A DNA stretch of 64,000 bases. It comes from an uncultured Candidatus Saccharibacteria bacterium (GTDB lineage: Bacteria > Patescibacteriota > Saccharimonadia > Saccharimonadales > 2-12-FULL-41-12). Shown here piece by piece: positions 1-64,000 of this stretch. Location: the NCBI GenBank assembly GCA_947085855.1, contig CAMTYB010000001.1:213788-277787 (forward strand), read 5' to 3'. The notes under the pieces are model-generated. The model saw only the letters and a list, made by a program, of their open reading frames with translations. It did not search any database and was not told where the DNA came from. A program made the translations under genes and the position numbers. Positions within the stretch are counted from its first letter, which is position 1. Each line of letters opens with the position of its first letter.

Positions 1-65
1 AGATAATTCTGCTCGGTGCCGCTAATTTTGGCGGATTTTTCTACAAAAGAAACTGTTTGACTCAT
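1..65 (-). CDS. 5' end of an unidentified gene running off the left edge (partial)
   Basis: A reverse-strand ATG at 63-65 opens a frame (MSQTVSFVEKSAKISGTEQNY...) that stays open to position 1. Only 21 codons are visible and there is no recognisable motif. Confidence 0.25.
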   Translation of the reverse strand, partial: MSQTVSFVEKSAKISGTEQNY

Positions 66-68
66 GAC

Positions 69-482
69 TTAATCACTATACGGCATCTCGTCGTCATCCT
101 TGACGATCCAGCCACCAGCGAAGGGGTAGCCCCTTCGTTCTTGCTCAGTCTTTTTAGCTTCAGCAGCCTCAGCCTCGGCTGTCTTTTTAGCCAATAGCTT
201 TTGGAATTCAAATTCGATAATATCACAGGCTAAGGCTCCAAGCATTTCTTCCTTATCCCAGTGCTCCATCATCTTTTCACCAAGTTGATACTTTTCCCGA
301 AGGGTAGCAGACGGCTCCGTTCGCCACATCTGGTCATGGCACGCTCGCTGCGCATCAATCACGCTTTTAAGGCCATTGGTAACGGTCTCAAACGTAATGA
401 TCGCCACGGGCAACTCTAAATAATCCTGTTGATATTCGGTCAAAAGGATTTGTTCGGCTGTAAAATTAACCATGTGTGTCAT
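69..482 (-). CDS. Hypothetical protein, 137 aa
   Basis: Longest ORF in the region, with ATG at 482 (alternative at 473). It has a charged helix KKTAEAEAAEAKKTEQERR and an acidic C-terminus. No family recognised. It sits about 50 nt downstream of the hairpin-terminated leader/ncRNA candidate. Confidence 0.5.
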   Translation of the reverse strand: MTHMVNFTAEQILLTEYQQDYLELPVAIITFETVTNGLKSVIDAQRACHDQMWRTEPSATLREKYQLGEKMMEHWDKEEMLGALACDIIEFEFQKLLAKKTAEAEAAEAKKTEQERRGYPFAGGWIVKDDDEMPYSD

Positions 483-530
483 CTATATAGGATTCCTGAG
501 ATTAGTTTGATGCTAGCACAACCGCATAGC

Positions 531-573
531 AATAAAAAGAGCCTCCAGAGGGGGTGGGCACCGCTGGAGGCTC
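531..573 (-). terminator. Intrinsic terminator / attenuator
   Basis: Reverse strand: GAGCCUCCAG, a 15-nt loop, CUGGAGGCUC, followed by UUUUUAUU. Confidence 0.6.
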
Positions 574-891
574 ATTACACCCTTCAACCCACCCGGGACA
601 AAGCACATGGCCTGCGTATTCGCCTAGGTCCAGCGCCTCTGAGAATACAGAATCTGGGGGACTTGTCCATTGAATCGGGTACTGATTTAACATTTTCTTC
701 ATAAATGAATTCTATAATCAAATCGGTAGTTAAAGGGATTAGTATGTTTTAGAGCCTATAACAGTAATAGTTATAGAAGCGAAACATCATGTGGAGGGTA
801 ACAACATGGTCCGCAAACTCTAAAACAATCTAACATTGGGGGTATGGAAGGTGCTTAAATACTGATACCAAAGGCATTTCAGTACTTACAA
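531..891 (-). ncRNA. Candidate ~355-nt structured RNA or attenuating leader (family unknown)
   Basis: Bounded by promoter 898-926 and terminator 531-573. It contains a 9-bp helix (816-808 pairs with 754-746) that encloses two hairpins, and a GGGUGGG/CCCACCC pseudoknot option. The only ORFs have no RBS and run through the terminator. Confidence 0.4.
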
Positions 892-897
892 ATTGCA

Positions 898-926
898 ATT
901 TTAGCAAAAATATTCTTTGGTGTCAA
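898..926 (-). promoter_or_regulatory. Sigma70-type promoter TTGACA-17-TAAAAT
   Basis: Reverse strand: TTGACA (926-921), a 17-nt spacer, TAAAAT (903-898). Confidence 0.6.
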
Positions 927-941
927 TACTTTTTCACGAAC

Positions 942-1640
942 TTGTGCATTATGCAAAATTTCATTATAGAACGATTAGCCATAAGCAGTCTGTCAGACAG
1001 TAGGCTACGAAGATCACTTTGCGCTAGTAAACCGGCTGTTTCTCATCTGTTTTACAGGGGTGACATCAGTCTACTCGCCAAAGATCGGGCACGCATTGCC
1101 ATCATTGGCACGCGCAAAATGACGCCAGCGGGCAGGGAAGCAACCTATCTACTGGCTGAAGCGGCCGCCAATAGTGGGGCAGTGGTCATCAGCGGTCTCG
1201 CGTTTGGAGTAGACACTGCCGCACACCAGGCCACATTAGACAGCGGAGGCAGGGCAGTTGCCATACTACCAGGTAGTCTTGAAGGAGTATATCCGGCACA
1301 TCACCAGCAACAAGCCATGCATATTATAAAGAGCGGGGGATTACTACTCAGTGAAGAGCCGTATCTTTTGCATCCAAAGAAATACCACTTTATCCTGCGC
1401 AATCGCATTATTGCCGCTCTGGCTGATATTATTCTGGTCATCGAAGCACCACACAAAAGTGGCAGCCTACACACAGTGGCGTATGGCACAGACATCAATA
1501 CGCCGATTGCAGCCGTACCCGGCGCTCTTAATAATCCGCAAGCCGCCGGTACCAACCTTCTTATAAGAGACGGTGCGCATGTCATTACATCGCCCGATGA
1601 CCTGCTACAACTCTTGCAGAAAGCGCCGGGCGGCACCTAA
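942..1640 (+). CDS. dprA: DNA processing protein DprA (Smf)
   Basis: DprA Rossmann-core motifs are present: IIGTRKMTPAGRE, VISGLAFGVDTAAH, RNRIIAALADIILVIEAPHKSGSLHT. The start could be TTG 942 or ATG 951. Confidence 0.85.
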   Translation: MCIMQNFIIERLAISSLSDSRLRRSLCASKPAVSHLFYRGDISLLAKDRARIAIIGTRKMTPAGREATYLLAEAAANSGAVVISGLAFGVDTAAHQATLDSGGRAVAILPGSLEGVYPAHHQQQAMHIIKSGGLLLSEEPYLLHPKKYHFILRNRIIAALADIILVIEAPHKSGSLHTVAYGTDINTPIAAVPGALNNPQAAGTNLLIRDGAHVITSPDDLLQLLQKAPGGT

Positions 1641-1724
1641 CACAGAAATGCTTGCAAAGTAAACACAAACAAAGTAGTCTATCAACTCGTACCGACAAGC
1701 GGTATACTAAAGCACAACCAATAT

Positions 1725-4031
1725 ATGTCTAATCCAAAAAACCTCGTAATCGTTGAGAGTCCAGCCAAAGCCAAGACCATCGAAAAGTATCTTGGCAAGG
1801 ATTTTAGTGTCAAAAGTAGTTTTGGCCATATTCGAGATTTGCCCAAAAAAGGACTGGCCATAGATAAAGACAACCACTTCGCACCTACCTACGAAATTGC
1901 AGCCGACAAGAAAAAGGTTGTGAGCGAACTCAAGAAAGCTGCCAAATCAGCTGATGCAGTCTGGCTTGCAAGTGACGAAGACCGTGAAGGAGAAGCTATT
2001 GCTTGGCATCTCTGTCATGCTCTTGGTCTCAAACCAGAAGAAACCAAGCGCATTGTCTTTCACGAAATCACCAAACCAGCTATCGAAGCAGCCGTCAAAA
2101 ACCCGCGCACCGTCGACATCAACCTCGTTGACGCTCAGCAAGCCCGTCGCGTTCTGGACCGCCTTGTCGGGTATGAACTATCGCCGGTTCTCTGGAAGAA
2201 AGTCCAAACTGGCCTCAGCGCAGGACGCGTCCAATCAGTCGCTGTCCGCTTAATCGTAGAGCGCGAACGCGAAATCATTGCTCACGAAGCCAAATCGCAA
2301 TTTAAAGTCTCTGGCAACTTTACAAGTAGCAACAGTGAAGCCGTGGAGCTCGTCGGCGAACTACCAAAACCACTGCCCGATGAAGCAGCCGTCCAAGACT
2401 TCTTGGGCTCACTTTCAAGCAGTAGATTTACCATCCACTCCTTAGCCAAGAAGCCGGGCACGCGCAATCCAGGCCCACCATTTACAACCAGTAGCCTACA
2501 GCAAGAAGCTTCTACTAAGCTTGGTTTCAGCGTCAAGCAAACCATGACCCTCGCGCAGCGCCTCTATGAAAATGGCCACATAACCTACATGCGTACCGAC
2601 AGCGTTAATCTGTCGCAGCAGTCGCTCAACGACGCCAAGTCTTATATAGGTAAAGAGTATGGCGACAAATATCATCAAGTGCGTACCTACAAAACAAAGA
2701 GTGCTGGCGCCCAAGAAGCCCACGAAGCGATTCGGCCAACTAACTTTTCTACTACAACGGCTGGGGCCGACGAACAGCAAAAGAAACTCTATGGTCTCAT
2801 CTGGAGACGAGCCCTAGCCAGCCAAATGGCCAGCGCCCAGATTGAGCGTAGTGAAATCGCCATCGCCATCAGTAATCGACCCGAGCAATTTGTTGCCAAA
2901 GGCGAAATTCTACAGTTTGATGGCTTTATCAAGGTCTATGGCGGTGGCAAAGATGACACCATCCTACCATCGGTCAAAGAAGGCGAAAATCTTACACTCA
3001 ACAGCGTGCGTGCACTTGAGTCATTCGACCGACCACCGGCTCGATATTCCGAAGCTTCGCTTGTAAAAAAACTCGAAGAACTCGGCATTGGCCGACCAAG
3101 CACCTACGCGCCAACTATTTCAACCATCCAAACTCGTAATTATGTAGAAAAGCGTGACGCCGACGGTGTCGAACGAAAACTGCGCGTCTTTACACTCAAG
3201 GACGGCACGATTACCCCTGACACCAAGACCGAAACTACCGGTGCTGAACGCAATCGCCTCATCCCAACCCATTTAGCCGACATGACCACCGACTTCCTAA
3301 CCAAGCACTTTGCTCCCATTGTCGACTACGACTTTACAGCTCGTGCCGAACAAGAGTTCGATAAAATCGCCGATGGTGATGCGCAGTGGCAAGCCACCAT
3401 TGAAGAATTTTATAAATCATTTCAGCCTTTAATAGAAAAGTCGGCCGATGTTAGCCGCGTCGAAGCCGCCCAGGCCCGCGTCCTTGGCAATGACCCCAAG
3501 ACCAAACAGCCAATTATGGCCCGCTACGGTCGGTTTGGACCAATGCTACAGAAGGGCGAAACCGAATCCGAAGAAAAGCCAGCTTTTGCACCGCTACCAG
3601 AAGGCGCCACCTTGACCACGGTCACGCTCGAGCAAGCCCTCGAAATGTTCAAGCTACCACGCACCGTAGGAGTTACTCAAGACGGGGTAGAAATCAAAGC
3701 TAACATTGGTCGATTTGGACCATATGTCCAGATAGACAAGCTATACGTCTCTATCAAGCCACTTGATCCACTGACCATCACCGAAGCTGAAGCTCGGGAA
3801 CTCTACGCCGAACGACTCAAAAAAGAGGCTGAAAAGTATATCCAGCAGTTCGATAACGGCATTTCTATCATTAACGGCCCATATGGACCATACATCACCA
3901 ATGGCAAAAAGAACGCCCGTATTCCAAAATCCGAAGATCCGTCCAAGCTCACCAAAGAACAAGCCACTGAGCTGCTCGAAAAGGCCCCCGACCGCAAAAA
4001 GCGGGCACCACGTCGCCGCAAATCGTCTTAG
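1725..4031 (+). CDS. topA: DNA topoisomerase I
   Basis: TOPRIM N-terminus LVIVESPAKAKTIEKYLG and active-site region ITYMRTDS. The C-terminal domain carries Cys-free GRFGPM/GRFGPY/GPYGPY repeats and a basic tail RKKRAPRRRKSS. Confidence 0.95.
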   Translation: MSNPKNLVIVESPAKAKTIEKYLGKDFSVKSSFGHIRDLPKKGLAIDKDNHFAPTYEIAADKKKVVSELKKAAKSADAVWLASDEDREGEAIAWHLCHALGLKPEETKRIVFHEITKPAIEAAVKNPRTVDINLVDAQQARRVLDRLVGYELSPVLWKKVQTGLSAGRVQSVAVRLIVEREREIIAHEAKSQFKVSGNFTSSNSEAVELVGELPKPLPDEAAVQDFLGSLSSSRFTIHSLAKKPGTRNPGPPFTTSSLQQEASTKLGFSVKQTMTLAQRLYENGHITYMRTDSVNLSQQSLNDAKSYIGKEYGDKYHQVRTYKTKSAGAQEAHEAIRPTNFSTTTAGADEQQKKLYGLIWRRALASQMASAQIERSEIAIAISNRPEQFVAKGEILQFDGFIKVYGGGKDDTILPSVKEGENLTLNSVRALESFDRPPARYSEASLVKKLEELGIGRPSTYAPTISTIQTRNYVEKRDADGVERKLRVFTLKDGTITPDTKTETTGAERNRLIPTHLADMTTDFLTKHFAPIVDYDFTARAEQEFDKIADGDAQWQATIEEFYKSFQPLIEKSADVSRVEAAQARVLGNDPKTKQPIMARYGRFGPMLQKGETESEEKPAFAPLPEGATLTTVTLEQALEMFKLPRTVGVTQDGVEIKANIGRFGPYVQIDKLYVSIKPLDPLTITEAEARELYAERLKKEAEKYIQQFDNGISIINGPYGPYITNGKKNARIPKSEDPSKLTKEQATELLEKAPDRKKRAPRRRKSS

Positions 4032-4064
4032 TCACTAGGGGTAATTATAATGCTAATGCATAAA

Positions 4065-4094
4065 TTGGTATTGTATTTTATTTCGTGGTACAAT
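4065..4094 (+). promoter_or_regulatory. Possible promoter TTGGTA-18-TGgTACAAT
   Basis: Extended -10 at 4086-4094. It would give either a ~300-nt leader or a separate small transcript. Confidence 0.35.
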
Positions 4095-4243
4095 TAGTTC
4101 ACAAATTTAGGCTAATCTGTTTTGGTATAGCAACGTAGGGGCCACATACAGCTCGCTCACAGGCGCTCATAGCAAACAAACAACAGGGGCACCGCTGTCG
4201 AGCGATAAATTTGGAGGGGTGAAACATTTACAACAACATATAC

Positions 4244-4272
4244 TTGACTCAGTATGATTTTAGTGATATAAT
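4244..4272 (+). promoter_or_regulatory. Sigma70-type promoter TTGACT-17-TATAAT
   Basis: Hexamers at 4244-4249 and 4267-4272. The ~125-nt leader contains hairpin CAGATAC/GTATCTG (4320-4346). Confidence 0.6.
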
Positions 4273-4404
4273 TATACTTAAGGTTACCGTAGATGTTGCT
4301 TTATAGCCTTCTATCTTCACAGATACCAAACACCTGTCTGTATCTGATGAAAGCACCATAACAACCCAGAGAATAGGCAAGAATAATAAGGAGCCACCAC
4401 AGCT

Positions 4405-5430
4405 ATGACGCAAGCGCATATCGAAGAACTGGTTAACAACATACTCAACACGATTGAGCGAGAGCGAGAACGTGAAATTGTGTCACGCCGTTATGGACTT
4501 TTTGATCGCAAAGAAACACTCGAACAAATAGGGGAACTCCTTGGCATCACACGCGAACGCGTTCGTCAGCTTGAAAAATCAGTTATGTCACGTTTGCGTG
4601 CCAGCGCCGAAGCAGGCGACCTACCAGGTTTAACAGATTTCCAAGAAACACTTGTAACTAAACTCGACTCAGAAGGCAAGGCTTCGCGCATTGCTACCCT
4701 CAGCAGCGAAATTACAGGCGAGAACAGCTCAAAAATTGAGCAGTCACGCCTGTCTTTTATTGCTGAGCTATGCCCGCAATTGATCGTTGTCAACGACAAT
4801 GACTTTTACTTTCAATCGACAGCACTCGCATCAGTCCACGATGAAAAGGGCATTCAAAAGACCATCGCTGCAATCATCGATGCTATCAAGCAAATCGGCG
4901 AGCCGACTCCTATCGACAAGGTAGCCGACAAGGTCAGCGACAGCGACACCAAGCACGTTGAAGCACTCGCCAGCATCTCTAAACAACTTGCTACGCTCAA
5001 CGGCAAATGGGGTCTTGTGAAGTGGCCAACCGTTAATCCAAAGAATATTCGCGACAAGATTTACGTTATTTTGCAGCAAAATGGCAAACATATGCACTTC
5101 AATGAAATCGCTGAAGCTATCAAAGACTCAGACTTTAAGCGCAAAGATGTAACTACGCAAGCTATCCACAATGAACTTATCAAAGACAAGCGCTTCGTCC
5201 TCATCGGTCGTGGCATTTACGCTCTCAAGGAGTGGGGTTACAAGAAGGGCACCGTAGCCGATATTATCACCGAAGTCCTCAAAGACGCTGGCGAGCCGCT
5301 TCATCGCGATGAAATCGTTAAGCGCGTCCTCAAGAGTCGCTACGTCAAAGAAACTACCATTCTCCTGAACCTACAGGGCAAAACCCAGTTTAACCGCGTC
5401 GCCAAAGCAACCTACGCCCTCGCCGAATAG
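4405..5430 (+). CDS. Sigma-70 region-4-like HTH protein with C-terminal HARE-HTH-like modules (no region 2)
   Basis: N-terminus REIVSRRYGL...TLEQIGELLGITRERVRQLEKSVMSRLR resembles a region-4 HTH. It is followed by delta-subunit-like modules ending GKWGLVKW, GIYALKEWGY and ATYALAE. An AAGGAG Shine-Dalgarno (SD) sequence lies 9 nt upstream. Confidence 0.6.
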   Translation: MTQAHIEELVNNILNTIEREREREIVSRRYGLFDRKETLEQIGELLGITRERVRQLEKSVMSRLRASAEAGDLPGLTDFQETLVTKLDSEGKASRIATLSSEITGENSSKIEQSRLSFIAELCPQLIVVNDNDFYFQSTALASVHDEKGIQKTIAAIIDAIKQIGEPTPIDKVADKVSDSDTKHVEALASISKQLATLNGKWGLVKWPTVNPKNIRDKIYVILQQNGKHMHFNEIAEAIKDSDFKRKDVTTQAIHNELIKDKRFVLIGRGIYALKEWGYKKGTVADIITEVLKDAGEPLHRDEIVKRVLKSRYVKETTILLNLQGKTQFNRVAKATYALAE

Positions 5431-5472
5431 GCTACACGGGTCACAGCAAAATTCTCAGGACCTATCATTACC

Positions 5473-6126
5473 ATGCACTACGTTGGACTCGAAGTTGAAG
5501 TACTCACGGGCAGCAGAGCCCTTGATGAAAATCCTTACTATGAAGTGAACGAAGGAGCTGTTCTGGCGGCCTTCAACGATATTCTTCACCGCCCAGACGC
5601 CACCAACGCCAAAGCGCTGATTGTTGGTGAACCCGCCCGGCAGCCATCACCCTGGAATAAAGAAATAGACGACACCACCGTCTATCATCTACCGATGATT
5701 CCACCCAATCCACTGCCTGCAACCGAACTGGCCAGATTCAACACAACGCTAGCTGGCTATTTAATCGACATTGCCGACAGACACACCGAAACCCAGCAAG
5801 CCGCAGAAAGCCGTTTGATGGATCCAGAGAAAGCCTGGAAGCTAAAAATGGGCGGCATCGCCTCGGCTGCCGCACTCTTATCGCAATCTGTTTACATAGA
5901 TCATGCTGCTCAAACTGGCGAGGTTTGGCCGTCAGCCTTTGGAATAGCTCTTGCTAATGGAGTTTGCCTTGGCGCCTACCACGCAGCCCGCTATGCTCAC
6001 AACAACAATCAACAAACCAGAGCAGAGATTCGTGAAAAATATCGAAATCAAGAAATTGACGCTATAAATCAGATCGGACCACTGATCATACCGAGAGCCA
6101 TGGTAACAGATAGCCAACAGGGGTAG
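5473..6126 (+). CDS. Hypothetical protein, 217 aa
   Basis: Only long ORF here. It has a C-terminal hydrophobic stretch (GGIASAAALL..., FGIALANGVCLGAY). No family recognised. Confidence 0.45.
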   Translation: MHYVGLEVEVLTGSRALDENPYYEVNEGAVLAAFNDILHRPDATNAKALIVGEPARQPSPWNKEIDDTTVYHLPMIPPNPLPATELARFNTTLAGYLIDIADRHTETQQAAESRLMDPEKAWKLKMGGIASAAALLSQSVYIDHAAQTGEVWPSAFGIALANGVCLGAYHAARYAHNNNQQTRAEIREKYRNQEIDAINQIGPLIIPRAMVTDSQQG

Positions 6127-6434
6127 CTCCATTACTTACATCTGTTAATATCTACGTAGCCGACAAATACCGAACATTTTACGAACAAAGCGTATGGGTG
6201 ATATTAAAGGGTATGCGTCACAAAGAAGCATCTGAGCCCACAGAATTGAGCAGTAGCTGGCGGCGGGGCAGAAATAATACATTCATACATTGAAAATTTA
6301 ATTAATATTTCTGAATCGGAACGCGGGGAGCAGGATCAACAATCCAATCAAAGTCTGTAATATAACGTCGCACAATATATCTTTTACGACTTACATATTG
6401 CATTTCAAAGAGGTCTACTGATACCCCTCTGCAG

Positions 6435-6462
6435 GGGAGTAATAACGAGTTTTATGCATAAA
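6435..6462. other. dif-like 11-6-11 element GGGAGTAATAA-CGAGTT-TTATGCATAAA
   Basis: The inner ATAA-N6-TTATG core matches the Xer dif architecture as I recall it (E. coli GGTGCGCATAA-TGTATA-TTATGTTAAAT). The outer arms match poorly. Confidence 0.25.
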
Positions 6463-6585
6463 CGGCACGTACATAAATTGCTGAGCCCCGCACAAGCTGC
6501 ATATGGCTTTACTTGGTTACCATACTCAAATTAGCCACTTCTCGGTACTAAAGCGCCGTATATACGCTTTCACGCTGCTGCTGAG

Positions 6586-6636
6586 TTTTCCACAATTTTA
6601 GTGAGATTTTCCATACCGCTTATGACTTTATCCACA
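6586..6636 (+). other. Three DnaA-box-like 9-mers in direct orientation, phased at 21 bp
   Basis: TTTTCCACA (6586), TTTTCCATA (6607) and TTATCCACA (6628), against the consensus TTATCCACA. Confidence 0.4.
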
Positions 6637-6657
6637 GCCATATTTGCAATTTTACTT

Positions 6658-6710
6658 ATTTTCACGCGAAGTATATTTTTTGCGACGTCCCCTCTCCTGC
6701 CCGTGAAAAT
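6658..6710. repeat. Inverted repeat ATTTTCACG / CGTGAAAAT with 35-nt spacer
   Basis: 9/9 complementary arms at 6658-6666 and 6702-6710. An AT-rich tract follows at 6711-6775. Confidence 0.45.
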
Positions 6711-6850
6711 TATTAAATTTTGACTTTTCGGTATTTTTATTTTTTATATATGTTTTTTTATTAATCCTATAAAACACACATGTGCGAACAAAAAACGAAC
6801 AACAAGGGGAGAACGGTCGGGGGATCTCTCGGTTATAGCTACCTCGCTAG

Positions 6851-7804
6851 CTATTTGACGTAGGCTCGTTCTGGTACTCGCACGTCAATATACTCGGCTG
6901 GCTTTGGACCTTTCTGCTCTGCATAGTCGCGGGCTGCAATAAATGTGCCGAAGCTTTTGCGAGCATCTTCGTAGATACTAAACTTAGCATAATAGACAAC
7001 ACCGTCAAAGCGGGTGAACAGCTCCCCTCCCCCTGCGCGCAGTTCACTGACCTGGATGCTGAGTTTGGCGGCGGCAGCTTGGTGCTGAATTTCATTAATA
7101 AAGGCCACCTGCGTACTGGTGAGAGCCTGCTTGCCAACATCAATGCGAGCTTGTGACTCATCAACCACACGAGGTAGATCATCTCGCTTGGGGCTATCCT
7201 GCAACTGACTAAGGTTAACAAGAGCTTTACCAGTGCTATTCAGAAGAAAATCACCTTGGGACGTAGCCAAAACCAAGCTTGGTCGATTCAGCGTAGCGGT
7301 AACCGTTGCTCGGTTAGTAAATAGAGGTGTCGTGACACGCACACTGCTTAGCTCCGGAAATTTATTCTGTAGCTCTGCGGTGATTTTTTGACGGTCGAGC
7401 GTTAGCTTACTATAGCCCAAGAAGCCTTGTTGATTACTGAGTTCGGCGACGGCTTTTTCATATTCGGCAACTGGTCGTACAGCAGCATCTCCACCGGCAA
7501 TAACTACCTTTGGTGCGGCCGATAAGTGAGCCATTACAATAGCTAAAAGTACCCCACCGAGCACCCAAGCAGATAGGATACCTTTCTGGAGCCAGGTACG
7601 ACTAAACTGACGAGCTGTTGGACCTAAGCCAGCTGCCTCAGTATTACGACTTTGTTGCGGCCGTACGTCTGGTGATCTATTAGAACTATACTGAAACGCA
7701 TTCTGCTTTTGACGCATAATCTGTGGCGACCGACCGACCGGTGCTTTCGGTCGTCGCATTACCGTGCGAGCAAGTTGCTTTGTTAAGCGGCTCAGTCGAC
7801 TCAT
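6851..7804 (-). CDS. ftsQ: Cell division protein FtsQ/DivIB-like (POTRA)
   Basis: Basic cytoplasmic N-terminus, a single TM (GILSAWVLGGVLLAIVMAHL), then a POTRA-like segment. It occupies the last position of the dcw cluster, after murG, with a 4-nt overlap. Confidence 0.65.
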   Translation of the reverse strand: MSRLSRLTKQLARTVMRRPKAPVGRSPQIMRQKQNAFQYSSNRSPDVRPQQSRNTEAAGLGPTARQFSRTWLQKGILSAWVLGGVLLAIVMAHLSAAPKVVIAGGDAAVRPVAEYEKAVAELSNQQGFLGYSKLTLDRQKITAELQNKFPELSSVRVTTPLFTNRATVTATLNRPSLVLATSQGDFLLNSTGKALVNLSQLQDSPKRDDLPRVVDESQARIDVGKQALTSTQVAFINEIQHQAAAAKLSIQVSELRAGGGELFTRFDGVVYYAKFSIYEDARKSFGTFIAARDYAEQKGPKPAEYIDVRVPERAYVK

Positions 7805-8958
7805 GGGCGAGCAATCTCCAACAGAAGTTCTGCCAAATCTGCTGCTGGCTGCCGCTTCCCTTGCAGGGCATACATGTGCTCAGCCAACCGACGTCGCAGG
7901 GCTTTATCTGCTAATAGTGTGTCGACAGCTCGTAATAATGTAGCCGGGCTAGCTTCCAGTTCGTCTTCGGAGACTACAATCGCAGCGCCGGCATCGTGAT
8001 AAACGGTCGCATTCTTAAGCTGATGCCCTCCTGTTAGGTATGGGTTAGGCACAATGATGCAGGCTTTCTTTTGCATAGCGAAATCAGCCAACGCCGAAGC
8101 TCCAGCGCGCGCAATAACCACATCAGCGACGGCACTCATATGGAATAACTCACTTGAGAATGCGAAGAAATGAGTTCGCTTTTTTAGCGCTACGGGCAAA
8201 TTTTCTAACTGATCATCGTTACCCTCGCCAATTTGATGGAAGACACGTAAATTCGGGTGAAGCTCCAGTAATTCCGGAAGTACGCCTATAACCGCTTCAT
8301 TGAGCCGTCTGGCGCCGTTACTACCACCAGTAATCAACAGGACCGGATCAGACTTAGATAGCCTTAGATCGGCTCGTATGCGCTCCTGCTCCTCACTAGA
8401 GTAATGGCGGAACCGTGCATCAGTTGGCACCCCAACCACTCGAATCGTTTTCTTGGGGTAGTTATAGTATTCGGCTGGCATAGCCGTTGCATGGTAGCGC
8501 GCCCAACGCGCAGCCAACCTATTTGATAATCCGGGCAACGCATCTGAGTCATGAGTAATATACGGAACATGATGCAGCCGACCGGCTGCTGCCACCGGCA
8601 CACAGACAAAACCACCCTTCAGTAGCATGGCAGTGGGTTTGAGGCGCCCGAGTAATCGGTAAGCCTGGAAAAGACCGCGCAATAGTCGGAAAAAATCACG
8701 AATATTTAAGATATTTGTCTTAACATCAAAGAGCTTAGTCAGGAGGGATTCACCATGGTACCGCCGTAATTTACCGGCCGAGATAAAATGCAGTTCATCA
8801 AAGAGCTGACTGTCTTTGGCTATGTAGGCAAATTTGCCACCGGTTTCGCCGATGTAGACGAGTCTAGCCTTGGGGTGCTTTTTGCGCAGTTCAGACGCGA
8901 CGGCTAGAAGCGGCGTAATATGGCCGCCCGACCCGCCGCCGCAGAGGACGATTGTCAT
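7801..8958 (-). CDS. murG: Undecaprenyl-PP-MurNAc-pentapeptide GlcNAc transferase MurG
   Basis: N-terminus MTIVLCGGGSGGHITPLLAV. GT28 C-terminal motifs ITGGSNGARRLN and ARAGASALADF. Confidence 0.9.
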   Translation of the reverse strand: MTIVLCGGGSGGHITPLLAVASELRKKHPKARLVYIGETGGKFAYIAKDSQLFDELHFISAGKLRRYHGESLLTKLFDVKTNILNIRDFFRLLRGLFQAYRLLGRLKPTAMLLKGGFVCVPVAAAGRLHHVPYITHDSDALPGLSNRLAARWARYHATAMPAEYYNYPKKTIRVVGVPTDARFRHYSSEEQERIRADLRLSKSDPVLLITGGSNGARRLNEAVIGVLPELLELHPNLRVFHQIGEGNDDQLENLPVALKKRTHFFAFSSELFHMSAVADVVIARAGASALADFAMQKKACIIVPNPYLTGGHQLKNATVYHDAGAAIVVSEDELEASPATLLRAVDTLLADKALRRRLAEHMYALQGKRQPAADLAELLLEIARP

Positions 8959-10252
8959 AATCCGGCTCCTTCTTGTTCATTTTGACGTTCCGTATTGGTT
9001 CAAAAGTCGTAAAGCGTGAAATATGAAAGACTACGCCCAGGGCTGCCATCACAAACAGAATACTCGTGCCACCATAGCTAATAAATGGTAACGTAATGCC
9101 TTTCAGCGGCAAAAGTCCGATCATGGCGCCAATATTAATAATGGCCTGTGTGCTTAACCACGCTAAGACGCCTATGACAAACAGTCGCGCAAAGGGATCG
9201 GCTGTCCGTTCAATAATGCGCTTGAAGCGCGAAAACAGTAGTAGATACAGTCCCAGCACGATTGACACGCCCAAGAAGCCAAACTTTTCGGCCAGAATAG
9301 CAAAAATTGAGTCGTTAGCCGCTTCCGGTAAATAGCCATAGGCTTGGACGCCATTGCCAAGACCAAGGCCAAATACCCCACCGCTACCAACAGCAATCAA
9401 CGCTTGGCACGACTGATAGCCGCTGGCTTGGCAGTCGCTCTGTGGGTTCAAAAAGGTAGCCACGCGATCGCGTCGATAACTACTAGTTGAGATTGCCAAC
9501 AACGTGCCGACGGCTACGATTGCCCCTATCAAGGCAAGTCGTTTCATTGGCAAACCAGCCGCAAATGCCATAACAACGATAATGGCAATCATGACACCGG
9601 TGGAACCGAGGTCACTCTGGACTTTCGCTACTACCACACCTATAACAGCCATGACGATAAGGAGTGGCCGAAGTGTTTTGAGATTATTCCCCATTTCCCC
9701 ACTACGCATGCGCTCCGTCAAAAACGCGGCTAACCAGATAATCAGTGCGAATTTGATAATTTCAGCTACTTGGAACGACAAACCGCCAATCTGAATCCAA
9801 CGCGAGGCGCCGTTTATTTCTTCTCCGACGATAAGAACCGCCACGCAACTGATGGCCGCTAAACCCAACAAGATGTACTGAGCTTTTCGTAGCGTCCTGA
9901 ATGGCACAATGCTAAAAACGGCGAAAGCCGCTAGGCCCAGACTGATTGCAATCGATTGCTTAATCACGAAATAGTTAGTGCCAACACCTTTGGTGGCAGC
10001 TAAACCAGGGCTAATGGCATACACGACCACAAGACCGACTGCTGATAGTAACAATGAAATAATGAGTAGGCTGTAATCTGGTCGGTGCTTACGAGATACA
10101 GCTGCACTACCACTCGACAGGCCACTGCTAGACGAGCGAGATCGCTCATGGGCCGAACTATCACGTCGTGGCGCTCTGCCCCCGCCTCTGGCCGGACTGT
10201 TCTGGCTACCGGGGTTGGGCGAAAATAAGTTTGCTACTATCCTGCTAAACAT
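8891..10252 (-). CDS. ftsW: SEDS-family peptidoglycan polymerase FtsW
   Basis: Polytopic membrane protein with SEDS motifs (SDLGST, LPEAANDSIFA, GITLPFISYGGTS). dcw position between mraY and murG. Confidence 0.85.
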   Translation of the reverse strand: MFSRIVANLFSPNPGSQNSPARGGGRAPRRDSSAHERSRSSSSGLSSGSAAVSRKHRPDYSLLIISLLLSAVGLVVVYAISPGLAATKGVGTNYFVIKQSIAISLGLAAFAVFSIVPFRTLRKAQYILLGLAAISCVAVLIVGEEINGASRWIQIGGLSFQVAEIIKFALIIWLAAFLTERMRSGEMGNNLKTLRPLLIVMAVIGVVVAKVQSDLGSTGVMIAIIVVMAFAAGLPMKRLALIGAIVAVGTLLAISTSSYRRDRVATFLNPQSDCQASGYQSCQALIAVGSGGVFGLGLGNGVQAYGYLPEAANDSIFAILAEKFGFLGVSIVLGLYLLLFSRFKRIIERTADPFARLFVIGVLAWLSTQAIINIGAMIGLLPLKGITLPFISYGGTSILFVMAALGVVFHISRFTTFEPIRNVKMNKKEPDYDNRPLRRRVGRPYYAASSRRV

Positions 10253-11300
10253 GAGTGCCGCTCAGTAAAAAGATTACAATGCCAATCACACCAGACACTT
10301 GGCCGAGTATCCAGAAGCGCATTGTCACTTTGGTTTCAGGCCAACCCGAAGCCTCAAAATGATGATGCAGTGGTGCAATTTTGAAAATCTTTTTACCGTT
10401 TCGGAGCTTCTTAGAAAGTATCTGGAGCAAACTTGATCCAGCTTCGGCCACAAAAACAGCGCCAATAATCGGCAACAGTAGTACCGTGTCGGTAATCATT
10501 GCCACCACACCGAGTGCCGTACCAAGCGCATATGACCCCGAATCCCCCATGAAAAATCGTGCGGGATAGACATTGAACCAGGTATAACTCAACAAAGCAC
10601 CGACAACTGTCATACAGAAACCAGCGACCCCAAAACGCTCCTGTAAGAAAGCGATGATGGCATAGTTACCAAAGGCAATGGCTGCGAGGCCGCCCGCTAA
10701 GCCGTCGAGGCCATCGGTGAAATTAACAGCATTGGTCGTACTTACGACCACCAAGACAAACAGGGGCACAATCAGCCAACCAATCTCAAGGGGCACACTC
10801 AAACCAGGCACAAAGATACTATCCACTTCTAGCTTTGTGAAGAAGTAAAGCCCTCCCACAAGAGCAATCGCTGCTGTTAATAAAAATTTGATACTCGAAG
10901 GCAGACCGGCCACACCGGCACCAGTACCTTTAATGTTGATAATGTCATCAACCAAACCAATCAAACCAGCGCCCACAAAAGCCGCCAGCGGTAGCCACGT
11001 CTCTTCCCTGGCTAAGTTAAAGCTGGCCGTGACCAGCAGGACTGAAACAAGAAAGATGACACCGGCCATGGTTGGAATCAAACGACGATGCTTTTCGGCG
11101 TGTAGCCTCGTAAAAACTTTAGCTTTTTCACCTGTAACGGCGGTAGCACGTGGTTTTTTCCACCATTGCCCCCGATACGCTAGCGTAGTGTAGATAGGTG
11201 TAATCAAGATACTGATAGCAAAGCCTAGGAAAGCCAGGATGAAGATTTCGACTACCTGGCTGACCGGTAAACTGAGGACGAGTGTTTCTGTGTCGGGCAT
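10245..11300 (-). CDS. mraY: Phospho-N-acetylmuramoyl-pentapeptide transferase MraY
   Basis: Motifs NAVNFTDGLDGLA, FMGDSGSYALG, APLHHHFE. Confidence 0.95.
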   Translation of the reverse strand: MPDTETLVLSLPVSQVVEIFILAFLGFAISILITPIYTTLAYRGQWWKKPRATAVTGEKAKVFTRLHAEKHRRLIPTMAGVIFLVSVLLVTASFNLAREETWLPLAAFVGAGLIGLVDDIINIKGTGAGVAGLPSSIKFLLTAAIALVGGLYFFTKLEVDSIFVPGLSVPLEIGWLIVPLFVLVVVSTTNAVNFTDGLDGLAGGLAAIAFGNYAIIAFLQERFGVAGFCMTVVGALLSYTWFNVYPARFFMGDSGSYALGTALGVVAMITDTVLLLPIIGAVFVAEAGSSLLQILSKKLRNGKKIFKIAPLHHHFEASGWPETKVTMRFWILGQVSGVIGIVIFLLSGTHV

Positions 11301-11322
11301 TTGTTTTTAGTACCTTTCTCTA

Positions 11323-13065
11323 TTATAGCGAATAATTCTGTATCAGCATGTCAATTGTTTTACCAAACAGTGGCGCAGCCGCTTTTGTACCGGCATAACC
11401 GGGCACTTTTGGCTCATTAACACGAACCATAACAACGTATTGTGGCTTATCGGTACCGATAAAGCCAATGAATGTACCGTTGTAGCGATCATCATAGTAG
11501 CCGCCGTCTGGCTTAGGAACTTCGGCTGTACCGGTTTTGCCACCAACTTTATAGCCTGCCCGCTTCAGGAAGGTGTAGTTTTTTTGCACGGAATTTTCGT
11601 GCATGCCTCGTAATACGTCGGATATTTCAGGCTTGATAGTATTTGGGCGCACGTTATCAGACTTAGCTTTATCGCCCGATTCAACCAAGTGAGGCCGCAT
11701 ATAGGAGCCCCCGTTAATAGTTGCTGAATAGGCTGCCGTCATCTGTAATGGCGTAACGTTTACACCTTGCCCAAAAGTGGTATTGGCATACTGAATATCC
11801 AAACCATAGCCTTCTTTCGGGTCTGGTACGTAGCCCTCAGCTTCGTAGCCCTGTTCTACTCCGGTTTTTTTGCCAAAGCCATAGTGATTGGTCATGTAGT
11901 CATGCCACTTTACACGGCCCTGCTCGTTGATCTTACCGCCACCAAGCTGCATCAAGATGTACGTAGCCCCCGTGTTCAGCGAGTAGCGCAAAATGTCAGA
12001 AATACTGCGCGTGGCAGCACCGCCATCTTCTTCAACATTTTTAATTGTCCGGTCGCCGATTTTATAAAAACTTGGATCAGCATAGGTTGTATTCGGCTGC
12101 ACCACCCCTTCATTGAGACCGGCAGCTACAGTTAACGTCTTCATAATCGAACCTAGCTCCATAGGCGAGCTAACGGCTGCATTAGCAAAGACTGCAGAGT
12201 CTTCGGCTTTTACATTTGAAAAATCGGCTGGATTATAGGTTGGATAGTTTGCCATGGCCTTAATAGCGCCGCTATTGGGATCCATGACGATTAAACTACC
12301 CGACTCGGACTTAACATCTTGCAGATGAGATTTAAGCGTATCCTCAACTCGTTTTTGCATGCTCAAATCGAGTGTTAAACGAACGCGCTTGCCGTCTTCT
12401 GGTTCCTTGAGAATATTATCGCCAGCACTGATGAGCGGCACACCACGAGCGTCAGTAATTGCTTTAAGCTCACCAGGCTTACCCTTGAGCTGCTCATCGA
12501 GATACTGCTCAATGCCGTACTTGCCCTGCCCTTCGTCGTTCACAAAGCCGAGCGACTGCGAAGCAAGGTTACCTTGTGGATATGTTCGCTGCGGTGTAGC
12601 TCGAGTACCTATACCTTTAATTTCTAGCTTGTCGAGAGCTTCTTGTTTGTCTTTGGGCAGCTTTTTGGCCAAAATCGCATAGCGCGTATCAACACGCATT
12701 TTTTCTTCGTACTCCTTAGGGTTACCGCCAATAACACCAGCAACAGCTTCGGAAGCCTGCTTGGCGTCCTTGACGTACTTCGGGTCGGCAAATAACGTAT
12801 AGACCTGCTCGTTCAGGACTATCGGTACGACGTTTTTGCCATCATAGGCCTCAATAACACCCCTGTTGGCAGGTATTTCATATTCCTTATACTGACCTTG
12901 GTGAGCCGCCAGACGATAACGATCGTGTTGAATAATTTGTAAATAAAAAAGCCGGACCAAAAAGATAGCAAATACGAGCAAAAGCAGTCCGTACCAAATA
13001 TTGAGACGGAGACTACTGAAGTAAACTGGTATATCCCCTATGGGACGAGCAGCTCTTGGTCGCAT
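11323..13065 (-). CDS. ftsI: Penicillin-binding protein, FtsI-type transpeptidase
   Basis: N-terminal TM, PBP dimerisation region, SxxK (GSIMKT) and KTG (GKTGTA) motifs. dcw position. Confidence 0.85.
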   Translation of the reverse strand: MRPRAARPIGDIPVYFSSLRLNIWYGLLLLVFAIFLVRLFYLQIIQHDRYRLAAHQGQYKEYEIPANRGVIEAYDGKNVVPIVLNEQVYTLFADPKYVKDAKQASEAVAGVIGGNPKEYEEKMRVDTRYAILAKKLPKDKQEALDKLEIKGIGTRATPQRTYPQGNLASQSLGFVNDEGQGKYGIEQYLDEQLKGKPGELKAITDARGVPLISAGDNILKEPEDGKRVRLTLDLSMQKRVEDTLKSHLQDVKSESGSLIVMDPNSGAIKAMANYPTYNPADFSNVKAEDSAVFANAAVSSPMELGSIMKTLTVAAGLNEGVVQPNTTYADPSFYKIGDRTIKNVEEDGGAATRSISDILRYSLNTGATYILMQLGGGKINEQGRVKWHDYMTNHYGFGKKTGVEQGYEAEGYVPDPKEGYGLDIQYANTTFGQGVNVTPLQMTAAYSATINGGSYMRPHLVESGDKAKSDNVRPNTIKPEISDVLRGMHENSVQKNYTFLKRAGYKVGGKTGTAEVPKPDGGYYDDRYNGTFIGFIGTDKPQYVVMVRVNEPKVPGYAGTKAAAPLFGKTIDMLIQNYSL

Positions 13066-13117
13066 GTATTCCTTTCAGAGCCACGTTGAGCCAACGATCG
13101 GGCGTACAATACGTGCA

Positions 13118-13462
13118 TTAACGGATTGTGGCTGATGGTGCTACCGAAACGAGGCTTTGTGATGCCGAACTACCGGCAACACGATCCATTGACTGCAGCC
13201 GAGCAGCGGTCAATTCAAGCTCTTCATGTTCTTTTTGCAGTTGTGTGTGTTGTTTAGACAAACCATCTATAGTATACCCGTTGGCATTGGTTTTTGTCAC
13301 CTGAGTCAGGTACAACAAACCAAGCAAGCAACTGAGGATGACGAGGATGACTGTATTGCTGATTGGTCCCAGGGTTTTGACCTGCTCATTGAAGCTAACA
13401 GCATTCTGATGACGAACTGCAAAACGTTTGCGGCTCATGGCGATTGAACTTGAGTATGTCAT
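13118..13462 (-). CDS. ftsL: FtsL-like small bitopic division protein
   Basis: From ATG 13462 (MTYSS...) there is a single TM (VILVILSCLLGLLYL) followed by a coiled-coil (LSKQHTQLQKEHEELELTAARLQ). It lies between rsmH and ftsI. The upstream extension to 13537 merely translates an A-rich leader. Confidence 0.55.
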   Translation of the reverse strand: MTYSSSIAMSRKRFAVRHQNAVSFNEQVKTLGPISNTVILVILSCLLGLLYLTQVTKTNANGYTIDGLSKQHTQLQKEHEELELTAARLQSMDRVAGSSASQSLVSVAPSATIR

Positions 13463-13632
13463 ATGTTTCTTTTTTGTTTTTATTTTTGATATTTTTGGTG
13501 ACAGTAGCGTGCCGGAGGCTGGACGCCCCCAGCACACTGTCGAACCTATAAGACCTTTACAGGTACTTTGTAGGTACGGGAGTTACTTTTTACCTGGATC
13601 GGCATAAGCTTCCCCCTTTCTTGTGTTTATTT

Positions 13633-14514
13633 TTATTTTCGCTGCACTACCCGTAATTTAGCACTACGAGAGCGCGGATTAAAAACGCTTTCAGGCTGCC
13701 CTGCTACCACTGGCTGTTTGGTCTTGATGACAAAATCTGCATCATACCGATTGCCGCCATGCTCTTGAAAATATTGCTTTACCAAACGGTCTTCTAGGCT
13801 GTGAAACGATATCACAGCTAGGCGTCCGCCTGGCTTGAGCAGTGAATGCCACACAGGCAAACTCTGACTCAGCTGATCAAGTTCTCCGTTAACAGCGATT
13901 CTGAGCGCCTGGAAAACTTGAGCTTCAAGCCGCACTTTTGGGTTTGGCTGGCGAGCTTTGATAACACGTGCGAGGTCTGTCGTCGTTTCGAATGGTCGAG
14001 CTGCAATAAGTGCATCCACTACGCCTGCGGCGCCGCGAACTTCACCATACTTCTGAAGAATTGTTATTAACTCTTCCCGAGAAGCTTCATTGATGAGCGA
14101 ACCAGCGGTTACAGATAACCGTTGATCCATGCGCATATCGAGCGGACCTTCTTCTTGAAACGAGAAGCCCCTGCGTGCATTGTCAAGGTGCGGTGACGAT
14201 AAACCAATGTCTGCAAGCACCAGATCAAACGTTTGGCCCTCTTTCTGCAATTGCTGGCTAGCCGACAGGAAATCCTGATGACGAATCTCTACTCGCTGGT
14301 CGGCTGCAAACACTTGTTCCAGATGATCAATGGCGTTCTGATCACGATCTACTAATATTGCGTGTCCATCATCGCCTACCTTTTCCAACACGCGACGAGC
14401 ATGCCCACCGTAGCCTGCCGTCAGGTCTAGGTAATGCTCTCCTGCGTGGGGGTCGAGGTATGAGACAACTTCTTCAATCAATACTGGTATATGTTGTTGC
14501 ATAATTTGGTTCAC
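13633..14514 (-). CDS. rsmH: 16S rRNA (cytosine1402-N4)-methyltransferase RsmH
   Basis: Motifs HIPVL, DLTAGYGGHA, DIGLSSPHLD, SFHSLEDR. GTG at 14514 or ATG at 14502. Confidence 0.9.
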   Translation of the reverse strand: MNQIMQQHIPVLIEEVVSYLDPHAGEHYLDLTAGYGGHARRVLEKVGDDGHAILVDRDQNAIDHLEQVFAADQRVEIRHQDFLSASQQLQKEGQTFDLVLADIGLSSPHLDNARRGFSFQEEGPLDMRMDQRLSVTAGSLINEASREELITILQKYGEVRGAAGVVDALIAARPFETTTDLARVIKARQPNPKVRLEAQVFQALRIAVNGELDQLSQSLPVWHSLLKPGGRLAVISFHSLEDRLVKQYFQEHGGNRYDADFVIKTKQPVVAGQPESVFNPRSRSAKLRVVQRK

Positions 14515-14519
14515 TTGTA

Positions 14520-14639
14520 GTTTTTATTTTTGTGTTTGTTTTTATTTTACAAGGTCACCTATTTAGCAGTCAGTTTTTTATTTTTACATATTTTATGATG
14601 TGACCATCGTTTTTGTTTTTGTTTATCTTTTTAGTCACC
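14520..14639 (-). repeat. Three degenerate T-rich units, each ending in GTCACC/GTGACC (plus-strand reading)
   Basis: The units end at GGTCACC (14553-14559), GTGACCA (14600-14606) and AGTCACC (14633-14639). Each is preceded by GTTTTTATTTT-like runs. Confidence 0.4.
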
Positions 14640-14906
14640 TTCTTGGCTTTAATTTACTATAGATTTTAAAAATCCATTGATAATGCCGAAGGTAAAGATA
14701 GTGAGTTTTAGAGACTTATGTGTGAGGTGGAGTTTTGGGAGGTGTTTTATAAAAAGGTACAAGGGTTTTATCTTGTGGTTTGCCCTACATGCCACATACT
14801 GACTGCCAAATAGCTGACCTCGTGCTACTTGAATTCTGCTTTGCTTATATAACTAGTTGTTAACGTGCTTTGCCAACAAATCAATCAAACCAACACCGAC
14901 ACTCAC

Positions 14907-15275
14907 CTATTCAGGCTTGGCTACGATCCGCCAATAACGGCGACCAACACCAATACAGACAATTTCACGGTCAATGCCAGCGAAATTGAGTAAATGTTGC
15001 TCAATCGTAATGCGACCCTGCCTATCGTCGATAACGGATTCAATCTTGCCCATCCGAAACTGTACGTTAAGATCAGCAATCCGCTCATCGAGGATGTCGC
15101 CTTCCAAGCGTGGCTCAACGAGGTTATCCCAGACATCCTTTGGATATAGATGCAGGTATTTACCGAAACCGCGCGTCACAACTGCTCCGCTCGTGAACTT
15201 ACTACGAATTTCCGGCGGAATAGTGAGCCGCCTCTTTTCGTCAAGCTTCCGTTCAAAATAGTCGTGATTGGCCAT
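14907..15275 (-). CDS. mraZ: Transcriptional regulator MraZ
   Basis: Two SpoVT/AbrB-like halves: KLDEKRRLTIPPEIR and IDDRQGRITIEQHL. First gene of the dcw cluster. Confidence 0.8.
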   Translation of the reverse strand: MANHDYFERKLDEKRRLTIPPEIRSKFTSGAVVTRGFGKYLHLYPKDVWDNLVEPRLEGDILDERIADLNVQFRMGKIESVIDDRQGRITIEQHLLNFAGIDREIVCIGVGRRYWRIVAKPE

Positions 15276-15368
15276 ACTTGGTACTTGAGTTTAAGTTGTT
15301 GATAGATTTGTTAATCTAGTGGTTTTTATTTTTTGATCTGCGGTAACTATTTTGGTTACCTACGATTA

Positions 15369-15404
15369 CCCACTAACAAGATCATACTACCCACTGTACC
15401 CCAC
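15369..15404 (-). promoter_or_regulatory. Candidate MraZ operator: three GTGGG boxes
   Basis: Reverse-strand GTGGG at 15404-15400, 15394-15390 and 15373-15369, with spacings of 10 and 21 nt. They overlap the putative mraZ promoter. Confidence 0.5.
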
Positions 15405-15410
15405 ACACAA
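15381..15410 (-). promoter_or_regulatory. Putative mraZ promoter TTGTGT-18-TATGAT
   Basis: Reverse-strand hexamers at 15410-15405 and 15386-15381. Confidence 0.4.
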
Positions 15411-15647
15411 GCATTTTCTAGATTTATGTCATACAAAATGCCCACGGTTATCCACAGGCAGTAACCAGGAGTCATTTTTGACCACATGTAAGGCGTCTTT
15501 ATCTCATACATGAAATAAAGACGCCGATTCTTACTGCTATCACGACCAGAAATTTGCTGCACAGATAAACCTTCGCTACTGTTAAGTGGTCACTCTTTAG
15601 TGAATTCTTAACAACTTCTTAAATTCGATAAAGGATATACGCACCAT

Positions 15648-16751
15648 ATGCAGCTTGCTCCAGTCGCTCAAAATGAACTCGCCCCCACCCCACCTAAAAT
15701 TGCTGTCGTCGGAGGCGGGACCGGCACGTCTAACATCGCACGCGGTCTACGCGAATATGCCGAGACTATAGATATAACCGCTATACCAAGCGTAGCCGAC
15801 AGTGGTGGTTCAAGCCGAAAAATGCGAGAAATGGGCTTGATGCCACCTGGCGATACACGCCAATGTCTGGCTGCCCTCTCTACCGATAAGAAGCTAGCGA
15901 TACAGTTCAATCATCGCTATGGCCCGGCTGATGGCGAACACCTGGCCGGACACACCTATGGAAATATCTGGCTCGCAACCCACGAACGAAAACTTGGTGG
16001 CTTTGATAAAGCTGTCGTAGCTGCCAGTGATCTTCTCCGAATTAGCGGCCAGGTTATCCCTGCCTCCCTCGACTTGCATGATTCACTACTACATGAAGAA
16101 GGTGTTACGGTCGCCAGAGGCGAAGTAAATGTTCGTAATTACCCCTTGCACGGGGACTCCGAGCCATCGATCAGCCTAACGCCTACGGCACGATTGAACG
16201 AGGAAGCTCAAGTAGCCCTCGGAGAAGCCGATATAGTCGTCATTGCACCCGGCAATTTGTTTGGCTCGCTGCTACCAGTCCTCGCTCTCAGGGGTATGCG
16301 CGAAGCCCTGCGCGATTCACAAGCTCATGTCGCCATGGTCGGCAATCTCGTTAACTGCCCGATTCAAACTCACGGCTGGCACGTTACAGACTATGCCATG
16401 GCAATTGAAGCTGTCATTGGCAAAGGCCGCATCGACAGTATTATCTATAATAATGACATCTCTCTCATTCAAGCTGCCAACAAAAAGGCATTCAGGCGAA
16501 ACGATCCCGACGAAGCCCTAACCAATCCGGTTGCTACCTCTCGTGAGTTGTTTGCGAGATTACCGCGAGCTAAAAAAATCGGTGCCCGTTTAGCCGCCAA
16601 CCAACTACGAGCTGTCAACGCCAATGACACGTTAATTGACCGGCCTCGCAATCAATTTCTACATGACAAACGAGTTCTCGCCAAGACGTTATACGCCATT
16701 GCTCAAGCTCGTCAGACAAACCGTCTAGCTACCACTCAGACAGTTCTTTGA
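15648..16751 (+). CDS. YvcK/CofD-family (UPF0052) protein
   Basis: Motifs VVGGGTGTSNIARGL, ADSGGSSRKMRE, PPGDTRQCL. Confidence 0.75.
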   Translation: MQLAPVAQNELAPTPPKIAVVGGGTGTSNIARGLREYAETIDITAIPSVADSGGSSRKMREMGLMPPGDTRQCLAALSTDKKLAIQFNHRYGPADGEHLAGHTYGNIWLATHERKLGGFDKAVVAASDLLRISGQVIPASLDLHDSLLHEEGVTVARGEVNVRNYPLHGDSEPSISLTPTARLNEEAQVALGEADIVVIAPGNLFGSLLPVLALRGMREALRDSQAHVAMVGNLVNCPIQTHGWHVTDYAMAIEAVIGKGRIDSIIYNNDISLIQAANKKAFRRNDPDEALTNPVATSRELFARLPRAKKIGARLAANQLRAVNANDTLIDRPRNQFLHDKRVLAKTLYAIAQARQTNRLATTQTVL

Positions 16752-18003
16752 TTCGCCGCGAAAACCAGCGAGCGCTTGGTCTAATCTTTCGCTTCATACC
16801 GTGCTTACGGTCAACTTCGACGAGCCCAAAGCGTGGCCACCAGCCGTACTTCCATTCAAAATTATCGAGCAAACTCCAGTGGAAATAGCCCCGCAGGTCT
16901 ACTCCTTCGCTAATGGCGCGCTCCATGGCAACGATCGATTCCTCAATCCACCAGCGACGATGCTTATCATCGGCGTCAGCTAGGCCATTTTCGGTAACAA
17001 AAATCGGTTTTTTGAAGCGCGTCCAGGTGCGCAACAATAGCGGATACAAACCTTCCGGCTCCATATACCATCCCAGGTCGCTGAGTGGAATTTTGGGGTT
17101 GGTTTTCTTGCCAATACCAGAGTAATAGTCCGTGAAGTAGTAGTTAAAACCAACAAAATCTTGATGGTGACGAATCCGACGCAGGAACCACCAGTTCCAG
17201 AAATAGCGCATCCACTTGGTCGTAATATTATCCAGGGTATTATGTGGTCGCTTAGACTGAATATTAGCCAGTTGCGCTGCGATACCGACTTGCAACGCTG
17301 GCTTATCTCGTTTAAGAATCTTGTAGGCTGAGCGATGGGCTCGAGTTAAGTTCCAATAGACGCGCAAGAACTTCAGTAGATTTTTTTCTTGCGGCACCCA
17401 TTCACCAGTCAAATAACCAAAGCTAGCGTATACATTTGGCTCATTCAATGTGATGACGTAGATTACGGTATCATCCAAGATTTCATCAGAAACCTTCTTA
17501 ACAAACCGTTCAAAATACTTCACATTGCGGGTATGTTCAAAACCACCTTTTTCAGCAAACCAGACCGGCATAGTCCAATGCCAAATATTAATAAATGGCT
17601 CTAAATGCTGCTCCCGCATAGCAGCAATGTACTTCTGGTAGTGCTCAATGGCTGCTTCGTCCCAAACGCCTTCTTCCGGTTCGATGCGCGACCACTCAAT
17701 GCCAAAGCGAAAAGCATTCAAATTGAGTTCTTTGGCAATGGCAAAATCCTCTTTGTAGCGATTATAGTGATCGACACCCTTGCCCGAGACATAGTTATCC
17801 GGGTCCTCGGCCTCTTCCTTGATGTCCTGCCAGGTGTGCAACCAAGCCAGGCGCTGGTGAGCTGTATTAGCTAACTGTTGAGCATTTTCTAGCTCCCAAA
17901 CAGTCCATTGATTGTGGTTGCCACCTTCTACCTGGTGACTAGCTGTGCTGGCCCCCCAAAAAAAGCCATCACGAAATTCTGAGCGCTGTGGTTTCATATA
18001 CAA
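16729..18003 (-). CDS. Glycoside hydrolase family 1 (beta-glucosidase-like)
   Basis: Motifs FFWGASTASHQVEGG, acid/base TLNEPNV, nucleophile VTENGLA, and WSLLDNFEW. Its 3' end overlaps the convergent yvcK-like gene by 23 nt. Confidence 0.85.
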   Translation of the reverse strand: MYMKPQRSEFRDGFFWGASTASHQVEGGNHNQWTVWELENAQQLANTAHQRLAWLHTWQDIKEEAEDPDNYVSGKGVDHYNRYKEDFAIAKELNLNAFRFGIEWSRIEPEEGVWDEAAIEHYQKYIAAMREQHLEPFINIWHWTMPVWFAEKGGFEHTRNVKYFERFVKKVSDEILDDTVIYVITLNEPNVYASFGYLTGEWVPQEKNLLKFLRVYWNLTRAHRSAYKILKRDKPALQVGIAAQLANIQSKRPHNTLDNITTKWMRYFWNWWFLRRIRHHQDFVGFNYYFTDYYSGIGKKTNPKIPLSDLGWYMEPEGLYPLLLRTWTRFKKPIFVTENGLADADDKHRRWWIEESIVAMERAISEGVDLRGYFHWSLLDNFEWKYGWWPRFGLVEVDRKHGMKRKIRPSARWFSRRIKELSEW

Positions 18004-18045
18004 AAACTATAGCAGATTTAGTTGTTAAAGCCTCACAGGCATTGG

Positions 18046-18495
18046 CTATAAAATCCAGGTCTGCTTATTGTCTTCAGAAAAATTAACCTCATCAAACAGT
18101 TGAAACCGCTCAGGCGTAAAAACGTACATATGGTGTTTATTGGTCTTTTGTACGAAGTTATCATAAAACCGACTACCAGAGCCATACTTCTCTATGTATG
18201 GCCCCATAACCCGCTTTACAATCTTTGGATCTTCAACCTTGCTGACCACTCCCTCGCCCTGCACTCCAATAACCGGTTGATCAGTTTTATATGCAACCGC
18301 TATGGCTGCCCGACTATGGGCCTCGAGCTCCCGGCTATGACGCTCGTTTGGCAGACTCAGCCAATACAGTCTACATTCTTCATCTGTTACAAAATAGACC
18401 GTACAAACCCACGGCCGATTCTCGCCAGATGCAGAAGCTAATTGCATCACCGTACCTTGTTGCAGACAACGTACAATCTGTTGTTTAGGATCCAT
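18046..18495 (-). CDS. Pyridoxamine 5'-phosphate oxidase-family FMN-binding protein
   Basis: Split-barrel pattern MQLASASGENRPWVCTVYFV...LYWLS. About 150 aa. Confidence 0.6.
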   Translation of the reverse strand: MDPKQQIVRCLQQGTVMQLASASGENRPWVCTVYFVTDEECRLYWLSLPNERHSRELEAHSRAAIAVAYKTDQPVIGVQGEGVVSKVEDPKIVKRVMGPYIEKYGSGSRFYDNFVQKTNKHHMYVFTPERFQLFDEVNFSEDNKQTWIL

Positions 18496-18916
18496 AGGAT
18501 AGCGTGCCGTCTTTAGCCTGCTGATTTACCGACCGCAGCATCTCTTCAACGACCTTTAAGTCTAAGTCATCGAGTTTTTTGAAGCGTATACAACTTTTGC
18601 CGCAACTTACTTTGCCAAGCCTATCGCAGTATGTTTCTGCCAGATAGTTACCCTTTTTGTCTGCGGCACACACATATAAGCTCAGGTAGTTCTTCTGTGG
18701 CGCCAGCATCACTGCCGGCCATTCCGTATAGTTACTGCCCGACTTTGTCTTATATGGCACCAGACCGTAGCTGAGCATACCCATAAATATTCTACCTTTT
18801 ACCGGTGACAGGTCGGGAGCAGATGCAAGAATCAGCTTATCCAGCGCTACTAGATCATCGGCTCTATCACCTGCTAACGCCCAAAAGTCATCCATCGTTT
18901 TAGCTTTCGAAATCAT
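18485..18916 (-). CDS. DUF1801 (YdhG-like) domain protein
   Basis: Size and the pattern ...LILASAPDL...MLSYG...CIRFKKLDDLDLKVVEEMLR resemble the YdhG/DUF1801 family. Recognition is weak. Confidence 0.45.
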   Translation of the reverse strand: MISKAKTMDDFWALAGDRADDLVALDKLILASAPDLSPVKGRIFMGMLSYGLVPYKTKSGSNYTEWPAVMLAPQKNYLSLYVCAADKKGNYLAETYCDRLGKVSCGKSCIRFKKLDDLDLKVVEEMLRSVNQQAKDGTLSYGS

Positions 18917-18972
18917 GGCTTCACTATATCATCCAGTCTTGATCGAATCATTAAAAATCCCTTAAACTTTGA

Positions 18973-19752
18973 CTAGTTTTTAGGTGGCAGTGGAATCAAC
19001 ACGCTGGTTTGAGCTTTGTATTGCTTCCAACCGGGCTTCAGCTCTAAACGGCGTTCACTTGGTGGCACACCAGATATGCGCATGATTAAGTACGTAATAG
19101 TCAACGCTCCAATAACACCCAGCCAACTACCTGTGGCAGCATACGAGATAATGAACATCGCCCACCACATCACAATCTCGCCAAAATAGTTCGGGTGTCG
19201 TGAATAGCGCCACAGACCAGTTTTCATCAATTTACCGCGATTGGAGGCTTTTTGCGTAAACAGCGCAAGCTGTCGATCTGCAATCGCCTGCGTTGCCAAA
19301 CCTGCCAGCCACACAAGACAGCCTATTGTCACCATGACCGCGTTGGCCGATTGAGCCTCGGTGTAGACAAGAAGCAATGGCGTAGAAATGATGATTACCA
19401 GCAGCGCCTGGACGATATAAACACGAAAATATGTGTTCACTGCCACATCGCCCCGCCACTTTTTGCGCAACTCAACATACCGAGCATCTTCGTTAACAGC
19501 CCGCAACCAGCGCCGACCAATATGTAATGCGATTCGTATTCCCCACAGTAGTATCAGAGCCGTTACAAGCCACTGAGTACCATTTTTACTAGACCACGCG
19601 AACCCAAATAGCGCTACGATAACAAAGGCTGGTCCCCACGCTACATCAATTAGATCGTACCGTTTGCGGCGGCGAGCGTACAGAAAAACTAAGCTCATAA
19701 AAATCAGGACATCAATGAAAGCAGCCAGGGCAACAATTATCAACTCAGTCAT
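18973..19752 (-). CDS. DUF1295 / steroid 5-alpha-reductase-like membrane protein
   Basis: Polytopic protein carrying the signature GLWRYSRHPNYFGEIVMWW. Confidence 0.7.
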   Translation of the reverse strand: MTELIIVALAAFIDVLIFMSLVFLYARRRKRYDLIDVAWGPAFVIVALFGFAWSSKNGTQWLVTALILLWGIRIALHIGRRWLRAVNEDARYVELRKKWRGDVAVNTYFRVYIVQALLVIIISTPLLLVYTEAQSANAVMVTIGCLVWLAGLATQAIADRQLALFTQKASNRGKLMKTGLWRYSRHPNYFGEIVMWWAMFIISYAATGSWLGVIGALTITYLIMRISGVPPSERRLELKPGWKQYKAQTSVLIPLPPKN

Positions 19753-19770
19753 AGAATTACCCCTTTCTGT

Positions 19771-21096
19771 TTACAATAATGTTTCGGGTAAGACCCGTTT
19801 TTGCTCGGTAGTATCGCGGTCACGCACCGTAACCGTACCGTCTTCAAGAGTTTGAAAGTCGATTACCACACAGTACGGGGTACCGATTTCGTCTTGCCGA
19901 CGATAGCGCTTGCCAATGTTGCCATTATCATCCCACATAACATTGCCATGAATCTTCTTTAAATCACGGTAGACCTCTTCGGCCTTGGCTACTAATTCAG
20001 GCTTATTCTTGAGTAAAGGCGACACCGCAAAGCGATATGGTGCCAATTCTGGTTTAAGCTTCAAAACTACTCGAGTCTCGCCATTCACCTCTTCTTCGTG
20101 ATAGGCATTTGTCAGTACGGCCAAGAACATGCGACCAACACCAACAGAACTTTCAATTACATATGGTGTAAAGCGTTCACGAGTTTGATCATCAAAGTAC
20201 TGCAGGTCTTTACCGCTTACGCGAATGTGGTTACTTAAGTCAAAATCTGTCCGATTATGTGTGCCCCACAACTCTTTAAATCCCTGTGGAAATTCAAAAT
20301 AAATATCATGAGCTGCGGCCGCATAATGGGCTCGTTCATCTGTTCCGTGCTCATGCCACTGCAATTTGGCTTCGCCGATTCCAAGTTCTTCCTGCAAGAA
20401 TTTCCAGGCAAACTGACGCCATTGCTCATAGCTCTCGTCTTGAGCCTCAGGACGAATAAAGTACTGCATTTCCATCTGCTCCAGCTCACGAACGCGGAAA
20501 ATAAAGTCGCGCGGTGAAATTTCGTTGCGGAAGGCCTTACCGATTTGGGCAATACCAAAAGGCAACTTGGCACGCATCGTCTCGCGCACATTCTCATAGT
20601 TAGTAAACATTGGCCCAGCCGTTTCTGGTCGCAAATACGCCACACCACTCTCGTCTTCAATAGCACCGACGTACGTTTTCATCATCATATTAAAGGTCCG
20701 GACTTCGCCGAGCGGATTGCCTTCCGGAGATTTTTTATCTTTTAGTAAACGATTGAGTTCGTCGAGGTCATTACTATCAACACCGGCCAGGTGGTCGGCA
20801 CGATAGCGCTTTTTGGTTACCAAATCTTCAACCAAAGGATCATTAAAGCCATCAACGTGTCCACTAGCTACCCAGAGTTTTGGATTTTGAATGATGGCAC
20901 TGTCGATACCAAAAATATTATCGTGGTTACGCACCATCGCCTTCCACCATGTCTGCTTGATGTTATTGATCAGTTCCACGCCAAGCGGACCATAATCCCA
21001 AAAGCCAGCTAAGCCGCCATATATTTCGGAGGCCTGAAACACAAAGCCACGACGCTTGGCTAGCGAGACAATATCTTCTATTTTTACTTCGCTCAT
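19771..21096 (-). CDS. glyQS: Glycine--tRNA ligase (alpha2 type)
   Basis: N-terminus IVSLAKRRGFVFQASEIYGGLAGFWDYGPLG. Class II motifs FRNEISPR and GVGRMFLA. ATG at 21096 is preferred over GTG at 21102. Confidence 0.9.
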   Translation of the reverse strand: MSEVKIEDIVSLAKRRGFVFQASEIYGGLAGFWDYGPLGVELINNIKQTWWKAMVRNHDNIFGIDSAIIQNPKLWVASGHVDGFNDPLVEDLVTKKRYRADHLAGVDSNDLDELNRLLKDKKSPEGNPLGEVRTFNMMMKTYVGAIEDESGVAYLRPETAGPMFTNYENVRETMRAKLPFGIAQIGKAFRNEISPRDFIFRVRELEQMEMQYFIRPEAQDESYEQWRQFAWKFLQEELGIGEAKLQWHEHGTDERAHYAAAAHDIYFEFPQGFKELWGTHNRTDFDLSNHIRVSGKDLQYFDDQTRERFTPYVIESSVGVGRMFLAVLTNAYHEEEVNGETRVVLKLKPELAPYRFAVSPLLKNKPELVAKAEEVYRDLKKIHGNVMWDDNGNIGKRYRRQDEIGTPYCVVIDFQTLEDGTVTVRDRDTTEQKRVLPETLL

Positions 21097-21104
21097 TAGC
21101 ACAG

Positions 21105-21113
21105 ATTATAACA
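21105..21113 (-). promoter_or_regulatory. Extended -10 TGTTATAAT, 8 nt before the glyQS ATG
   Basis: Reverse strand: catcTGTTATAATctgtgctaATG. Confidence 0.5.
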
Positions 21114-21124
21114 GATGAAGCGAT

Positions 21125-21628
21125 TTAACGTGAGTCTGTGTCTTTTTGCTGACGCTCGGCTCGCCTATCAAATACGATAAACGTGCTCGTGCTTGCCAAA
21201 CCAAATATAAATGAGCCCCACCACAAACTTATTTCGCGATCATATTTACGATCATCAATTTGGTCTTGGACGACTTTCTTGACTTCATTGCGTGGATAGC
21301 CGTCTTCTGTAATCACTATATTAAGCGTATCTCTGACATCATGTGGATTCGTCATTTCAAATGTACCCATGACTTGATTTTGCCGAACATCTGAGGCAAT
21401 TTCTCCTTCGAATGATTGGCATTCTTCGGATAATTGCAGGATGAAGCTGCCGTATTTACTGCTATAGCCCTGTCCACTTGGGTCATGCAAGCACGCCTCC
21501 CGATCTCGTAGGTATTCACGAGTATCGGTAGCAAACTCATGTATAGCTGGAACAGCGCCACCGACCGCGGCACCAGCCGCCAGTCCAGCAACAATTCGAC
21601 GACCAGTTCCTAACACACTCATAAGCAA
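21125..21628 (-). CDS. Hypothetical membrane protein, 167 aa
   Basis: Hydrophobic segments at the N-terminus and C-terminus (WWGSFIFGLASTSTFIVF). No family recognised. Confidence 0.45.
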   Translation of the reverse strand: MLMSVLGTGRRIVAGLAAGAAVGGAVPAIHEFATDTREYLRDREACLHDPSGQGYSSKYGSFILQLSEECQSFEGEIASDVRQNQVMGTFEMTNPHDVRDTLNIVITEDGYPRNEVKKVVQDQIDDRKYDREISLWWGSFIFGLASTSTFIVFDRRAERQQKDTDSR

Positions 21629-21648
21629 TTTATATCATAAATATATGA

Positions 21649-22329
21649 CTACTGCAAATATAAGCGCAGCAGTCGATGGGTTAATGTCGTTGTCATTTGC
21701 AGCACCTCGTCAGCCGCTTCAATACGAGGAACTCTGGGATGTGTTTCACACAAGCGCAGCAACTTTATGTGCTCGGCCTTAAAGCCGCCCCGTTCCGCTA
21801 CAGAGAAGGCCTGTTCATCATAATCAAAGTTATATGACGCGTCAGGCTGCAGTGGCTTGCCCGTCGTGTCGGTCTGGAGGTTTGGTATGCTGCCAGAAGT
21901 TGTCAGGAGCTGCATTTCGAACCAGATTTGAATGACTGGCTCAGCGAACGCTGAGTCATCTAGAGCAGCTATCGTCTGTGCCAGAATTGGATAATACTCT
22001 TGTCCTGTTTCATCATGAGTAATCTGATTGATAACTTTTAGGTAGTCGTAGGCAGCCGTTGTCCGGCTCATGTCCTTTACGATTGAGCTGTAGTAGCGCA
22101 GTAGACGACTTGACGTAAGAGTACCAAGACTGGCTTTGCCGCGGATGATACTGACTTCTGTTTCCGAAAATAACTCAATGCCACCGGCTAACTTGCTTTT
22201 AGCTGCCCGCACACCTTTGGCGAGAACACTCGCCTTGCCATGTTCTTTACAGAGCAAGTTAATGATGCGATCACGTTCCCCATAGTCGCTACGCGCCAGA
22301 ATAATTGCCGTGTCTTTGTATTGCTTCAT
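21649..22329 (-). CDS. recO: DNA repair protein RecO
   Basis: OB-fold N-terminus TAIILARSDYGERDRIINLLCKEHGKASVLAKGVR. Typical length. Confidence 0.8.
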   Translation of the reverse strand: MKQYKDTAIILARSDYGERDRIINLLCKEHGKASVLAKGVRAAKSKLAGGIELFSETEVSIIRGKASLGTLTSSRLLRYYSSIVKDMSRTTAAYDYLKVINQITHDETGQEYYPILAQTIAALDDSAFAEPVIQIWFEMQLLTTSGSIPNLQTDTTGKPLQPDASYNFDYDEQAFSVAERGGFKAEHIKLLRLCETHPRVPRIEAADEVLQMTTTLTHRLLRLYLQ

Positions 22330-22730
22330 GTAGTGGTTGGCGCTACTTCTAGACTGAGGACTTCGTTGATAGTGCGCTGAAGCTGAGCTAGCGACACAGT
22401 TGGCTTATACAGATACTCGACGACACCGTGCTTTTGCCAGGCCAGAGGTGACAGACCGATTTGCTCTGCCGAAATTTGGCTATAAACAATCACCGGGATA
22501 TCTGTCCAGTCGGCATACGAACGAAATTCTTGGAGAAAAGCCAACCCATTATGTTCCGCCATGGCCAGCTCAAGGATGACGCAATCAGGCCGAGCCTCGT
22601 CAGCCTGGTGGATCGCTTGCTGAGAATCATGAGCACTATACGCCTCTAGCCCAGCAACTGACTGATGTATGTAGCGAGTTATAGCTGCAGCCAGGTCGCG
22701 GTTCGGTTCGACTACTAAAATGCGTTTCAT
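22326..22730 (-). CDS. Atypical single-domain receiver (REC) protein, with Glu at the phospho-acceptor position
   Basis: CheY-like fold pattern. It reads VVEPNRD instead of the acidic DD pocket, and RPDCVILELAMAEHNG instead of ...LLD.MMP. The conserved S (VIVYSQ) and K (YKP) are kept. Confidence 0.7.
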   Translation of the reverse strand: MKRILVVEPNRDLAAAITRYIHQSVAGLEAYSAHDSQQAIHQADEARPDCVILELAMAEHNGLAFLQEFRSYADWTDIPVIVYSQISAEQIGLSPLAWQKHGVVEYLYKPTVSLAQLQRTINEVLSLEVAPTTT

Positions 22731-22735
22731 ATCAC

Positions 22736-23461
22736 CTACACGCTCAGTAATTCAAGCTGTTCACTACGAGGCAATTCTGTCGCTAGGCCGCTCAACTCAC
22801 CCATATGCTTGACGACCATGGCACCACCGAGCGCTCGGCAGAGATTGTCGGCTATAGCCAATGAAATGTGCGTCCCATGGTGGATTCGTGCCAATGGCAT
22901 GTGAGCCTTACCCTGCAGCTGTAGAGCAACCTCAACATCAGCCTGCGACAACTTATTATTACTAAAAACACCAACACCGATTGCACCGCTCCGTGTTTTG
23001 TAGCCTCGCAACAGAACACTACTTGGGCTCGCAGATGACGAAGAACCGAGCACAACAGCTGCAAACATAGTTAAAATCGAAACCAAAGCTGGTCGATTAG
23101 TCATAACTGGTTCGTGTGTCCGATCATGAATGAGGACTTCTTTTTGATGCATTTTTGCATCATCACGCAAATCTTGAGCAACGTCGTATAAAACCGAGCC
23201 AAGCGCGACCGGGCTGAGCTCAAGCCGAGTTTGGCCATATTCACTGGCCATTAACAGATAGCTGTCGATCAGACGCAGTGCTTGCTCGGCAGTTCGTTGA
23301 ATTGATTGTCGACTTGCTTCGTCATCAAGTTCAGCGTAGCGAGCAATCGTAATCAGTGGATTTTTAAGCTCATAGACGAGTGCTCGTAAGGCATTACCCG
23401 AGACAGCCTCTTCTGACAGATCAGTTGCTTGATCATTGCGCGGTACAGATGGGAACCCCAA
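22736..23461 (-). CDS. Soluble histidine-kinase-like protein lacking the phospho-acceptor His
   Basis: DHp-like helix LVYELKNPLITI, where a canonical H-box would read SHELRTPL. The ATPase-domain boxes are degenerate (no N-box Asn pair, no GxGLGL). No TM segments. Confidence 0.55.
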   Translation of the reverse strand: MGFPSVPRNDQATDLSEEAVSGNALRALVYELKNPLITIARYAELDDEASRQSIQRTAEQALRLIDSYLLMASEYGQTRLELSPVALGSVLYDVAQDLRDDAKMHQKEVLIHDRTHEPVMTNRPALVSILTMFAAVVLGSSSSASPSSVLLRGYKTRSGAIGVGVFSNNKLSQADVEVALQLQGKAHMPLARIHHGTHISLAIADNLCRALGGAMVVKHMGELSGLATELPRSEQLELLSV

Positions 23462-23511
23462 AGTAAGACCCTCTTAACTTGGTTAAAAGTATACCACGAG
23501 AGCGTTACGAT

Positions 23512-24180
23512 TTATGGCTTAAAGGTGAAGCTTTTGAGGATAATTTCGTTGAGTTCAGCAACTTTTTCGGGCGACTCAGTCGTAATAATAATAGTTTTAT
23601 CTCTAATAGGAATATAGACGGCAGCGCCTCTTTTATCGGTTGTGATCTGGCCGTCAACGCGTAAGCCGACACTTTCTGGTACCGACGGCAGCGCATAGGC
23701 GGCAGCCGTTAGCTTGCCCTGTTTGATCTCGCTCTCGAGTGACTTCACCACCGTATCGTATTGTCGATTAAGCACTTGAACCTTGAGCGCTTGAGCAGTC
23801 TTGGGGTTTGAGGAAATCACATCCGGGTGCATGGTGAGTGTAATTTCTTCGGCCTGCTCATTGGCATAGGCACTCCACGTCTTAGGGTATTGGAAAGTAA
23901 ATGCACCGTATTGCGAAGGACTCGTATACGCTTTGTACGGCTCCTTCTCTTTCTCGAGGAATTCATTGTCTTTTTCGGTGTTAGCTTTATCAACCGCTAC
24001 TTTAACAGCGGAGTCAACTTTGTCGTCGACATTGGTTTTGTAGTCAGTTCTTTCTACGAACGCCCACAGGCCAAAACAAATAGCTAAAATTAGCATAAAA
24101 ACGGACATAATCAGCGGTATAGTGAGTGTATTCATGACACCCCGCTGGTCTGATTGCAGACGATTGATCATACCGCTCAT
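23512..24180 (-). CDS. Hypothetical N-terminally membrane-anchored protein, 222 aa
   Basis: Single N-terminal TM (LTIPLIMSVFMLILAICFGLWAF) followed by a soluble domain. No family recognised. Confidence 0.5.
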   Translation of the reverse strand: MSGMINRLQSDQRGVMNTLTIPLIMSVFMLILAICFGLWAFVERTDYKTNVDDKVDSAVKVAVDKANTEKDNEFLEKEKEPYKAYTSPSQYGAFTFQYPKTWSAYANEQAEEITLTMHPDVISSNPKTAQALKVQVLNRQYDTVVKSLESEIKQGKLTAAAYALPSVPESVGLRVDGQITTDKRGAAVYIPIRDKTIIITTESPEKVAELNEIILKSFTFKP

Positions 24181-24218
24181 GGTAGCGCATTTACCTAGAT
24201 AACCGCAAGCGTTTATAA

Positions 24219-24713
24219 CTACTCGTACATATACAGGAACAGTCCGTTCCGAGCCCTTTTTGGCTTTTTACCAGGTACCTTAAAAGCATAGCTGACCACT
24301 GGTAGAGTCTTACTGTCGCTCAAAGTTGATCGTTGCTTCAGCTTATCGTCGAACTGCTGCATGTAGCGATCCAGCAAAAATACAAACACCCCATCGGCTG
24401 CCGACAAATCAGCCCGCCAGAAGTTTCCCCACACGATCTTGACCGACTTTCGATACCGCCAGGTATAGACCCGAGCTACCAAGACCAAAATTGGGTTCAG
24501 TTCATAGCCAACAGCCCGCAAATCACGCTCGGCGGCTTGGCGTAGCACCCGGCCATCACCACACCCAAGCTCGTACAGGGTCTGACCAGGCTGCAAGTCG
24601 AGCAAATCAAGAGCGGTTTGGGCTTGTTTACGCTGTGTGGGCAAATATGGGGCGCCAAACAACAGCACAAATCCAAACAGCAAAACTACAATGCCAAATA
24701 ACAAGAGCCACAT
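24219..24713 (-). CDS. Class I SAM-dependent methyltransferase with N-terminal TM
   Basis: Motif I LYELGCGDGRVLRQAA, preceded by a hydrophobic N-terminus. Confidence 0.65.
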   Translation of the reverse strand: MWLLLFGIVVLLFGFVLLFGAPYLPTQRKQAQTALDLLDLQPGQTLYELGCGDGRVLRQAAERDLRAVGYELNPILVLVARVYTWRYRKSVKIVWGNFWRADLSAADGVFVFLLDRYMQQFDDKLKQRSTLSDSKTLPVVSYAFKVPGKKPKRARNGLFLYMYE

Positions 24714-24716
24714 AAA

Positions 24717-24923
24717 CTACCGAGTCTTGGTAGGTTTTTTAGTATCAGCCTGAAGCGACTTCTCTACCTCTTCAATATAGGCTTCGAGCTGCTTCAACAA
24801 CACTTGTGCCTTGGCATGTAGTTGCGTGGCCTTGTCTAGATCTGTTTCTTCGTGCTGTAACTCATCGAGCACCTGTTCTAATTCTTGTTTTAGATCTTGA
24901 TACGATACATCTTTTTTGGCCAT
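24717..24923 (-). CDS. xseB: Exodeoxyribonuclease VII small subunit
   Basis: 68-aa helical protein (LEQVLDELQHEETDLDKATQLHAKAQVLLKQ) immediately downstream of xseA. Confidence 0.8.
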   Translation of the reverse strand: MAKKDVSYQDLKQELEQVLDELQHEETDLDKATQLHAKAQVLLKQLEAYIEEVEKSLQADTKKPTKTR

Positions 24924-24932
24924 GGCATGTCC

Positions 24933-26069
24933 TTAGTCATTATTGGTTACTGTAATGGTACCATCCTTGAATTGAAGCTGCAGTCGTTCGGCGGCAGCAA
25001 CAGTACTAACACGCTTTTTCTGCTTGCCGTCACTTCCGCGCACAATTGCATATCCCCGCTCCAGCGGCTGTAGTGGGTCGAGCGCCTGCAGCAACAGACC
25101 GTTACGATCCAGCTCGTGACGCTGGAGTCGAATTACATCGACCAAGACTTGGTCTGTTTCTTGGCGAGCAGCCTTGAGCCAATTGCGATTTTGTTCACAT
25201 ATTGTACTCATTGCATGTTGTAGTAGTTGTATATTTCGCCTCTGTTGCTGGCGCTCAAACACCACATCTGGAACCAAAAGTTCGGCAGCATTGCTTGGTG
25301 TACTAGCCCGCTGGTCGGCCGCCAACTCGGCCAAACTCATGTCATTTTCGTGACCAATTGCTACCAACGTTGGAATCCGGCTAGCTGCTACTGTCCTCAC
25401 TACCGACTCTTCACTAAAGGCAGCCAAATCATCAGCGCTGCCGCCACCACGAATAATCACCAACACCTCTGGTGGCTGCGCTTCCTGATTAAACCCTTCA
25501 ATGGCCTTCCGGATGGCCGCCGGAGCATCTACACCCTGCACCAACGTATCCGCCAGAACAATTTCAAGCTTTGGCCAACGCGCAATAATAATTTTCCGAA
25601 AGTCGGCAATAGCAGCTGATTCGGCCGAAGTAACGAGCCCAATCCGCTGAGGCGGATACGGTAAAGCGCGTTTACGCTCTGGCGCAAATAAGCCTTCGCC
25701 GCGCAATTTACGCTCAAGTAAGTCACGAGCCTTTTTGATGGAACCTTCCCCTGTTGGCCGAACTGCCTCAAAACTGATGCTAAATCCAAACTGCGGATGC
25801 AGCCGGGGCCGGCCAACCACTTCACACATCAAACCGTCTTGCAGCGGCCCCGGCAAACTAAACACGCTACCAAAGAACTTAACGCTGGCCACGTCGTCCT
25901 TCAGGTCAAAGTAGACCCACTTCCCTTTACTGACGCGAAAATTGCTGAGCTCGCCCTGTATAACGACCTGCGGGTACAACATCTCTAACGACTGATTAAA
26001 TACAGCTACAAACTCACTAACAGTAAAATATGGGCTTTCGCCAACCAAGTCATAGGCCGGGTTAGACAA
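24933..26069 (-). CDS. xseA: Exodeoxyribonuclease VII large subunit
   Basis: OB-fold N-terminus FTVSEFVAVFNQSLE...VVIQGELSNFRVSKGKWVYFDLKD and catalytic region RGGGSADDL. Confidence 0.85.
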   Translation of the reverse strand: MSNPAYDLVGESPYFTVSEFVAVFNQSLEMLYPQVVIQGELSNFRVSKGKWVYFDLKDDVASVKFFGSVFSLPGPLQDGLMCEVVGRPRLHPQFGFSISFEAVRPTGEGSIKKARDLLERKLRGEGLFAPERKRALPYPPQRIGLVTSAESAAIADFRKIIIARWPKLEIVLADTLVQGVDAPAAIRKAIEGFNQEAQPPEVLVIIRGGGSADDLAAFSEESVVRTVAASRIPTLVAIGHENDMSLAELAADQRASTPSNAAELLVPDVVFERQQQRRNIQLLQHAMSTICEQNRNWLKAARQETDQVLVDVIRLQRHELDRNGLLLQALDPLQPLERGYAIVRGSDGKQKKRVSTVAAAERLQLQFKDGTITVTNND

Positions 26070-27165
26070 GTGGTTTATCCTTGCGGTTCAGCGCTTTCTG
26101 GTAGTAAAAATAGCCGATCGGCAACTGTACCGCCATACTCAAGACACGATACATGACGATTACTGGAATACTCGTGGAAAGCGGCACGCCAACAGTGGCC
26201 AAAACAGTGGTCATGAGAGCCTCATAGACACCAATGCCGCCCGGCAAGACCGATATAAGGCCAGCAAAGTTAGCAATTGCGTAGGCAATGATCACCGCAC
26301 CAATATTTACGTACTCGCCAAAAGCGATAAATACCGTATACACAGTTGCAATTTCGGTTGCACTCGACAGCATGGCATACACCAACGGCATCTTGAGTTT
26401 GCTGTAATCTTTTTTGAGTATCCGATAATTTTCATGAAACTCCAGGAATAGCTCCCGTACTTTAGCCGTCTTTATGGTCTCAGGATGTTTTGGCCGAATT
26501 AACCGGATCAGCTTGTTGAGCCAGATCGTAATAGTTGTAAAGAACGTATCGATTCGGCGACGATCACCAATAATGTACATCACCAATAGCGTACCGACTA
26601 CCATTAAGGTGCCCAGTACGGTGGCAATAAAGATAACGAGATTACTCGCCTTCCCGGCAACTGCCAAGGCTAAAATTCCGAATAGTAAGATGATTTGGAA
26701 TGAGATAAAGACAGTTGCAAAGCGCATGGTTTGCACCAAGGTTGCCTGGGCTGCCGTGGCGCCCAACTGCTTCATGCGTAAGCTAAAATATGAAAACCCA
26801 GAAACACCTGCACTTGGAAAGACATGGTTTACAAACGTTAATTCCAGCGAAACTTTATAAGCTGAACCATAGCGAATTTTGGTACCCAGGATGTCAAATA
26901 ACCCCTGATAGAGCTTGGCGTAGGTGTGGTAGTTAATGACTTGCCAAAAAATAATGAAGAGCAGTACATAATAATTAACGTTATCGATCTGATGAATAGT
27001 TTCCCAGATTTGATCACGCAGAAAATAAATCAGCAAGACCATCGCCACCAATGTGCCGATGGTTAGAATTAGTCGCCAATTACGACGGCCACTGTCGTGA
27101 CTCTGGTCGTTAGCGCCAACACTCGCACTACTATTCTCCTGTTTGGAAGTCTTTGCCATGTCCAA
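26062..27165 (-). CDS. Flippase-like / LPG-synthase-TM (UPF0104) family membrane protein
   Basis: Polytopic protein of about 8 TM with a charged N-terminus. The overall pattern fits the UPF0104 family. The start may be ATG 27159. Confidence 0.55.
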   Translation of the reverse strand: MDMAKTSKQENSSASVGANDQSHDSGRRNWRLILTIGTLVAMVLLIYFLRDQIWETIHQIDNVNYYVLLFIIFWQVINYHTYAKLYQGLFDILGTKIRYGSAYKVSLELTFVNHVFPSAGVSGFSYFSLRMKQLGATAAQATLVQTMRFATVFISFQIILLFGILALAVAGKASNLVIFIATVLGTLMVVGTLLVMYIIGDRRRIDTFFTTITIWLNKLIRLIRPKHPETIKTAKVRELFLEFHENYRILKKDYSKLKMPLVYAMLSSATEIATVYTVFIAFGEYVNIGAVIIAYAIANFAGLISVLPGGIGVYEALMTTVLATVGVPLSTSIPVIVMYRVLSMAVQLPIGYFYYQKALNRKDKPLV

Positions 27166-27205
27166 CTATTATACGTTATTTATGGCTGTCGATTATACTG
27201 TAGCT

Positions 27206-28390
27206 ATGCAGTTTATTTGTATCCTCGGTCGTCAACCGGCTTTGGGGCGCGCCGAGCTCGAAAGTCGCTTCGGTGCCGACGCCGTTCAAAGCATCCAACC
27301 AGATATCGTTTTGCTGTCTTGTGAAACGCCTCCAAATTTCAATACATTTGGCGGTATTTTGAAAGTTGCCCTGACGTTTGAAGAAATTCCGACCGACAGT
27401 TGGCCTAAAATCAATCGCCATATTGAAGATGGCGTTAAACAACTAATTCCTCTTTTGCCCGAAGGAAAAATTCAACTCGGAATTAGCGCATACTATTTAC
27501 CGATCAACGCCAGCAAATTGAATGCTGCTGCTCTTTCGCTCAAAAAAACCATTAAGCAAGCCGGACGCAGCGTCCGTATCATCCCCAATAAAGAACCGGC
27601 CCTCAACACAGCCCAGGTACTCCATAACAAGCTCACCAAACCAACTGGCCTTGAGATCGTAGCCGTCAAAGCTAGCTCCCCTTCAGTCTTTTTAGGCAAA
27701 ACCATTTGGGTACAAGACATCGAGGCCTACAGCAAGCGTGATCACGGCCGCCCTAAACGCGATAGCCGAGTCGGTATGCTGCCACCAAAATTAGCCCAAA
27801 TTATCCTTAATTTAGCAGCTGGAACAGATATAAGCTCGGCTATGAATCAAAAAACAGTGCTCGACCCATTCTGCGGCACCGGTGTACTGCTGCAAGAAGC
27901 TGCTCTGTCAGGCTATAACGTCTATGGAACTGATCTGGAGCCACGTATGATCGAATACACGAGCACAAACTTTGACTGGCTCAATACCGTCTTCTCTATC
28001 AGTTCTAAGGCTCAGCTTGAAATCGGAGATGCTACCGACCATCAGTGGTCGCAACCGTTCGACACAGTTGCCTGCGAGAGCTATTTGGGACGCCCGTTTA
28101 GCCACACGCCCGACCCTCAAGTACTTAAAGAAGTCATACAAACCTGTAACCTTATTCATAAAAAATTTTTCCAAAACCTAGCCAAGCAGACCCCAAAAGG
28201 TTTTCGCCTGTGCATTGGTGTTCCGGCCTGGCGAACCAAAAGCGGCTTCACTCACTTGCCTGTCCTTGACCACCTCGAGGAAATAGGCTATAATCGAGTA
28301 AGTTTTGTTCATGCTCAAGCAAAAGATTTGATCTATCATCGAGCAGATCAGTATGTAGCACGTGAACTAGTTGTCCTCGAACGAATTTGA
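27206..28390 (+). CDS. Putative RNA (guanine-N2-type) methyltransferase, UPF0020/Trm11-like
   Basis: N-terminus ILGRQPALGRAELE, GMLPPKLAQIILNLA and SAM motif LDPFCGTGVLLQEA. ATG 27206 is preferred, because the ORF extension to 27143 overlaps the divergent gene. Confidence 0.55.
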   Translation: MQFICILGRQPALGRAELESRFGADAVQSIQPDIVLLSCETPPNFNTFGGILKVALTFEEIPTDSWPKINRHIEDGVKQLIPLLPEGKIQLGISAYYLPINASKLNAAALSLKKTIKQAGRSVRIIPNKEPALNTAQVLHNKLTKPTGLEIVAVKASSPSVFLGKTIWVQDIEAYSKRDHGRPKRDSRVGMLPPKLAQIILNLAAGTDISSAMNQKTVLDPFCGTGVLLQEAALSGYNVYGTDLEPRMIEYTSTNFDWLNTVFSISSKAQLEIGDATDHQWSQPFDTVACESYLGRPFSHTPDPQVLKEVIQTCNLIHKKFFQNLAKQTPKGFRLCIGVPAWRTKSGFTHLPVLDHLEEIGYNRVSFVHAQAKDLIYHRADQYVARELVVLERI

Positions 28391-28427
28391 GACACCAAAT
28401 ATAAGATTTAGTTAATTAAGGAATAGT

Positions 28428-28700
28428 ATGTCAAAAGTTAAAGCAGGTGGTGCATCCAAGAACGTCCACGACAGTCCCGGTCAGCGACTTGGCGTCAAGC
28501 TATTTGGCGGCGAAAAGGCTAAGGTCGGTCAAGTTATTGTTCGCCAAGTTGGCATGACTAAGCGCGCTGGTCCTGGCACCAAAATGAGCCGTAACTTCAC
28601 TATCCACGCCGACAAAGATGGCGTAGTCACCTACACTACTCGCAAGGTACGTACCTTCTCTGGTCGCACCGTTCGTCGCGTCGAAGTTAGCGTTGTCTAA
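28428..28700 (+). CDS. rpmA: 50S ribosomal protein L27
   Basis: KAGGASKNVHDSPGQRLGVKLFGGE...IVRQVG. AAGGAA SD upstream. Confidence 0.92.
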   Translation: MSKVKAGGASKNVHDSPGQRLGVKLFGGEKAKVGQVIVRQVGMTKRAGPGTKMSRNFTIHADKDGVVTYTTRKVRTFSGRTVRRVEVSVV

Positions 28701-28721
28701 GACACCTCCTACAAACACCCC

Positions 28722-29459
28722 TTAAGCAACTCGTACTGTGCGAGTTGCTTTTTCTGTGCCTGCCAGACGATGTTCGCGATGCGCACGTACCAGTGATTTT
28801 CGCAAGAAACCAGGTGCCACTGACCACGTACCCACCTCATCAAGCGGTGAGGAGTTTTTTGGGCGCTCACTTGGCCAGCCTGTTGCCGACACCAAGGAGA
28901 GTAGTCCATTTTTATGCTGCAGACTCTGGACCCTAATATCACCGTCTCCCCGATCAGCCCAAATTTTGAAGTGGTGACCTTCGAATTTCAGATCAGGTAC
29001 AAGCTGGCTTTTGCCACCAAGAATTAAGCTAGCACCAGGATATAAACAGCCTACGAGTTGCGTCTCTTTCATGTACGGATCTTCGTTTATTTTAGTCACA
29101 AATGCCTGCCCATTGGCATGCAAACCACTCCCGTATGCCTTAGACAAACCAAAACCCTGGGTACCAGCATAGATAATTCCGTATAAGATCTGTCGCATAC
29201 CGTACTGCGGCATTTCACGCGCAGCCAAGGCAGCATCGGGCGAATTCGGTATGAGTTTCACGTATGGCGCCAATACCGACTGGGCCACGTAAGGCAGTTC
29301 AGTAATTTCATTAAGCAACAACGAACGCCGTTCGACTTCATCTGGCGCCGGAAAACCACTAACAGCGCCTGGCTGTAATTCTAACCGACTATTTGGCTTC
29401 ACCTGTGACCCTCGCCCGTTTATCTTTTTTTGAGGTTCACTTTCACAATAGCTCACCAA
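28722..29459 (-). CDS. Hypothetical protein, 245 aa (start uncertain, TTG/GTG)
   Basis: Only long ORF in the interval. There is no ATG near the 5' end. The last ~11 codons overlap the rpmA terminator hairpin. No family recognised. Confidence 0.4.
   Translation of the reverse strand: MVSYCESEPQKKINGRGSQVKPNSRLELQPGAVSGFPAPDEVERRSLLLNEITELPYVAQSVLAPYVKLIPNSPDAALAAREMPQYGMRQILYGIIYAGTQGFGLSKAYGSGLHANGQAFVTKINEDPYMKETQLVGCLYPGASLILGGKSQLVPDLKFEGHHFKIWADRGDGDIRVQSLQHKNGLLSLVSATGWPSERPKNSSPLDEVGTWSVAPGFLRKSLVRAHREHRLAGTEKATRTVRVA
28724..28755 (+). terminator. Intrinsic terminator after rpmA
   Basis: AAGCAACTCG, loop tactgtg, CGAGTTGCTT, followed by TTTTT. Confidence 0.75.
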
Positions 29460-29508
29460 CTGTGGTCAAGCAATAGAGTTATACAATTTTACAATGCTAT
29501 AGTTCGGT

Positions 29509-29901
29509 TTAGCTCAAGTGGGCTTTAACCCGATCGACAACGTCGGCAATGACAACCTGTGATTTCACCAGATAATCATCGGCACCGAGTGACTGGGCTC
29601 GTTCTTTGTCACTATCTTGGCTGAGGGCAGTCAACATAATGATTTTAACTTTGGCAGTTTCAGGCGTGTTGCGCAGAATATCTAGCACATCAAAACCACT
29701 TACTTTTGGCATCATGACATCAAGCAAAATGAGGTCAGGTTTAGCCTGCAAAGCCGCTTGCAGTGCATCTCCCCCGTTGCTAACTCGGGTAGTCTTAAAG
29801 CCTTCAGCTTGCAAGCGCGTTTGGTAGACATTTGCCAAATTATCGTCGTCTTCGACGAGTAGAATTACTTTATTTGAAAAATCAATATTTGTATTATCCA
29901 T
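29509..29901 (-). CDS. Single-domain response regulator (CheY-like), canonical
   Basis: Motifs LLVEDDD, KPDLILLDVMMPKVSG, IIMLTA and DYLVKS. All phospho-chemistry residues are present. Confidence 0.8.
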   Translation of the reverse strand: MDNTNIDFSNKVILLVEDDDNLANVYQTRLQAEGFKTTRVSNGGDALQAALQAKPDLILLDVMMPKVSGFDVLDILRNTPETAKVKIIMLTALSQDSDKERAQSLGADDYLVKSQVVIADVVDRVKAHLS

Positions 29902-29975
29902 TAGCGCTTATGTTAACACGAAACGACTGATAATGCAAGTGCTCATAGCTCTCGCTTTTTTCCCGATGGGGAGGC

Positions 29976-31526
29976 TCAGACAACCTTGCGGATTTCGGGC
30001 GAGGCGATGTAGAGCGTTGCGGCGTCGGCCTTGATGAGTCCCTGGATGCGCGCGCTGCTCGACGCCGTGGTGCTCGCCTTCGTCGGGGTCCGCATCACGC
30101 CCTGCGGGATCGCAGACAGGAACGACGACGTGTTGGAAACCCAGAACGTCGCGGCGTAGTTAGTGCCGCCAGGCTCGATGTACTGAAGACGCAACTCCTT
30201 CACGTCCGTCCAGGTGCCCTCACCCTTGTACTCGCAACGGGCGTAGCCATGCTCACCAATGGCGAACTGGCTGGCCCGACCGAACCGGAACCAGCGAAGC
30301 TCGCAGTCCGCGCCACTACTAATGACGATCTTCCACCAGTAACCCGGCTTGCCGTCCGCGCGCGCCTCCAATGACGAGACTACAGTTCCGGTGCCGGACA
30401 CGATGTCGAGTGTATAGCCGATCGGGATGTCGCCGCTGATCGAGCCGGGGTCGCTGTTCGTGCCTCCTGCCGTCGAATGGAAGGGGCTGTACTCCACGAT
30501 GTTCTGCAAGTCCGCGCGACTGTGAAGTAGCTCGTTGACGCTGCTGACACGCGGCTCAAGCAGCGTTGCAATGATCGTCCCGATGGCGCGCGCGCCGCTC
30601 TTCGAAGGATGCAGGCTGTCGTACGTCATGCCGGTGCGTGGGGCGCCGTCGTAGTCCGCAAGGCTGCCGAAGGCGTCTACGAGCAGCATCCCATCCGTAG
30701 CCGCGACGTACTCCCTGATCCACTGATTAACGCCGTACAGAACGGCCTTCTGGCCGGTGGTCAGAGTGATGTCGGAGCGAGGCAGAATCGTGAATGCGAG
30801 GACGACCATTCCGACGGCGAGCGCCTGCTCGTACATGTATTCCAGGTCGCCGGTGATGTCCGCGATGGTGCGGTCGTCCGCCAGGTCGTTCGTCCCGCCG
30901 AAGATGCATCCGTAAGCCGCGCCTGACGCGAGGAACGGCGTGAGGCGGGCGCGAATCTCCTGCGTGTTCTCGCTTACCACGCCATCGATGTACGTCACGT
31001 CGAGACGGTCATAGAGCAGGTAGTTTGCCCACGTGAGGTAGCCGTCGTCGGGCTGCGTGTTACCGACCGCGTTACCGGACGGTTCGCAGGCCGCGGTGAT
31101 CGAGTCACCAATCGCGGCAACGGTGTTACGAGGGGCGGCAGCACCGAGCACCTGAGTAGTGCTTGCCACCACAAGCGGAGTTCCAGTATGTGCGTCTATA
31201 GCTTTTCCTGCATCGTTTGAGTCTGTGGATTTGGTAACTACTGTTGTGGGTATTTGCGCAGGAGTCAGGGTAGTACCTGTGAGACTGGCTACACCGTCGC
31301 TAACACCTTTTTGGGACGCAGGGATGGCATTGTCAGCAGCATCCAGACTAGTCTGGATTGCACCAGAGGTTTTAGCTCGAGTGACTGCATTGTCTTGTAG
31401 CTGGTTGGCGCCAACTACGTTGTCTTTAAGAGTACCAGTGTTAGTGTGAGATTGACTGAGGAAGTCGTTGAGGATGTCCCCCCAGGATCCTTGGTCACTG
31501 CCTGGAGTTGGGAGCCTGCTCGCCAT
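29976..31526 (-). CDS. SGNH/GDSL-family hydrolase with N-terminal fibre-like segment and C-terminal beta-rich domain
   Basis: SGNH blocks GDSIT (I), GGTND (III) and DSLHPS (V). N-terminal motif LPTPGSDQGSWGDILNDFL. GAGGAG SD upstream. The 3' ~1.2 kb is ~67% GC against ~46% in the flanks. Confidence 0.8.
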   Translation of the reverse strand: MASRLPTPGSDQGSWGDILNDFLSQSHTNTGTLKDNVVGANQLQDNAVTRAKTSGAIQTSLDAADNAIPASQKGVSDGVASLTGTTLTPAQIPTTVVTKSTDSNDAGKAIDAHTGTPLVVASTTQVLGAAAPRNTVAAIGDSITAACEPSGNAVGNTQPDDGYLTWANYLLYDRLDVTYIDGVVSENTQEIRARLTPFLASGAAYGCIFGGTNDLADDRTIADITGDLEYMYEQALAVGMVVLAFTILPRSDITLTTGQKAVLYGVNQWIREYVAATDGMLLVDAFGSLADYDGAPRTGMTYDSLHPSKSGARAIGTIIATLLEPRVSSVNELLHSRADLQNIVEYSPFHSTAGGTNSDPGSISGDIPIGYTLDIVSGTGTVVSSLEARADGKPGYWWKIVISSGADCELRWFRFGRASQFAIGEHGYARCEYKGEGTWTDVKELRLQYIEPGGTNYAATFWVSNTSSFLSAIPQGVMRTPTKASTTASSSARIQGLIKADAATLYIASPEIRKVV

Positions 31527-31620
31527 ACCCTACACGCTCCTCGCATTAGTACGTAAAAGCTCAATACCAGAGTGAAGATATACTCTTCGGGTTTTTATTT
31601 TATCCCTCATACTGGTTAAG

Positions 31621-31649
31621 ATTATGTGGTAGCGGTTATCTGGTGTCAA
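31621..31649 (-). promoter_or_regulatory. Sigma70-type promoter TTGACA-17-CATAAT upstream of the SGNH hydrolase gene
   Basis: Reverse-strand hexamers at 31649-31644 and 31626-31621. Confidence 0.55.
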
Positions 31650-31707
31650 GATTAAACTACGGAAGACAAAGCTGAATTGTAACCACAACGATTCCGCTAT
31701 GGACGCC

Positions 31708-33315
31708 TCAGACGAGGGTTTTGATGAAGCCGTCAAACATTGGATGCGGGCGGTTTGGACGTGACTTGAATTCTGGATGAAATTGACTGGCCAAGAAGAA
31801 TGGATGGTCAGTTCCCTCAATCACCTCTACGAGATTGTTGTCCGGATTGATGCCAGTTGGCTTGATGCCCCAACTCTCGTACTGATCTCGATAAGAGTTA
31901 TTACACTCGTAGCGGTGGCGGTGGCGTTCGACGATTTCTGGCTCACCATAAACCTTTGCAGCAAGGCTGCCGGCTTCTAGACTACAGTTGTAATTGCCAA
32001 GGCGCATGGTACCACCAGTGTTCTCTTTACCCTTCTGGCCTTCCATAGTGTGGATGACTTGATTCTTACCCTTGGCATCAAGTTCAGTAGTTGTCGCGTC
32101 AGTTACGCCGTTATTGCGAGCTGCTGCTATGACGGCCATCTGCAAACCAAGGCACAAACCAAGATACGGTAGTTTCTCTTTCAGAGCATATTGAGCGGCA
32201 GTGATTTTGCCTTCAAGGCCGCGGGTGCCAAAGCCGCCAGGCACCACTATACCGTCGCAACCCTTTAGTACCGTAGCAATATCTGCATTCGGTGCTTCAA
32301 TTTCCTCAGCTTCAATCCATTTAATGGTCAGGTTGGTATTGTTCCAAAAAGCCGCGCTACGTAGGGCTTCAAATACAGACATGTACGTATCGGTGTTATC
32401 CATGTACTTAGCGACCACACCGACGGTAACCTCTTTATCAAAAGAAGTAGTCGCCTTCTTAACCACTTCGCGCCAATCACTCAGATCAGGCTTGGTGCTG
32501 CGTTCGCTCACGCCGAGCCTGTCGGCGATAACAGTGCCGAGGCCAGAGTCTTCGAGGGTCAGCGGGACTTCGTAGATACTTTTAGCATTTGGTAGCAAGG
32601 CGATTGCTCTTGAATCCACGCCACTAAACAAGCTGAGCTTCTGGATAACACTTTCGGACGCTTGCTGCTCGCTGCGTGCCACCAAAACATCAGGAACGAT
32701 ACCGAAGCCGCGCAGCTCGCGCACTGCATTCTGAGCCGGCTTAGTCTTCACTTCCTGGCTCGCACCAAGGAATGGCAAATAGACCACATGTACAAACATG
32801 CAGTGCTCACGACCGGTGTTAAAAGCAAATTCGCGAATCGCCTCGATAAAGCTGAGACCTTCATAATCGCCGACGGTACCACCGACTTCGATAATATGAA
32901 CGTCAAAACCTTCACCGGCGCGCTTAATTTCTTCCTGCATGGCCTGCGTAACATGCGGAATGTACTGCACGGTTTTGCCGAGATATTTACCGGCTCGCTC
33001 ATCAGCTAGCACCTTAGCCAAGACGCGACCGCTCATCAATGAGCTCGCCTGCGTCAGTTCTTCATCCAAAAAGCGCTCATAATGCCCGAGGTCTAGGTCG
33101 GTCTCGGCACCGTCTCTCGTCACAAAGCACTCGCCATGCTCAGCCGGATTAAGCGTACCGGCATCAGTATTGAGGTACGGGTCACATTTTTGGAGGTTAA
33201 CAGTTAGTCCGCGGGCTTTTAGCAGACGACCAATTGAGGCGGCCGTGATACCCTTGCCAACTCCTGACAAGACACCGCCGGTAACAAAAATATACTTAGT
33301 CTGCTGTTTTCCCAC
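31708..33315 (-). CDS. pyrG: CTP synthase
   Basis: TKYIFVTGGVLSGVGKG and the glutaminase triad region GLCLGLQ...HRHRYE. GTG 33315 is preferred, with AGAGGGAG SD 8 nt upstream. The ORF track extends to 33324. Confidence 0.95.
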   Translation of the reverse strand: MGKQQTKYIFVTGGVLSGVGKGITAASIGRLLKARGLTVNLQKCDPYLNTDAGTLNPAEHGECFVTRDGAETDLDLGHYERFLDEELTQASSLMSGRVLAKVLADERAGKYLGKTVQYIPHVTQAMQEEIKRAGEGFDVHIIEVGGTVGDYEGLSFIEAIREFAFNTGREHCMFVHVVYLPFLGASQEVKTKPAQNAVRELRGFGIVPDVLVARSEQQASESVIQKLSLFSGVDSRAIALLPNAKSIYEVPLTLEDSGLGTVIADRLGVSERSTKPDLSDWREVVKKATTSFDKEVTVGVVAKYMDNTDTYMSVFEALRSAAFWNNTNLTIKWIEAEEIEAPNADIATVLKGCDGIVVPGGFGTRGLEGKITAAQYALKEKLPYLGLCLGLQMAVIAAARNNGVTDATTTELDAKGKNQVIHTMEGQKGKENTGGTMRLGNYNCSLEAGSLAAKVYGEPEIVERHRHRYECNNSYRDQYESWGIKPTGINPDNNLVEVIEGTDHPFFLASQFHPEFKSRPNRPHPMFDGFIKTLV

Positions 33316-33377
33316 GCAGAACACTCCCTCTTCTCGTTTACTGACTGATTTTACCCTATTTTGCCGCTGTTGACCAG

Positions 33378-34664
33378 CTACTGTTTGAGCTTATTGATCG
33401 CAGCATCCTTCTGCGTGTCTCGCTTGGCAGCGACATCGGCATCACTGATTTCAACCTTCTGATCGGGCTCAATGCCCTCTTTATCGATGTTGCGGCCACT
33501 CGGCGTAAACCAGCGGGCAATCGTTACTTTCAGGCTGCCACCATCTTTGAGCTCGCGAATCTCCTGCACGCTGCCCTTACCATAGGTTTTGACACCAATA
33601 ATAGTAGCTACTTTGTTGTCTTTTAGGGCACCAGCCGTGATCTCACTGGCACTAGCGCTACCATTGTCTACTAAGACCACTGTCGGCACGCCTAACAACG
33701 TGGCGTCACCTTTAGCTCGATAGGTCTTTATGAGTTTGTTATCGCGTTTTTCTTCAAGGATAGTCTTGTCGTCCGACAACCACAGACTGGAAAGATTTAC
33801 CGAAGCATCCAGCAATCCACCGGGGTTACCGCGAAGATCGAGTACGACGCCACGGACGTTCTTAGTCTTAAACTCGGTAGCTGCTTGCTGGGCTAGTTCG
33901 GGTGTATCTTCGCTAAAACGACTAATTGTCATTACGCCGATGTTTTCTGGAGTCACCTCCCATTTAACGCTAGGCGTCGTGATTTGCTCGCGCGTAATCT
34001 CAAAGCTCAGTGGCTTGCCATCGCGAATGATGTCCAGTTTTACCTGCGTACCTTTTGGCCCACGAATCTGTTTGACCGCCTCTGTAACGCTTATGTCATA
34101 GGCACTGTTGCCATTGATCTTACTGATGATATCTTTAGCCTTGAGGCCAGCGCGCTCAGCCGGAAAACCAGCAATTGGCGCCACCACTATAATAGCGTCA
34201 CCCTCTTTACTCAATTCGGCACCAATACCTTCAAAGGAGCCGCTGAGCGCCTCATTAAACTCTCGGCTCTCTTCAGCCGTAAAATACTCGGTATACTGAT
34301 CGCCGGCAGCCTCAACCAAGCCTTTTTTCATGCCATCTTCTAGCTTCTGCTTGTCCAACTGCCCATCAAAACTGATCTTCAAGTCTTCATATAACTGATC
34401 GATACCGCTAAAACTGAGTCGTCCGGGGTCATTGTCCTGAATTGAACGCCGAAAGCCGGCGTCCGAACCAAAAGCAACCGTACCGTTACCAATACCCACG
34501 CCCAGAAATAATACTCCGGCCATTAGTACTGCCAGCCCGGTAATCCGCAGGCCGCTCATGGCGCGAGGATTGCGCTTTATGTTTTGCATGAACCCGCTGA
34601 GTCCTCGTTTATTTGTTTTAGCTGTTGATCTAACTGGCAATTTGCCATGCGGTGACTGAGACAA
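33378..34664 (-). CDS. C-terminal processing (S41) peptidase with PDZ domain
   Basis: LDLRGNPGGLL, catalytic GSASASEI and KTYGKGSVQ. N-terminal TM. TTG start preceded by AAAAGGGG. Confidence 0.85.
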   Translation of the reverse strand: MSQSPHGKLPVRSTAKTNKRGLSGFMQNIKRNPRAMSGLRITGLAVLMAGVLFLGVGIGNGTVAFGSDAGFRRSIQDNDPGRLSFSGIDQLYEDLKISFDGQLDKQKLEDGMKKGLVEAAGDQYTEYFTAEESREFNEALSGSFEGIGAELSKEGDAIIVVAPIAGFPAERAGLKAKDIISKINGNSAYDISVTEAVKQIRGPKGTQVKLDIIRDGKPLSFEITREQITTPSVKWEVTPENIGVMTISRFSEDTPELAQQAATEFKTKNVRGVVLDLRGNPGGLLDASVNLSSLWLSDDKTILEEKRDNKLIKTYRAKGDATLLGVPTVVLVDNGSASASEITAGALKDNKVATIIGVKTYGKGSVQEIRELKDGGSLKVTIARWFTPSGRNIDKEGIEPDQKVEISDADVAAKRDTQKDAAINKLKQ

Positions 34665-34744
34665 GAAAAACCCCTTTTGTTCGCTTACTTGTCCCTATTA
34701 TAGCTTATGTTTGCCGAATTTATTGCGTCCGATAAGCTCAATAA

Positions 34745-35890
34745 CTAGAAGTGAATAAATAAGAGGTTGTTCGGCGAAATAGTTGCTTCGCTGTAGGTGC
34801 CGGTTAGACTAACATTGTACTGACTAATGTTGATTGTTCCATTGCCGTTAACTGATTCCACAAACATAACGTGACCCCATGTACCGGCGTTACTGACTGC
34901 AACGGTACCGGCTGCAGGCGTACTGTTCACAGTAAGGCCTTGGGCGCGAGCAGCATTATCCCAGTTATTGGCATTGCCCCAGCCCGAGTACATGTAGCCT
35001 TTGGTTTTCCAAACTTTCCAGGCAGCGTAGCTAACGCACTGGCGATAGCACATACTCCATGGATCAATGTCGTTACCGTAGAAACATGAACCAGCGTGCG
35101 TCCAAGAACCTGCTCGATAATTAGCCCACGGGTAGCCGGATGTGTCAGGCACGCTGCGGATGGTGCCGCCTCGGCTCGAGAATAGGCGCGCGTTTTCGGC
35201 AGCCTGCTGCTTACGCAAGTCGGCGATTCTACCACTGTTAGCCTGCATTTGAGCGTTAAGCTCGTTTTGCTGTGATTGATTCAGAGACAGCAGACGACTA
35301 TTCTCAGCTCGCTGGCCAGCGAGCTGTTTCTGAAAAGCTTGCTGCTCAGCTAACAACTTCTCAACAATACCCTTTTGGGAATTAAGATCGGCTTTAAGCT
35401 TAGTAATCTTGTCGAGTGTGGTCTTGATTTTCTTATTTACACTCTCGCGGTACTGCTGTTTATCAAAGAATTCGCTCAAGTCTTTACTGGTAGCCAACAT
35501 CTCCACAGTAGTAATATCACCCTCTACATACATAGCCTTGATGGTTTCACCGAGGATTTTACGCTGTTTGACCAACTCTTCTTCGGCAGCCTTAATTTGA
35601 GCATTCAGGTTGGCTATTTGAGTCTGGTTATCATTAATCTTAGCCTGCAGAGCATTGATTTCACCTTGCAGACGCGCAACTTCTTGGCTGATGTTAGTCG
35701 CCTCAGAGCCTAGTTGGCTACGAGACTGTTGTTTACGAGCATTTTCAGCATTCAACGCATTGATCTGATCTTGAAAGCGATCAGCTCGCGCCATCGGCAC
35801 ATACGCAGTCATGCCAACAAAAGCAACTATCACCACGAGCAACGACGCGACGCGTAAATAGATTTTGGTGGTACTTGTTTTAGCTGGCAT
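34745..35890 (-). CDS. PcsB-like coiled-coil + CHAP-domain peptidoglycan hydrolase
   Basis: Signal/TM, then ~200 aa of coiled-coil, then a C-terminal CHAP domain (catalytic Cys in YRQCVSYAAWKV, His in WGHVMFVESV). Downstream of ftsEX. ATG 35890 is preferred over 35962. Confidence 0.7.
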   Translation of the reverse strand: MPAKTSTTKIYLRVASLLVVIVAFVGMTAYVPMARADRFQDQINALNAENARKQQSRSQLGSEATNISQEVARLQGEINALQAKINDNQTQIANLNAQIKAAEEELVKQRKILGETIKAMYVEGDITTVEMLATSKDLSEFFDKQQYRESVNKKIKTTLDKITKLKADLNSQKGIVEKLLAEQQAFQKQLAGQRAENSRLLSLNQSQQNELNAQMQANSGRIADLRKQQAAENARLFSSRGGTIRSVPDTSGYPWANYRAGSWTHAGSCFYGNDIDPWSMCYRQCVSYAAWKVWKTKGYMYSGWGNANNWDNAARAQGLTVNSTPAAGTVAVSNAGTWGHVMFVESVNGNGTINISQYNVSLTGTYSEATISPNNLLFIHF

Positions 35891-36196
35891 ATTGATTTTG
35901 TAGGTTTTTGTTTTACGTAATTTCAACAGTCTAATAATAGCATACATAAGCGTGTTAAGCAACCCTCCTGCGCCGCGTTAGTTTACTGTGATAACTCTTC
36001 TCAATTGATGATTTTAGCTGTGAGTTTTAGCTTTCAGATTAGTTTGGCAATGTCTGATTTTCGGATTGATTAAGCGCTTGCCTATGAGCCCTTCCGGGCA
36101 ACAGTAGTTAAACAGATTCGTCATAACGCTTATGTAACAATTTTAACACAGTCAACGCATTCTACGAGCAGCACGTTTGCTCTCACTTTTAATACG

Positions 36197-36211
36197 GCAC
36201 ACGCCGTGTGC
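36197..36211. repeat. GC-rich palindromic hairpin GCACACGCCGTGTGC (family copy 1)
   Basis: 6-bp stem with a 3-nt loop. The flank CTCACTTTTAATAC resembles the flank of copy 3. Confidence 0.5.
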
Positions 36212-36248
36212 TTTGTTCAAATCTCACTATCTGTTGACAAACCCATGT

Positions 36249-36267
36249 GAGCACACTGCGTGTGCTC
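36249..36267. repeat. Palindromic hairpin GAGCACACTGCGTGTGCTC (family copy 2)
   Basis: 8-bp stem with a 3-nt loop, 54 nt from copy 1. Confidence 0.5.
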
Positions 36268-36318
36268 TATTGAATGCGCCGACGCACACCTACTATATAT
36301 AGACATACCAGAAAACAA

Positions 36319-37302
36319 TTAGGCTTTTTGGCGGCGGCGCTGGCGCCGAGTTGGCTCGAACCGAAGATATCTATGGGTTGCAATCAAGGCCGAGATCGCT
36401 CCGATAGCCATGCCAGCTGCTAGTTGCATGACGAGGAATAGCACGAAATTATCACTAAAGTACTGAGTCGCGTAACGCAGATCAAGCAAGCCAATGCTAT
36501 TTGCATTGAACGCCCGCTCCAAAACTACGAATAGCGCATTACAGATACTCAACGACAAAACTGCCGACACAATGCCGTAAATCATGGTCTCAACAATAAA
36601 TGGACCCTTGATATACCAGGTGCCTGCCCCGAGTAAGCGCATAATTGTCAGTTCGTCACGACGGTTGAAGATAGCCATTTGAATCGTGTTGAAGATTATC
36701 AGCATCGATATAAAAGCAAACGTTACAATACCCACCACGACCGCCTTGCGGAAGAAGGACGTAGCACTCGTAATTTTATCTATTGCCTCTTTACGTTCAC
36801 CAGAATAAGACGTTTCATTGGATTGTAACGCCTTGGCGTCTTGCGCCTCTAACACAATCTTGATCTCATCGATTCGCTGTGGATCGTACGGCTTCACCTG
36901 AATTGTGGCCGGCAACGGGTTATCGGTCTGCGAAATTGCGAGCATTAGGTCCAAATTGCCTTGGTTGTCGCGCTGATAGTTCTCAAGCGCCTCATCTTTC
37001 GATACATAATCAATTGATTTCACGTTCGGGAGTGCCTTCAGCTGTTCTATCAGTTTAGTGCGATCGTCGTCGCTAACCGTGTCCTTTAAGTAGACCGAGA
37101 TATCGATGCGGTCAGTAATGTCTTGGATTGTCTTATTAAAGGTGGCGTTGGCAATGACTGAAAACAGGATGATCGATAGCGTCACTACCATAACCGCCGT
37201 AGCAGCAATACTGAGCGTAATATTGCGGATAAAATTAATACCACCGGCCTTGATAATTCTTTCAAGGGTAATGAGTCGTCGACGGAGTGAATCTTCTCGC
37301 AT
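36319..37302 (-). CDS. ftsX: Cell division permease-like protein FtsX
   Basis: Four-TM FtsX topology with a large first extracellular loop. Directly follows ftsE. Confidence 0.8.
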   Translation of the reverse strand: MREDSLRRRLITLERIIKAGGINFIRNITLSIAATAVMVVTLSIILFSVIANATFNKTIQDITDRIDISVYLKDTVSDDDRTKLIEQLKALPNVKSIDYVSKDEALENYQRDNQGNLDLMLAISQTDNPLPATIQVKPYDPQRIDEIKIVLEAQDAKALQSNETSYSGERKEAIDKITSATSFFRKAVVVGIVTFAFISMLIIFNTIQMAIFNRRDELTIMRLLGAGTWYIKGPFIVETMIYGIVSAVLSLSICNALFVVLERAFNANSIGLLDLRYATQYFSDNFVLFLVMQLAAGMAIGAISALIATHRYLRFEPTRRQRRRQKA

Positions 37303-37320
37303 ATCTATGTACTATCCCGG

Positions 37321-38004
37321 TTATAGCTCGTAAGCAGCGTTGGCTTTGTCGCTAATGATCTGACCATCTTTTATAGTCACAACGCGGCGCTTCAACTTAT
37401 TAACAATTTCTTGATTGTGCGTCGTTAGCAGTACAGTCGTGCCATACTTATTAATCTTTTCTAGAACGCGGATCACATCCCAGGCATGCTTGGGGTCCAA
37501 GTTTCCAGTTGGCTCATCAGCAATCAAAATCTTTGGCTGCCGAATCACAGCTCGCGCAATCGCTACGCGCTGGCGCTCACCACCGGACAATTCCCGCGGA
37601 TAACTCTTCTCTTTCCCCTTTAAGCCAACAATGTTCAAAACCTTTGGCACCGTATGGCGAATCTCGCGATTACTCATGCCAACAATTTCCAGCGCAAATG
37701 CCACATTCTCAAAAACTGTCTTATTAGGTAGTAGTTTGAAGTCCTGGAAAACTACACCAATCCGGCGCCGCAAGCGCGGAATGTCTTTGTCTTTTAATTG
37801 CTCATAATCAATGCCACCGACGATAATCTTGCCACTAGTCGGCTTCTCTTCCCGCGTCAGCAACTTCAAAAAAGTCGATTTGCCAGCGCCACTCGGCCCA
37901 ACTACAATCACAAATTCCTTCGGCTCCACATGCAAACTAATCCGTTGCAATGCCGGCTGCCCACGCTTTGTATACGTTTTTGTTACCCTATCAAGTAGAA
38001 TCAT
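37321..38004 (-). CDS. ftsE: Cell division ATP-binding protein FtsE
   Basis: Walker A GPSGAGKST, signature LSGGERQR, Walker B ILIADEPTGNLD. Confidence 0.9.
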   Translation of the reverse strand: MILLDRVTKTYTKRGQPALQRISLHVEPKEFVIVVGPSGAGKSTFLKLLTREEKPTSGKIIVGGIDYEQLKDKDIPRLRRRIGVVFQDFKLLPNKTVFENVAFALEIVGMSNREIRHTVPKVLNIVGLKGKEKSYPRELSGGERQRVAIARAVIRQPKILIADEPTGNLDPKHAWDVIRVLEKINKYGTTVLLTTHNQEIVNKLKRRVVTIKDGQIISDKANAAYEL

Positions 38005-38011
38005 TCTTCCT

Positions 38012-38020
38012 ATTATAGCA
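38012..38020 (-). promoter_or_regulatory. Extended -10 TGCTATAAT, 7 nt before the ftsE ATG
   Basis: Reverse strand: ctttGCTATAATaggaagaATG. Confidence 0.45.
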
Positions 38021-38043
38021 AAGATAGCTTGTGCTTAGGCAAT

Positions 38044-39129
38044 TTAAGAAACAGTCGGCTGCTGTTCTAGATACGCCTCAATAAAGTCGTTCAACTCGCC
38101 ATCTAGCACAGCTTGCGCCTGGCTGGTCTCGTGCCGGGTGCGCAAATCCTTGACCATAGTATAGGGATGCAGCACGTAACTACGGATCTGATTGCCCCAC
38201 GCTGCTTGCTCGTTTGGGCCTTTGAGTTCAGATATTTTTTCAGCATGCTGCTCCAGCTGAAGTTGCGCAAGTTTTGAGCGCAAAATCGTCAGTGCTGTTT
38301 CTTTATTCTGCAGCTGCGAGCGCTCGTTCTGAATACTGACCACAATGCCAGTTGGCACATGTGTTATCCGTACAGCCGAGTCTGTTGTATTGACGCTTTG
38401 GCCGCCGTGGCCACCAGCTCGGAAGACATCAATTTTGAGATCTTTATCATCAAGGGGGACGGCATCCGGTTCGTCGATTTCGGGAAAAACTTCAACTTTA
38501 GCAAAGCTGGTTTGACGCAAGTTATTAGCATTAAATGGGCTCAAACGCACCAGCCGATGCACCCCGTGCTCACCTTTTAGCTTGCCGTAGGCATAGCTAC
38601 CCTGCATTTCTAGACTAACACTTTTGATGCCAGCTTCTTCGCCGCTTGATTCATCGAGCGTTGTGACTTTTAGGCCTTCAGTTTCGGCCCAACGAGTATA
38701 CATGCGCAATAGCATCTGCGCCCAGTCCTGCGCGTCAGTGCCGCCGGCACCGGCGTGAATACTAAAGACAGCATTGTGGCTGTCATATGGTCCAGTAAAG
38801 CGCATCTGTTTTTTGAGCGAATCATACGTTTGAGTCAGCTGCTGAAACTGTTCATTGATTTCATCCGCCAGACTATCGTCTTTCAAATCTGCCAGTTGCA
38901 CGAGTTCTTCTAAATCCTTTTGTAACTTGAGCCATGGCTCGGTCTGCCCTTCTAGGCTCGTAATGCGCTGCATGACTTTGGAGGCGGCCTGATTATCATC
39001 CCAAAAGCCGGACACCTGAGACTGGCCAAGAAGCTGGGTGTGCTCTTTAGCTAGTTCCTCGATCCGCAGCCGCTGCATGGCAGTGGCAACATTTTGTTTA
39101 AGTTGCTCAATGTCATTACTGGCAGTCAT
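38044..39129 (-). CDS. prfB: Peptide chain release factor 2 (single uninterrupted ORF)
   Basis: SPF tripeptide (RLSPFNANN) and GGQ ([19 protein letters not shown]). Full length without a +1 frameshift site. Confidence 0.9.
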   Translation of the reverse strand: MTASNDIEQLKQNVATAMQRLRIEELAKEHTQLLGQSQVSGFWDDNQAASKVMQRITSLEGQTEPWLKLQKDLEELVQLADLKDDSLADEINEQFQQLTQTYDSLKKQMRFTGPYDSHNAVFSIHAGAGGTDAQDWAQMLLRMYTRWAETEGLKVTTLDESSGEEAGIKSVSLEMQGSYAYGKLKGEHGVHRLVRLSPFNANNLRQTSFAKVEVFPEIDEPDAVPLDDKDLKIDVFRAGGHGGQSVNTTDSAVRITHVPTGIVVSIQNERSQLQNKETALTILRSKLAQLQLEQHAEKISELKGPNEQAAWGNQIRSYVLHPYTMVKDLRTRHETSQAQAVLDGELNDFIEAYLEQQPTVS

Positions 39130-39142
39130 ATTTTTGTACTCG

Positions 39143-40429
39143 TTATTTCCACAAAGTTCGTAAACGTTGCATCAAGTGGTCGAGCTCCTCGCCTTCGGGA
39201 TTGCCGAGCACACCAAGTCCCCACGTTTCGTCGGCAAACAACGCCTGGGCGCCATCAATAATCTGCCGCTTAGTAATGGCTTTGATACGAGTCGGAATTG
39301 TGTAGTAGTCCTCAACGTAATCATCAAAGAAGTAACGTCCAGCATAGTTAGCGGCCACGCCGCCAACCGTTTGACCACCACGCTGGTAGCGACCGAGTCG
39401 ATACTGCTTGGCTGCATCAATTTCTTCTTTTGTTAACTTGCCATCAAAGATTGCCTGAATTTCAGTCACCATAATATCGAATAACGCGTGGGCATTGTCT
39501 GGCCGTACCTGGGCGCCAAACCACCAGTTTGTGGAATACAGATCAGCATTAATGCCAGAACTCATGCTGTACACCAAACCACGCTCGCGCGCAGTTCCCA
39601 AAATACGTGAATAAAGGGTTTCGGTCAGCATACTGTTCAGCAAGCTCATGGCAGCCAATTCAGGATCATCCATCCGGCGCTTCAAGAATGTATCAAAGTA
39701 GAAATAGTAGTTATCGACGGTTTTGTTGCGAATACTCAGTGGCTTTTCAAGCGACTTTGGAATTTCTTTTGGCAACGGCCGACGACCCCTACCCTTGCCA
39801 AGCGGCATTTTATTAAATGCTTCTTTGATCTGCTTGCGGCGAGTCTGCGTAATGTTACCAGCAATCACAAAACGCATGTTCGACGTTACATGCGTTGCAT
39901 GATAATGCTCACGTATATCATCGAGCGTTACGTTGCTCATTAATTTCAAGCGCTCTTGGTCAGTTACTGCGCGGAATTCAAACGCTTCACGCAATGCCAA
40001 ACTCAAGTGACGAAAATGATTGTTAGAACGTGCCGTTAACTCTTCTCGAACATTACCAAATTCGGCTTTGAATTCTTCTTCCAAAAACAACGGTTCGGTA
40101 ATAGCGATGAGCAACCAATCCATAATTCGTTGCCATTCAAAGTCGGCACACTCTGACTCGTAAATAATGTCATAGGCACCCGTACTGGCGTTGCAGTAGG
40201 CGCCATTTTTCTCAAATTCGGCCTGGAAAGCCCGGGCCTTAGGAATGTGCTTGTTAGCGCCGAGCAACAAGTGCTCCATGATGTGCGGTGTTTCCCATTT
40301 GTCACGGTCGACCAGATATTCGCCGGCGCGGAAAGTAACTTGGAACGACATGACGGTGGCATCGGGCACGTTTATCAGGAGTCCGCGAGCGCCGTTATCG
40401 AGTACAATTTCAGATACTATATGCTTCAT
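39143..40429 (-). CDS. M16 (pitrilysin/insulinase) family zinc peptidase
   Basis: Inverted zinc motif HIMEH. The ~430 aa two-lobed size is typical. Confidence 0.75.
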   Translation of the reverse strand: MKHIVSEIVLDNGARGLLINVPDATVMSFQVTFRAGEYLVDRDKWETPHIMEHLLLGANKHIPKARAFQAEFEKNGAYCNASTGAYDIIYESECADFEWQRIMDWLLIAITEPLFLEEEFKAEFGNVREELTARSNNHFRHLSLALREAFEFRAVTDQERLKLMSNVTLDDIREHYHATHVTSNMRFVIAGNITQTRRKQIKEAFNKMPLGKGRGRRPLPKEIPKSLEKPLSIRNKTVDNYYFYFDTFLKRRMDDPELAAMSLLNSMLTETLYSRILGTARERGLVYSMSSGINADLYSTNWWFGAQVRPDNAHALFDIMVTEIQAIFDGKLTKEEIDAAKQYRLGRYQRGGQTVGGVAANYAGRYFFDDYVEDYYTIPTRIKAITKRQIIDGAQALFADETWGLGVLGNPEGEELDHLMQRLRTLWK

Positions 40430-40447
40430 ATTTCTATAGTCGCCTGT

Positions 40448-43084
40448 TTACTTGCGCTTCTTCCCACCTTTTTTGCCTCGTTTTTTGTTTTGGCGCTCGG
40501 TTTTGCGAGCCTTTTTGCGCTTGTTAGCTACTTTTTTGTGTTCAGCATGCTCCTGACTTTCGGTTTTAACCTCAAAGTCATCTTCGTGAAAATGTTCACC
40601 CTCTATAATTTTGTCGGCATTGCTAACTGAACCACGAGCTGCCAACGTTAGTTCAGTCTCAACTGCCCGATCAAGCTGCGATGCATCAACCGGCCGAGCA
40701 TGGAACAAAGAACGAACGATGTCATGACGCAAAGCCAGCTGCATTTGTTCAAAAATGCGCTGCGATTGACGCCGATACTCCACCAACGGGTCACGCTGAC
40801 CAACACCAACCCAACGGATCCCTTCGCGCAAGTGATCCATAGTTTCAAGGTGTTGCATCCAGTAATTATCGAGTGTCTGCAAGTAGATATCGCGTTCAAC
40901 TTTACGTAGGACTTCACTACCAAAGCGCCCCTCTTGCTCGGCATAGAGTTTTTTGGCTGATTTAACCAGTTCTTTTTCGAAGTCATGGGCTGGCAAATCA
41001 AACAAACGATCGAGTGTTTCTTCGTCAAACGGAAAGACTTCGCGAATCATATCTTCATACTTTTCTGTAGTAGCATGCGGCGAATGAGCCAAATCTTTAG
41101 CTTCCGAAGTAATGAACTCGTTCACGCGCTTGCTAATATCGGCATGACGCAAGATCTCATTGCGCATGCTGTACGTTGCCATACGATGGCGATTCATGAC
41201 GTCGTCATACTTAACAACATCTTTACGGGCATCAAAGTTGAAGCCTTCTACCTTCTTCTGCGAACCTTCTAGGCTACGACTAATGAAACGATTTTGTACC
41301 GGCGTTTCATCATCTACTTTGAGTCGTTCCATAACTTTACCGATTCGATCACCACCAAAAATACGCATCAAATCGTCTTCGGTCGAAACGTAAAACTGGC
41401 TTTCGCCCGGATCACCCTGACGACCAGAACGGCCACGCAACTGATTATCAATTCGCCGTGAATCATGTCGTTCACTACCAAGCACAAACAAGCCGCCAGC
41501 TTTTTTGGCATCTTTATCGAGCACAATGTCGGTACCACGACCGGCAATGTTAGTAGCTAGTGTCACTGCACCCTTTTGGCCAGCTTTGGCGATAATAGCA
41601 GCTTCGCGCTCGTTATTTTTAGCGTTCAAAATCTGGTGCTTCACACCGGCTTTCTTCAGCAAAATACCCAATTTTTCGTTCTTTTCAATTGAACCGCTAC
41701 CAATCAAAACCGGCTGACCCTTTTTGTTGAGTCGCTTCACTTCTTTGATAATGGCACGGAACTTACCGTCTTCGTTGCGATAAATTTTATCCGGATGATC
41801 AATACGCGCCATCGGTCGGTTTGACGGAATTTCGATTACATCAAGCTTGTAAACTTGGTGGAATTCTTCGGCTTCAGTTGAAGCGGTACCGGTCATACCA
41901 GATAGCTTTTTATACAATCGGAAATAGTTCTGGAAGCTAATCGTGGCGAGCGTCATTGATTCATCTTGAATCTCAACACCCTCTTTGGCTTCGATTGCCT
42001 GGTGCAAACCCTCGTTATAGCGACGTCCCGGCAACAAGCGTCCCGTAAATTCATCCACAATCACGACTTCACCATCTTTGGTGACTACATAATCTTTGTC
42101 GCGCTTAAAGAGACCCTGCGCCTTGAGTGCCTGCTCGAGGTGATACAAGGTTCGAATATTGTTTGCTGCATATAGATTATCGATACCCAAAATCTTCTCA
42201 AGTTCATCAATACCTTCATCTTTCAAGGTGACCGCACGACGCTTTTCATCAACATCGTAATGCTTGTCGCGCTTGAGCTGACGAACCACTTTGGCAAACT
42301 GCACATACGAAGTACCGCTCGCGGCCGATGCTGCCGAAATAATCAGCGGCGTTCGAGCTTCGTCAACCAAAATCGAGTCAACTTCGTCAACAATGGCGTA
42401 ATTAAGCGGACGCTGACGCAATTGCTCAGTTTCTTTGACCATGTTGTCTCGCAAGTAATCAAAGCCAAACTCATTGTTAGTGCCATACGTAATATCAGCG
42501 TTGTAGGCGTCTTGACGACTGCAAGGCTTCAGTCGGCGTAGGCGCGGATCATCATGATCTTTATTGTCATAGTTCGGGTCAAACAAAAATGACTGATCAG
42601 CCACAATAACACCAGTGCTGAGGCCCAAATAATTGTACAATTCGCCCATCCAACTGGCGTCACGTTGAGCCAAGTAATCGTTCACGGTAACAACGTGCAC
42701 GCCTTTGCCGGTCAGCCCATTTAAATAAACCGGTAGCGTTGCCACCAACGTTTTACCTTCACCAGTCTTCATTTCGGCAATTGAGCCAGAGTGCAGCGCC
42801 ATGCCACCAATCAACTGAACGTCAAAGTGGCGCATTTTCATGATCCGACTTGACGCTTCGCGCACCAATGCAAAAGCATCTGGCAGAATCTTATTCAGGC
42901 CAGCTTCTTGGTCTTTCTCTTTGGCCAGACGATCTTTCAGAACCTGTGTCTGCTTCTTGAGTTGCGCATCCGACATTTTCTTGTATGTATCGGACAGCTT
43001 ATTAATCTCTTTGACGCGCTTTGTCAGCTTCTTGAGTGTGCGCATCTGAGGATCACCAAGCACACGCTTTACTACCTTCTTCAT
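40448..43084 (-). CDS. secA: Preprotein translocase ATPase SecA
   Basis: MKTGEGKTLVATLP, DEVDSILVDEARTPLIIS, TNIAGRGTDI. Polybasic, Cys-free C-terminal tail. ATG 43084 is preferred (CAGGGAGAG SD) over 43150. Confidence 0.95.
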   Translation of the reverse strand: MKKVVKRVLGDPQMRTLKKLTKRVKEINKLSDTYKKMSDAQLKKQTQVLKDRLAKEKDQEAGLNKILPDAFALVREASSRIMKMRHFDVQLIGGMALHSGSIAEMKTGEGKTLVATLPVYLNGLTGKGVHVVTVNDYLAQRDASWMGELYNYLGLSTGVIVADQSFLFDPNYDNKDHDDPRLRRLKPCSRQDAYNADITYGTNNEFGFDYLRDNMVKETEQLRQRPLNYAIVDEVDSILVDEARTPLIISAASAASGTSYVQFAKVVRQLKRDKHYDVDEKRRAVTLKDEGIDELEKILGIDNLYAANNIRTLYHLEQALKAQGLFKRDKDYVVTKDGEVVIVDEFTGRLLPGRRYNEGLHQAIEAKEGVEIQDESMTLATISFQNYFRLYKKLSGMTGTASTEAEEFHQVYKLDVIEIPSNRPMARIDHPDKIYRNEDGKFRAIIKEVKRLNKKGQPVLIGSGSIEKNEKLGILLKKAGVKHQILNAKNNEREAAIIAKAGQKGAVTLATNIAGRGTDIVLDKDAKKAGGLFVLGSERHDSRRIDNQLRGRSGRQGDPGESQFYVSTEDDLMRIFGGDRIGKVMERLKVDDETPVQNRFISRSLEGSQKKVEGFNFDARKDVVKYDDVMNRHRMATYSMRNEILRHADISKRVNEFITSEAKDLAHSPHATTEKYEDMIREVFPFDEETLDRLFDLPAHDFEKELVKSAKKLYAEQEGRFGSEVLRKVERDIYLQTLDNYWMQHLETMDHLREGIRWVGVGQRDPLVEYRRQSQRIFEQMQLALRHDIVRSLFHARPVDASQLDRAVETELTLAARGSVSNADKIIEGEHFHEDDFEVKTESQEHAEHKKVANKRKKARKTERQNKKRGKKGGKKRK

Positions 43085-43138
43085 GTTTCCCAGGCTCTCC
43101 CTGTTTGTTAGACAACTTAGATAATTGTGATACAGCCC

Positions 43139-43167
43139 ATTATACTCCAAACATATCTATTTTGTAA
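43139..43167 (-). promoter_or_regulatory. Putative secA promoter TTACAA-17-TATAAT
   Basis: Reverse-strand hexamers at 43167-43162 and 43144-43139. The ~55-nt leader carries GGGAGAG SD. Confidence 0.5.
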
Positions 43168-43270
43168 GGAGTAACTACAGTTTGACGGCGTAGTTTTTAC
43201 ACCAAACTCCTGACCCACCTTTTGCGGGCAGCCTTTCTATAACCAGTGCAGTGCCTCCACTTTCAAAAAC

Positions 43271-43285
43271 GCACACGGCGTGTGT
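43271..43285. repeat. Palindromic hairpin GCACACGGCGTGTGT (family copy 3)
   Basis: Same core as copies 1, 2 and 4. Flank CTCCACTTTCAAAAAC. Confidence 0.5.
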
Positions 43286-43323
43286 CGTGAGCAGAAATCT
43301 TAAAGTGTTAATTTGGACGGCAA

Positions 43324-43340
43324 GGCACACGGCGTGTGCC
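43324..43340. repeat. Palindromic hairpin GGCACACGGCGTGTGCC (family copy 4)
   Basis: 7-bp stem with a 3-nt loop, 55 nt from copy 3. Followed by CTTTTAAAT on the plus strand. Confidence 0.5.
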
Positions 43341-43371
43341 CTTTTAAATGTAGGCCCTCAACTATAAGCCG

Positions 43372-44676
43372 CTAAATAGTCGGCTTAAGCGAAAGGTACG
43401 GCTGCAAAACCTTTGGTGTGCCAATAGTCCCTTCGGCCGTCTGATAGTTTTCGATCAAAAAGCCGAGCAAACGTCCAAGTGCAAATGCAGTTGCATCGTT
43501 CGTATGTGCAAACTTCAGTTCACCATTCTGGTTGCGATAGCGAGTGTTCAACCCGCGCGCCTGGAAGTCGGTCATATAGTCAGCGCTGTGTGTTTCGCGG
43601 TACTGACCTTGAGACGGAACCCAGACTTCAATGTCGACGCCGCGGGCGTTGGGGTCACCAATGTCAGCCGTACATTTGTTGAGCACACGGTATGGCAGCT
43701 CGAGAGCAGCTACCATATATTCTTGGATTGCAATCAACAGATCATGCTCGGCACGTGACGTTTCGGCGTCACTAAAGACTTCCATCTCCAACTTATCAAA
43801 GTGGTGCAAGCGCGTCAGGCCACCCATATCTTTACCGTACGTGCCGGCCTCGCGACGGAAGCTGGTACTGTAGCCTAGGTAGCGAATCGGCAACTGCTCG
43901 GCCGGAATCACCTCATCCTGATACATTGCACACAAACTATGTTCAGCACTACCAATTAACCACAGGTCGTCATCGGCCAATCTATACGTAACTTCTTCCG
44001 CCTTGAGGCGTCCGGTGGCTTCATAGGCATCGGTGCGCATCATGACCGGAGGCAAAATTGGCACAAATGGCGTCGGCTTCAGGTCAAGGTTATTATCTTT
44101 AATGATCTTGGCTACAAACGCTTCGTCGCTCAGTAAATCAGTCACCCACGACATCAAAGCAAACTGCAGGCGCACCAAATCGCCCTTTATATAGGCGTAA
44201 CGGGCGCCAGATATCTTTGCTGCTCGTTCTTTATCGAATAAATCGAGTGCCGCACCCAGTTCCTCTTGGCTCTTCGGTTCAAAATCAAATTTGGTAGGCT
44301 CGCCAACAGTCTTCACCACCACATTTTCTTCTTCGGTGGCGCCGACTGGAACATCATCAGTCGGCATATTTGGAATTTGCTTCAGCAGCGTCGCCAACTC
44401 TTTGGTTACAGGACCAAGGTAGCCCTCTTTTTCGGCAATCTCAACTTTGAGCGCCCGGCCCTTTTCGACCAACGCTTCATCTGGCTTACCAGAAAAATCC
44501 TTCATAGCTTCGGCAATTTTGTTGCGCTCCTGACGCAGAACTTCCACGCCTTGTAGCAGCTCGCGGCGCTCGCCATCAAGCTGGAGCAAACGGTCAACAT
44601 CGACTTTCACGTTCTTCTGGGCAGACTTCTCTTTTACGACGTCTGGATTATCACGAACAAACTGGATATCAATCAT
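43372..44676 (-). CDS. serS: Serine--tRNA ligase
   Basis: N-terminal coiled-coil MIDIQFVRDNPD... and class II motifs FRREAG and TALAxGR-like region ATAFALGRLL. Confidence 0.92.
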   Translation of the reverse strand: MIDIQFVRDNPDVVKEKSAQKNVKVDVDRLLQLDGERRELLQGVEVLRQERNKIAEAMKDFSGKPDEALVEKGRALKVEIAEKEGYLGPVTKELATLLKQIPNMPTDDVPVGATEEENVVVKTVGEPTKFDFEPKSQEELGAALDLFDKERAAKISGARYAYIKGDLVRLQFALMSWVTDLLSDEAFVAKIIKDNNLDLKPTPFVPILPPVMMRTDAYEATGRLKAEEVTYRLADDDLWLIGSAEHSLCAMYQDEVIPAEQLPIRYLGYSTSFRREAGTYGKDMGGLTRLHHFDKLEMEVFSDAETSRAEHDLLIAIQEYMVAALELPYRVLNKCTADIGDPNARGVDIEVWVPSQGQYRETHSADYMTDFQARGLNTRYRNQNGELKFAHTNDATAFALGRLLGFLIENYQTAEGTIGTPKVLQPYLSLKPTI

Positions 44677-44683
44677 GCCTAAC

Positions 44684-44689
44684 AGTATA
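44684..44689 (-). promoter_or_regulatory. -10 TATACT, 7 nt before the serS ATG
   Basis: Reverse strand: acgTATACTgttaggcATG, with a weak -35 TGGGCA at 17-nt spacing. Confidence 0.4.
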
Positions 44690-44741
44690 CGTAATTATGG
44701 TACCTGTGCCCACTCTTTCTTGATCAGCACTTGTCCAACTC

Positions 44742-44770
44742 TTGACTTTTCACACTGCTTATGCTAATAT
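44742..44770 (+). promoter_or_regulatory. Sigma70-type promoter TTGACT-17-TAATAT
   Basis: The -10 ends at 44770. The in-frame ATG at 44780 lies 9 nt downstream. Confidence 0.6.
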
Positions 44771-44779
44771 ATGACCATT

Positions 44780-45625
44780 ATGCTAGAAAAAACAAAAACA
44801 TTAGTTGCCCCAATTGCAGCCGCAGCTGCTCTTGCCGGTAGCGCGCCAAACACAATGGCTCACAACGCCGAAACATCAAACTCAATTGGTGCTATTGCCG
44901 CCAACCAGGCAAAAGAGCCTACAACAGTTAATGAAGCGGTTAGAGATATGGATGAACCATCTACTACTAACGTACAGGAAAATATAGAGAAGATCTTCGA
45001 TGAAAGTCCTAAAGAGCTTTCCGAAACTCACTCCAAAGCTCCACAAAAACCAAAAAACCCCGACGCACACAACCCTAATGTAACCGAGAATTTGGGATTT
45101 GCACCCAATGAAGAGCCTAAAGGCCCGGTCAACAGTGACATTGAGAATGGCTTAGCAGAAATTAATGAACATGTGATGGATATGAAGCTTGATGCAATCG
45201 AAGAAGTTGCCTTCCAGGATCTCGCCATACATAACCTCGCCTCAAATACTTTAGACAAGGACCCAAGCAAAGGACCTATAAGCACTGACTCCAATCATTC
45301 TGTGGAAGAAAAACGACCCAACATTGTCGAAGCACCTCCGGTCGAGCAACAGCCTTCAGAAGAAGACGCACTTCCTCCTAAGAACCCCTACCAACCTCCG
45401 GAAGCACACAATCCGATGGGCGAGCTAGCGCCTAATGAAACTGGTCCACTCAACAATGGTCTACGTGACGGTGTGGCTGTAATGGAGCAGCACTTCAGCG
45501 AAATGGCGAGTGACCCTTATCAACCTCCTCAAACTACTGTTGAAGCACCTGCTACAAAGACCCCTGCTAGCGGTCAAAATAATGGTTCAGAGAACGGCGC
45601 CCCTGCCGAAGTCCCTGCACCCTAG
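44780..45625 (+). CDS. Secreted Pro/Asn-rich protein with an internal duplication
   Basis: Signal-like N-terminus MLEKTKTLVAPIAAAAALAGSA. Two related units (PKNPDAHNPNV...APNEEPKGPVN...INEHVMDM and PKNPYQPPEAHNPMGELAPNETGPLN...MEQHFSEM). The ORF track starts 9 nt earlier, at 44771. Confidence 0.5.
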   Translation: MLEKTKTLVAPIAAAAALAGSAPNTMAHNAETSNSIGAIAANQAKEPTTVNEAVRDMDEPSTTNVQENIEKIFDESPKELSETHSKAPQKPKNPDAHNPNVTENLGFAPNEEPKGPVNSDIENGLAEINEHVMDMKLDAIEEVAFQDLAIHNLASNTLDKDPSKGPISTDSNHSVEEKRPNIVEAPPVEQQPSEEDALPPKNPYQPPEAHNPMGELAPNETGPLNNGLRDGVAVMEQHFSEMASDPYQPPQTTVEAPATKTPASGQNNGSENGAPAEVPAP

Positions 45626-45645
45626 GTGAGTCACAGTAACGTCTT

Positions 45646-46425
45646 CTATTTGCCTAAATGTTTGAGCGTGAGCTCGGTACGAGCTCGCGCATAGGTGCAG
45701 AATTCGCAAGGTCCGCCCATGATGCTAACGCCGGTGCCCGGCATTGGGCCATCCATGACCTTTTTCATCGAGAGCAGTGTTGGTTCTACCCAACTATCAC
45801 TGCCTTCATATGAAATCAGTTTGGTGCGGAATTCAATGCGATCATTGAAAGCGTCCAAGTCGAGACGACCATTGGTGTAGACAAAGTAGCCAGTGTCGCT
45901 GACGGCAAAACCATTGGCGCGCAAGAGCCATTGGTAAACTTCCATTTGGCGCTTGTAGGTTACCTGCCAGTCGGCGTCGAGTGATACCTCGCTGGCTTTG
46001 GCGGTTGCCTTGTAATCGACTACCATGAGTTCATCTTTTGAGTTGACCCAGATGTCGTCTACCGCACCGAAGACGTGCAAGTTGGTGGGTTCGTGGACGC
46101 TAGCGACCCCTGTAAAATTCTCGCGCCAGGTGTCTATTTGGTCGTGGGCGAATGGGATTGCATCAACTTTGTACTCAACAATGATGGGATGCGGCTTGCC
46201 TTTTGCTCGGTAGGTGTCGAATTCTTTTTTGAAGAGCTCGTCGACGGCTTTGTTGATTTGGAATGGCGGCCCATCGGGTCGTCTTATTTTAAGGCGGACG
46301 TCGAGCCAAAAGCAGCGTGGACACTGCATGAAGAGTTCAATTTTGCTGCGGCTGACTTTGAACGGCGCAGTTTGACCCGGTTTATATGGAATGGAGCGTT
46401 GCCGCCAGTAGTTGTTTTTTGCCAT
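45646..46425 (-). CDS. PD-(D/E)XK nuclease with Cas4-like Cys cluster
   Basis: CPRCFW near the N-terminus, DDIW...ELMVVDYKATAK nuclease core, and C-terminal CEFCTYARA. ATG 46425 is preferred because it avoids overlap with rsmE. Confidence 0.55.
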   Translation of the reverse strand: MAKNNYWRQRSIPYKPGQTAPFKVSRSKIELFMQCPRCFWLDVRLKIRRPDGPPFQINKAVDELFKKEFDTYRAKGKPHPIIVEYKVDAIPFAHDQIDTWRENFTGVASVHEPTNLHVFGAVDDIWVNSKDELMVVDYKATAKASEVSLDADWQVTYKRQMEVYQWLLRANGFAVSDTGYFVYTNGRLDLDAFNDRIEFRTKLISYEGSDSWVEPTLLSMKKVMDGPMPGTGVSIMGGPCEFCTYARARTELTLKHLGK

Positions 46426-46429
46426 TCCC

Positions 46430-47125
46430 CTATTGTAACAGCTGGGCAGCAGCTGTAATGGCAGCAGTTTCGGCGCGAAGCGTAAATGGACTGAGGTGAA
46501 TATGCGGTATTTTATTCGCTTCGAAGAAGCTTTTTTCGTTATCACTCCAGCCGCCCTCGGGGCCTATTAGCAGGCCGAACTTGGTTTGCTGTTTGGTTGG
46601 AGGTTGTGGGCTGGAAACACCTTGCTGGCAGATAAATAAGGGTAGCTCACCGAGGTATTCCGGCAAGGCTGTTTCCAGGCGCACCGGCTCGCGCACAGTC
46701 GGAATAGTGCCCCGACCGCACTGTTCGCTCGCCTCGCGCACAATCTTCCGTGCTCGATCAATATTAAAATTATCACGAATCGACCGCTCACTCAGCAGCG
46801 GCACAAAATTACTCACCCCCAACTCGGTGCATTTTTGCAAAATCAGATCATTATTATCTTTTTTCAATAAACTCCAAAACAGGTAGACATGCTTTTCCGG
46901 TATCTGTTGCTTGAGCTCAGTTACCATCTCTAGATGGGCCTCAGATCGCGTAATTTCGGTTATTGTATAGAGTCGCTCTGTCTGAGCGCCATCAAACAAA
47001 ATTACCTGCTGGCCAACCCGAAAGCGCAGCACTTTGTTCCATTGCCACAATAGGGCTTCGTCACGCAGCCAAAAGTCTTTCTTGAGCTTAATGGCCTCGC
47101 CGGTATAAAATCGATGAACTCGCAT
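46430..47125 (-). CDS. rsmE: 16S rRNA (uracil1498-N3)-methyltransferase RsmE
   Basis: MRVHRFY start and SPOUT C-terminus LLIGPEGGWSDNE...LRAETA. Confidence 0.8.
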   Translation of the reverse strand: MRVHRFYTGEAIKLKKDFWLRDEALLWQWNKVLRFRVGQQVILFDGAQTERLYTITEITRSEAHLEMVTELKQQIPEKHVYLFWSLLKKDNNDLILQKCTELGVSNFVPLLSERSIRDNFNIDRARKIVREASEQCGRGTIPTVREPVRLETALPEYLGELPLFICQQGVSSPQPPTKQQTKFGLLIGPEGGWSDNEKSFFEANKIPHIHLSPFTLRAETAAITAAAQLLQ

Positions 47126-47172
47126 ATGCCTATTGTACACTGCCCTGCTGTGACTTTGATTACTCAATCTTA

Positions 47173-47201
47173 TTGCATAGTAAGGTGAAAAGTTATATAA
47201 T
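47173..47201 (+). promoter_or_regulatory. Sigma70-type promoter TTGCAT-17-TATAAT
   Basis: Upstream of the 139-aa ORF. The leader carries GAGGAG SD. Confidence 0.6.
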
Positions 47202-47245
47202 TACAGTCGATTTTGATTATAGAAAGAACTTGAGGAGTTTATTAC

Positions 47246-47665
47246 ATGTCAGCACCAGAACGTGACGTAACCCTACACTACCCGCAACGCAGTCGACACA
47301 ATCGAGTCGATGCAGTATGGAATATTGCTATGGGTACTGGAATCGTAGCCGCTATAGTAGCAGGCGCTCTCGCGACTATGAAAACTAGCTCGCCACAGTG
47401 TGAAGGCACACAACGAGTTGCCCTAGGTGCAGGCGACGTACCTCAGCTGGTAGCTCAGGAGCGCATCGATGTTACGAGCGGTTATGTAGACATCCAAGGA
47501 ATGGTCAACAGTGGTCGCAATCGACCACCAGCTGCTTTCCTCAATCCTTTTTACGACGAAGACGCTGAAATTCGAGTTGTCGAAGGTCCGGCTCACCAAA
47601 ACTCTAATATCTCCGGCTGGCAGCCTGGCGATATCGTCGTAATGCCTCAGACCTGCAAAGTCTAG
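47246..47665 (+). CDS. Hypothetical membrane-anchored protein, 139 aa
   Basis: GAGGAG SD and a consensus promoter upstream. Single TM (WNIAMGTGIVAAIVAGALATM). No family recognised. Confidence 0.5.
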   Translation: MSAPERDVTLHYPQRSRHNRVDAVWNIAMGTGIVAAIVAGALATMKTSSPQCEGTQRVALGAGDVPQLVAQERIDVTSGYVDIQGMVNSGRNRPPAAFLNPFYDEDAEIRVVEGPAHQNSNISGWQPGDIVVMPQTCKV

Positions 47666-48942
47666 CGACGTCTCAAAATAGCCAGCGCTTCGATGTGCGG
47701 CGTGCGCGGAAAGAAGTTATAGCCGCTAATCCGCTCTATCTTGTAGGTGTCCTGTAGTTTTTCAAGGTCGCGCGCCAGCGTACTCGGATTACAGCTCAGA
47801 TACACTATGTGACCGGGGCAAATGCCTTCAGTCGCTTCAATAACTTTGCTGTGTAAACCGGCCCGTGGCGGGTCAAAAATGACTGTTGAGTCATCATCGC
47901 AGGTTATATTTTCTGTGGCTGACTCACTCGAAGCATGTACCACCTTTACATCTGTAAATTCACTAGCTGCAGCATTGATTTTAGCCATTTCAACCGAATG
48001 CGGATCGAGCTCTACCAGCCACGGCGCCTGTGCACTCACAGTTAAGCCAATACTCCCCACGCCGGCATACATGTCAGTCACAAAATTATTACCCACCGCT
48101 GCTTTAATTTCTGTCAGGGCTTTTTGGTAGATCTCTAAATTAATTTGGAAAAACGATAGCACATCGTACTGAATTACCTGGCCAAGCAGTTCATCTTGAA
48201 GTGTAACTTCACCAAACTCATACAATTTCCGTGTTGCCACACTTGCCGGACTCTTAGGGTTAGAGAAATACACTACCACTCCCTTGCAGACATCTCCTAG
48301 CTCGGCAATTTGCAGGAGTTTTTCGTTGCGCGTGAACAAAGCAGCCACACATTCACCGGCCTGATTACATCTAACAATTAAACTTTTTAGGTCGCCGGCG
48401 CGGATACCGGCCTGATTTAAATTGGCGCAAATCGCGTTGGCTGTCCTGTCGATTTCTGGCCGCGCAATACTGCTGCCGGTCACAATCTGTTTGCGATGCG
48501 TACCCCTGTTGTACAGCGCTAAATGCAAGCCATCATCATCACCCCAAAACGAATACTCCATCTTGTTGCGATACTGCCATGGCTCATTCGGCGCGTACAA
48601 TTCAATTGGGCCATCGTAGTCTACGTCAGCCCGCTGTAGAGTCTCAATCAAAATGTCGCGCTTGTAGCGATTTTCGGCCTCATAGCTCATCATTTGCCAC
48701 GGACTGGTGCTTAAATACAGATCATCGCGCGGGATAGCCCGCTTGGTTGAGGCTTCAATAATGTCAGTGGCAATACCTTCTATATAAGAGGACCTACTCT
48801 TCTGCGACATAAAAGAAACTACCTCGCCCGGTAAGGTGTTCCAGACGAGGACTTTTTTGCCATCAGGCAAGGCACCAAGGCCTTGCCCACCGTGGACTAA
48901 TTTATCAATACGGACGTTGTCGTACTGCTTCGGCTTCGACAT
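47662..48942 (-). CDS. rlmD: 23S rRNA (uracil-5)-methyltransferase, RlmD/RumA family
   Basis: TRAM-like N-terminus (VRIDKLVHGGQGLG), SAM motif DMYAGVGSIGL, FDPPRAGL, and catalytic YLSCNPSTLARD. Confidence 0.8.
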   Translation of the reverse strand: MSKPKQYDNVRIDKLVHGGQGLGALPDGKKVLVWNTLPGEVVSFMSQKSRSSYIEGIATDIIEASTKRAIPRDDLYLSTSPWQMMSYEAENRYKRDILIETLQRADVDYDGPIELYAPNEPWQYRNKMEYSFWGDDDGLHLALYNRGTHRKQIVTGSSIARPEIDRTANAICANLNQAGIRAGDLKSLIVRCNQAGECVAALFTRNEKLLQIAELGDVCKGVVVYFSNPKSPASVATRKLYEFGEVTLQDELLGQVIQYDVLSFFQINLEIYQKALTEIKAAVGNNFVTDMYAGVGSIGLTVSAQAPWLVELDPHSVEMAKINAAASEFTDVKVVHASSESATENITCDDDSTVIFDPPRAGLHSKVIEATEGICPGHIVYLSCNPSTLARDLEKLQDTYKIERISGYNFFPRTPHIEALAILRRR

Positions 48943-48949
48943 CGTTACT

Positions 48950-49861
48950 TTACTGGAGCGCGGTCAAGATAATCAATACAACCAAGAATTTGACGAGTAA
49001 GTCGGCTCGCAAATAGGCTTCTTCGATACCAGTATAGTCGCGGCCAGCAGCACCGGCTTTCAGGACGTTCGCAGCTGCAATCGCCATCACTACATAACCT
49101 AATACGATCACACCGATGACAGCATAGACGTGCCAACCAAAGCGTTCCATACCCCAGATGCTCGTACCAGCCAATGAGCCAAGAATTGGAGCAAACGCAG
49201 TCAAACCAGCCACCCAAGCAAAAATGTAGGCCAACCAGCGTGGCTGACGAGCCTTAGCATTATCGCGCTCCGCAACCCAACTTAGAACCGCAGCCAAGAG
49301 CATAGCCGCTGCCGAAAGTTTTAGTGTCGAAATATCATTAACACCGACGAGTAGATTCAAGAATACTACTGTTAGCGCAGCTGACAAACCAAAAGACATC
49401 CAACGGAAACCCGAGATACGGCCGGCCAAAGTTGTCTCGTAACGTGCTCGTAATTTAGTTGCCAAAAAGAGTGACAATACTGCACTCACTAATAGCGAAG
49501 CTACCAGCACATACTTGGGATCAATATTGTACAAAACTTCGTGTGCTGTACCCAAAACCACCTTGTCCTGCCCCGCAAATTCATCACGAGCTGAAATCGT
49601 CAGCGTAATCGCGCTCTGCGCCATAGACACAAAGCCTATAACTACACCTGCAAATAAGGTGTACACAACCGCGCTGCTTAAATGCAGGCTACGGATTCGC
49701 TCTAACGGTGTAAGTGGAGCTTTGCGACTTGATGATGTAGTAGTCTTAACAGCAGTCGTTTTGGCTGGTTTGGTAACTTTTGTAGTTTTAGTTTTCTTGG
49801 TAACCTTTGCCGCCTTAGAAGCTGACGCCGGCTTTTTTGATTTAGAAGTTGTTGTTGCCAT
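48950..49861 (-). CDS. Heliorhodopsin-like 7TM protein with Lys/Thr-rich N-terminal tail
   Basis: Seven hydrophobic segments. The stretches GFRWMSFGLSAAL...GVNDIS...LSWVAER and YTGIEEAYLRADLLVKFLVV align without gaps to my recollection of heliorhodopsin 48C12 (FRWVEYSLSSS...GIADIV...FGWLQEK; YLRGERAYIVLSLVAKSAL), including the Schiff-base Lys. ATG 49861 is preferred over GTG 49879. Confidence 0.6.
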   Translation of the reverse strand: MATTTSKSKKPASASKAAKVTKKTKTTKVTKPAKTTAVKTTTSSSRKAPLTPLERIRSLHLSSAVVYTLFAGVVIGFVSMAQSAITLTISARDEFAGQDKVVLGTAHEVLYNIDPKYVLVASLLVSAVLSLFLATKLRARYETTLAGRISGFRWMSFGLSAALTVVFLNLLVGVNDISTLKLSAAAMLLAAVLSWVAERDNAKARQPRWLAYIFAWVAGLTAFAPILGSLAGTSIWGMERFGWHVYAVIGVIVLGYVVMAIAAANVLKAGAAGRDYTGIEEAYLRADLLVKFLVVLIILTALQ

Positions 49862-49867
49862 GGCGCT

Positions 49868-49876
49868 ATGATAGCA
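49868..49876 (-). promoter_or_regulatory. Extended -10 TGCTATCAT, 6 nt before the heliorhodopsin-like ATG
   Basis: Reverse strand: gtgTGCTATCATagcgccATG. Confidence 0.4.
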
Positions 49877-49905
49877 CACTCTGTTGGCTTTGGGGTGAGT
49901 TTTAC

Positions 49906-50343
49906 TTACAGCGCCTTAATATAGGTATTAGCGTCACAAATAGCCAGCGTGCCATCCCGATTCTTACCCCGAACTTCCACCGACGCACCGCGCTGAACTT
50001 TACCAATTACACCCTCATCGTTCTGATTATAAATCTCGCAACTTGACTCGCCCGACGCCAACCGCACTTCATACATCTTATTCCGATCACCCTGCACCAT
50101 ATAAATACCCTCGCCATCAACCTGCATCTTCGACAGATCGACCGATGTCACAGTGCCACGAACAGTCATATAGTCACCACCCGCTTGAGACGCTGACGTT
50201 GGTGCTGGCTGCCCATTTTGCCGCGCATAGCTACCGGTTTTTGCCGGATCATCTTCTCGCTGTACATATATAAATGTACCGACCGCTACTACTGCCGTAA
50301 TAATACTTACGATGATGAGATTGCGGTTGCCGAAGTACTTCAT
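49906..50343 (-). CDS. Hypothetical N-terminally anchored exported protein, 145 aa
   Basis: N-terminal TM (LIIVSIITAVVAVGTFIYV) followed by a beta-rich domain. No family recognised. Confidence 0.5.
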   Translation of the reverse strand: MKYFGNRNLIIVSIITAVVAVGTFIYVQREDDPAKTGSYARQNGQPAPTSASQAGGDYMTVRGTVTSVDLSKMQVDGEGIYMVQGDRNKMYEVRLASGESSCEIYNQNDEGVIGKVQRGASVEVRGKNRDGTLAICDANTYIKAL

Positions 50344-50413
50344 AACCCCAGTATAGCAACCAATAATTAAATTCCTATTCCAAGCAACAACCCTGTTATA
50401 AGCATAAATACTA

Positions 50414-50442
50414 TTGACAAAACGTGTGTTTTTTGCTATAAT
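50414..50442 (+). promoter_or_regulatory. Perfect-consensus promoter TTGACA-17-TATAAT
   Basis: Hexamers at 50414-50419 and 50437-50442. The 44-nt A-rich leader contains AAAGGA. Confidence 0.7.
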
Positions 50443-50492
50443 GCATTACTAGAAATACCCAAAAACAAAACTATTCAAAGGATTTCAAAATT

Positions 50493-51020
50493 ATGCCTCG
50501 ACCATTCCCATTCAATCAAGATGATCGACCAAGCCAGCCAGCTGACCTCAGCGCTGCAATCGACCACTTCTCTGGCGATAAGGAACTAAAAGAAGAAACC
50601 GGCCGGCTGCTTGCCCAAGGCGACGAAGTACTCGCAGCCGATCGACAAGCTCGTGGAGCAGATGCTCCCCGCGCTTCACGCAACATTGGCCGCAAAGCCC
50701 TCGTTGGCGTGGCCGCCGCTGCTGCCATAACATTTCCCACCTCTCGCGACACACTAGTAGATACCACTAAAGCAATCGTGGGCAGCAACTCTGTTGAAGA
50801 AACCGATCAACTCTCTCAGCAAATAAATGAACGAAGCGACGTGCTTCGCCAAGCTATAGCTTCAGGCGAAATTCGCCTACCACAACAAACAGACCAATCA
50901 CCAGAGGAAGACCCCTACCAAGCGGTTCACCAAGCTAACGAGCTTGCTACTGTTGGCGAACAAATGCGACACGGCCAAGACATCCCTGCCGTGCAGGTCG
51001 CCGATCAAACTCGTCAATAA
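50493..51020 (+). CDS. Hypothetical protein with central TM, 175 aa
   Basis: A perfect-consensus promoter lies 51 nt upstream. Central hydrophobic segment ALVGVAAAAAITF. No family recognised. Confidence 0.5.
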   Translation: MPRPFPFNQDDRPSQPADLSAAIDHFSGDKELKEETGRLLAQGDEVLAADRQARGADAPRASRNIGRKALVGVAAAAAITFPTSRDTLVDTTKAIVGSNSVEETDQLSQQINERSDVLRQAIASGEIRLPQQTDQSPEEDPYQAVHQANELATVGEQMRHGQDIPAVQVADQTRQ

Positions 51021-51023
51021 TAG

Positions 51024-52520
51024 TTATAGTTTTACGTCGGGGTAAATTTTGCGGGTGGTTTCGTCGATTTCAGAGCGAAGTTGCGGGAACGGCACTCCTT
51101 CGCGGGCGGTAACACCTTCAAAAATCCAGAAAACACGCTCTGAATAGCCCCAGCCACAGGCTGGCGGCATACCGTATTCGAGCATTTCGACGTAGTCGAT
51201 GTCGAGCATCATGGCTTCGTCATCACCAGCTTCGCGCATCTTTTGTTGTTCGACAAAGCGTTCTAGCTGATCAATTGGATCATTGAGCTCCGAAAAGCCA
51301 TTGCCAAGCTCACTGCCAGCAATGACTGGTTGGAAGCGCTGGACGGTTTCAGGGCGATCTGGATTAGCCTTGGCGAGCGGACTAATAAAGAGCGGTGTGT
51401 TGACTAACCAAACCGGACCAGCCACGTCTTTGCGGATGTTTTTCCAGAGCTTGTCGATACCACGGGCTTTGTTGTCGGCCTTTTCAACTTCAAGTTTGTT
51501 GTCTTTGAGCGCTTTCTTGACCTGTTCGAGAGTACAGTCAAAGACATCAATGTCGTAATGCTTCTTGATAACTTCGGCGTAGTCCCACTCTTCCCAGTCT
51601 TTGCTGAGATCAACGTCAAATTTGCCAAGCTTGAACTGGAGAGTACCAAAAGTAGATTCGATAACATAGCGATACATTTGAGTCATCATTTCCATACCCT
51701 GACGCCAATCGGCGTAGGCCCAGTACCATTCCATGGCAACGTGTTCCGGCAGATGCTCGTCGGAGTAGTTTTCGTTACGGAAGCGCGGACCAACGTCATA
51801 AACGCGCTCAAAACCAGCGCCCAGCAAGCGCTTAAGTGGCAATTCGTGGCTAATACGCAGGTAAAAATCCTGATCAAGCGCATCCATGTGGGTTACGAAT
51901 GGATTGGCATCGGCACCACCAGTAGTGTGCTCAAGGACAGGTATGTTTATCTCTGTAAAACCAGCTTCGTCCAAGAACTGACGGGTAGCCCGCCAAAAGC
52001 GTGAACGGCGGTAAAAGCGCATCCTGACATCATCGTTAACGTTCATATCAACGTAGCGGCGGCGCAGACGCTCTTCTTTGTCGGTCAATTCAGTTGGAGT
52101 TGGCCGCAGAGCCTTAGTCAGCAGACGTAGCGTTTCAACCTGTACTGAGATTTCGCCGGTTTGAGTCTTGATAACCGGGCCGGTTACCTCGACAAAGTCG
52201 CCCGTGTCCAGTAGAGCGATGTCCTTGATAGCGAGTTCGCTGTTGCTGTAATCGGCTTCTTTGTCAGCAGTTTTCCAGAAGGCCTGCAAGTCGCCACCCC
52301 AGTCGCGGACAACTATAAAAGCAATTTTGCCAAATTTGCGGATAGATTTAACCTGGCCAGCGATGGTGACTGGTTTGTTTTCTAGCTCTTCGAAGTTTGT
52401 GCGAATGTAGCCGTTGCTGTGTGTGCGATGTGACTTGGCTGGGTACGGGTTAACGCCCAGCGCTTTCAGTTCTTCGAGCTTGCGCAGACGCTCATTACGA
52501 TAATCTTGTAGGGTTGCCAT
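51024..52520 (-). CDS. lysS: Lysine--tRNA ligase (class II)
   Basis: N-terminal OB anticodon-binding domain. Class II motifs FRNE(NYSDEH), GELGNGFSELNDP, GWGYS. ATG 52520 is preferred over TTG 52526. Confidence 0.92.
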   Translation of the reverse strand: MATLQDYRNERLRKLEELKALGVNPYPAKSHRTHSNGYIRTNFEELENKPVTIAGQVKSIRKFGKIAFIVVRDWGGDLQAFWKTADKEADYSNSELAIKDIALLDTGDFVEVTGPVIKTQTGEISVQVETLRLLTKALRPTPTELTDKEERLRRRYVDMNVNDDVRMRFYRRSRFWRATRQFLDEAGFTEINIPVLEHTTGGADANPFVTHMDALDQDFYLRISHELPLKRLLGAGFERVYDVGPRFRNENYSDEHLPEHVAMEWYWAYADWRQGMEMMTQMYRYVIESTFGTLQFKLGKFDVDLSKDWEEWDYAEVIKKHYDIDVFDCTLEQVKKALKDNKLEVEKADNKARGIDKLWKNIRKDVAGPVWLVNTPLFISPLAKANPDRPETVQRFQPVIAGSELGNGFSELNDPIDQLERFVEQQKMREAGDDEAMMLDIDYVEMLEYGMPPACGWGYSERVFWIFEGVTAREGVPFPQLRSEIDETTRKIYPDVKL

Positions 52521-52528
52521 TGCCAAGC

Positions 52529-52537
52529 ATTATAACA
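52529..52537 (-). promoter_or_regulatory. Extended -10 TGTTATAAT, 8 nt before the lysS ATG
   Basis: Reverse strand: ctcTGTTATAATgcttggcaATG. Confidence 0.5.
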
Positions 52538-52566
52538 GAGATAAAGCGTGAGCAATAATCGAGTTG

Positions 52567-53028
52567 TTAGGCTATTTTTGCAACTTTGTAGGTAGCAGTT
52601 TCAGCTGGGGTGGCGATCTCAACTTCTTCACCGAGTTGCTTGCCCATCAAGGCTTGGCCGATTGGTGATTCATCAGAAATTTTACCGTTGAGTGGATCAG
52701 CTTCGACGGTGCCAACAAGGGTGAATTGCTTGCTCTTACCGTTGCCTTTGAGCTCAACCTGGGAGCCAAGTTGGACTTTGTCGGTTTTGCCTTTTGGCTT
52801 GGCAATAACTTCGACGTTAGCCAAGATGTATTCGATTTCGGAAATACGCGACTCAAGCGTCACCTGCTCGTCTTTGGCAGCATGATATTCGGCATTCTCA
52901 CTTAAATCACCTTGTTCACGAGCGGTCTTAATGGCATCGGCGACGCCGGCTCGCTTAGAAACAAGGCCGTCTAGCTCGGCTTTTAGCTCATCGATGCCTT
53001 CTTGGGTTAAGTGGTATTGCTTTTTCAT
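52567..53028 (-). CDS. greA: Transcription elongation factor GreA
   Basis: LTQEGIDELKAELD...REQGDLSENAEYHAAKDEQ and the C-terminal FKBP-like domain. Confidence 0.9.
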   Translation of the reverse strand: MKKQYHLTQEGIDELKAELDGLVSKRAGVADAIKTAREQGDLSENAEYHAAKDEQVTLESRISEIEYILANVEVIAKPKGKTDKVQLGSQVELKGNGKSKQFTLVGTVEADPLNGKISDESPIGQALMGKQLGEEVEIATPAETATYKVAKIA

Positions 53029-53211
53029 GTCATGCTTCCTTTGCTTCGTTATGTTCGCGTAAACCCTCTCTCGCCCACGTTTCGTTTACATTCCTGTATT
53101 TCTGATGGTTTGATTCAGTTTACCTTTGATTTATAAAAAACTCAAACGCACCCGGTTTTGGCGAGTCAAATATATGATTTATCGACTCATTCTTACCATT
53201 TATGGTGTATT

Positions 53212-54462
53212 TTATGCTTGTAGATGCGTAATGAGGCTGTTTTGTGGCACTAATTCAGCCGTCTCGCTGGTGCGAGCTTTGACCTCTACAGATGATTGTT
53301 CGAGCGTCTTAGAACTGATTACGACCCGATACGGCATTCCGAGTAAATCAGCGTCAGCAAACTTAGTTCCAGGCCGAACTGCGCGATCATCATACAACAC
53401 CGAGATACCGGCTGCCTGTAAGACTTCGTACAGTTTTTCTGCTTCGCTTATGACTTTTTCGTCCTCGCCGACCGTCACTAACTGCACCAACGCTGGGGCA
53501 ACCGCTTTTGGCCAGGCCAAGCCCTTATCGTCGGCAAAATGCTCCGCCAACACGCCCACCAAGCGACTCACGCCAATGCCATAACAGCCCATAATAATCT
53601 GTTGTTCTGCCCCGTCTTCGTCGGTGTAGGTCAAACCAAGTGCATCCGTATACTTGGTGCCGAGTGAAAAAATATTACCGACCTCTACCGCCCGCTTTTC
53701 AACCAAGTCGTCCTTCTTCAGGCCAATTTGCTGGAGCACTTCGTCTGTAAAAACTTCTTTGTTAATGGCAATTTTCTTGGCTTCATCAACATAAATTGTA
53801 TCTTCGCCAACATGGCTCAGTGTTTGGAATTCGTCACTGAATTGACTAAAAATGCCACCGCTGGCAAAAGTGCGATAGGTGATGTCGCCAATGCCAAGTC
53901 GTTCGTAGACTCGATGGTAGGCCTCGGCCAATTCTTCATACTGCTGCTTATGCTCATCTTCAGTGCGTGAAAAGGTATATAGGTCTTTCATGAGGAATTC
54001 GCGACCGCGCATGATGCCACTTTTAGCACGCAACTCGTTACGGAATTTACTTTGAATCTGATACACCTTAAGTGGCAGATCCTTGTACGAATTCACGTAC
54101 GGCTTAAGTGAATCAACCACCGGTTCTTCGTGCGTCAGGCCAACGCCGAGTTCGGTACCGTTGGCTAATTTGGTTTTGAACCAGTTATCAACTTTGGCAT
54201 CATCCCAACGATCAGTTAGCTCCCAGATATCCTTTGGCTGCAGCACGGACATCCAGACTTCTTGACCACCAACTTTGTCCATCTCGTCACGCACGATATC
54301 GGCCACATTATTAAGAACTTTTAATCCAAGCGGCAGATAGGCATACACACCAGCCATTTCTTTGTGAACATAGCCGCCCTGAATAAGTAGCTGCGCATTG
54401 CGCGCCGTTTCGTCAGCCGGAACTGATTTGCTGGTTTTTGTGAATAATTTTGAAAGTCTCAT
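53212..54462 (-). CDS. proS: Proline--tRNA ligase, bacterial-type N-terminus but lacking the INS editing insertion
   Basis: MRLSKLF...PADETARNAQLLIQGGYV, motif 2 FRNELRAKSGIMRGREFLMKD, motif 3 GCYGIGVSRL. Only ~130 aa separate motifs 2 and 3. Confidence 0.9.
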   Translation of the reverse strand: MRLSKLFTKTSKSVPADETARNAQLLIQGGYVHKEMAGVYAYLPLGLKVLNNVADIVRDEMDKVGGQEVWMSVLQPKDIWELTDRWDDAKVDNWFKTKLANGTELGVGLTHEEPVVDSLKPYVNSYKDLPLKVYQIQSKFRNELRAKSGIMRGREFLMKDLYTFSRTEDEHKQQYEELAEAYHRVYERLGIGDITYRTFASGGIFSQFSDEFQTLSHVGEDTIYVDEAKKIAINKEVFTDEVLQQIGLKKDDLVEKRAVEVGNIFSLGTKYTDALGLTYTDEDGAEQQIIMGCYGIGVSRLVGVLAEHFADDKGLAWPKAVAPALVQLVTVGEDEKVISEAEKLYEVLQAAGISVLYDDRAVRPGTKFADADLLGMPYRVVISSKTLEQSSVEVKARTSETAELVPQNSLITHLQA

Positions 54463-54470
54463 CGGGCTCC

Positions 54471-54476
54471 ATTGTA
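54471..54476 (-). promoter_or_regulatory. -10 TACAAT, 8 nt before the proS ATG
   Basis: Reverse strand: aaggTACAATggagcccgATG. No clear -35. Confidence 0.35.
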
Positions 54477-54555
54477 CCTTAGCCAGAGTAGAGACGCTAG
54501 TTATTGCAAGCTCAGATTTGTTGGCTTATGCTGGTCAGCACCCTGAGAGTATGAA

Positions 54556-56376
54556 TCATACTCGAAAAAATTCTTCATCAGCAGTAGGCGTTTGGATATG
54601 GTCGGCTGACGACTCATCATGACGTCGAAGCCGAATGCCTCGCTTACCAAACCCAACCGGCTGTGCGTAGCTATGATTAAATGATGGCGCGTTACGGTGA
54701 CTAACGTTGCCACGGCCTTTGTTCGTAACACCCATACTTGTGTATGCACCACCATCACAAATTTGTAGCATCGAACACATGGCTGCAAAACCGTTTATTT
54801 CCTCATCGGATACCCGAGACCTTATATATTCTCTCAGTGTGTCTTTGGCTAGCTTATACATGGCTGCCTTGGCTGATTGACCAGCCCCACGAATATTGAT
54901 ATCAAAAGCCAAATCAGCACCTTCGCCAATTATTGCCAGTATCATTTTTCTATCGCGAACCGGCAAACCTACCTCTTTCAGAAAACCGTTGGCGTATATT
55001 TGATTAAAGTCCTTTTGATTGTGAATTTCACCTTTTATAGCTGCCGCTGGTTTGCCGATATCGTGCGCTAAAATAGCCAGCCTCATGGGGGCAAGCATTT
55101 GCACCGGCAAGTTATCTGCAAAGTTTTCATCAAAGTTTTGGAGTACTGTTTCTGTATGCTCAGCTAAGCTAAACTTCTCCCAATTGCCAGTATCTTCTTT
55201 AAAAATGTGCCCAAAACTAGTAAGTTGACTTGCTAGCTCTACAATTTTTTCTGGCTTCACGTGAGGGTCATCCTGGATTGCCCTAAGAAGCGGCAAACGC
55301 GTATCCGTACCTTCCTGCTCACGTGTTTTTTCTGTAATTTCATCGAGTCGTGCAGCAAATTGACCAACCTGTCGCCACGTCGACTGGCGCTGAGCTTTTG
55401 CTTGTTCTTCAGTTGCCACTTTTTCAAGATCAAAGAGTGATATTGCAATCATCTTTCGATTGATAGTTGCAGAATAAATAGGCTGCTGAACACCGACAAT
55501 ACCTGCTTCTCGAAAGTATCGTTGCACGTATTCCATATTAAGCGGTAGCTCGACCTGCCCTTCATTGACAAGATTAATAACGTCAGTATGAATGTCTCTT
55601 TGCGAACCTAGTAAACGGCCGGCCGCATATGACGGTGCAATCTGCATTACCTGGCGTGCATTGTAGGCACTAGCAAGCTGGAGCGCAACGCTTTCGTCGA
55701 TGCCAGCTTCTTCTGCATACAATGACACCTCTTCTTGCTTGATTCTCGTGGGCAGACGTCGATTGATCACTTCTTTAAAAGGCTTAAAGGCATGTCGATC
55801 GTCGAAACCGAGTGGAGATCCTTCAGATACGCCTATGGCTAACTTATTTAGAGCACCTTTATATTTTTCTAAAGTTACCTCGTCCAATGTTTGAACATCA
55901 AAATTGAGATCAATGACAACTGCATCCGGATTGACCGACACAATATCATGGATTTCCCCTTGGTATTTACGTGCGATAGACTGCCACAAATCGTCCTTTT
56001 CGACTTCAGACATCGGCCATTTAGACGCGTTTGCTTCTCTATCGCGCATTGCTTCAATATATTCTGGATATATAAATTCTCTGCCGCGACTCCTAGCAAA
56101 TTCTAGGGCGTTATCACGCGAGCCTGTGTACAGTGTTGGGCGCGTATTAACGTTGAAATTTCCATTATCGTTGCGGCCATTCGCAAATACCGGGTTTACG
56201 GTCCATGGCTCATTAGCATGATTCTCGCCAACGCGACCATGAAATGTCTCCAGTTCAGACAATGGAGCCAGAAGACCTATCTCTTTAAGTGTCTCAATCG
56301 CCCTGAATCTTTCGGCATCTTCGAGACTTCTAGAATGTTCGGCGCGGGTCTGTAGCTGTTCTGACATAGTATGCAT
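54556..56376 (-). CDS. Large hypothetical protein (606 aa) with C-terminal HD-domain
   Basis: HD signature LAEHTETV...RLAILAHDIGKP...D. The N-terminal ~400 aa are unrecognised. No signal peptide or TM. Confidence 0.55.
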   Translation of the reverse strand: MHTMSEQLQTRAEHSRSLEDAERFRAIETLKEIGLLAPLSELETFHGRVGENHANEPWTVNPVFANGRNDNGNFNVNTRPTLYTGSRDNALEFARSRGREFIYPEYIEAMRDREANASKWPMSEVEKDDLWQSIARKYQGEIHDIVSVNPDAVVIDLNFDVQTLDEVTLEKYKGALNKLAIGVSEGSPLGFDDRHAFKPFKEVINRRLPTRIKQEEVSLYAEEAGIDESVALQLASAYNARQVMQIAPSYAAGRLLGSQRDIHTDVINLVNEGQVELPLNMEYVQRYFREAGIVGVQQPIYSATINRKMIAISLFDLEKVATEEQAKAQRQSTWRQVGQFAARLDEITEKTREQEGTDTRLPLLRAIQDDPHVKPEKIVELASQLTSFGHIFKEDTGNWEKFSLAEHTETVLQNFDENFADNLPVQMLAPMRLAILAHDIGKPAAAIKGEIHNQKDFNQIYANGFLKEVGLPVRDRKMILAIIGEGADLAFDINIRGAGQSAKAAMYKLAKDTLREYIRSRVSDEEINGFAAMCSMLQICDGGAYTSMGVTNKGRGNVSHRNAPSFNHSYAQPVGFGKRGIRLRRHDESSADHIQTPTADEEFFRV

Positions 56377-56398
56377 TTGTTTTTATAACTTTAGTGTC

Positions 56399-56427
56399 AT
56401 TATAGCACAAATATGTGTTTTACGCAA
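56399..56427 (-). promoter_or_regulatory. Promoter TTGCGT-17-(TGc)TATAAT upstream of the HD-domain gene
   Basis: Reverse-strand hexamers at 56427-56422 and 56404-56399. It shares the 15-mer ATTTGTGCTATAATG with the promoter at 59256. Confidence 0.55.
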
Positions 56428-56455
56428 GTTTTCTTATCTTATGGAAGGGTCTGTG

Positions 56456-57268
56456 TTAAGTCCGAAAAACAAATAAGGCCACGAAGGCGAGGCCATTCTT
56501 GAGCGCGTGCACTACTATGCCGGCCCACAACGAGCCGGTTTTGACTCGTAAGCCGATTAAGATCACCGACAGAACAAAGGTGTCTATAGCCGCTACATAC
56601 AGAGGCGGTGCGCCTAAACCGAGCTGCAAATGAGCCAAGCCAAACAAGGTGCTCGCTACCAGCGCAGCCACCACTGGGCCCATTTTTGTGCGCAGACCAC
56701 TATATAAGAAGCCGCGGATCATAATTTCTTCAACAATCGGTGGCAGTATCACCAAGCACACAAAGACCAAGCCGAGCTGCCACACACCATTGGCTGATTC
56801 AAAACCAATTTGCTGCTCTTGCTCTAGATTAATGCTTGGTAGTACCTTGTCGACAGCAGCCAGTACAGCCGCTGCTGCCAAAAAATAACCAACAAAGGCC
56901 CCTACGGCATATAGTATGTCGGACGGCACTATACCCCGCCCCAAGCCAATTTTGGCCCAGGTCACACGGTAGCGCTTCATGTACCAGACGATGACGCCGA
57001 GCATCGTCAAGTAAGCTACCGCCGTAGTCGAAAATTGACCAACTGTTGTATCGCTAATAACGTCAAAGACACGCTCCGAATTCATGCCAGTCACCAAAAT
57101 GAACATGCCGAGCACAAGGCCGAGCAAGAACTGAGGCGACATGTAAGCTACGATCGTCACGACAACTGCACTGACTGGGCCAAAAGATAGGCTCAGTCGG
57201 CTCATGAGTCGCAGGAGCCAGCGGTCTTTTTTGGATATTTTTTGGCTAGAAGAATCGTCGGACATCAA
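56456..57268 (-). CDS. CPBP (CAAX/Abi) family intramembrane metalloprotease
   Basis: Motifs PIVEEIMIRGFLY, FGLAHL, VHALKN. Polytopic. Confidence 0.7.
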   Translation of the reverse strand: MMSDDSSSQKISKKDRWLLRLMSRLSLSFGPVSAVVVTIVAYMSPQFLLGLVLGMFILVTGMNSERVFDVISDTTVGQFSTTAVAYLTMLGVIVWYMKRYRVTWAKIGLGRGIVPSDILYAVGAFVGYFLAAAAVLAAVDKVLPSINLEQEQQIGFESANGVWQLGLVFVCLVILPPIVEEIMIRGFLYSGLRTKMGPVVAALVASTLFGLAHLQLGLGAPPLYVAAIDTFVLSVILIGLRVKTGSLWAGIVVHALKNGLAFVALFVFRT

Positions 57269-58349
57269 CTACGGTGATGAGGACAAACAGAGCCATCAAG
57301 GCTACAAACCCTGTGCCGTGAATTGCCTCTTCTTTCTCTTTTGTTAATGGTTTTTTGAGCGCTCTAAACAGCAGCAGGACAAATAGTCGGCCACCATCGA
57401 GAGCAGGAATTGGCAGCACATTCATGATTGCGAGTGACAACGACAAAATAGCGATTACAAACAAGATGAAGTTAGCGCCAATCTTGCTACCACGCTCGAG
57501 GATTACGGCGATGCCCACGGGCCCGGACACCTGCTCGCTGGCTGTTTTGGTGTCGCCCTTGACTAGACTACTGATTGCCGTGCCAAGCCCTTTAAACGTC
57601 AGCTGCGTCAACTGACCGGTTAGACCAACTGCCACCACTGGTGCTGACCACGTACTGCGCTGCAATTGGATACCGTCTTGCATCGGTGCTACGCCGATGT
57701 AGCCATTACCTTTGTTTTCTTGGTTAACTTGCATCTGTGCGGTATAGGTTTGACCATCGTGCATATAGACAATTGGTATGGTCTGACCAGCATATCGCTT
57801 AGCGATTTGGCCAACTTGATCGGTTTTAGTTATTGGTGTGTTGGCAATTGAGACGATCTCATCGCCTTCCTTGAGTCCGGCTTTGCCGGCCGGTTCGTTG
57901 CTTTCAACGTCACCAGCGACAATGTTAGCTTCACGCGTCACCTTCGTGTCGCTCGCTACGGTAAACTGGTTATCTATAAGTTTTGGCATGCCTACAAGCG
58001 CCAAAATCGTGAACATGGCGAGCGCCACAATCAAGTTCATGACCACCCCGGCCAACATGACTTTTACTTTGACGTTTAGCGGCGCAGCACCAAAGCTACC
58101 GGGTCGCCTATCGGCATCGTTTTCGCCTTTTAAGCGCACAAAACCGCCGAGCGGTAGTAGATTTATGGTGAAAAGGAATTTGCTCTTTTTGGTACGGACT
58201 TTCTTACCCCACACCTTTGGCGGAAAACCAATACCAAATTCTTCAACCTCTACGCCACCACGACGAGCGGCCACAAAATGACCCCACTCGTGTACAACCA
58301 CGAGTCCAATAAACAGAATTACTGCCACAATTAAAAGAAATACTGCCAT
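57246..58349 (-). CDS. rseP: RIP site-2 metalloprotease RseP (M50) with PDZ
   Basis: HEWGHFVAARRGG, a PDZ segment (AGKAGLKEGDEIVSI), and NLLPIPALDGG. Confidence 0.85.
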   Translation of the reverse strand: MAVFLLIVAVILFIGLVVVHEWGHFVAARRGGVEVEEFGIGFPPKVWGKKVRTKKSKFLFTINLLPLGGFVRLKGENDADRRPGSFGAAPLNVKVKVMLAGVVMNLIVALAMFTILALVGMPKLIDNQFTVASDTKVTREANIVAGDVESNEPAGKAGLKEGDEIVSIANTPITKTDQVGQIAKRYAGQTIPIVYMHDGQTYTAQMQVNQENKGNGYIGVAPMQDGIQLQRSTWSAPVVAVGLTGQLTQLTFKGLGTAISSLVKGDTKTASEQVSGPVGIAVILERGSKIGANFILFVIAILSLSLAIMNVLPIPALDGGRLFVLLLFRALKKPLTKEKEEAIHGTGFVALMALFVLITVVDVRRFF

Positions 58350-58358
58350 CTACCCCTC

Positions 58359-58367
58359 ATTTTACCA
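58359..58367 (-). promoter_or_regulatory. Extended -10 TGGTAAAAT, 9 nt before the rseP ATG
   Basis: Reverse strand: ctaTGGTAAAATgaggggtagATG. Confidence 0.45.
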
Positions 58368-58389
58368 TAGCTAGCGAACTGTAACCGGG

Positions 58390-58953
58390 TTAAACGGTCA
58401 TGATTTCGGTCTCTTTGGCCTTGGCCTTGGAGTCCAGAGCAGCTCGTTGCTTGCTCATAGCATCATCAATTTGCGTAACGCAGCGTTTGTGCTCGTCTTC
58501 GCTCATAGCTTTGTCTTTTTTGGCTTGATCCAGCTCTTTCAAAGCATCGTGACGGACACCGCGCATAGCAATGTTAGCGTCTTCGACTTTTTCGCCCAAC
58601 TGTTTAACAATCTGTCGGCGGCGCTCCTCGGTCAGTGGCGGGATTGGAATGCGAATCAGCCGACCATCGTCGCTCGGGTTCAAGCCAAGGCTTTGATTGT
58701 CGCGAATTGCGCTTGCAATGGTTTGTACCGTATTTGGATCAAACGGTGAAATTTGCAGCAACTGCGCCTCTGGTGCGCTGATGGTTGCCACTTGGATCAA
58801 TGGCATTTGTTGACCATAGGCCTCAACCGTCACGCCATCGAGCATGCTCGGGTGTGCGCGACCAGTTCGGAGTTTTTTAACTTCGTCATCGAAGCGCGAC
58901 ACAGCAGCTTCAAACTTAGTTTGGGCAGTTGAAATAACGTCTTGTGGATTCAT
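58390..58953 (-). CDS. frr: Ribosome recycling factor
   Basis: RTGRAHPSMLDGVTVEAYG...PLTEERRRQIVKQ. Confidence 0.95.
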   Translation of the reverse strand: MNPQDVISTAQTKFEAAVSRFDDEVKKLRTGRAHPSMLDGVTVEAYGQQMPLIQVATISAPEAQLLQISPFDPNTVQTIASAIRDNQSLGLNPSDDGRLIRIPIPPLTEERRRQIVKQLGEKVEDANIAMRGVRHDALKELDQAKKDKAMSEDEHKRCVTQIDDAMSKQRAALDSKAKAKETEIMTV

Positions 58954-58961
58954 ATAGATTT

Positions 58962-58967
58962 AGTATA
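58962..58967 (-). promoter_or_regulatory. -10 TATACT, 8 nt before the frr ATG
   Basis: Reverse strand: gcgcTATACTaaatctatATG. No clear -35. Confidence 0.35.
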
Positions 58968-58980
58968 GCGCACTTCCGGC

Positions 58981-59247
58981 TTAGCATGGATAGTGCAAGT
59001 TTTCACGGATGCGCTGGAGTGCTTTGTGGATAAATCCTAAGCCACTACCTCTCGCTTGGTCTCGACGTTGCGCCTGGGCTTCCTCGGTCAACATAACGAC
59101 GGTAGCAATGTGTCCTTCACCCACTTCTAGCTGGCCGGCAACTACAACTTCATCTTCGCCCCATCCCATTACGTCCATGGTGCGACGATCTTTATCTGTA
59201 AGCTCCGGTTGCGGCGCTGTCTCGCCTGAAAATTTATCCTCACTCAT
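58981..59247 (-). CDS. Hypothetical small acidic protein (~88 aa)
   Basis: ORF with its own TAGACA-17-TATAAT promoter. ATG 59247 lies 8 nt after the -10. No family recognised. Confidence 0.4.
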   Translation of the reverse strand: MSEDKFSGETAPQPELTDKDRRTMDVMGWGEDEVVVAGQLEVGEGHIATVVMLTEEAQAQRRDQARGSGLGFIHKALQRIRENLHYPC

Positions 59248-59255
59248 AAACATAC

Positions 59256-59284
59256 ATTATAGCACAAATTCTAGAGTTTGTCTA
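59256..59284 (-). promoter_or_regulatory. Promoter TAGACA-17-(TGc)TATAAT, 8 nt before ATG 59247
   Basis: Reverse-strand hexamers at 59284-59279 and 59261-59256. Confidence 0.55.
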
Positions 59285-59298
59285 TTGTGAAGAGTGCC

Positions 59299-60645
59299 CT
59301 ACTGCTCAGACTGGACGTATTTTTTAGTTTCGTTGTCAACAAATCTTTTGATACGTTTTTCGGCACGACCAGAAATTCTTCCTTCTGCTGCTGCAGTAGT
59401 TGCTTGTACATACATGCCGTCAAGCAAAGACCGCACAAACTCAGGATGAGTCTGTACTTTTGGAATATCTGGATTAGCAACAGCTATGTTTAATTTAGTT
59501 GCCATGCTTTTTATTTCATTGCTGAGTTGTTTTCTATCTGATCGCCGAACAACGCGCCACGCCAATTCTTCTGATTTATCTGGCACGGTTCCGTGTACTG
59601 ACATTCTTATAAGTAGCTCTTTCTTGAGCGCCTCAGACGGCGACAAAGAACCTGGATACGCGCCAGCAGTCAGTATTTCACCAACTAAAAGGCGATCCCG
59701 CCCAAGGTCTGGATCGCCTACCTTCAAATTGACACGATAAAGAATTTGACGGGCTACTTCCGGCAATGCTTTATCGAAAGCTTCTCTAGATTTTATTGAG
59801 AGATCGTGCTGCAAAGTCTCATCTAAGGAAATGATGCCCTGTCGCTGAAGAACTAAACCCAATTCAGGAACTCTTTCAAACTCGCCAGATTTCAGGAAAT
59901 GCTCTGTTATAGCCTGTGGGCCAACCAAACATTTTACGCCCAGGCTATCGACTATGCGGGGCCCACCTGGATCAAACAAGCGCGCAGGATACTCAGACAT
60001 ATCTACGCCACGACCCGTAACTGAGTCGTTATCCCATTTTGGTTTTACCGGCCGAGCAAAGCGCAGGAAGTCTCCTGTCTTGCTGTCGGCAAACCCCACT
60101 TCGTCGGCGTCTATGGCAGACAGATCTGCTTCCATTCTTAGCTTATCTAACTTTGCGCCTGCGACCACGAAGGATCTACTATTGCCACTTACCAATACGC
60201 TCCTCTGCCTATCCTCGCCATTTTCCATACTCTGGATCACCTGAACACCTTGGCTTGCTGCCCAGTCAGGATTACTACCATTCAGCACCTGGTTGATAAC
60301 CATCCAGGCAATTGCCTTGCTGCCAAGTAGCCAAATCGTGCCGCCATCAGCAGCGATATATTCTCGCTTGTATGGAATGTCGAGGCGATGGGCAGCTTCT
60401 TGGCGAGCCAGTTTTTTGTTCCCCAAAAGATCTGCTTCCAGCAAAGTCTCCTTGTCGAAAGTGTCAATAATTTCTGGATTGAATTCGTCGTCGCCAGCAA
60501 TTATTGCCTCGAGGTGTTTCCGTTCACTCACCCCCATATCAGTAAGTTCCGCTTGCTTGCTTGCAATTCCGTTCTCGCCTCCATACCGACGAGTTAGAAA
60601 CTCAAAATCCACACCCATTTCTTCAAATACTGTGGTAGTGCTCAT
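59299..60645 (-). CDS. Large hypothetical protein (~448 aa)
   Basis: Long ORF between tsf and frr. AAGGAG lies 11 nt upstream of ATG 60645 (the ORF track extends to 60711). No motif, signal peptide or TM recognised. Confidence 0.5.
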   Translation of the reverse strand: MSTTTVFEEMGVDFEFLTRRYGGENGIASKQAELTDMGVSERKHLEAIIAGDDEFNPEIIDTFDKETLLEADLLGNKKLARQEAAHRLDIPYKREYIAADGGTIWLLGSKAIAWMVINQVLNGSNPDWAASQGVQVIQSMENGEDRQRSVLVSGNSRSFVVAGAKLDKLRMEADLSAIDADEVGFADSKTGDFLRFARPVKPKWDNDSVTGRGVDMSEYPARLFDPGGPRIVDSLGVKCLVGPQAITEHFLKSGEFERVPELGLVLQRQGIISLDETLQHDLSIKSREAFDKALPEVARQILYRVNLKVGDPDLGRDRLLVGEILTAGAYPGSLSPSEALKKELLIRMSVHGTVPDKSEELAWRVVRRSDRKQLSNEIKSMATKLNIAVANPDIPKVQTHPEFVRSLLDGMYVQATTAAAEGRISGRAEKRIKRFVDNETKKYVQSEQ

Positions 60646-60755
60646 TTTCCAGAAAACTCCTTGTTTTTGAATAGTACCATATACCATAAACCTTGTAAAA
60701 AACCATGACAAGTAAGCCCATTGGACGGATTGTTGGGCTAAATTTAAGAAGCAGT

Positions 60756-61358
60756 CTATTCGATGACTTCGCCGATAGCCAGGCGGCTAAAGCGGCGGAC
60801 CACGATGTTTTCACCAAGCTTGGCAATGCCTTCTTTGATGAAGAGATCGACTGTTTGGTCGGGGTTTTTGACGAATGGCTGGTCGAGTAGGCAGCGTTCG
60901 GCAAAGTATTTTTTGACCATGCCACTGACAATTTGGTCGAGCATGTTGTCTGGCTTGCCTTCGGCTTTGGCTTTTTCGGTAAATTCGGCGGTTACTTTTT
61001 CGGTTTCTTCGGCTGGAATATCGTCAGCACTAACATAGAGCGGACTAGCAGCTGCAATGTGCATAGCAATGTCTTTTACAAGGTCGGTGAATTGTTCGTT
61101 ACGAGCCACAAAGTCAGTTTCGCAGTTCACCTCTAATACGACGCCAATGCGGCTGTCATGATTGTATGTACTAACGATGCCGGCACGGGCTTCGCGTTCA
61201 CCACGCTTTTCGGCCTTAGTTAGGCCTTTCTTGCGCATAGCTTCGAGAGCTTTATCAAAATCGCCGTTGGCTTCGACGAGGGCTTTTTTGGCATCAGTAA
61301 TGCCAACGCCCGTTAGGCCGCGGAGGCGCTTAATTTCATCAATTGAGATATCTGCCAT
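60756..61358 (-). CDS. tsf: Elongation factor Ts (short form)
   Basis: UBA-like N-terminus IKRLRGLTGVGITDAKKALVEANGDFDKALEAMRKKG. Confidence 0.9.
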   Translation of the reverse strand: MADISIDEIKRLRGLTGVGITDAKKALVEANGDFDKALEAMRKKGLTKAEKRGEREARAGIVSTYNHDSRIGVVLEVNCETDFVARNEQFTDLVKDIAMHIAAASPLYVSADDIPAEETEKVTAEFTEKAKAEGKPDNMLDQIVSGMVKKYFAERCLLDQPFVKNPDQTVDLFIKEGIAKLGENIVVRRFSRLAIGEVIE

Positions 61359-61385
61359 ATCTATTCCCTTCCTAAATTCTTAAAA

Positions 61386-62129
61386 TTATTCGGCTTTATC
61401 GGTTTTGTCGGCTTTAGCTTCTGGTTGTTTTTGTTGAGCTTTGCCAACATTGATAGCTTCTACAAAGTAATCGATGATCAATTTAACAGATTTGATTGCA
61501 TCATCGTTAGCTGGTATGACGTAGTCTACCAAGCTTGGATCGGCGTTGGTGTCGACAATAGCGATAACTGGGATACCAAGCTTACGAGCTTCACGCACTG
61601 CGTTGATTTCGGCCACAACATCCACCACGATCATTGCACCGGGGCGATTAGCCATGTGCTTGATACCGCCGTACATGTGGTTCATGTCATCGATTTCTTC
61701 TTGGAAACGCTGGACTTCGAGCTTGTTGTACTTAGCTTCGAGCGCACCTGAATCCATGCGTTGTTCGATGTCTTTTAGATGCTTAATGCGACCATTCATG
61801 GTTGCAACGTTCGTTAGCATACCGCCAACCCAACGTTCTACAACAAATGGCATGCCGGTAGATTCACCAGCTTCACGGACAGCATCCTTAGCTTGGCGTT
61901 TAGTACCAACCAGTAGAACTTGGCGGCTAGAGGCAACCGTTTTGACAACAAAAGCGAGCGCTTCATCAAGGCCTTCAACGGTTTTGGTCAAGTCTATGAT
62001 GTGACTGCCGTCTCGTTTGCTGTGAATGTATTGAGCCATTTTTGGGTGCCAGCGACTGGTCTTGTGACCAAAGTGAGCACCGGCTTCTAATAGTTTTTTA
62101 ATATCAACGTCTACAGTAGCTTGCGCCAT
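61386..62129 (-). CDS. rpsB: 30S ribosomal protein S2
   Basis: LLEAGAHFGHKTSRWHPKM, VLLVGTKRQA, DTNADPSLVDYVIPANDDA. Confidence 0.95.
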   Translation of the reverse strand: MAQATVDVDIKKLLEAGAHFGHKTSRWHPKMAQYIHSKRDGSHIIDLTKTVEGLDEALAFVVKTVASSRQVLLVGTKRQAKDAVREAGESTGMPFVVERWVGGMLTNVATMNGRIKHLKDIEQRMDSGALEAKYNKLEVQRFQEEIDDMNHMYGGIKHMANRPGAMIVVDVVAEINAVREARKLGIPVIAIVDTNADPSLVDYVIPANDDAIKSVKLIIDYFVEAINVGKAQQKQPEAKADKTDKAE

Positions 62130-62232
62130 GTGTCGTCTTCCTTTCTCTTCGCTATCGAGGACCGGTCAGAGTTTCTACACGAAACATAAGCCAGAGGAAC
62201 ACTTCTCGATGCTGCTTAATGATAGTTACCCT

Positions 62233-62261
62233 ATTTTAACAGAGGCCAGTCTTTTTTGCAA
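62233..62261 (-). promoter_or_regulatory. rpsB promoter TTGCAA-17-TAAAAT
   Basis: Reverse-strand hexamers at 62261-62256 and 62238-62233. The ~97-nt leader has nested helices and GAAAGGAAG SD. Confidence 0.6.
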
Positions 62262-62269
62262 CCTGACTA

Positions 62270-62298
62270 TTGCCCATTTACTCCTTTCACGATATAAT
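62270..62298 (+). promoter_or_regulatory. rpmE promoter TTGCCC-17-TATAAT, 8 nt before the ATG
   Basis: Hexamers at 62270-62275 and 62293-62298. ATG at 62307. Confidence 0.6.
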
Positions 62299-62306
62299 AC
62301 TGCGAT

Positions 62307-62702
62307 ATGAAACAAGGTATTCACCCGAAAAACTATCGTCCTGTAGTGTTCCAAGATCTTTCGAATGGCACTATGTTTTTGACGCAGTCAACTGCTACTA
62401 CCGATGAAACCATCAAGCACGAAGATGGCAACGAGTATCCATTGGTAAAAATCCACATCAGTAGCGCCTCACATCCCTTCTTTACCGGCCAAGAAAAGCT
62501 GGTTGACATCGAAGGTCGCGTTGACAAGTTTAAAGCTCGATCAGAAGCTGCCGCCAAGAAGCGCGAAGAAGCTGCTCAGCGACTTGCCGCCAAGAAGCAA
62601 AAGACATCTGCCAAGCCAGCAAAAGCTGCCGACTCAGAAGCCAAGGCCGACTCTAAGACCGAAGCCAAAGCTGAACCAGTCAAAGAAGCTCAAGAAGCCT
62701 AG
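62307..62702 (+). CDS. rpmE: 50S ribosomal protein L31 (type B, no CxxC) with Lys/Ala-rich C-terminal extension
   Basis: [10 protein letters not shown]...[20 protein letters not shown], followed by ~55 aa of K/A/E-rich tail. Confidence 0.85.
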
Positions 62703-62723
62703 TCTACCGGACAAACCAACACT

Positions 62724-62752
62724 ACGAGCCGAGTTATCTTGGCTCGTTTTTA
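62724..62752 (+). terminator. Intrinsic terminator after rpmE
   Basis: ACGAGCC, loop gagttatctt, GGCTCGT, followed by TTTTT. Confidence 0.75.
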
Positions 62753-62794
62753 ATGGCATTTCTTGTATGCCGATTTTTCGGAAAATAACAGTGG

Positions 62795-62803
62795 TGATAT
62801 ACT
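62795..62803 (+). promoter_or_regulatory. Extended -10 TGATATACT, 8 nt before the prfA ATG
   Basis: ggTGATATACTagtttgatATG. Confidence 0.45.
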
Positions 62804-62811
62804 AGTTTGAT

Positions 62812-63867
62812 ATGAATCCTAAAGAACAAGCCCTGCGCGAGGAGTTGACTGCGCTTCAAAAACAACTTGAAGACCCAGCTATTTACAGCGATAAACGTTA
62901 TCCAAAACTTGCTCGACGTCAAAATGAATTAGAAACTATCGTTGCTCTTTTTGACGAAAAGCAAAAGTTGCAGACCGAACAACAAGCCGCTGAGCAGCTT
63001 GGTAAAGACGCCGATGCCGACATGGCCGCTATGGCGCAGGAGGAACTGACTGCTATTGCCGGGCAGCTCGAATCTACGACTGCTAAGCTCGAGGAACTTT
63101 TGACGCCAAAAGACCCGAACGATGAGCGTAATGTCGTCATGGAAATCCGAGCGGCTGCTGGTGGCGATGAAGCAAGCTTATTTGCTGGCGAACTCTACCG
63201 TATGTATAGCCACTACGCCGAAGATAATGGTTTCAAAACTGTCCACGTTAGCGATAGTCCCAGCGAAGCTGGTGGCTTTAAAGAAGTTGTGTTCGAAATT
63301 AATGGTGACTTTGCTTACCGGCAACTGCGTCTAGAAGCCGGCGTTCATCGCGTTCAGCGGGTACCAGCTACTGAGTCTCAGGGTCGCGTCCATACCAGCA
63401 CCGTGACCGTAGCAGTCATGCCCGAAGCCGAAGAAGCTGACATTGAAATCGCGCCCAACGATTTGCGCGTAGACGTCTTCCGTGCTGGTGGCCACGGCGG
63501 CCAAAGCGTCAACACCACCGACTCAGCCGTCCGCATCACCCACATCCCGACTGGCACTGTTGTGACCAACCAAGATGAGAAGTCTCAGATCAAAAACAAA
63601 GAAAAAGCCATGAGCATCCTCCGCTCTCGCTTACTCCAATCAAAAATTGAAGCTGAGCAAGAAAAATTATCGCAAGCTCGTAAGAAACTAATCGGTTCTG
63701 GTGATCGTTCTGAGAAAATTCGCACCTACAACTTCCCGCAAGATCGCATCACCGACCACCGCATCGGCTACTCACGCAGTAACATCCCAGCCGCCCTAAA
63801 CGGCGACATTAACGACATTATAGAAAAACTCCATGACTACGAGCGCACGCTCCTCAGCGAAGAATAA
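62812..63867 (+). CDS. prfA: Peptide chain release factor 1
   Basis: PxT tripeptide (VPATESQGR) and GGQ ([19 protein letters not shown]). Confidence 0.95.
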
Positions 63868-64000
63868 GATCACCATTGCCGAGTGGCTAATCGATAGTAT
63901 GGTGACCCTGCAGAAAGCCGGTATCGCCGAGCGTGGCCGTACCGACTGTATCGTTCTCTTATGCGACGCTTTAGGCAAAGATAAATCATGGGTTCACACT
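63833..64000 (+). CDS. prmC: Release-factor glutamine methyltransferase PrmC, N-terminal fragment (runs off right edge)
   Basis: The frame from ATG 63833 overlaps the prfA end by 35 nt. It reads ...[43 protein letters not shown], which is typical of a PrmC N-domain and of the position after prfA. Confidence 0.45.

Follow-up and report, generated by a model that had tools for sequence, protein, structure and literature searches.

A putative structured RNA gene of Saccharibacteria and the occurrence of its terminal hairpin in phage-like contigs

In a 64-kb stretch of a Saccharibacteria genome (the window), positions 531 to ~893 of the minus strand probably encode a non-coding RNA that is structured, free-standing and constitutively transcribed. 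It would represent an uncatalogued family and act as a scaffold in trans. The RNA is about 360 nt long in the window, and this previously uncatalogued family appears, as far as tested, to be restricted to Saccharibacteria, where it is conserved at the locus between dprA/topA and pth/der. An initial annotation had proposed a promoter-to-terminator unit of ~355 nt as a candidate novel structured RNA. This reading was supported, as no match was found in Rfam and the helices were conserved and covarying in about 100 relatives.

Gene signals, distribution and genomic setting

The predicted promoter is of the sigma-70 type (898-926, minus strand), consisting of TTGACA (926-921), a 17-nt spacer and a TG-extended TAAAAT (903-898). 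It had been annotated before as TTGACA-17-TAAAAT and was recovered by a promoter scan with a score of 11/12 plus the TG extension, as the top promoter-like site in positions 1-2000 of the window. Transcription is predicted to start at about 895-891. Promoter and 3' loop were both present by pattern match in 113 of 133 loci; among the remaining 20, 14 showed no loop match (mostly at a contig end) and 6 lacked the promoter match only. In most complete homologues the -35/-10 pair was found at a fixed distance from the 5' end of the RNA. The minus strand folded with a minimum free energy (MFE) of -120.3 kcal/mol (z = -7.06) and 0 of 100 shuffled sequences were equally stable, while the plus strand reached z = -3.43 in the shuffle comparison. 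That the fold goes beyond chance is indicated decisively by its conservation and covariation in relatives. Transcription, ends and abundance of the RNA are predictions from such sequence signals.

A search with nhmmer detected homologues in 10 of 10 Saccharibacteria TopA loci (E = 4e-32 to 2e-12), each of them located between dprA/topA and pth/der, and gave no match in 6 TopA loci from outside the Saccharibacteria. Metagenomes contained homologues on at least 120 contigs or loci; among the matches listed there were 113 full-length copies, 107 of them unique, with lengths of 293-594 nt. Promoter and terminator were kept by most homologues, the RNA occurred in single copy per locus, and about 100 of its nucleotides were invariant. 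The metagenome search pattern included the 5' strand of helix P3 and the P4 loop, so that their invariance in this set is circular by construction and unbiased support for it comes from 13 loci only. The covariance model (R1) represents the 5' domain only (the full alignment exceeds 400 columns), and the 3' part was compared in anchored alignments. This model also detected the RNA in loci L221, L222 and L225, and the window copy matched it with 105.3 bits (E = 2e-21). The sequence blocks that we propose for the family are, in order, UACCCUCCAC (P4 loop), CUAACCCCUUUAAC, GUUGAAGGG and the terminal loop CGGUGCCCACCCCCU. All of them are present in the window, where the family helices P1, P3, P6 and the terminal stem are found as well and only the 5' strand of P2 is missing.

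The gene neighbourhood spoke for a free-standing RNA, one of the two readings offered by the initial annotation. The conserved downstream gene pth was found in 78 loci and was encoded on the opposite, convergent strand in 78 of 78; dprA was located upstream of the RNA in 85 of 86 loci and, with a single exception, had the opposite orientation. The gap between RNA and pth ranged from -7 to 1927 nt and was either empty or contained unrelated ORFs. In the window it holds an ORF of 137 aa (69-482, minus strand), the first gene of a two-gene insertion (137 aa and 111 aa) between the RNA terminator and convergent pth, as read from the source genome. This ORF is not part of the RNA family: relatives had no gene or unrelated genes at its position, and its product gave no match in Pfam, PADLOC or PHROG and none in an exact-sequence look-up.

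The second reading, a cis-acting leader, attenuator or riboswitch that controls terminator read-through into the 137-aa gene, appears improbable. It would agree with the 10-bp GC hairpin and U-tract, annotated ~50 nt before an ATG and indeed ending 48 nt before the same-strand ATG at 482, and with the two small same-strand genes that follow the RNA in the source genome. In many relatives unrelated same-strand ORFs start 0-140 nt past the terminator, making read-through into cargo conceivable, and a GUUAG segment of the RNA has two alternative partners, P2 or CUAAC. However, the downstream genes were not conserved, with less than 150 nt left before convergent pth in 18 loci and unrelated ORFs in the others. 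Neither a conserved anti-terminator alternative to the terminal stem nor a conserved complement of this variable stem was seen by eye; the conserved complementarity to the terminal module was that of a G-rich block to the loop. Furthermore, the invariant terminal loop also occurs in phages, where no such downstream-gene logic applies, and no riboswitch in Rfam was matched. Read-through into same-strand ORFs could still be a secondary cis effect of the free-standing unit.

That the locus encodes a small protein is exceedingly unlikely. The two ORFs annotated before, one of 66 aa (502-702, minus strand) and one of 91 aa on the other strand (429-704), do exist, and a tblastn search with the 66-aa ORF matched many homologues. 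These matches covered only residues 37-57, over invariant nucleotide blocks, whereas the N-terminal 33 residues matched nothing. Inserts between two conserved blocks were not multiples of three in 45% of the sequences, their spacing modulo 3 being distributed 46:19:19, and the frame was kept open in only 37%. The longest sense ORF had a median length of 46 aa, on a par with antisense (44 aa), no Pfam match was obtained, and substitutions were compensatory in the helices. In agreement with the earlier judgement that no credible ORF is present, the two ORFs were not conserved, and the 66-aa ORF crosses the terminator.

We searched the 4227 covariance models of Rfam 15, a comparison suggested in the initial annotation, and identified no known family. 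No match reached the gathering threshold in the 64-kb window. At E<=10, positions 400-1000 gave three unrelated weak matches only (the best with 17.3 bits against a cut-off of 45), and 20 homologue loci gave four scattered, unrelated matches at E<=5. A full-text literature search found no published description of the RNA.

With a length of ~300-600 nt, a strong promoter, a single copy per locus, lineage-wide occurrence and ~100 invariant nucleotides, the RNA resembles housekeeping RNAs. The neighbouring genes pth and der have translation-related functions, and GGGUUGAAGGGUG may bear a faint resemblance to the RNase P S-domain segment GGGUGAAAGGGUG. It might thus be a strongly diverged RNase P RNA, tmRNA, SRP RNA or 6S RNA that the standard models missed, yet this is very unlikely. 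All four of these RNAs are closed by a terminal helix, whereas here the 5' and 3' ends do not pair with each other and the 3' end is a terminator hairpin, and none of the four was matched at E<=10 with lax filters in the window region or at E<=5 in the 20 homologues. RNase P RNA contains a P4 helix with the strands GGAAAGUCC and ACAGAA..GGCUUA and a P1 helix that joins its ends; RNaseP_bact_a and RNaseP_bact_b gave no match within these limits, and GGAAAGUCC/ACAGAA P4 motifs were not seen by eye. In tmRNA the 5' and 3' ends form a tRNA-like domain (acceptor stem, T-arm, CCA) next to a tag reading frame. ARAGORN found no tmRNA in the window and in loci L001-L162, and reading by eye revealed neither a tRNA-like T-arm or CCA end nor an SRP domain IV motif. 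RNAs of the 6S/Ms1 type are rod-like, closed by 5'/3' pairing and have a large central bubble; no 6S match was obtained, and the comparative structure is branched, with ends that do not pair with each other.

The resemblance of GUUUUAGAG to the start of a Cas9 repeat raised the idea of a CRISPR tracrRNA or repeat, which we rejected, with no array and no cas context in the window. GTTTTAGAG occurred only 3 times in the window, two of these being the P3 arms, the largest ORF had 900 aa, and a search for tandem or interspersed repeat arrays was negative.

Conserved fold of the RNA

The overall fold consists of the helices P1 and P2, a three-way junction of P3, P4 and P5, a long-range helix P6 around a variable 3' domain, and the terminal hairpin. 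Covariation in relatives, named at the outset as a check, was analysed, and compensatory base changes backed P1, P3, P4, P6, the inner helix of the 3' domain and the terminal hairpin. The 5' domain was 95.5% paired, with 15 compensatory pairs, compared to at most 45.5% in slid controls (covariance model alignment); pairing in this domain was also checked on an independent MAFFT alignment. Invariant, mostly C-rich and formally unpaired blocks are the linker J1/2, the P4 loop UACCCUCCAC and the terminal loop.

P1 is the 5' hairpin (856-888, minus strand, as all features of the RNA) and was delimited on the MFE fold; the base of the hairpin, GUAA/UUAC in most relatives, is conserved, and the upper part varies. 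The hairpin was more stable than shuffled sequences (median z -3.4, 104 unique homologues), and of its 9 pairs 8 showed compensatory changes in the MAFFT alignment and all 9 in the covariance model alignment. The conserved C-rich linker J1/2 (838-853) reads CACCUUCCAUACCCCC in the window, with the consensus CACCUUAUAUCCCCCA, and had no supported pairing partner. The single-sequence MFE structure contained a long-range helix between J1/2 (CACCUU..CCCCC) and the G-rich block. We dropped this helix in favour of P6 because it had C.A or C.U mismatches in more than 15 sequences and did not follow a change from GGG to GGC, while the competing P6 covaried.

P2 is formed by UUCUAAC/GUUAGA with variable hairpin inserts, and GUUAG (830-834) represents its 3' strand in most relatives. 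The 5' strand was absent from the window, L046 and L225, and in the window GUUAG is able to pair with CUAAU (742-738) instead. P2 was paired in 99% of cases with wobble changes only; inserts in 45 sequences had a median z of -4.9, and these inserted hairpins support the helix. The alternative pairing of GUUAG with CUAAC was found by RNAalifold with 74 GC and 8 GU pairs.

The three-way junction (746-826) had been described as a 9-bp helix that closes the two hairpins CAUGU/ACAUG and CUAUAAC/GUUAUAG, and it was recovered as such on the minus strand. P3 pairs GUUUUAGAG (826-818) with CUCUAAAAC (754-746) and closes P4 (814-779) and P5 (776-756), which contain CAUGU/ACAUG at 808-804/792-788 and CUAUAAC/GUUAUAG at 776-770/762-756, respectively. 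The 3' arm of the helix was hence placed correctly, while its 5' arm, assigned to 816-808, really lies at 826-818. P3 was paired to 99.5-99.7%, 4 of its 12 pairs showed compensatory changes, and its many G-U pairs fit the minus strand only. P4 and P5 folded in homologues with differing sequences. The apical loop block of P4, GUUGUUACCCUCCAC (791-805), includes an anti-Shine-Dalgarno-like CCUCC and did not differ between the window and any of the 10 genome loci found via TopA, an unbiased set. The distant locus L225 carries AGUACCCUCCAC in this loop, which indicates that UACCCUCCAC is its hard core.

P6 is formed by CCCUUUAAC (729-737), on whose 5' side lies the conserved CAUACUAAU (consensus CAnACUAAC), and by GUUGAAGGG (588-580). 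Three independent compensations were found: 13 sequences had AAG/CUU in place of AAC/GUU, 4 had GCC/GGC in place of CCC/GGG, and 2 had C-G in place of U-G. The variable 3' domain inside P6 (595-728) contains a hairpin (~727-681) and the conserved CCCGAUUCAAUG (679-668) and showed at least 3 architectural subtypes among homologues. Its inner closing helix, GGACAAG (668-662) with CUUUGUCC (603-596) in the MFE fold, encloses further hairpins. Variants of this helix included GCGA/UCGC, GUGA/UCAC and GUGA/UCGC, with no case of C.A in 76 sequences, and the window has a wholly different complementary strand pair.

The 3' strand of P6 is part of a G-rich hub, GGGUGGGUUGAAGGG (580-594), whose other portion, GGGUGGG (594-588), is complementary to CCCACCC in the terminal loop (558-552). 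Both segments were present as annotated and both strands were invariant, so covariation does not bear on the H-type pseudoknot that they could possibly form. The G block was found in about 92% of unique homologues and was absent or degenerate in 8. Since these 8 RNAs still keep the terminal loop, the loop should serve something beyond the pseudoknot. The pseudoknot as a reason for loop conservation was further weakened by the phage copies.

The terminal hairpin and its phage copies

The terminal module (531-573) combines an intrinsic terminator with a putative recognition element and is also found on its own elsewhere. Its 10-bp stem of GAGCCUCCAG (573-564) and CUGGAGGCUC (548-539), with 7 G-C pairs, encloses the loop CGGUGCCCACCCCCU (563-549) and is followed by a U-tract (538-531; UUUUUAUU, with U at 538-534 and then AUU to 531). 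A GC-rich stem-loop and a U-tract at the end of the unit characterize it as a Rho-independent terminator, and T-rich tails followed the terminal hairpins across host homologues. A simple terminator scan missed the hairpin because the scan was limited to loops of 8 nt and the loop here has 15 nt. Among 102 distinct terminal hairpins 93.0% of cells were paired compared to 59.0% after shuffling, and the stem had a covariation score of 0.862 (shuffled 0.211) with compensatory changes at 12 of 12 pairs. Despite this variable stem, 14 of 15 loop positions were invariant in sequences that had not been selected on the loop. The loop occurs once in the 64-kb window. Partial second copies of it were located downstream in L092 (+214 nt) and L056 (adjacent).

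We found stand-alone copies of the hairpin, with variable stem and the loop CGGUGCCCACCCCCU, in 25 phage-like contigs. Together with the terminal hairpin of a full RNA on L035 these make up 26 viral-contig hairpins, all with the identical loop on covarying stems of 8-22 bp; the full RNA is hence carried by 1 of 26 viral matches, and the phage-like contig L035 ends right after the RNA gene. All 25 stand-alone copies were encoded on the sense strand of their neighbours, mostly in head-gene modules. The order in these modules was terminase, portal, a small ORF and the hairpin, followed by protease/scaffold and major head genes; otherwise the hairpin was located at the ends of small transcripts. 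Hairpins in phage operons often lacked the U-tract, and one stand-alone copy only had a G-rich partner within 300 nt. No cultured phage in INPHARED carried the hairpin, and Rfam gave no match on 6 phage loci. The phage copies could also act at the level of ssDNA rather than as RNA.

Phage integration might offer another explanation for the shared hairpin, with the 3' end of the RNA as attB and the phage copies as attP, as known for tRNA and tmRNA genes. The site just 3' of the RNA is indeed a site of variable cargo, and the partial second loops of L092 and L056 and the end of L035 right after the full RNA gene would fit. Against this, no integrase was present among the 25 most frequent of 97 PHROG families near the phage copies (98 neighbouring proteins, 3.5 kb), and the copies lie inside head-morphogenesis modules or at the ends of small transcripts. 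Moreover, stems differ between phages and hosts, so that recombination in the loop would break the hairpin. The complete, covarying stems and the fixed sense orientation in phages argue instead for a function as hairpin, and we consider the integration scenario unlikely.

Possible function and relation to known RNAs

Based on sequence character and analogy, we suggest that the RNA is a folded scaffold that works in trans by displaying its C-rich elements. Their partner might be a protein that binds C-rich RNA specifically, or else a G-rich RNA similar to a Shine-Dalgarno sequence or to rRNA. The 3' hairpin would have two jobs, terminating transcription and protecting the 3' end on the one hand, and offering its loop as an autonomous docking site for a trans factor on the other. 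Phages, which carry this hairpin on late mRNAs and small transcripts, presumably make use of that factor as well. If the GGGUGGG/CCCACCC pseudoknot forms in cis, it may mask the loop or hold it in position; it would not be the reason for loop conservation. A search for complements to the loops in the window found none beyond the gene itself, and a wider k-mer scan of the loci was confounded by the RNA gene's own antisense strand and by homologous coding genes across loci.

Two further readings can be put forward tentatively. In the first, a mechanistic variant of the scaffold, the RNA might be a protein sponge rather than a base-pairing regulator, whose C-rich elements titrate a C-rich-RNA-binding protein such as a KH-domain protein or Rho; we rate this as a possibility of modest weight. 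CsrB titrates CsrA and 6S RNA titrates RNA polymerase in a comparable way. Three or four distinct invariant C-rich elements on one scaffold would suit a sponge, the invariance of all 14 loop positions is more in keeping with a protein or tertiary interface than with a short seed, and the window search revealed no complementary target nearby. On the other hand, the elements are not repeats of one motif, the gene neighbourhood links no candidate protein, and the idea is purely inferential. In the second reading, which we rate as equally tentative, the RNA might be the RNA subunit of a Saccharibacteria-specific RNP or ribozyme with a housekeeping role, whose 3' loop docks a dedicated host factor and is hijacked by phage hairpins. 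Such a role would most plausibly be linked to translation because of the anti-Shine-Dalgarno-like loops and the pth/der neighbourhood. If true, Saccharibacteria phages would hijack a host factor via a hairpin in head-gene mRNAs and small phage transcripts.

Saccharibacteria are ultrasmall epibionts with reduced genomes of ~0.7-1 Mb. As such a reduced genome keeps an RNA of 300-600 nt at a fixed locus, the RNA is very likely central to the lineage, and this retention is accompanied by a consensus promoter of its own, ~100 invariant nucleotides and an elaborate covarying fold. The list of large orphan bacterial RNAs is short and would be extended by a new class; RNAs on this list, such as OLE, ROOL and GOLLD, have opened up new biochemistry more than once. 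That a host RNA and phage late mRNAs have a 40-nt hairpin with an invariant loop in common points to a contest between host and phage over one factor. The terminal hairpin might serve as compact bait for finding this factor, and the phage link makes the idea directly testable. According to a transcriptome study, no validated small RNAs exist for the model strain TM7x (10.1101/2022.03.25.485537). Genetic tools are available for Saccharibacteria through natural transformation (PMC10633639), which makes deletion and loop-mutation work feasible.

Compared to known systems, the RNA resembles OLE, ROOL, GOLLD and the raiA motif in being free-standing, several hundred nt in length and built of covarying helices, long-range pairing and invariant junctions and loops. 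It shares with them a phage link and an orphan biochemical function, but shows no sequence or structure match to them in Rfam 15. ROOL and GOLLD are often prophage-borne (PMC5737381, PMC12286853), whereas the full RNA described here is chromosomal and syntenic, was found whole in 1 of 26 viral matches and is, as tested, restricted to Saccharibacteria. Similar to RNAIII of S. aureus and to RsaE/RoxS, the RNA combines several hairpins and long-range helices with conserved C-rich loops including the terminator loop. The C-rich loops of RNAIII pair with Shine-Dalgarno regions of target mRNAs, and the RNA described here has CCUCC in its P4 loop and CCCACCCCCU in its terminal loop. There is no homology to these RNAs, however, and conservation is deeper (class/phylum, ~100 invariant nt) than is usual for base-pairing sRNAs; unlike RNAIII, the RNA has no embedded peptide gene, and the window search yielded no targets.

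As with tRNA and tmRNA genes, a conserved single-copy gene for a stable RNA has a hot spot of variable genes on its 3' side, phage genomes contain its 3' segment, and partial 3' duplications occur occasionally. It differs from them by having no tRNA-like domain and no integrase beside the phage copies (top PHROG families), and by phage copies that keep complete stems of their own within structural-gene modules. Ordinary terminators have short, unconserved loops. The terminal hairpin shares with Rho-independent terminators the GC-rich stem and the U-tract at the RNA end, but its 15-nt loop is invariant and occurs once per ~64 kb, and the U-tract is often missing in phage operons. In having a conserved loop on a variable stem, it resembles stabilizer hairpins recognized by proteins, such as the histone mRNA stem-loop bound by SLBP, and this likeness suggests a trans factor that might protect the RNA end.

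Signals and coding potential of the RNA unit

On the minus strand of the window we found a TTGACA box (926-921) followed, after a 17-nt spacer, by a TG-extended TAAAAT box (903-898). This near-consensus promoter, already proposed in the initial annotation, scored 11/12 and was the top promoter-like site of the first 2 kb in a promoter scan. A stretch of about 360 nt separates it from a terminator hairpin with a GC-rich 10-bp stem (573-564 with 548-539), a 15-nt loop (563-549) and a U-tract (538-531), all on the minus strand. The end of the U-tract lies 48 nt ahead of the ATG (482) of a gene for a 137-aa protein, in agreement with the roughly 50 nt described before. Judged by these signals, the RNA is an independently transcribed unit. 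On its other side the genes dprA (942-1640; Pfam DNA_processg_A) and topA (1725-4031) are divergent from it. The window DprA (942-1640, +) was short (229-232 aa) and without the C-terminal winged-helix domain PF17782; most database homologues had 280-390 aa and carried this domain.

The minus-strand RNA showed a minimum free energy (MFE) of -120.3 kcal/mol (z = -7.06), a stability that 0/100 shuffled sequences reached, and the plus strand gave z = -3.43. The 9-bp helix GUUUUAGAG/CUCUAAAAC was found as annotated for its 3' arm (754-746), while the 5' arm had been misplaced at 816-808 and lies at 826-818. Both hairpins closed by this helix were as described, and so was the complementarity of GGGUGGG (594-588) to CCCACCC in the terminator loop (558-552). 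A CRISPR-type reading, suggested by the resemblance of GUUUUAGAG to Cas9 repeats, was rejected, as neither a repeat array nor a cas-sized gene was present.

The region could also have been a small-protein gene encoding for a 66-aa ORF. In tblastn searches its homologue matches were limited to residues 37-57, which lie above invariant nucleotide blocks, and no Pfam family matched. The open frame was kept in just 37% of sequences, inter-block spacing modulo 3 was 0, 1 and 2 in 46, 19 and 19 sequences, respectively, and the longest ORFs in sense were no longer than those in antisense. Spacing, frame loss and limited match rule out a small-protein gene, and the earlier statement that no credible ORF exists here was borne out.

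An Rfam search, proposed along with the suspicion of a novel structured RNA, gave no confident match to a known family: Rfam 15 returned zero matches at gathering level for the entire 64 kb, just three weak and unrelated ones at E<=10 for window 400-1000, and no consistent match on 20 homologue loci. ARAGORN detected neither tRNA nor tmRNA. A survey of 224 motifs gives lysM-TM7 as the sole motif for this phylum. We found no prior description of the RNA in the literature searched, the coverage of which was incomplete, so that an earlier report elsewhere is possible.

Distribution and genomic context

A protein search with TopA yielded 16 genome loci, ten of which belonged to Saccharibacteria/Saccharimonadales or to RNA-carrying 'bacterium' MAGs (TopA identity 61-69%) and six to other phyla. 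With the window region as query, nhmmer matched 10/10 loci of the Saccharibacteria side (E 4e-32 to 2e-12), in each case with the window's orientation towards topA, and 0/6 of the other phyla, which identifies the source of the window as a Saccharibacterium. By eye, the ten genome homologues had in common the promoter and several identical blocks with variable hairpins between them. A metagenome scan with a pattern built from two of the blocks gave at least 120 loci; in this set the P3 5' strand and GUUGUUACCCUCCAC are invariant by construction, and unbiased support for both comes from the ten genome loci and three further Saccharibacteria (L221, L222 and L225). These were found via DprA homologues and matched R1, a covariance model restricted to the 5' domain, with 102 bits (L221, L222) and 69 bits (L225). 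Among the matches listed, 133 genome and metagenome loci formed the core-block set, of which 113 had both promoter and 3' loop; these complete copies represented 107 unique sequences of 293-594 nt. The 20 incomplete loci comprised 14 without a 3'-loop match, most of them at a contig end, and six missing the promoter match only.

R1 had no match in a locus from Candidatus Uhrbacteria (L224), another Patescibacteria locus (L223) and the six non-CPR topA loci. Among the compared loci L220-L225, the order der-pth-...-dprA-topA was common to Saccharibacteria and Uhrbacteria and the RNA gene was found in Saccharibacteria only. L224, with the order der-pth-(kinase)-dprA-topA, encoded an amino-acid kinase at the RNA position between pth and dprA, and the RNA would not fit into its intergenic gaps, which measure 167 and 9 nt. 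Within the loci tested, the RNA family is specific to Saccharibacteria. In the Patescibacteria group bacterium L223, dprA was preceded by 745 nt without genes (L223:3003-3748); this gap contained several GC-rich hairpins and a box resembling TTGACA, and did not match R1.

The initial annotation had considered an attenuator-like leader of the 137-aa gene and, equally, a free-standing sRNA. In the source genome (L220), der and pth are followed by a convergent 111-aa gene, the 137-aa gene, the RNA, dprA and topA. This two-gene cassette (137 aa and 111 aa; window 1-482(-) into L220:5929-6681(-)) lies between RNA terminator and pth, and neither protein had a match in Pfam, PADLOC or PHROGs. Across the family, dprA was upstream of the RNA in 85/86 loci and on the opposite strand in 85/86, and topA was upstream and opposite in 75/75. 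Downstream, pth was on the opposite strand in 78/78 loci, with der next after it in 52/52. The distance from RNA end to pth stop ranged from -7 to 1927 nt (73 loci; below 150 nt in 18, at least 400 nt in 34), and the interval held unrelated ORFs, mainly on the RNA strand and often beginning no more than 140 nt after the terminator. With pth always convergent and the interval ORFs unrelated across 73 loci, the leader reading is not supported. The conserved convergent flank and the variable interval, together with the RNA's own promoter and terminator, argue for a free-standing gene with a site for variable cargo on its 3' side. Terminator read-through could feed the cargo genes; it cannot be the conserved function of the RNA.

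Conserved architecture and covariation

Comparison of the homologues gave a 5' hairpin (P1), a linker J1/2 (CACCUUAUAUCCCCCA), and the helix P2 (UUCUAAC/GUUAGA) with inserted hairpins of up to ~165 nt. P3 closes a three-way junction whose other arms are P4, bearing an invariant loop, and P5, which varies; next on the 3' side is the conserved segment CAnACUAACCCCUUUAAC. The 3' domain is variable, occurs in at least three subtypes and is closed by a helix of its own; it is followed by a G-rich hub (GGGGUGGGUUGAAGGGUG; window 594-580), optional extra hairpins and, as last element, the terminal hairpin. The P2 5' strand (UUCUAAC), present in most members, is absent in the window (830-853, -), in locus L046 and in L225. 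In most members GUUAG can pair with either of two conserved partners, but not with both at once; in the window it could instead lengthen P3 via CUAAU (742-738), where a C changed to U gives a G-U pair. L225, chosen without any RNA pattern, kept G block, P6 and terminal loop exactly and carries AGUACCCUCCAC as P4 loop, which reduces the hard core of this loop to UACCCUCCAC.

Collecting homologues and testing them for covariation had been proposed with the initial annotation, and compensatory changes were seen in P1, P3, P6, the inner 3'-domain helix and the terminal stem. In a gapless, loop-anchored alignment of 102 distinct copies of the terminal hairpin, 93.0% of cells were paired versus 59.0% when shuffled and 37-48% with the partner column slid. 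Its covariation score was 0.862 versus 0.211, with two-sided changes at 12/12 pairs and 14 invariant loop positions. A MAFFT alignment of the 5' domain (82 sequences) showed compensatory changes in 8/9 pairs of P1, 99.5% pairing with four compensatory pairs in P3, and 99.2% pairing with wobble-only changes in P2. The model-fitted alignment of 100 sequences, which is biased towards the model structure, gave 95.5% paired cells versus 88.0% shuffled, 15 compensatory pairs, and covariation at 9/9 pairs of P1. Folding against shuffles gave median z values of -3.4 for P1 (n=104) and -4.9 for P2 inserts (n=45).

P6 (CCCUUUAAC/GUUGAAGGG) showed three independent compensations: AAC/GUU to AAG/CUU (13 sequences), CCC/GGG to GCC/GGC (four) and U-G to C-G (two). 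The single-sequence MFE fold proposed a closing helix between J1/2 and the G-rich hub, which was rejected, as it is unsupported by comparison and excludes the covarying P6. Of the two pairings, P6 was therefore retained as the conserved one, which leaves J1/2 either unpaired or making tertiary or trans contacts. Inside the 3' domain, the inner helix occurred as GCGA/UCGC, GUGA/UCAC and GUGA/UCGC, with C.A in 0/76 sequences, and the window has different complementary strands there (GGACAAG/CUUUGUCC). The frequent G-U pairs assign the RNA to the minus strand, since they would become A.C in a plus-strand transcript. Comparative sequence evidence describes a non-coding RNA with a conserved branched fold, lineage-wide occurrence and a modular terminal hairpin, almost certainly a free-standing conserved structured RNA of a new family.

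The terminal hairpin in phages and hosts and a possible mode of action

A scan of IMG/VR for GCGGTGCCCACCCCCTCT returned 26 contigs. A comparable random 15-mer, scanned as a control, had ~56 chance matches, from which about one would be expected for an 18-mer. In 26/26 contigs the loop sat within an 8-22 bp stem, with stem sequences differing, and only one (L035) carried the entire RNA. Stand-alone hairpins with the invariant loop CGGUGCCCACCCCCU were found on 25 phage-like contigs (among L017-L042), always on the sense strand of their neighbours (for example L026:5294-5332(-), L019:2857-2895(+) and L030:498-536(+)), and 1/25 had a G-rich partner within 300 nt. Neighbouring genes encoded terminase, portal, head-tail adaptor, head protease, major head, FtsK-like, exonuclease and endolysin proteins; none of the 25 PHROG families matched most often was an integrase. 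The hairpin lay mostly between a post-portal small ORF and protease, scaffold or major head genes, or ended short promoter-driven transcripts; 5' UTRs and operon ends were other typical positions, and three copies were apparently inside reading frames (L017, L022, L025). INPHARED cultured phages held no copy and Rfam no model of this hairpin.

The 38-kb phage-like contig L035 encoded RecT-like, FtsK-like and exonuclease proteins and had no dprA upstream of its full RNA copy, which lies at the very contig end (L035:7972-8370(+)). A second, independent hairpin module was on the other strand ~1.1 kb upstream (L035:6852-6890(-)). Either this contig spans a prophage junction, or it comes from a phage that acquired the RNA gene. 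In ~0.9 Mb of host DNA the loop occurred once per RNA gene, with three exceptions: L092 repeated loop and 3' stem half 214 nt past the RNA (~5170-5210(+)), L056 had a loop fragment right behind the U-tract, and L155 held two complete RNA genes, one on each strand (~1000(-) and ~3270(+)). These extra copies could be recombination remnants at the hairpin or assembly effects.

A GGGUGGG/CCCACCC pseudoknot in cis is possible, and its six core pairs never vary. Eight unique host RNAs (L050, L093, L063, L117, L068, L087, L075, L095) had an intact loop without the GGGGUGGG block, which indicates that the loop is conserved for a reason beyond this pseudoknot. The invariant nucleotides for which the comparison gave no pairing were C-rich: J1/2, the terminal loop CCCACCCCCU, and the P4 loop, in which CCUCC is anti-Shine-Dalgarno-like; the one conserved G-rich segment is largely taken up by P6. 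From this excess we argue that the RNA might display C-rich elements to an external partner. The terminal hairpin would end transcription and probably shield the 3' end, and its loop may be a docking site reused by phages on late mRNAs and small RNAs. We propose this display and docking mechanism tentatively, as one that may well prove wrong, and consider the combined statement of a new free-standing ncRNA family with this mechanism fairly probable. The partner might be a G-rich RNA, or a protein reading C-rich RNA for which the RNA would act as sponge or scaffold. In Staphylococcus aureus RNAIII, C-rich loops, including the terminator loop, pair with ribosome-binding sites, and its C-rich loops make it the closest functional analogy for a G-rich RNA partner; a protein sponge or scaffold would resemble CsrB or 6S RNA.

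Follow-up and report, generated by a model that had tools for sequence, protein, structure and literature searches.

A conserved non-coding island beside the dcw cluster of a Saccharimonadia chromosome holds a dif-type site and is probably the chromosome's dif locus

What is the role of a gap of some 700 bp in a bacterial chromosome in which almost everything else is coding? The CPR/Patescibacteria account for a large share of bacterial diversity and, to our knowledge, almost nothing is known about how their chromosomes are completed and segregated; in the literature on CPR and Saccharibacteria we found no report of a dif site, an oriC or unidirectional replication. The gap considered here lies in a 64-kb stretch (henceforth referred to as ‘the window’) of a Saccharimonadia (TM7/CPR) chromosome, which an initial annotation had described as roughly 90% coding and as containing one exceptionally long ORF-free island at a convergent strand switch. 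This description is borne out: ORFs of at least 60 aa cover 94% of the window, the longest stretch without one is 6133-6846 (714 bp, compared to 392 bp for the next longest), and the plus-strand genes at 942-6126 here face minus-strand genes that begin at 6851. The island and the genes next to it are as follows.

4405-5430, plus strand: conserved sigma-r4/HARE-HTH gene (341 aa), which precedes 5473-6126
5473-6126, plus strand: hypothetical protein of 217 aa, a flanking gene whose position is variable in relatives
6127-6850, no strand: conserved non-coding island flanked by two genes that converge on it, 5473-6126 (plus) and 6851-7804 (minus)
6851-7804, minus strand: FtsQ/DivIB-like membrane protein, last gene of a reduced dcw cluster; it neighbours the dif-type core (see below) in 41 loci

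The plus-strand genes comprise dprA, topA, the sigma-r4/HARE-HTH gene and the hypothetical gene, and those on the minus strand include the FtsQ-like gene, murG, ftsW, mraY, ftsI, mraW and others. The FtsQ-like protein has zero Pfam or NCBIfam matches; a single TM helix is visible in its translation, and some homologues are labelled FtsQ by JGI. The arrangement in which the island sits between the end of the dcw cluster and the topA block is conserved across the class Saccharimonadia, and a gap of 600-830 bp occupies the same syntenic place in the related loci L001-L003, L126, L128, L168 and L169. A decayed gene or a hidden small protein gene would be compatible with the gene-like size of the island and with the ORFs of 40-45 aa that exist in it. 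However, tblastx of the island against 17 homologous islands gave similar scores in all six frames, with no frame-specific match and only where nucleotides are conserved, indicating that conservation acts at the nucleotide level, and the gap stays ORF-free even in relatives with a MurG that is merely 42% identical; we therefore find a gene remnant, one of the possibilities raised in the initial annotation, scarcely credible. The other such possibility, an unannotated structured RNA, would account for a long conserved stretch free of ORFs, and small hairpins can form (CCCCT..AGGGG at 6424-6438 and the palindrome described below). It is nevertheless most improbable, since Rfam at gathering thresholds and at E = 10 gave just two chance-level matches, tRNA and tmRNA scans of the island were empty, folding was no better than that of shuffles on either strand (z-scores +0.18 and +0.61), RNAalifold yielded 0.0 kcal/mol for the region of the DnaA-type boxes on both strands and elsewhere only the invariant palindrome, and no sigma-70-type promoter was detected inside the island, where a promoter and terminator scan gave nothing exceeding shuffles. 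The middle of the island is, moreover, variable in both length and sequence in the alignment of relatives.

The best-conserved element of the island, overlooked in the initial annotation, is a palindrome (henceforth referred to as ‘the core’) that has a second conserved block close by.

6365-6392, no strand: dif-type core ACGTCGCACAA / TATATC / TTTTACGACTT, a 28-bp imperfect palindrome of 11-6-11 organisation
6420-6443, minus strand: conserved block ACTCCCCTGCAGAGGGGTATC, ~45 bp from the core, seen as ACTCCCCTG..AGGTAT in 18- and 32-locus alignments

The exact 24-mer of the core is 6367-6390, and conservation of the core fades within 2 nt beyond it. The core is present in all eight relatives found through proteins (the loci named above among them), which were identified without using the palindrome motif; it was found at the same syntenic spot across Saccharimonadia, in many other CPR lineages, and in >120 metagenome contigs, with one match each among the contigs listed, including those of 830, 637 and 483 kb. 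The core was unique in the window even at ≤3 mismatches, and second sites in other loci occurred solely as hybrid or half sites; extra core-arm half-sites lie ≤600 bp from the core in ~13 loci. A superphylum-wide consensus of 24-28 bp would provide a simple marker of the terminus region for CPR genomes and MAGs, with uses in assembly checks and in replication-rate estimates from coverage.

The dif sites of E. coli and B. subtilis are acted on by XerC/XerD. Compared to these reference sites, the relatives' core is identical to E. coli dif at 19/28 positions, with the whole TGTATA centre included (P ~5e-5, best of four comparisons), and the window core is identical to B. subtilis dif at 18/28 (P ~2e-4, also the best of four comparisons). 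The likeness to XerC/XerD dif also includes the 28-bp 11-6-11 imperfect palindrome, CGCA-AA in one arm, a TGTATA/TATATA centre, and an intergenic location where gene orientation converges. In contrast to E. coli dif, the two arms (GTCGYAAAA / GTCGCACAA) are more alike than its XerC and XerD arms, and, unlike XerC/XerD dif, the Saccharimonadia site lies inside ~600-700 bp of conserved non-coding DNA and the composition-skew switch lies away from the site. We conclude that the core at 6365-6392 is in all probability the chromosomal dif site of this bacterium. The island as a whole is probably the dif locus, in the region where, judged by gene orientation, the two halves of the chromosome meet, and most likely the place where newly copied chromosomes get untangled via a dif/Xer recombination site: One or two tyrosine recombinases of the Xer family, their genes located elsewhere in the genome, would bind both arms, and Xer strand exchange across the 6-bp centre would resolve chromosome dimers at division.

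Neither an Xer gene nor an FtsK gene is present in the 64-kb window. In another CPR lineage, however, a full-length Xer-family recombinase starts 240-600 bp from the core in ~10 loci, and this neighbouring protein scores 242 bits as XerD, 241 bits as XerC and 219 bits as XerA (for which the cutoff is 220). A TrwB/TraG/HerA-like ATPase, which is not an FtsK_SpoIIIE match, neighbours the core in 17 loci. A site beside its recombinase gene is characteristic of the single-recombinase Xer systems (XerS/difSL in streptococci, XerH/difH in Helicobacter and XerA/dif in archaea). With these the core shares its fairly symmetric arms and, in the one CPR lineage, the Xer-family gene 240-600 bp away; unlike them, it has no recombinase gene beside it in Saccharimonadia or in the window, and at 28 bp it differs from difSL (31 bp). 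The FtsQ-like protein was considered as a hidden recombinase on the strength of a weak tblastn match (E = 2.2) and was dismissed on reading the sequence.

Mobile elements lacking an integrase of their own, known as IMEX, exploit dif, examples being the filamentous phages CTXphi and VGJphi of Vibrio cholerae. The core is used in a similar manner by integrase-less filamentous prophages, which are inserted precisely within it: In seven prophage loci the full site is followed by an element of 5.1-5.9 kb and then by a hybrid site in which the centre and a single arm are retained, and the inserted inovirus-like elements carry genes for a Zot-like ATPase and a rolling-circle Rep, with no integrase gene found in any of them. 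The one clean pair of an empty (L032) and an occupied (L140) locus has left flanks identical at 300/300 positions and right flanks identical at 300/300 only past the hybrid site, 5.5 kb downstream. The presence of a full and a hybrid site around prophages without an integrase is the hallmark of IMEX that borrow the Xer recombinases of the host. A similar insertion of 2.2 kb is found at the core in L089, and tailed-phage contigs carry the same 24-mer, there also with CCCCTG-type motifs beside it; blastn of 5400-7900 against a phage collection gave zero matches.

We considered whether the palindrome could be the att site of a mobile-element hot-spot, or the site of another recombinase or DNA-binding protein, and not a dimer-resolution site at all. 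This would accommodate the inserted prophages and the 2.2-kb element, the 24-mer in tailed-phage contigs, a skew switch that lies elsewhere, and the extra half-sites nearby, which are unusual for dif. We nonetheless judge it improbable: Elements that lack their own integrase must rely on a host enzyme acting on a host site conserved for its own sake, the core is conserved across the superphylum also where no element has inserted, its anatomy and sequence are dif-like, and an Xer-family gene adjoins it in one lineage. As a dif locus, the island accounts for where the filamentous prophages of CPR bacteria insert and for their ability to insert with no integrase of their own, and the core represents a ready-made integration site, driven by host enzymes, for the few genetically tractable Saccharibacteria. 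Prophages in oral TM7 have been reported by Shaiber et al. 2020 (PMC7739484), where the text on inovirus, prophage and integration makes no mention of dif.

At the core, gene orientation flips while composition skew runs straight through. In pooled loci, within 12 kb of the core, genes on one side are 298 plus versus 72 minus, and on the other side 312 minus versus 101 plus. On the dcw side the convergence can be followed over at least 57 kb of the window, and on the topA side over 24 kb in L126/L170 (20 genes versus 3-4). The initial annotation had cautioned that converging transcription is a feature of a terminus, and the dif-type site inside the island agrees with this caveat. In marked contrast to gene orientation, the skew inflection that had been proposed as a check is absent from the island: the cumulative skew of the window is monotonic through it, and at four-fold degenerate sites the plus genes at 942-6126 have a coding-strand GC skew of -0.51, equivalent to that of head-on plus genes elsewhere in the window (-0.55) and distinct from that of co-directional minus genes (-0.12). 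Nor does strand-corrected skew change sign across the core in pooled Saccharimonadia or in the Xer-adjacent family. A sign change of the pooled GC skew at the palindrome, considered as proof of a terminus, was discarded, as correction for gene strand and the use of four-fold sites revealed it to be an artefact of gene orientation. Since the skew does not invert at the core, replication forks seem to run through it, with the switch >6 kb away; in L170, where the composition of the far genes drifts toward the leading-strand type, the switch is perhaps ~10-15 kb from the site. That the composition-skew switch is not at the core counts against our reading of the island as the dif locus. A unidirectional replicon that starts and ends at the island was considered as a source of the uniform skew and is unlikely on account of the gene orientation on the topA side and the drift in L170.

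The feature that had originally drawn attention to the island is a set of three DnaA-box-like 9-mers, on the basis of which an origin-like module or a DnaA-titration/regulatory module had been proposed.

6586-6594, plus strand: DnaA-type box TTTTCCACA, 1 mismatch to TTATCCACA; kept in L168 and L169
6607-6615, plus strand: weak DnaA-type box TTTTCCATA, 2 mismatches; retained in L168, degenerate in L169 and missing from more distant relatives
6628-6636, plus strand: perfect DnaA box TTATCCACA, the window box at the conserved spacing (164 bp from the FtsQ-side GTTCG repeat)

The boxes, read directly at 6586, 6607 and 6628, start exactly 21 bp apart on the same strand, as had been claimed, and the arrangement is non-random: an equally spaced same-strand triple (10-33 bp apart, with ≤3 mismatches to TTATCCACA summed over its sites) arose in 0/20,000 dinucleotide-preserving shuffles of the island and occurs once only in the 64-kb window. 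Single boxes are not enriched in the window (17 found compared to 13.4 expected), and boxes are 11-fold enriched near the core. Conservation of the phased array was confirmed in part: it is kept in the two closest relatives, L168 and L169 (with the middle box degenerate in L169), but most other relatives have a single TGTGGAWAA box, rarely two (L037 has two, 42 bp apart). This box is conserved in position across Saccharimonadia, where 163 ± 5 bp separate it from the GTTCG repeat on the FtsQ side and ~150-340 bp from the core, and it recurs ~200 bp from the core in a second CPR lineage, the Xer-adjacent family, in which the core has the opposite orientation and iteron-like repeats lie beside the box. 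The DnaA-box consensus is TTWTNCACA, and variation of the box is confined to the position at which this consensus is degenerate. In many CPR lineages (the M23 group) the palindrome occurs without any box.

Could the island then be an origin of chromosome replication (oriC or a second origin), with DnaA binding to the phased boxes and opening the A/T-rich tract? Like oriC and the DnaA-box control loci datA and DARS1/2 of E. coli, this conserved non-coding DNA has boxes of the DnaA consensus that are spaced by full turns of the helix and lie next to an A/T-rich tract. In favour of an origin are the three phased, non-random boxes, the tract of 86% A+T 75 bp away, a box that varies at the degenerate consensus position alone and is conserved in two CPR lineages, and the iteron-like repeats beside it in the Xer-adjacent family; the equal skew sign on both sides would in principle be compatible with a unidirectional replicon that starts and ends at one point. 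Against it, the genes run toward the site and not away from it (over at least 24 and 57 kb), a skew minimum is absent, most relatives have a single box, and the adjoining element is a dif site, which is a marker of termini. As the initial annotation had noted for the neighbourhood of the island, no dnaA or dnaN is found in the window (by Pfam annotation), and no dnaA-like ORF (G.GKTHL-type) was detected in 126 related sequences (941 kb); there is also no DnaA-trio, i.e. no in-register (C/T)TA run after TTATCCACA, in the window or in the relatives' consensus, and the compositional drift in L170 speaks against a unidirectional replicon. An origin at this locus is thus very unlikely.

The boxes belong to a larger module, the remaining motifs of which are listed here.

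6172-6186, minus strand: second border repeat GTTCGTAAAATGTTC, in the same orientation as the first, ~200 bp from the core on its opposite side
6658-6710, no strand: inverted repeat ATTTTCACG ... CGTGAAAAT, with GTGAAAA/TTTTCAC motifs conserved beside the box
6711-6775, no strand: A/T-rich tract, 75 bp from the boxes
6786-6800, minus strand: border repeat GTTCGTTTTTTGTTC, tandem GTTC half-sites 11 bp apart, invariant in alignments

The inverted repeat and the A/T-rich tract had both been noted before and are confirmed: ATTTTCACG (6658-6666) and CGTGAAAAT (6702-6710) are exact reverse complements, and the tract is 86% A+T compared to 52% for the whole window. Between the arms of the inverted repeat lie a half-site that resembles a core arm, ATATTTTTTGCGAC (6673-6686), and a C-rich block (6688-6701), and the GTGAAAA/TTTTCAC motifs of the repeat are conserved both in Saccharimonadia and in the Xer-adjacent family. 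Within the tract lie a conserved TTGACTTTT (6720-6728) and a conserved TATA-type block. The border repeats, which the initial annotation had missed, bracket the island as direct repeats (GAACA-N4-ACGAAC on the plus strand), and the one at 6786-6800 is preceded on the minus strand by a conserved TTCTCCCCTT. IHF-like AAGTCAAAT motifs with one mismatch are also present in the island, and the motifs of the module keep a fixed spacing among relatives. The module can be viewed as a lineage-specific set of putative protein-binding DNA motifs at fixed spacing, made up of one to three DnaA-type boxes, GTGAAAA inverted repeats, an A/T tract, CCCCT/AGGGG blocks and, at both borders, tandem GTTCGT-N4-TGTTC repeats.

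With much less confidence than we hold for the core, we suggest that the module may act as accessory or architectural DNA for recombination, or as a terminus-specific control site. Canonical dif does not require a 600-bp accessory region, and a precedent for one is found in the plasmid Xer sites cer (ColE1) and psi (pSC101), in which ~180 bp of flanking DNA binds PepA/ArgR/ArcA. Like cer and psi, the locus combines an Xer-type core with conserved, putatively protein-binding flanks at fixed spacing and contains a tandem repeat with an 11-bp period, of the type that winged-helix regulators bind. The parallel extends to mobile DNA, as the element in L089 reproduces only the core half and the repeat: it has its own GTTC repeat at the same spacing (~215 nt) from its own core half-site, although the intervening DNA is unrelated, and it is mainly on this one example that the accessory role rests. 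Unlike cer and psi, the site is chromosomal, the conserved flanks are much longer and lie on both sides, and the motifs are different, with a DnaA-type box among them; there is no sign of partners of the PepA/ArgR type.

Alternatively, the box module could be an independent DnaA-control locus (datA- or DARS-like) that merely adjoins dif. The conserved box fits the consensus, the closest relatives have a three-box array, the region is non-coding and of the protein-binding type, with A-tracts and IHF-like AAGTCAAAT motifs, and the box-core distance of ~200 bp recurs in the second lineage with the core inverted, which suggests two separable units. However, datA and DARS need at least three boxes in a set arrangement and most lineages here have one only, the palindrome occurs without a box in many CPR lineages (the M23 group), and the recurrent linkage of box and core argues for a shared function over chance adjacency; we thus regard an independent locus as doubtful. 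Taken together, the island differs from oriC, datA and DARS in having no skew minimum, convergent genes, no dnaA/dnaN linkage, no DnaA-trio and, in relatives, usually one box.

Model bacteria offer no counterpart to a conserved module of DnaA-type boxes next to dif; this module and the disagreement between gene orientation and skew raise concrete questions about replication control in minimal cells. A more speculative proposal, to which we give only a small chance, is that the box module, A/T tract and repeats welded to dif form a working DnaA-dependent element at the CPR chromosome terminus. Such an element could titrate or recharge DnaA once the last DNA has been copied, thereby coupling completion and dimer resolution to the next initiation; alternatively, it could serve as a polar fork barrier or a back-up start site. 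If so, the mismatch between skew and gene orientation at dif would belong to the same biology, and the GTTCG tandem repeats would be the binding sites of a dedicated winged-helix protein. The GTTCG repeat was also considered as a general regulon motif, which was rejected on the distribution of its exact copies: in the window and the related loci these lie only at the island borders, with one further copy inside secA.

The initial annotation had described the island between the converging genes (6127-6850) as the longest ORF-free gap of the window, situated at a convergent strand switch with neither dnaA nor dnaN nearby. Each of these points was borne out: 6133-6846 (714 bp) contains no ORF of 60 aa or more, the second longest such gap being 392 bp; a plus-strand block lies to the left and a minus-strand block runs rightwards from 6851; and dnaA, dnaN, ftsK and xer were not found within the 64-kb window. 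The remaining genes are housekeeping genes, ~85% of them on the minus strand. By its MurG relatives, the chromosome belongs to Saccharimonadia (TM7, CPR). All eight relatives found through their proteins only (L001-L003 by MurG, L126 and L128 by TopA, L168 and L169 by the FtsQ-like protein, and L127, a second contig with the same TopA as L126; L-numbers denote related loci) share the gene order of the window, with 600-830 bp free of ORFs at the same place. Aligned, the islands consist of invariant short blocks at fixed spacing, the middle between the blocks being variable, and judged from these alignments the conservation is at the DNA level.

Features of the island, its neighbours and related prophages
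942-6126, plus strand: left gene block with dprA, topA, a 341-aa sigma-region-4/HARE-HTH protein and a 217-aa hypothetical protein (Pfam)
6172-6186 and 6786-6800: GTTCGT-N4-TGTTC direct repeats bracketing the island, exact copies occurring only at its borders
6365-6392: 11-6-11 site, the 24-mer with two further palindromic bases on each side
6367-6390, minus strand: core consensus GTCGYAAAA-KATAYA-TTGTGCGAC, the strongest conserved block
6673-6686: core-arm half-site (extra half-sites in ~13 loci)
Within the module around the core: GTGAAAA/TTTTCAC repeats
Within the module: A/T tract with conserved AAAAGTCAAA
Within the module: CCCCT/AGGGG blocks
From 6851, minus strand: right gene block, a reduced dcw cluster with mraW, ftsI, mraY, ftsW, murG and a 317-aa FtsQ-like membrane protein (Pfam)
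L160, 2062-7517 (also L148, L151, L162, L163, L167 and L140): inovirus-like prophages at the palindrome in Saccharibacteria-type genomes, with small coat-like proteins

The possibility, raised initially, of a decayed gene or an unannotated RNA gene found no support, and neither did that of a small gene or a structured RNA, since tblastx similarity is equal in all six frames, no Rfam, tRNA or tmRNA match was obtained, and the island folds no better than its shuffles (z = +0.18 and +0.61); alignment folding returned nothing apart from the invariant palindrome.

The window contains no second copy of this palindrome at up to three mismatches, and an exact-pattern scan of metagenome contigs returned at least 120 stretches with the core, one match each, contigs of 830, 637, 483 and 473 kb being among the matches listed. 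The flanks sort into several synteny groups with no relation to one another, and the site is therefore common to diverse CPR lineages. Compared with reference dif sequences, the core of the relatives is identical to E. coli dif at 19 of 28 positions, including CGCA-AA and the whole TGTATA centre, and that of the window to B. subtilis dif at 18 of 28 (P ~5e-5 and ~2e-4, respectively, best of four comparisons). About ten loci of one CPR lineage (the Xer-adjacent family) carry, beginning 240-600 bp away from the site, a full-length gene for an Xer-family recombinase, and the product scores 242 bits as XerD, 241 as XerC and 219 as XerA (cutoff 220). We consider the core probably to be a chromosomal dif-type site, an addition to the dif family, at which the host Xer recombinase(s) would resolve chromosome dimers; no dif site described for the CPR superphylum was found in the literature. 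Variant copies of the arms were also seen: L012 has, 105 bp left of the palindrome, both arms a second time, inverted, around a centre of 11 bp where the core has 6 bp (GTCGTAAAA-GATATCGCGGA-TTGTGCGAC), and in L067 and L048 an inverted half-site lies ~30 bp away.

The same 24-mer is present in 39 IMG/VR contigs. Seven long ones share the order MurG, FtsQ-like gene, full site, an element of 5.1-5.9 kb and a hybrid site, which retains the centre and one arm and has foreign sequence in place of the other arm. The genes of these elements specify a Zot-like assembly ATPase (PF05707, phrog_197), a rolling-circle Rep (PF23343, phrog_3419) and small membrane proteins, but no integrase. Between an empty (L032) and an occupied (L140) locus, 300 of 300 nt are identical on the left, and on the right 300 of 300 only past the hybrid site; L089 carries a similar insertion of 2.2 kb. 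This pattern is the signature of filamentous phages that use host Xer recombinases at dif, and integration at the palindrome, as read from these junctions, is the decisive evidence for a dif-type core. The comparison shows that elements lacking an integrase integrate site-specifically at the conserved dif-like site, which is single per contig. Past the hybrid site there is often another element-like start (a homologous 78-aa gene), suggestive of tandem arrays of the inovirus-like prophages. The 24-mer was also seen in tailed-phage contigs with terminase and portal genes (L129, L133, L138, L141, L153, L157, L159, L161 and L164, IMG/VR), where AACAGGGGT / ACCCCTGTT motifs border it on either side and resemble the CCCCTG block beside the host site; here it may be the attP of temperate CPR phages. 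Prophages of oral TM7 are already known (PMC7739484), and the passages of that paper that were consulted do not mention integration at dif.

Around the core, the three DnaA-type boxes noted initially, TTTTCCACA (6586), TTTTCCATA (6607) and TTATCCACA (6628), all on the plus strand at 21-bp spacing, stood up to scrutiny. An equally spaced, same-strand triple of near-consensus boxes arose in 0 of 20,000 dinucleotide-preserving shuffles of the island and occurs once in 64 kb; single boxes are not enriched across the window, and further perfect TTATCCACA 9-mers at 15448-15456 (plus) and 59025-59033 (minus) are isolated and as numerous as expected by chance. Conservation in relatives was likewise confirmed, all three boxes being kept in register in the closest ones (L168 and L169, with 86% and 53% identity in the FtsQ-like protein), and L037 keeps two, 42 bp apart. 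Most Saccharimonadia have a single minus-strand box, TGTGGAWAA, often extended to CTGTGGAWAAGTCAAAT, in constant orientation; the distance is 163 ± 5 bp to the GTTCG repeat on the FtsQ side and 150-340 bp to the core. In the window, the box at this spacing from the repeat (164 bp) is the perfect one (6628-6636). The DnaA-box consensus TTWTNCACA is degenerate at one base, and this is the sole variable base of the TGTGGAWAA box. Boxes are ~11-fold enriched within 600 bp of the core, and in the unrelated Xer-adjacent family a box lies 178-250 bp on the core's other side, followed by CGTGAAAATTATAGG iteron-like repeats. On these sequence grounds the boxes are real, despite the rejection of an origin (below), and may bind DnaA.

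The exact inverted repeat ATTTTCACG (6658-6666) / CGTGAAAAT (6702-6710) and the AT-rich tract (6711-6775, 86% A+T) were also as first described, and the alignments show a conserved DNA-motif array surrounding the core. In the M23 group of CPR lineages, the palindrome stands alone, with no box, in a short intergenic gap, so that the core is autonomous and the module an add-on. The distal junction of the element inserted in L089 repeats three things only, namely the centre with one arm, ~18 nt of flank and, at the same ~215-nt distance, the GTTC tandem repeat, the 170 nt between being unrelated; this single example suggests a cis requirement for the GTTC repeat in recombination. With much less confidence than we assign to dimer resolution, the module would supply accessory or architectural binding sites, much like the accessory DNA at cer and psi; alternatively, it would be a terminus-specific control or barrier element. 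Repeats with an 11-bp period may bind a winged-helix protein. Among model dif loci we know of none surrounded by 600-700 bp of conserved non-coding DNA that includes a DnaA-type box.

The initial suggestion of an origin-like module did not hold: genes converge on the island, it has neither a skew minimum nor a DnaA-trio, most relatives have one box, and no DnaA-like ORF was found in 126 sequences totalling 941 kb. The hint of a terminus, drawn from converging transcription, found support in the dif-type site and in the genes that point at it. In ~120 pooled loci, the genes within 12 kb are mostly directed toward the site, 298 of 370 on one side and 312 of 413 on the other; the dcw side of the window comprises 57 kb of mostly minus-strand genes, and the topA side in L126/L170 has 20 plus-strand versus 3-4 minus-strand genes over 24 kb. 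Composition, however, indicates that the terminus is not exactly here. The four plus-strand genes at 942-6126 have a four-fold-site coding-strand GC skew of -0.508 ± 0.042, indistinguishable from head-on plus-strand genes within the minus-strand block (-0.548) and far from co-directional minus-strand genes (-0.119 ± 0.017); they point at dif yet carry lagging-strand composition. The switches of gene orientation and of skew thus lie more than 6 kb apart, in related genomes as well, the same asymmetry being found in L126/L128 and in pooled Saccharimonadia. A switch of pooled mean skew at the palindrome, considered as a sign of a terminus, vanished once gene strand was accounted for. In the Xer-adjacent family, skew is strong and of one sign on both sides of the site. 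A unidirectional replicon starting and ending at the island would account for such uniform skew, but it conflicts with 24 kb of wrong-facing genes and with L170, where composition approaches the leading-strand value in genes 14-24 kb away from the site, and we regard it as highly improbable. On our reading, forks from the dcw side would normally cross dif and encounter the opposing fork ~10-15 kb beyond.

Several neighbouring genes deserve mention. The 341-aa protein (4405-5430, plus strand) combines an N-terminal sigma-70 region 4 helix-turn-helix with an RNA-polymerase-delta-like HARE-HTH domain; its gene is conserved beside the island in 24 loci or more, and the protein is a candidate for binding the island motifs. 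A membrane-anchored P-loop ATPase of 720-940 aa (TrwB_AAD_bind, DUF87/HerA, TraG-D_C), absent there in the window, directly adjoins the dif-type site in 17 loci across many Saccharibacteria (for example L094, +407 to +3224 from the palindrome, L091, L106 and L052), and is a possible DNA translocase associated with it. Elsewhere in the window, a G+C-rich patch at ~29000-32000 (0.55-0.57 versus 0.48 for the window; GC skew locally positive over 30001-33000) spans a GDSL-lipase-like gene (29976-31526) and the start of CTP synthase and may be acquired DNA, and a heliorhodopsin-family gene (PF18761, 73.5 bits) lies at 48950-49879 on the minus strand.

Follow-up and report, generated by a model that had tools for sequence, protein, structure and literature searches.

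Within a 64,000-nt stretch of a Candidatus Saccharibacteria (TM7) genome (<1 Mb, with a medium GC content of ~48%), hereafter the window, a -10-like hexamer recurs a few nucleotides upstream of start codons. Are these genes transcribed from promoters of their own into mRNAs that begin on or beside the ATG, and does such initiation coexist with Shine-Dalgarno (SD) initiation? The original prediction, made from the letters of the window, listed twelve such genes; we checked gene identities in the window by Pfam, and they were confirmed.

A -10 hexamer at a fixed distance from ATG

We took the first in-frame ATG as the start and counted as strict any TANNNT hexamer with at least 5/6 matches to TATAAT. 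Under this fixed rule, a strict hexamer ends 6-9 nt upstream of 15/60 first-ATG starts in the window, and at each of the remaining spacers between 0 and 39 nt only 0-1 genes have one. The corresponding background is 1.2% of all 1954 ATGs in the window (binomial P ~6e-16 for 15/60). Enrichment over shuffled sequence had been named beforehand as a test of the prediction, and it was clear: mononucleotide shuffling gave an expected count of 1.26, dinucleotide shuffling 1.18, and rotation of the 50 nt upstream 1.84, that is, 1.2-1.8, and the highest count in up to 2000 shuffle or rotation trials was 7. The twelve hexamers with their TGn extensions and spacer lengths were all found as written, and four to six further units that had not been listed share the geometry; the spacer is 6-9 nt in all of them, with 8 nt the commonest in the window. 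Extended -10 sites number just 25 on both strands of the window; 11/25 have an ATG 6-9 nt downstream, which opens a long ORF in 11/11 cases. A generic -35/-10 promoter scan of the window showed no enrichment (26 found vs. 22.3 expected in shuffles), so the support comes from the -10/TGn signal and its geometry, not from complete promoters. For about a quarter of the genes, then, the -10 box stands 6-9 bases from the ATG, a position from which transcription is expected to begin on or beside the start codon.

Units in the window and SD-led genes

On the minus strand, TGTTATAAT with an 8-nt spacer precedes both glyQS (21094-21113, ATG 21096; class II aaRS core and HGTP anticodon-binding domain) and lysS (52518-52537, ATG 52520; motif and Pfam), the latter arrangement being conserved in the related locus L082. 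The ftsE-like ABC ATPase gene (38002-38020, ATG 38004; motif and Pfam) has TGCTATAAT and the 7-nt spacer aggaaga, and strict leaderless geometry occurs in 5/9 ftsE orthologues. TATACT stands 7 nt before serS (44674-44689, ATG 44676; motif and Pfam), in which the Seryl_tRNA_N profile match begins at residue 1. The heliorhodopsin gene (49859-49876; PF18761) has TGCTATCAT and a 6-nt spacer before ATG 49861, a start also picked in the gene calls of the public assembly (303 aa). For proS (54460-54476, ATG 54462; motif and orthologues), (G)GTACAAT is followed by the 8-nt spacer ggagcccg, and the N-terminus MRLSQLFT is found in 78 orthologues. The rseP gene (58347-58367, ATG 58349; motif and Pfam), encoding an M50 + PDZ protease, has TGGTAAAAT and the 9-nt spacer gaggggtag. 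The frr unit (58951-58967; TATACT, 8-nt spacer, ATG 58953; motif and Pfam) sits within a 27-nt gap following a small ORF (58981-59247) that encodes a conserved protein of 88 aa. This small ORF has an upstream unit of its own (59245-59284; 11/12 promoter match), with -35 TAGACA, 17 bp, TGCTATAAT, and an 8-nt spacer before ATG 59247; its homologues start with MS(K/R)D, corresponding to that ATG, and in close relatives the -35 and extended -10 are conserved blocks.

On the plus strand, the repeat-protein unit (44742-44782; motif and promoter scan) comprises -35 TTGACT, 17 bp, TGCTAATAT, and a 9-nt spacer before ATG 44780. Its hexamer, TAATAT, is the weakest of the twelve with only 4/6 matches, the TGn is present together with a 5/6 -35 box (TTGACT at 17 bp), and an alternative ATG at 44771 adjoins the hexamer. 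The rpmE (L31) unit (62270-62309; motif and Pfam) has -35 TTGCCC, 17 bp, TATAAT, and an 8-nt spacer before ATG 62307, and the L31 profile aligns from residue 1. A terminator-like hairpin with a T run follows on the same strand (62724-62752; 10-pair stem, 6 G-C pairs, TTTTT), separating rpmE from the putative promoter of prfA (62795-62814, ATG 62812; PCRF and RF-1 domains; motif and Pfam), which has TGATATACT and an 8-nt spacer. TGn is carried by 8/12 of the listed units. Often just 27-56 nt, with no terminator, separate a unit from the preceding gene, so read-through transcripts probably exist too.

The additional units, from the hexamer scan, all lie on the minus strand: a glycosyl hydrolase family 1 gene (17995-18014; TGCTATAGT, 8-nt spacer, ATG 17997) and a DUF1801 gene (18914-18931; TGATATAGT, 6-nt spacer, ATG 18916), both with Pfam support and an extended -10; a gene for an LPG_synthase_TM-family membrane protein identified by Pfam (27157-27173; TATAAT, 8-nt spacer, ATG 27159); and a gene for a 145-aa protein that has no Pfam match (50341-50358; TGCTATACT, extended -10, 6-nt spacer, ATG 50343). 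A further possible unit belongs to a PD-(D/E)XK nuclease ORF recognized by Pfam (46423-46440; TGTTACAAT, 6-nt spacer, ATG 46425), the start of which is uncertain because the ORF reaches up to GTG 46545.

AGGAG/AAGGA-type sequences were also present, as claimed, upstream of the ordinary-leader genes 4405, greA, tsf, rpsB, secA, and pyrG. On the minus strand, rpsB has AAAGGAAG ~7 nt before ATG 62129 (62127-62150), with an extended -10, TGTTAAAAT, at 62238, ~100 nt upstream; tsf has AGGAAGGGA before ATG 61358 (61356-61378); and greA has AAAGGAAG before ATG 53028 (53026-53047). The secA region (43082-43144, minus strand) holds a putative promoter with TATAAT at 43144-43139, a leader of ~48 nt, and the SD AGGGAGAG at 43102-43095 before ATG 43084; 12/16 secA orthologues are SD-led, and 5 of those 12 start with GTG or TTG.

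Promoter-like flanks and conservation in relatives

Across 1285 ORFs from 80 related loci, strict hexamers peak at the same position (67, 43, 61, and 52 genes at spacers of 6, 7, 8, and 9 nt, against a baseline of ~8), with a tail of 25, 30, and 16 genes at 10-12 nt. The geometry is found in 20% of the 925 genes at loci with a Saccharibacteria label, vs. 3% at control spacers of 20-23 nt. TATAAT itself occurs 72 times at spacers of 6-9 nt vs. 6.5 further upstream, and other hexamers made up of the same bases reach only ~1-2x enrichment, shifted overlaps of TATAAT excepted. The top hexamers at 6-9 nt (TATAAT, AAGGAG, TATACT, AAAGGA, and TACAAT) are those of a Pribnow box and an SD at the same distance. 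The Pribnow box of leaderless genes was placed 6-8 nt from the start by GeneMarkS-2 (PMC6028130), and the position of our hexamer peak agrees with a leaderless reading.

The flanks of 248 leaderless-type sites (71, 50, 69, and 58 at spacers of 6, 7, 8, and 9 nt) resemble those of promoters. TGn, which was not a selection criterion, is present at 42% of them vs. 8% of all strict hexamers, with G at -14 reaching up to 65%. At the 17-bp -35 position, likewise not used in selection, T/T/G have frequencies of 0.52/0.38/0.38; TGn stands alongside only a weak -35 TTG, as in an extended -10 sigma-70 promoter, where TG makes up for a weak -35. The geometry also depends on the gap to the upstream gene: it is found in 2% of overlapping genes, 8% at gaps of 0-14 nt, 35% at 15-39 nt, and 20% of divergent genes, a distribution that marks the first gene of a transcription unit and not operon-internal genes. 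SD frequency is 20-33% across all gap classes.

When the comparison was restricted to starts fixed by N-terminal alignment, leaderless-type starts were ATG in 96/96 cases, and GTG or TTG accounted for 17/181 SD-led starts (Fisher's exact test: P = 9e-4). Among N-terminal candidate codons, the geometry accompanies 14.6% of ATG, 1.9% of GTG, and 1.4% of TTG. The base preceding the ATG in leaderless-type genes is a pyrimidine in 76% and G in 8%. An SD core lies in 12/248 leaderless-type spacers (4.8%), which is the rate at that position in nonleaderless genes; leaderless-type sites thus generally lack an SD, the exceptions in the window being ftsE, proS, and rseP.

The geometry is kept gene by gene in relatives at 53-84% protein identity, and the -10 box is a conserved block upstream of these genes in close relatives. 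Among 26 serS orthologues, 22 are leaderless-type by the strict and 3 by a loose rule, with 1 SD-led; the corresponding counts are 15, 13, and 2 for lysS (34 orthologues) and 11, 12, and 4 for rpmE (33 orthologues). SD initiation prevails in greA (0 strict, 4 loose, and 43 SD-led of 57), rpsB (0, 0, and 34 of 40), and tsf (1, 1, and 34 of 44), and frr orthologues are divided (12 leaderless-type, 14 SD-led). The split in predicted initiation mode probably characterizes the Saccharibacteria lineage and depends largely on the gene.

Predicted initiation modes and alternatives

The coexistence of leaderless or near-leaderless and SD-led modes, as originally predicted, is favored by the position of the peak, the TGn and -35 signals, the depletion within operons, the restriction to ATG, and the conservation among orthologues, and from these observations we infer where transcription starts and how ribosomes are recruited. 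We put at roughly 80% the probability of the following reading. Each leaderless-type gene would have its own sigma-70-type promoter, mostly an extended -10 (TGnTAnnnT) with a weak -35, which would place the RNA polymerase start at the A of the ATG or at most ~3 nt before it. The mRNA would then have no usable 5' leader or SD, and translation would consequently proceed by the leaderless route, in which the ribosome binds the 5'-terminal AUG directly. The second set (rpsB, tsf, greA, secA, pyrG, and others) would be expressed from ordinary leaders with an AGGAG/AAGGA SD.

How close to the AUG the transcripts begin is the point on which an unlikely alternative differs: the promoters are genuine but direct initiation a few nucleotides upstream of the ATG, and the resulting leaders of 1-5 nt are translated independently of an SD without a strictly 5'-terminal AUG. 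A distance of 7 nt between -10 and transcription start has been reported as typical (PMC12641261), and our spacers of 6-9 nt with a tail to 12 somewhat exceed it, so some transcripts may carry leaders of 1-5 nt; spacers of 8-9 nt, which dominate in the window, may leave 1-3 nt. The tail at 10-12 nt in the lineage and some rpmE orthologues that lack an SD and have the box 12-13 nt upstream point the same way. Against this, the 248 sites include about as many spacers of 6 and 7 nt as of 8 and 9 nt, the excess of pyrimidine and scarcity of G before the ATG fit initiation at the A, and exclusive use of ATG is consistent with 5'-terminal AUG recognition.

It is very improbable that the hexamer is no promoter and acts instead as an A/U-rich unstructured or S1-binding translation element, resembling a non-SD ribosome-binding site, on leadered or polycistronic mRNAs. 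An AT-rich bias at -20 to -10 is not simply attributable to promoters of leaderless mRNAs (Nakagawa et al., PMC5397173), and many of the genes follow a co-directional neighbor after 27-56 nt that contain no terminator. However, other hexamers of identical composition show no enrichment, TGn and a -35 TTG accompany the hexamer, the few extended -10 sites are nearly all upstream of genes, and the signal is near-absent in overlapping operon-internal genes, where a ribosome-binding site is most needed. Least credible, by a little, is dual use, with translation mainly from read-through transcripts through a purine-rich spacer serving as a close SD, and the -10 boxes being minor internal promoters. 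A caveat to this effect had been attached to ftsE, proS, and rseP, and for these three it holds, each spacer having an SD-like core 3-5 nt from the ATG; in relatives, moreover, SD-led orthologues of frr, rseP, and proS are common. As a general rule it fails, given the background rate of SD cores in leaderless-type spacers; furthermore, proS of L082 keeps GGTACAAT at 8 nt with the spacer gaacaccg, and rseP of L084 keeps TGGTAAAAT at 9 nt with the spacer gaagttcac, neither with an SD core.

A preprint on the TM7x transcriptome makes no mention of transcription starts, UTRs, or promoters, and we found no paper describing a leaderless design for the Saccharibacteria lineage. A TA-led, leaderless design is well known in Actinobacteria and Deinococcus-Thermus (Zheng et al. 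2011, PMC3160421; Lomsadze et al. 2018, PMC6028130), and GeneMarkS-2 group C comprises genomes with a mixture of Pribnow box and SD upstream (PMC6028130). The putative architecture is of this TA-led, group C type: the Pribnow box is found 6-8 nt (~10 bp) upstream of the start codon in first-in-operon genes, SD-led genes coexist with the SD at the same distance, ~20-40% of genes are affected, and initiation mode shifts between orthologues as lineages diverge. A non-SD ribosome-binding motif of the GeneMarkS-2 group B (Bacteroidetes) type, carried on leadered mRNAs, should precede first and internal operon genes alike; this reading was also considered and rejected, the motif being near-absent in overlapping or tightly spaced co-directional genes. 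Canonical SD initiation is also seen in the window, where rpsB, tsf, greA, secA, pyrG, and others have AAGGAG/AAAGGA at a distance of 6-9 nt from the start, and it tolerates GTG and TTG; leaderless-type genes, in contrast, lack an SD and would have no leader able to hold one. An extended -10 (TGn) with a weak or absent -35 has been described as a signal of leaderless genes in low-GC genomes such as Lactococcus (PMC3160421), and here too TG peaks one base before the hexamer with little information at -35; unlike the Lactococcus type, however, GC is intermediate and TG is coupled to the leaderless geometry. The window differs from the known TA-led genomes in belonging to the CPR/Patescibacteria, Saccharibacteria being unnamed in PMC3160421 and PMC6028130, in its very short gaps of 15-40 nt within a small genome, in having only ATG at leaderless-type starts, and in using full TATAAT, TATACT, or TACAAT with a strong TGn extension instead of the bare TANNNT of high-GC genomes.

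Position of −10 hexamers ahead of start codons

The original prediction named twelve genes of the window (glyQS, ftsE, serS, a repeat-protein gene, a heliorhodopsin gene, lysS, proS, rseP, frr, a small ORF, rpmE, and prfA) in which a −10 hexamer ends 6–9 nt before the ATG. All 12 motif and spacer combinations match the window sequence exactly, and 8/12 carry the TGn extension. Pfam agrees with the gene names assigned there: glycyl-, seryl-, lysyl-, and prolyl-tRNA synthetases, an FtsE-like ABC ATPase, heliorhodopsin, an M50/PDZ protease (rseP), RRF, L31, and a class-1 release factor. GC content of the window is ∼48%, and its genes are also present in public assemblies; the best relatives of its ProS (up to 71% identity) come from MAGs labelled Candidatus Saccharibacteria or Saccharimonadales.

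We chose starts blind to the motif, taking the first in-frame ATG of each long ORF, and accepted as a hexamer any TANNNT with at least 5/6 matches to TATAAT. Such a hexamer was found at spacer 6–9 in 15 of 60 window genes, compared with 0–1 genes at any other spacer in 0–39; in the background of all 1954 window ATGs, 1.2% show the geometry (binomial P ∼ 6e-16). Expected counts averaged 1.26 after mononucleotide shuffling of the upstream 50 nt, 1.18 after dinucleotide shuffling, and 1.84 after random rotations that kept hexamers and moved their positions; the highest control count in up to 2000 trials was 7. The predicted enrichment over shuffled upstream sequence was thus recovered, and a chance origin of the geometry was rejected by the shuffle, rotation, and all-ATG controls. 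A control with in-frame internal ATGs gives too low a background where the hexamer introduces a stop in frame (e.g., TATAAT at spacer 8), and we therefore relied on the all-ATG, shuffle, rotation, and far-spacer controls. Furthermore, with both strands counted, the 64 kb holds only 25 extended −10 sites (TGn plus strict hexamer); an ATG follows 11 of them at 6–9 nt, and all 11 of these open long ORFs.

Units missed by the original prediction are those of a GH1 glycosidase (ATG 17997), a DUF1801 protein (ATG 18916), an LPG-synthase-like membrane protein (ATG 27159), and a 145-aa protein (ATG 50343). A PD-(D/E)XK nuclease ORF (ATG 46425) is a possible addition, and a response-regulator gene (ATG 29901) is a weaker case.

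Promoter character, operon context, and alternative readings

For comparison, we took 80 loci, each up to 21 kb around proS in related genomes (L001–L080), and obtained 1285 ORFs with a minimum length of 100 aa. Hexamers at spacers 6, 7, 8, and 9 occur in 67, 43, 61, and 52 of these genes, over a baseline of ∼8, and the distribution tails off at spacers 10–12 (25, 30, and 16 genes). The geometry is present in 20% of 925 genes in Saccharibacteria-labelled loci (3% at the control spacer 20–23) and in ∼10% in other CPR-labelled loci, of which there are ten with few genes. Plain AT-richness was rejected as an explanation: TATAAT itself occurs 72 times at spacer 6–9 vs. 6.5 times further upstream, and the 19 other hexamers of the same composition are mostly only 1–2-fold enriched, overlaps with a shifted TATAAT excepted. 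The five commonest hexamers at this position are TATAAT, AAGGAG, TATACT, AAAGGA, and TACAAT.

Features that played no part in site selection also point to promoters. Among 248 aligned sites, TG stands one base 5′ of the hexamer in 42% (8% for all strict hexamers), and the −35 position at a 17-bp spacer shows T, T, and G at frequencies of 0.52, 0.38, and 0.38; G occupies −14 in 65%. A scan for complete −35/−10 promoters returned no enrichment (26 found vs. 22.3 expected), which indicates extended −10 promoters whose −35 elements are weak; for promoters of this type, such a generic scan is uninformative. A pyrimidine directly precedes the ATG in 76% of leaderless-type genes, and G in only 8%.

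If the hexamer were instead an A/U-rich translation element acting in ribosome binding, it should be expected in operon-internal genes too. The geometry is found in only 2% of genes that overlap an upstream co-directional neighbor, and in 8, 35, and 27% of genes with co-directional gaps of 0–14, 15–39, and 40–99 nt, respectively, and in 20% of divergently arranged genes, with SD-like cores in 20–33% of each gap and orientation class; this scarcity in operon-internal genes argues for a promoter. Leaders of 1–5 nt are a variant of the promoter reading, for which the 8–9 nt spacers and the tail at 10–12 leave room. The remaining alternative, raised as a caveat in the original prediction, is that the purine-rich spacers of ftsE, proS, and rseP serve as closely spaced SD sequences on read-through RNA. 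Most leaderless-type genes have a co-directional gene 27–56 nt upstream with no terminator between, so read-through RNAs are likely and probably exist alongside promoter-driven transcripts, and use of a close SD in the three window genes is possible. The caveat does not extend to the set as a whole: an SD-like core lies within the spacer at 12 of 248 sites (4.8%), equal to the level in non-leaderless genes at the same position, and in close relatives the core is lost with box and spacing intact, from the proS spacer in L082 (gaacaccg) and the rseP spacer in L084 (gaagttcac). Judging from these sequences, a closely spaced SD is not the conserved feature.

Mis-called starts were likewise rejected, since the N-termini are conserved from residue 1. 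MRLSQLFT is the N-terminus of ProS in 78 orthologues, alignment to the Seryl_tRNA_N and L31 profiles begins at residue 1, and homologues of the small protein start MS(K/R)D, which fits ATG 59247, the second ATG and the one given in the original prediction, and not ATG 59253. In-frame upstream GTG/TTG codons of glyQS, lysS, the heliorhodopsin gene, and others fall within the spacer or the box, and would be absent from transcripts made by that promoter. In the 15–39 nt gaps of L001–L080, where the geometry peaks at 35%, the −35 region runs into the 3′ end of the preceding gene, and a terminator will not fit.

Initiation mode among orthologues and its interpretation

Orthologue starts were fixed by N-terminal alignment as the start codon nearest aligned residue 1, with the motif ignored. 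Leaderless-type starts are ATG in 96/96 cases, compared with GTG or TTG in 17/181 SD-led starts (Fisher p = 9e-4). Each of the four proS orthologues that start with GTG has an AGGAG-type SD, and in the window SD sequences precede pyrG (GTG) and several TTG-starting genes.

Initiation mode is largely a property of the gene. Strict leaderless-type starts prevail in serS (22 of 26 orthologues, with 3 loose and 1 SD-led), and are frequent in lysS (15 strict, 13 loose, and 2 SD-led of 34), rpmE (11, 12, and 4 of 33), and ftsE (5, 1, and 2 of 9). SD-led starts predominate in greA (43 of 57; 0 strict, 4 loose), rpsB (34 of 40; 0 strict, 0 loose), tsf (34 of 44; 1 strict, 1 loose), and secA (12 of 16; 0 strict, 1 loose). 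The mode switches among orthologues of proS (17 strict, 21 loose, and 20 SD-led of 78), frr (12, 3, and 14 of 32), and rseP (8, 0, and 9 of 27). In the proS orthologues of L001, L006, L008, and L049, the TGnTACAAT box is kept and is followed by a 20–26 nt leader with an AGGAG SD before the start, which is GTG in L001, L008, and L049. This suggests that genes may pass between leaderless and SD-led initiation through small insertions or deletions.

In the close relatives L082–L085, whose small protein is 77–84% identical, prfA, rpmE, the small ORF, frr, rseP, proS, and lysS all keep the −10 box at an unchanged distance from the ATG, and the flanking sequences diverge. The small ORF also retains its −35 TAGACA, and its predicted promoter is the strongest of the region. 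The small protein itself (58981–59247, minus strand, 88 aa) belongs to no Pfam family and lies between the 59299–60711 ORF and frr. Its homologues (77–84% identity, 88–89 aa) turned up in three other assemblies only, and in each of them immediately before frr.

We regard the geometry as real, and both the sequence statistics and the comparison with relatives support it well. Under the promoter reading, RNA polymerase would bind an extended −10 promoter and initiate on the A of the ATG or immediately ahead of it, and the resulting mRNA, free of an SD sequence, would be translated via direct recognition of its 5′-terminal AUG, which is an established route of leaderless translation. Contigs assembled from RNA-seq runs, obtained through exact-protein matches and checked for transcript 5′ ends, all span several genes and look like DNA; these matches yielded the close relatives L081–L085. 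A TM7x transcriptome preprint makes no mention of transcription starts, UTRs, promoters, or operons.

The window and its relatives share the TA-led, leaderless architecture of Zheng et al. 2011 (PMC3160421), who described a TA-like signal ∼10 bp ahead of start codons, accompanied in some genomes by a TG peak, and >20% of genes of this kind in Actinobacteria and Deinococcus-Thermus. They also match GeneMarkS-2 group C, whose genomes mix Pribnow box and SD hexamers at the same distance (Lomsadze et al., PMC6028130). Neither paper names Saccharibacteria, and a full-text search for literature linking leaderless mRNAs with Saccharibacteria, TM7x, Patescibacteria, or CPR returned reference-list or unrelated mentions only, so the architecture is a known one that appears to be new for this lineage. 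We give a probability of about one half to the wider reading that Saccharibacteria, and perhaps CPR/Patescibacteria in general, are a further major lineage with about a fifth to a quarter of genes leaderless. On this reading, the mode would be fixed per gene over deep divergence (aminoacyl-tRNA synthetases, L31, RF1, and RRF leaderless; S2, EF-Ts, GreA, and SecA SD-led), with switching through short insertions that separate a retained −10 box from the start; in such very small genomes it would double as compaction, placing promoter and start in 15–40 nt gaps, and might tie to their reduced ribosomes.

Start calling in Saccharibacteria MAGs should accordingly model a Pribnow box at −10 plus SD; list-style ORF calling over-extends several genes to GTG/TTG codons within the promoter. 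Physiologically, four aminoacyl-tRNA synthetase genes and several translation factors would have no leader, and therefore no space for a T-box, attenuator, or other leader-based control, which fits the regulatory simplicity of Saccharibacteria epibionts. At Rfam gathering scores no family was found in the 64-kb window, so that no known leader RNA accounts for any of these upstream regions and no T-box lies ahead of the four synthetase genes; a tRNA scan of the window found no tRNA genes. Compact conserved signals (TGnTATAAT, 6–8 nt, ATG) may serve as genetic tools for newly tractable Saccharibacteria, leaderless and SD-led orthologues offer natural pairs for experiments, and a deep-branching, genome-reduced lineage joins the debate on ancestral leaderless initiation.

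Other starts, promoters, and proteins of the window

The rpmE gene forms a complete minimal unit on the plus strand, with promoter 62270–62298, ATG 62307, stop 62702, and terminator hairpin 62724–62747, and the prfA promoter (62795–62803) comes directly after it. The L31 encoded there (62307–62702) has 131 aa, with the Pfam L31 domain at residues 1–78 and a C-terminal extension of ∼50 aa; the L082 orthologue has 119 aa. Upstream of rpsB, Rfam detects no known ribosomal-protein leader, and a leader of ∼100 nt probably runs from an extended −10 at 62238.

A 606-aa ORF without a Pfam match (54556–56376, minus strand) appears to start in a third way, from a short leader that lacks an SD: its promoter at 56404 (TGCTATAAT) is followed by 22 nt of A-rich leader (gacactaaagttataaaaacaa). 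A perfect consensus promoter (TTGACA, 17 bp, TGcTATAAT; 12/12 matches, the best match in the 20 kb scanned) lies at 50414–50442 on the plus strand, ∼50 nt upstream of a 175-aa ORF without a Pfam match (50493–51020), and diverges from the leaderless-type unit at 50343. In the heliorhodopsin gene (48950–49861, minus strand), the Pfam match starts at residue 69 of 303, leaving an N-terminal extension of ∼65 aa ahead of the rhodopsin fold.
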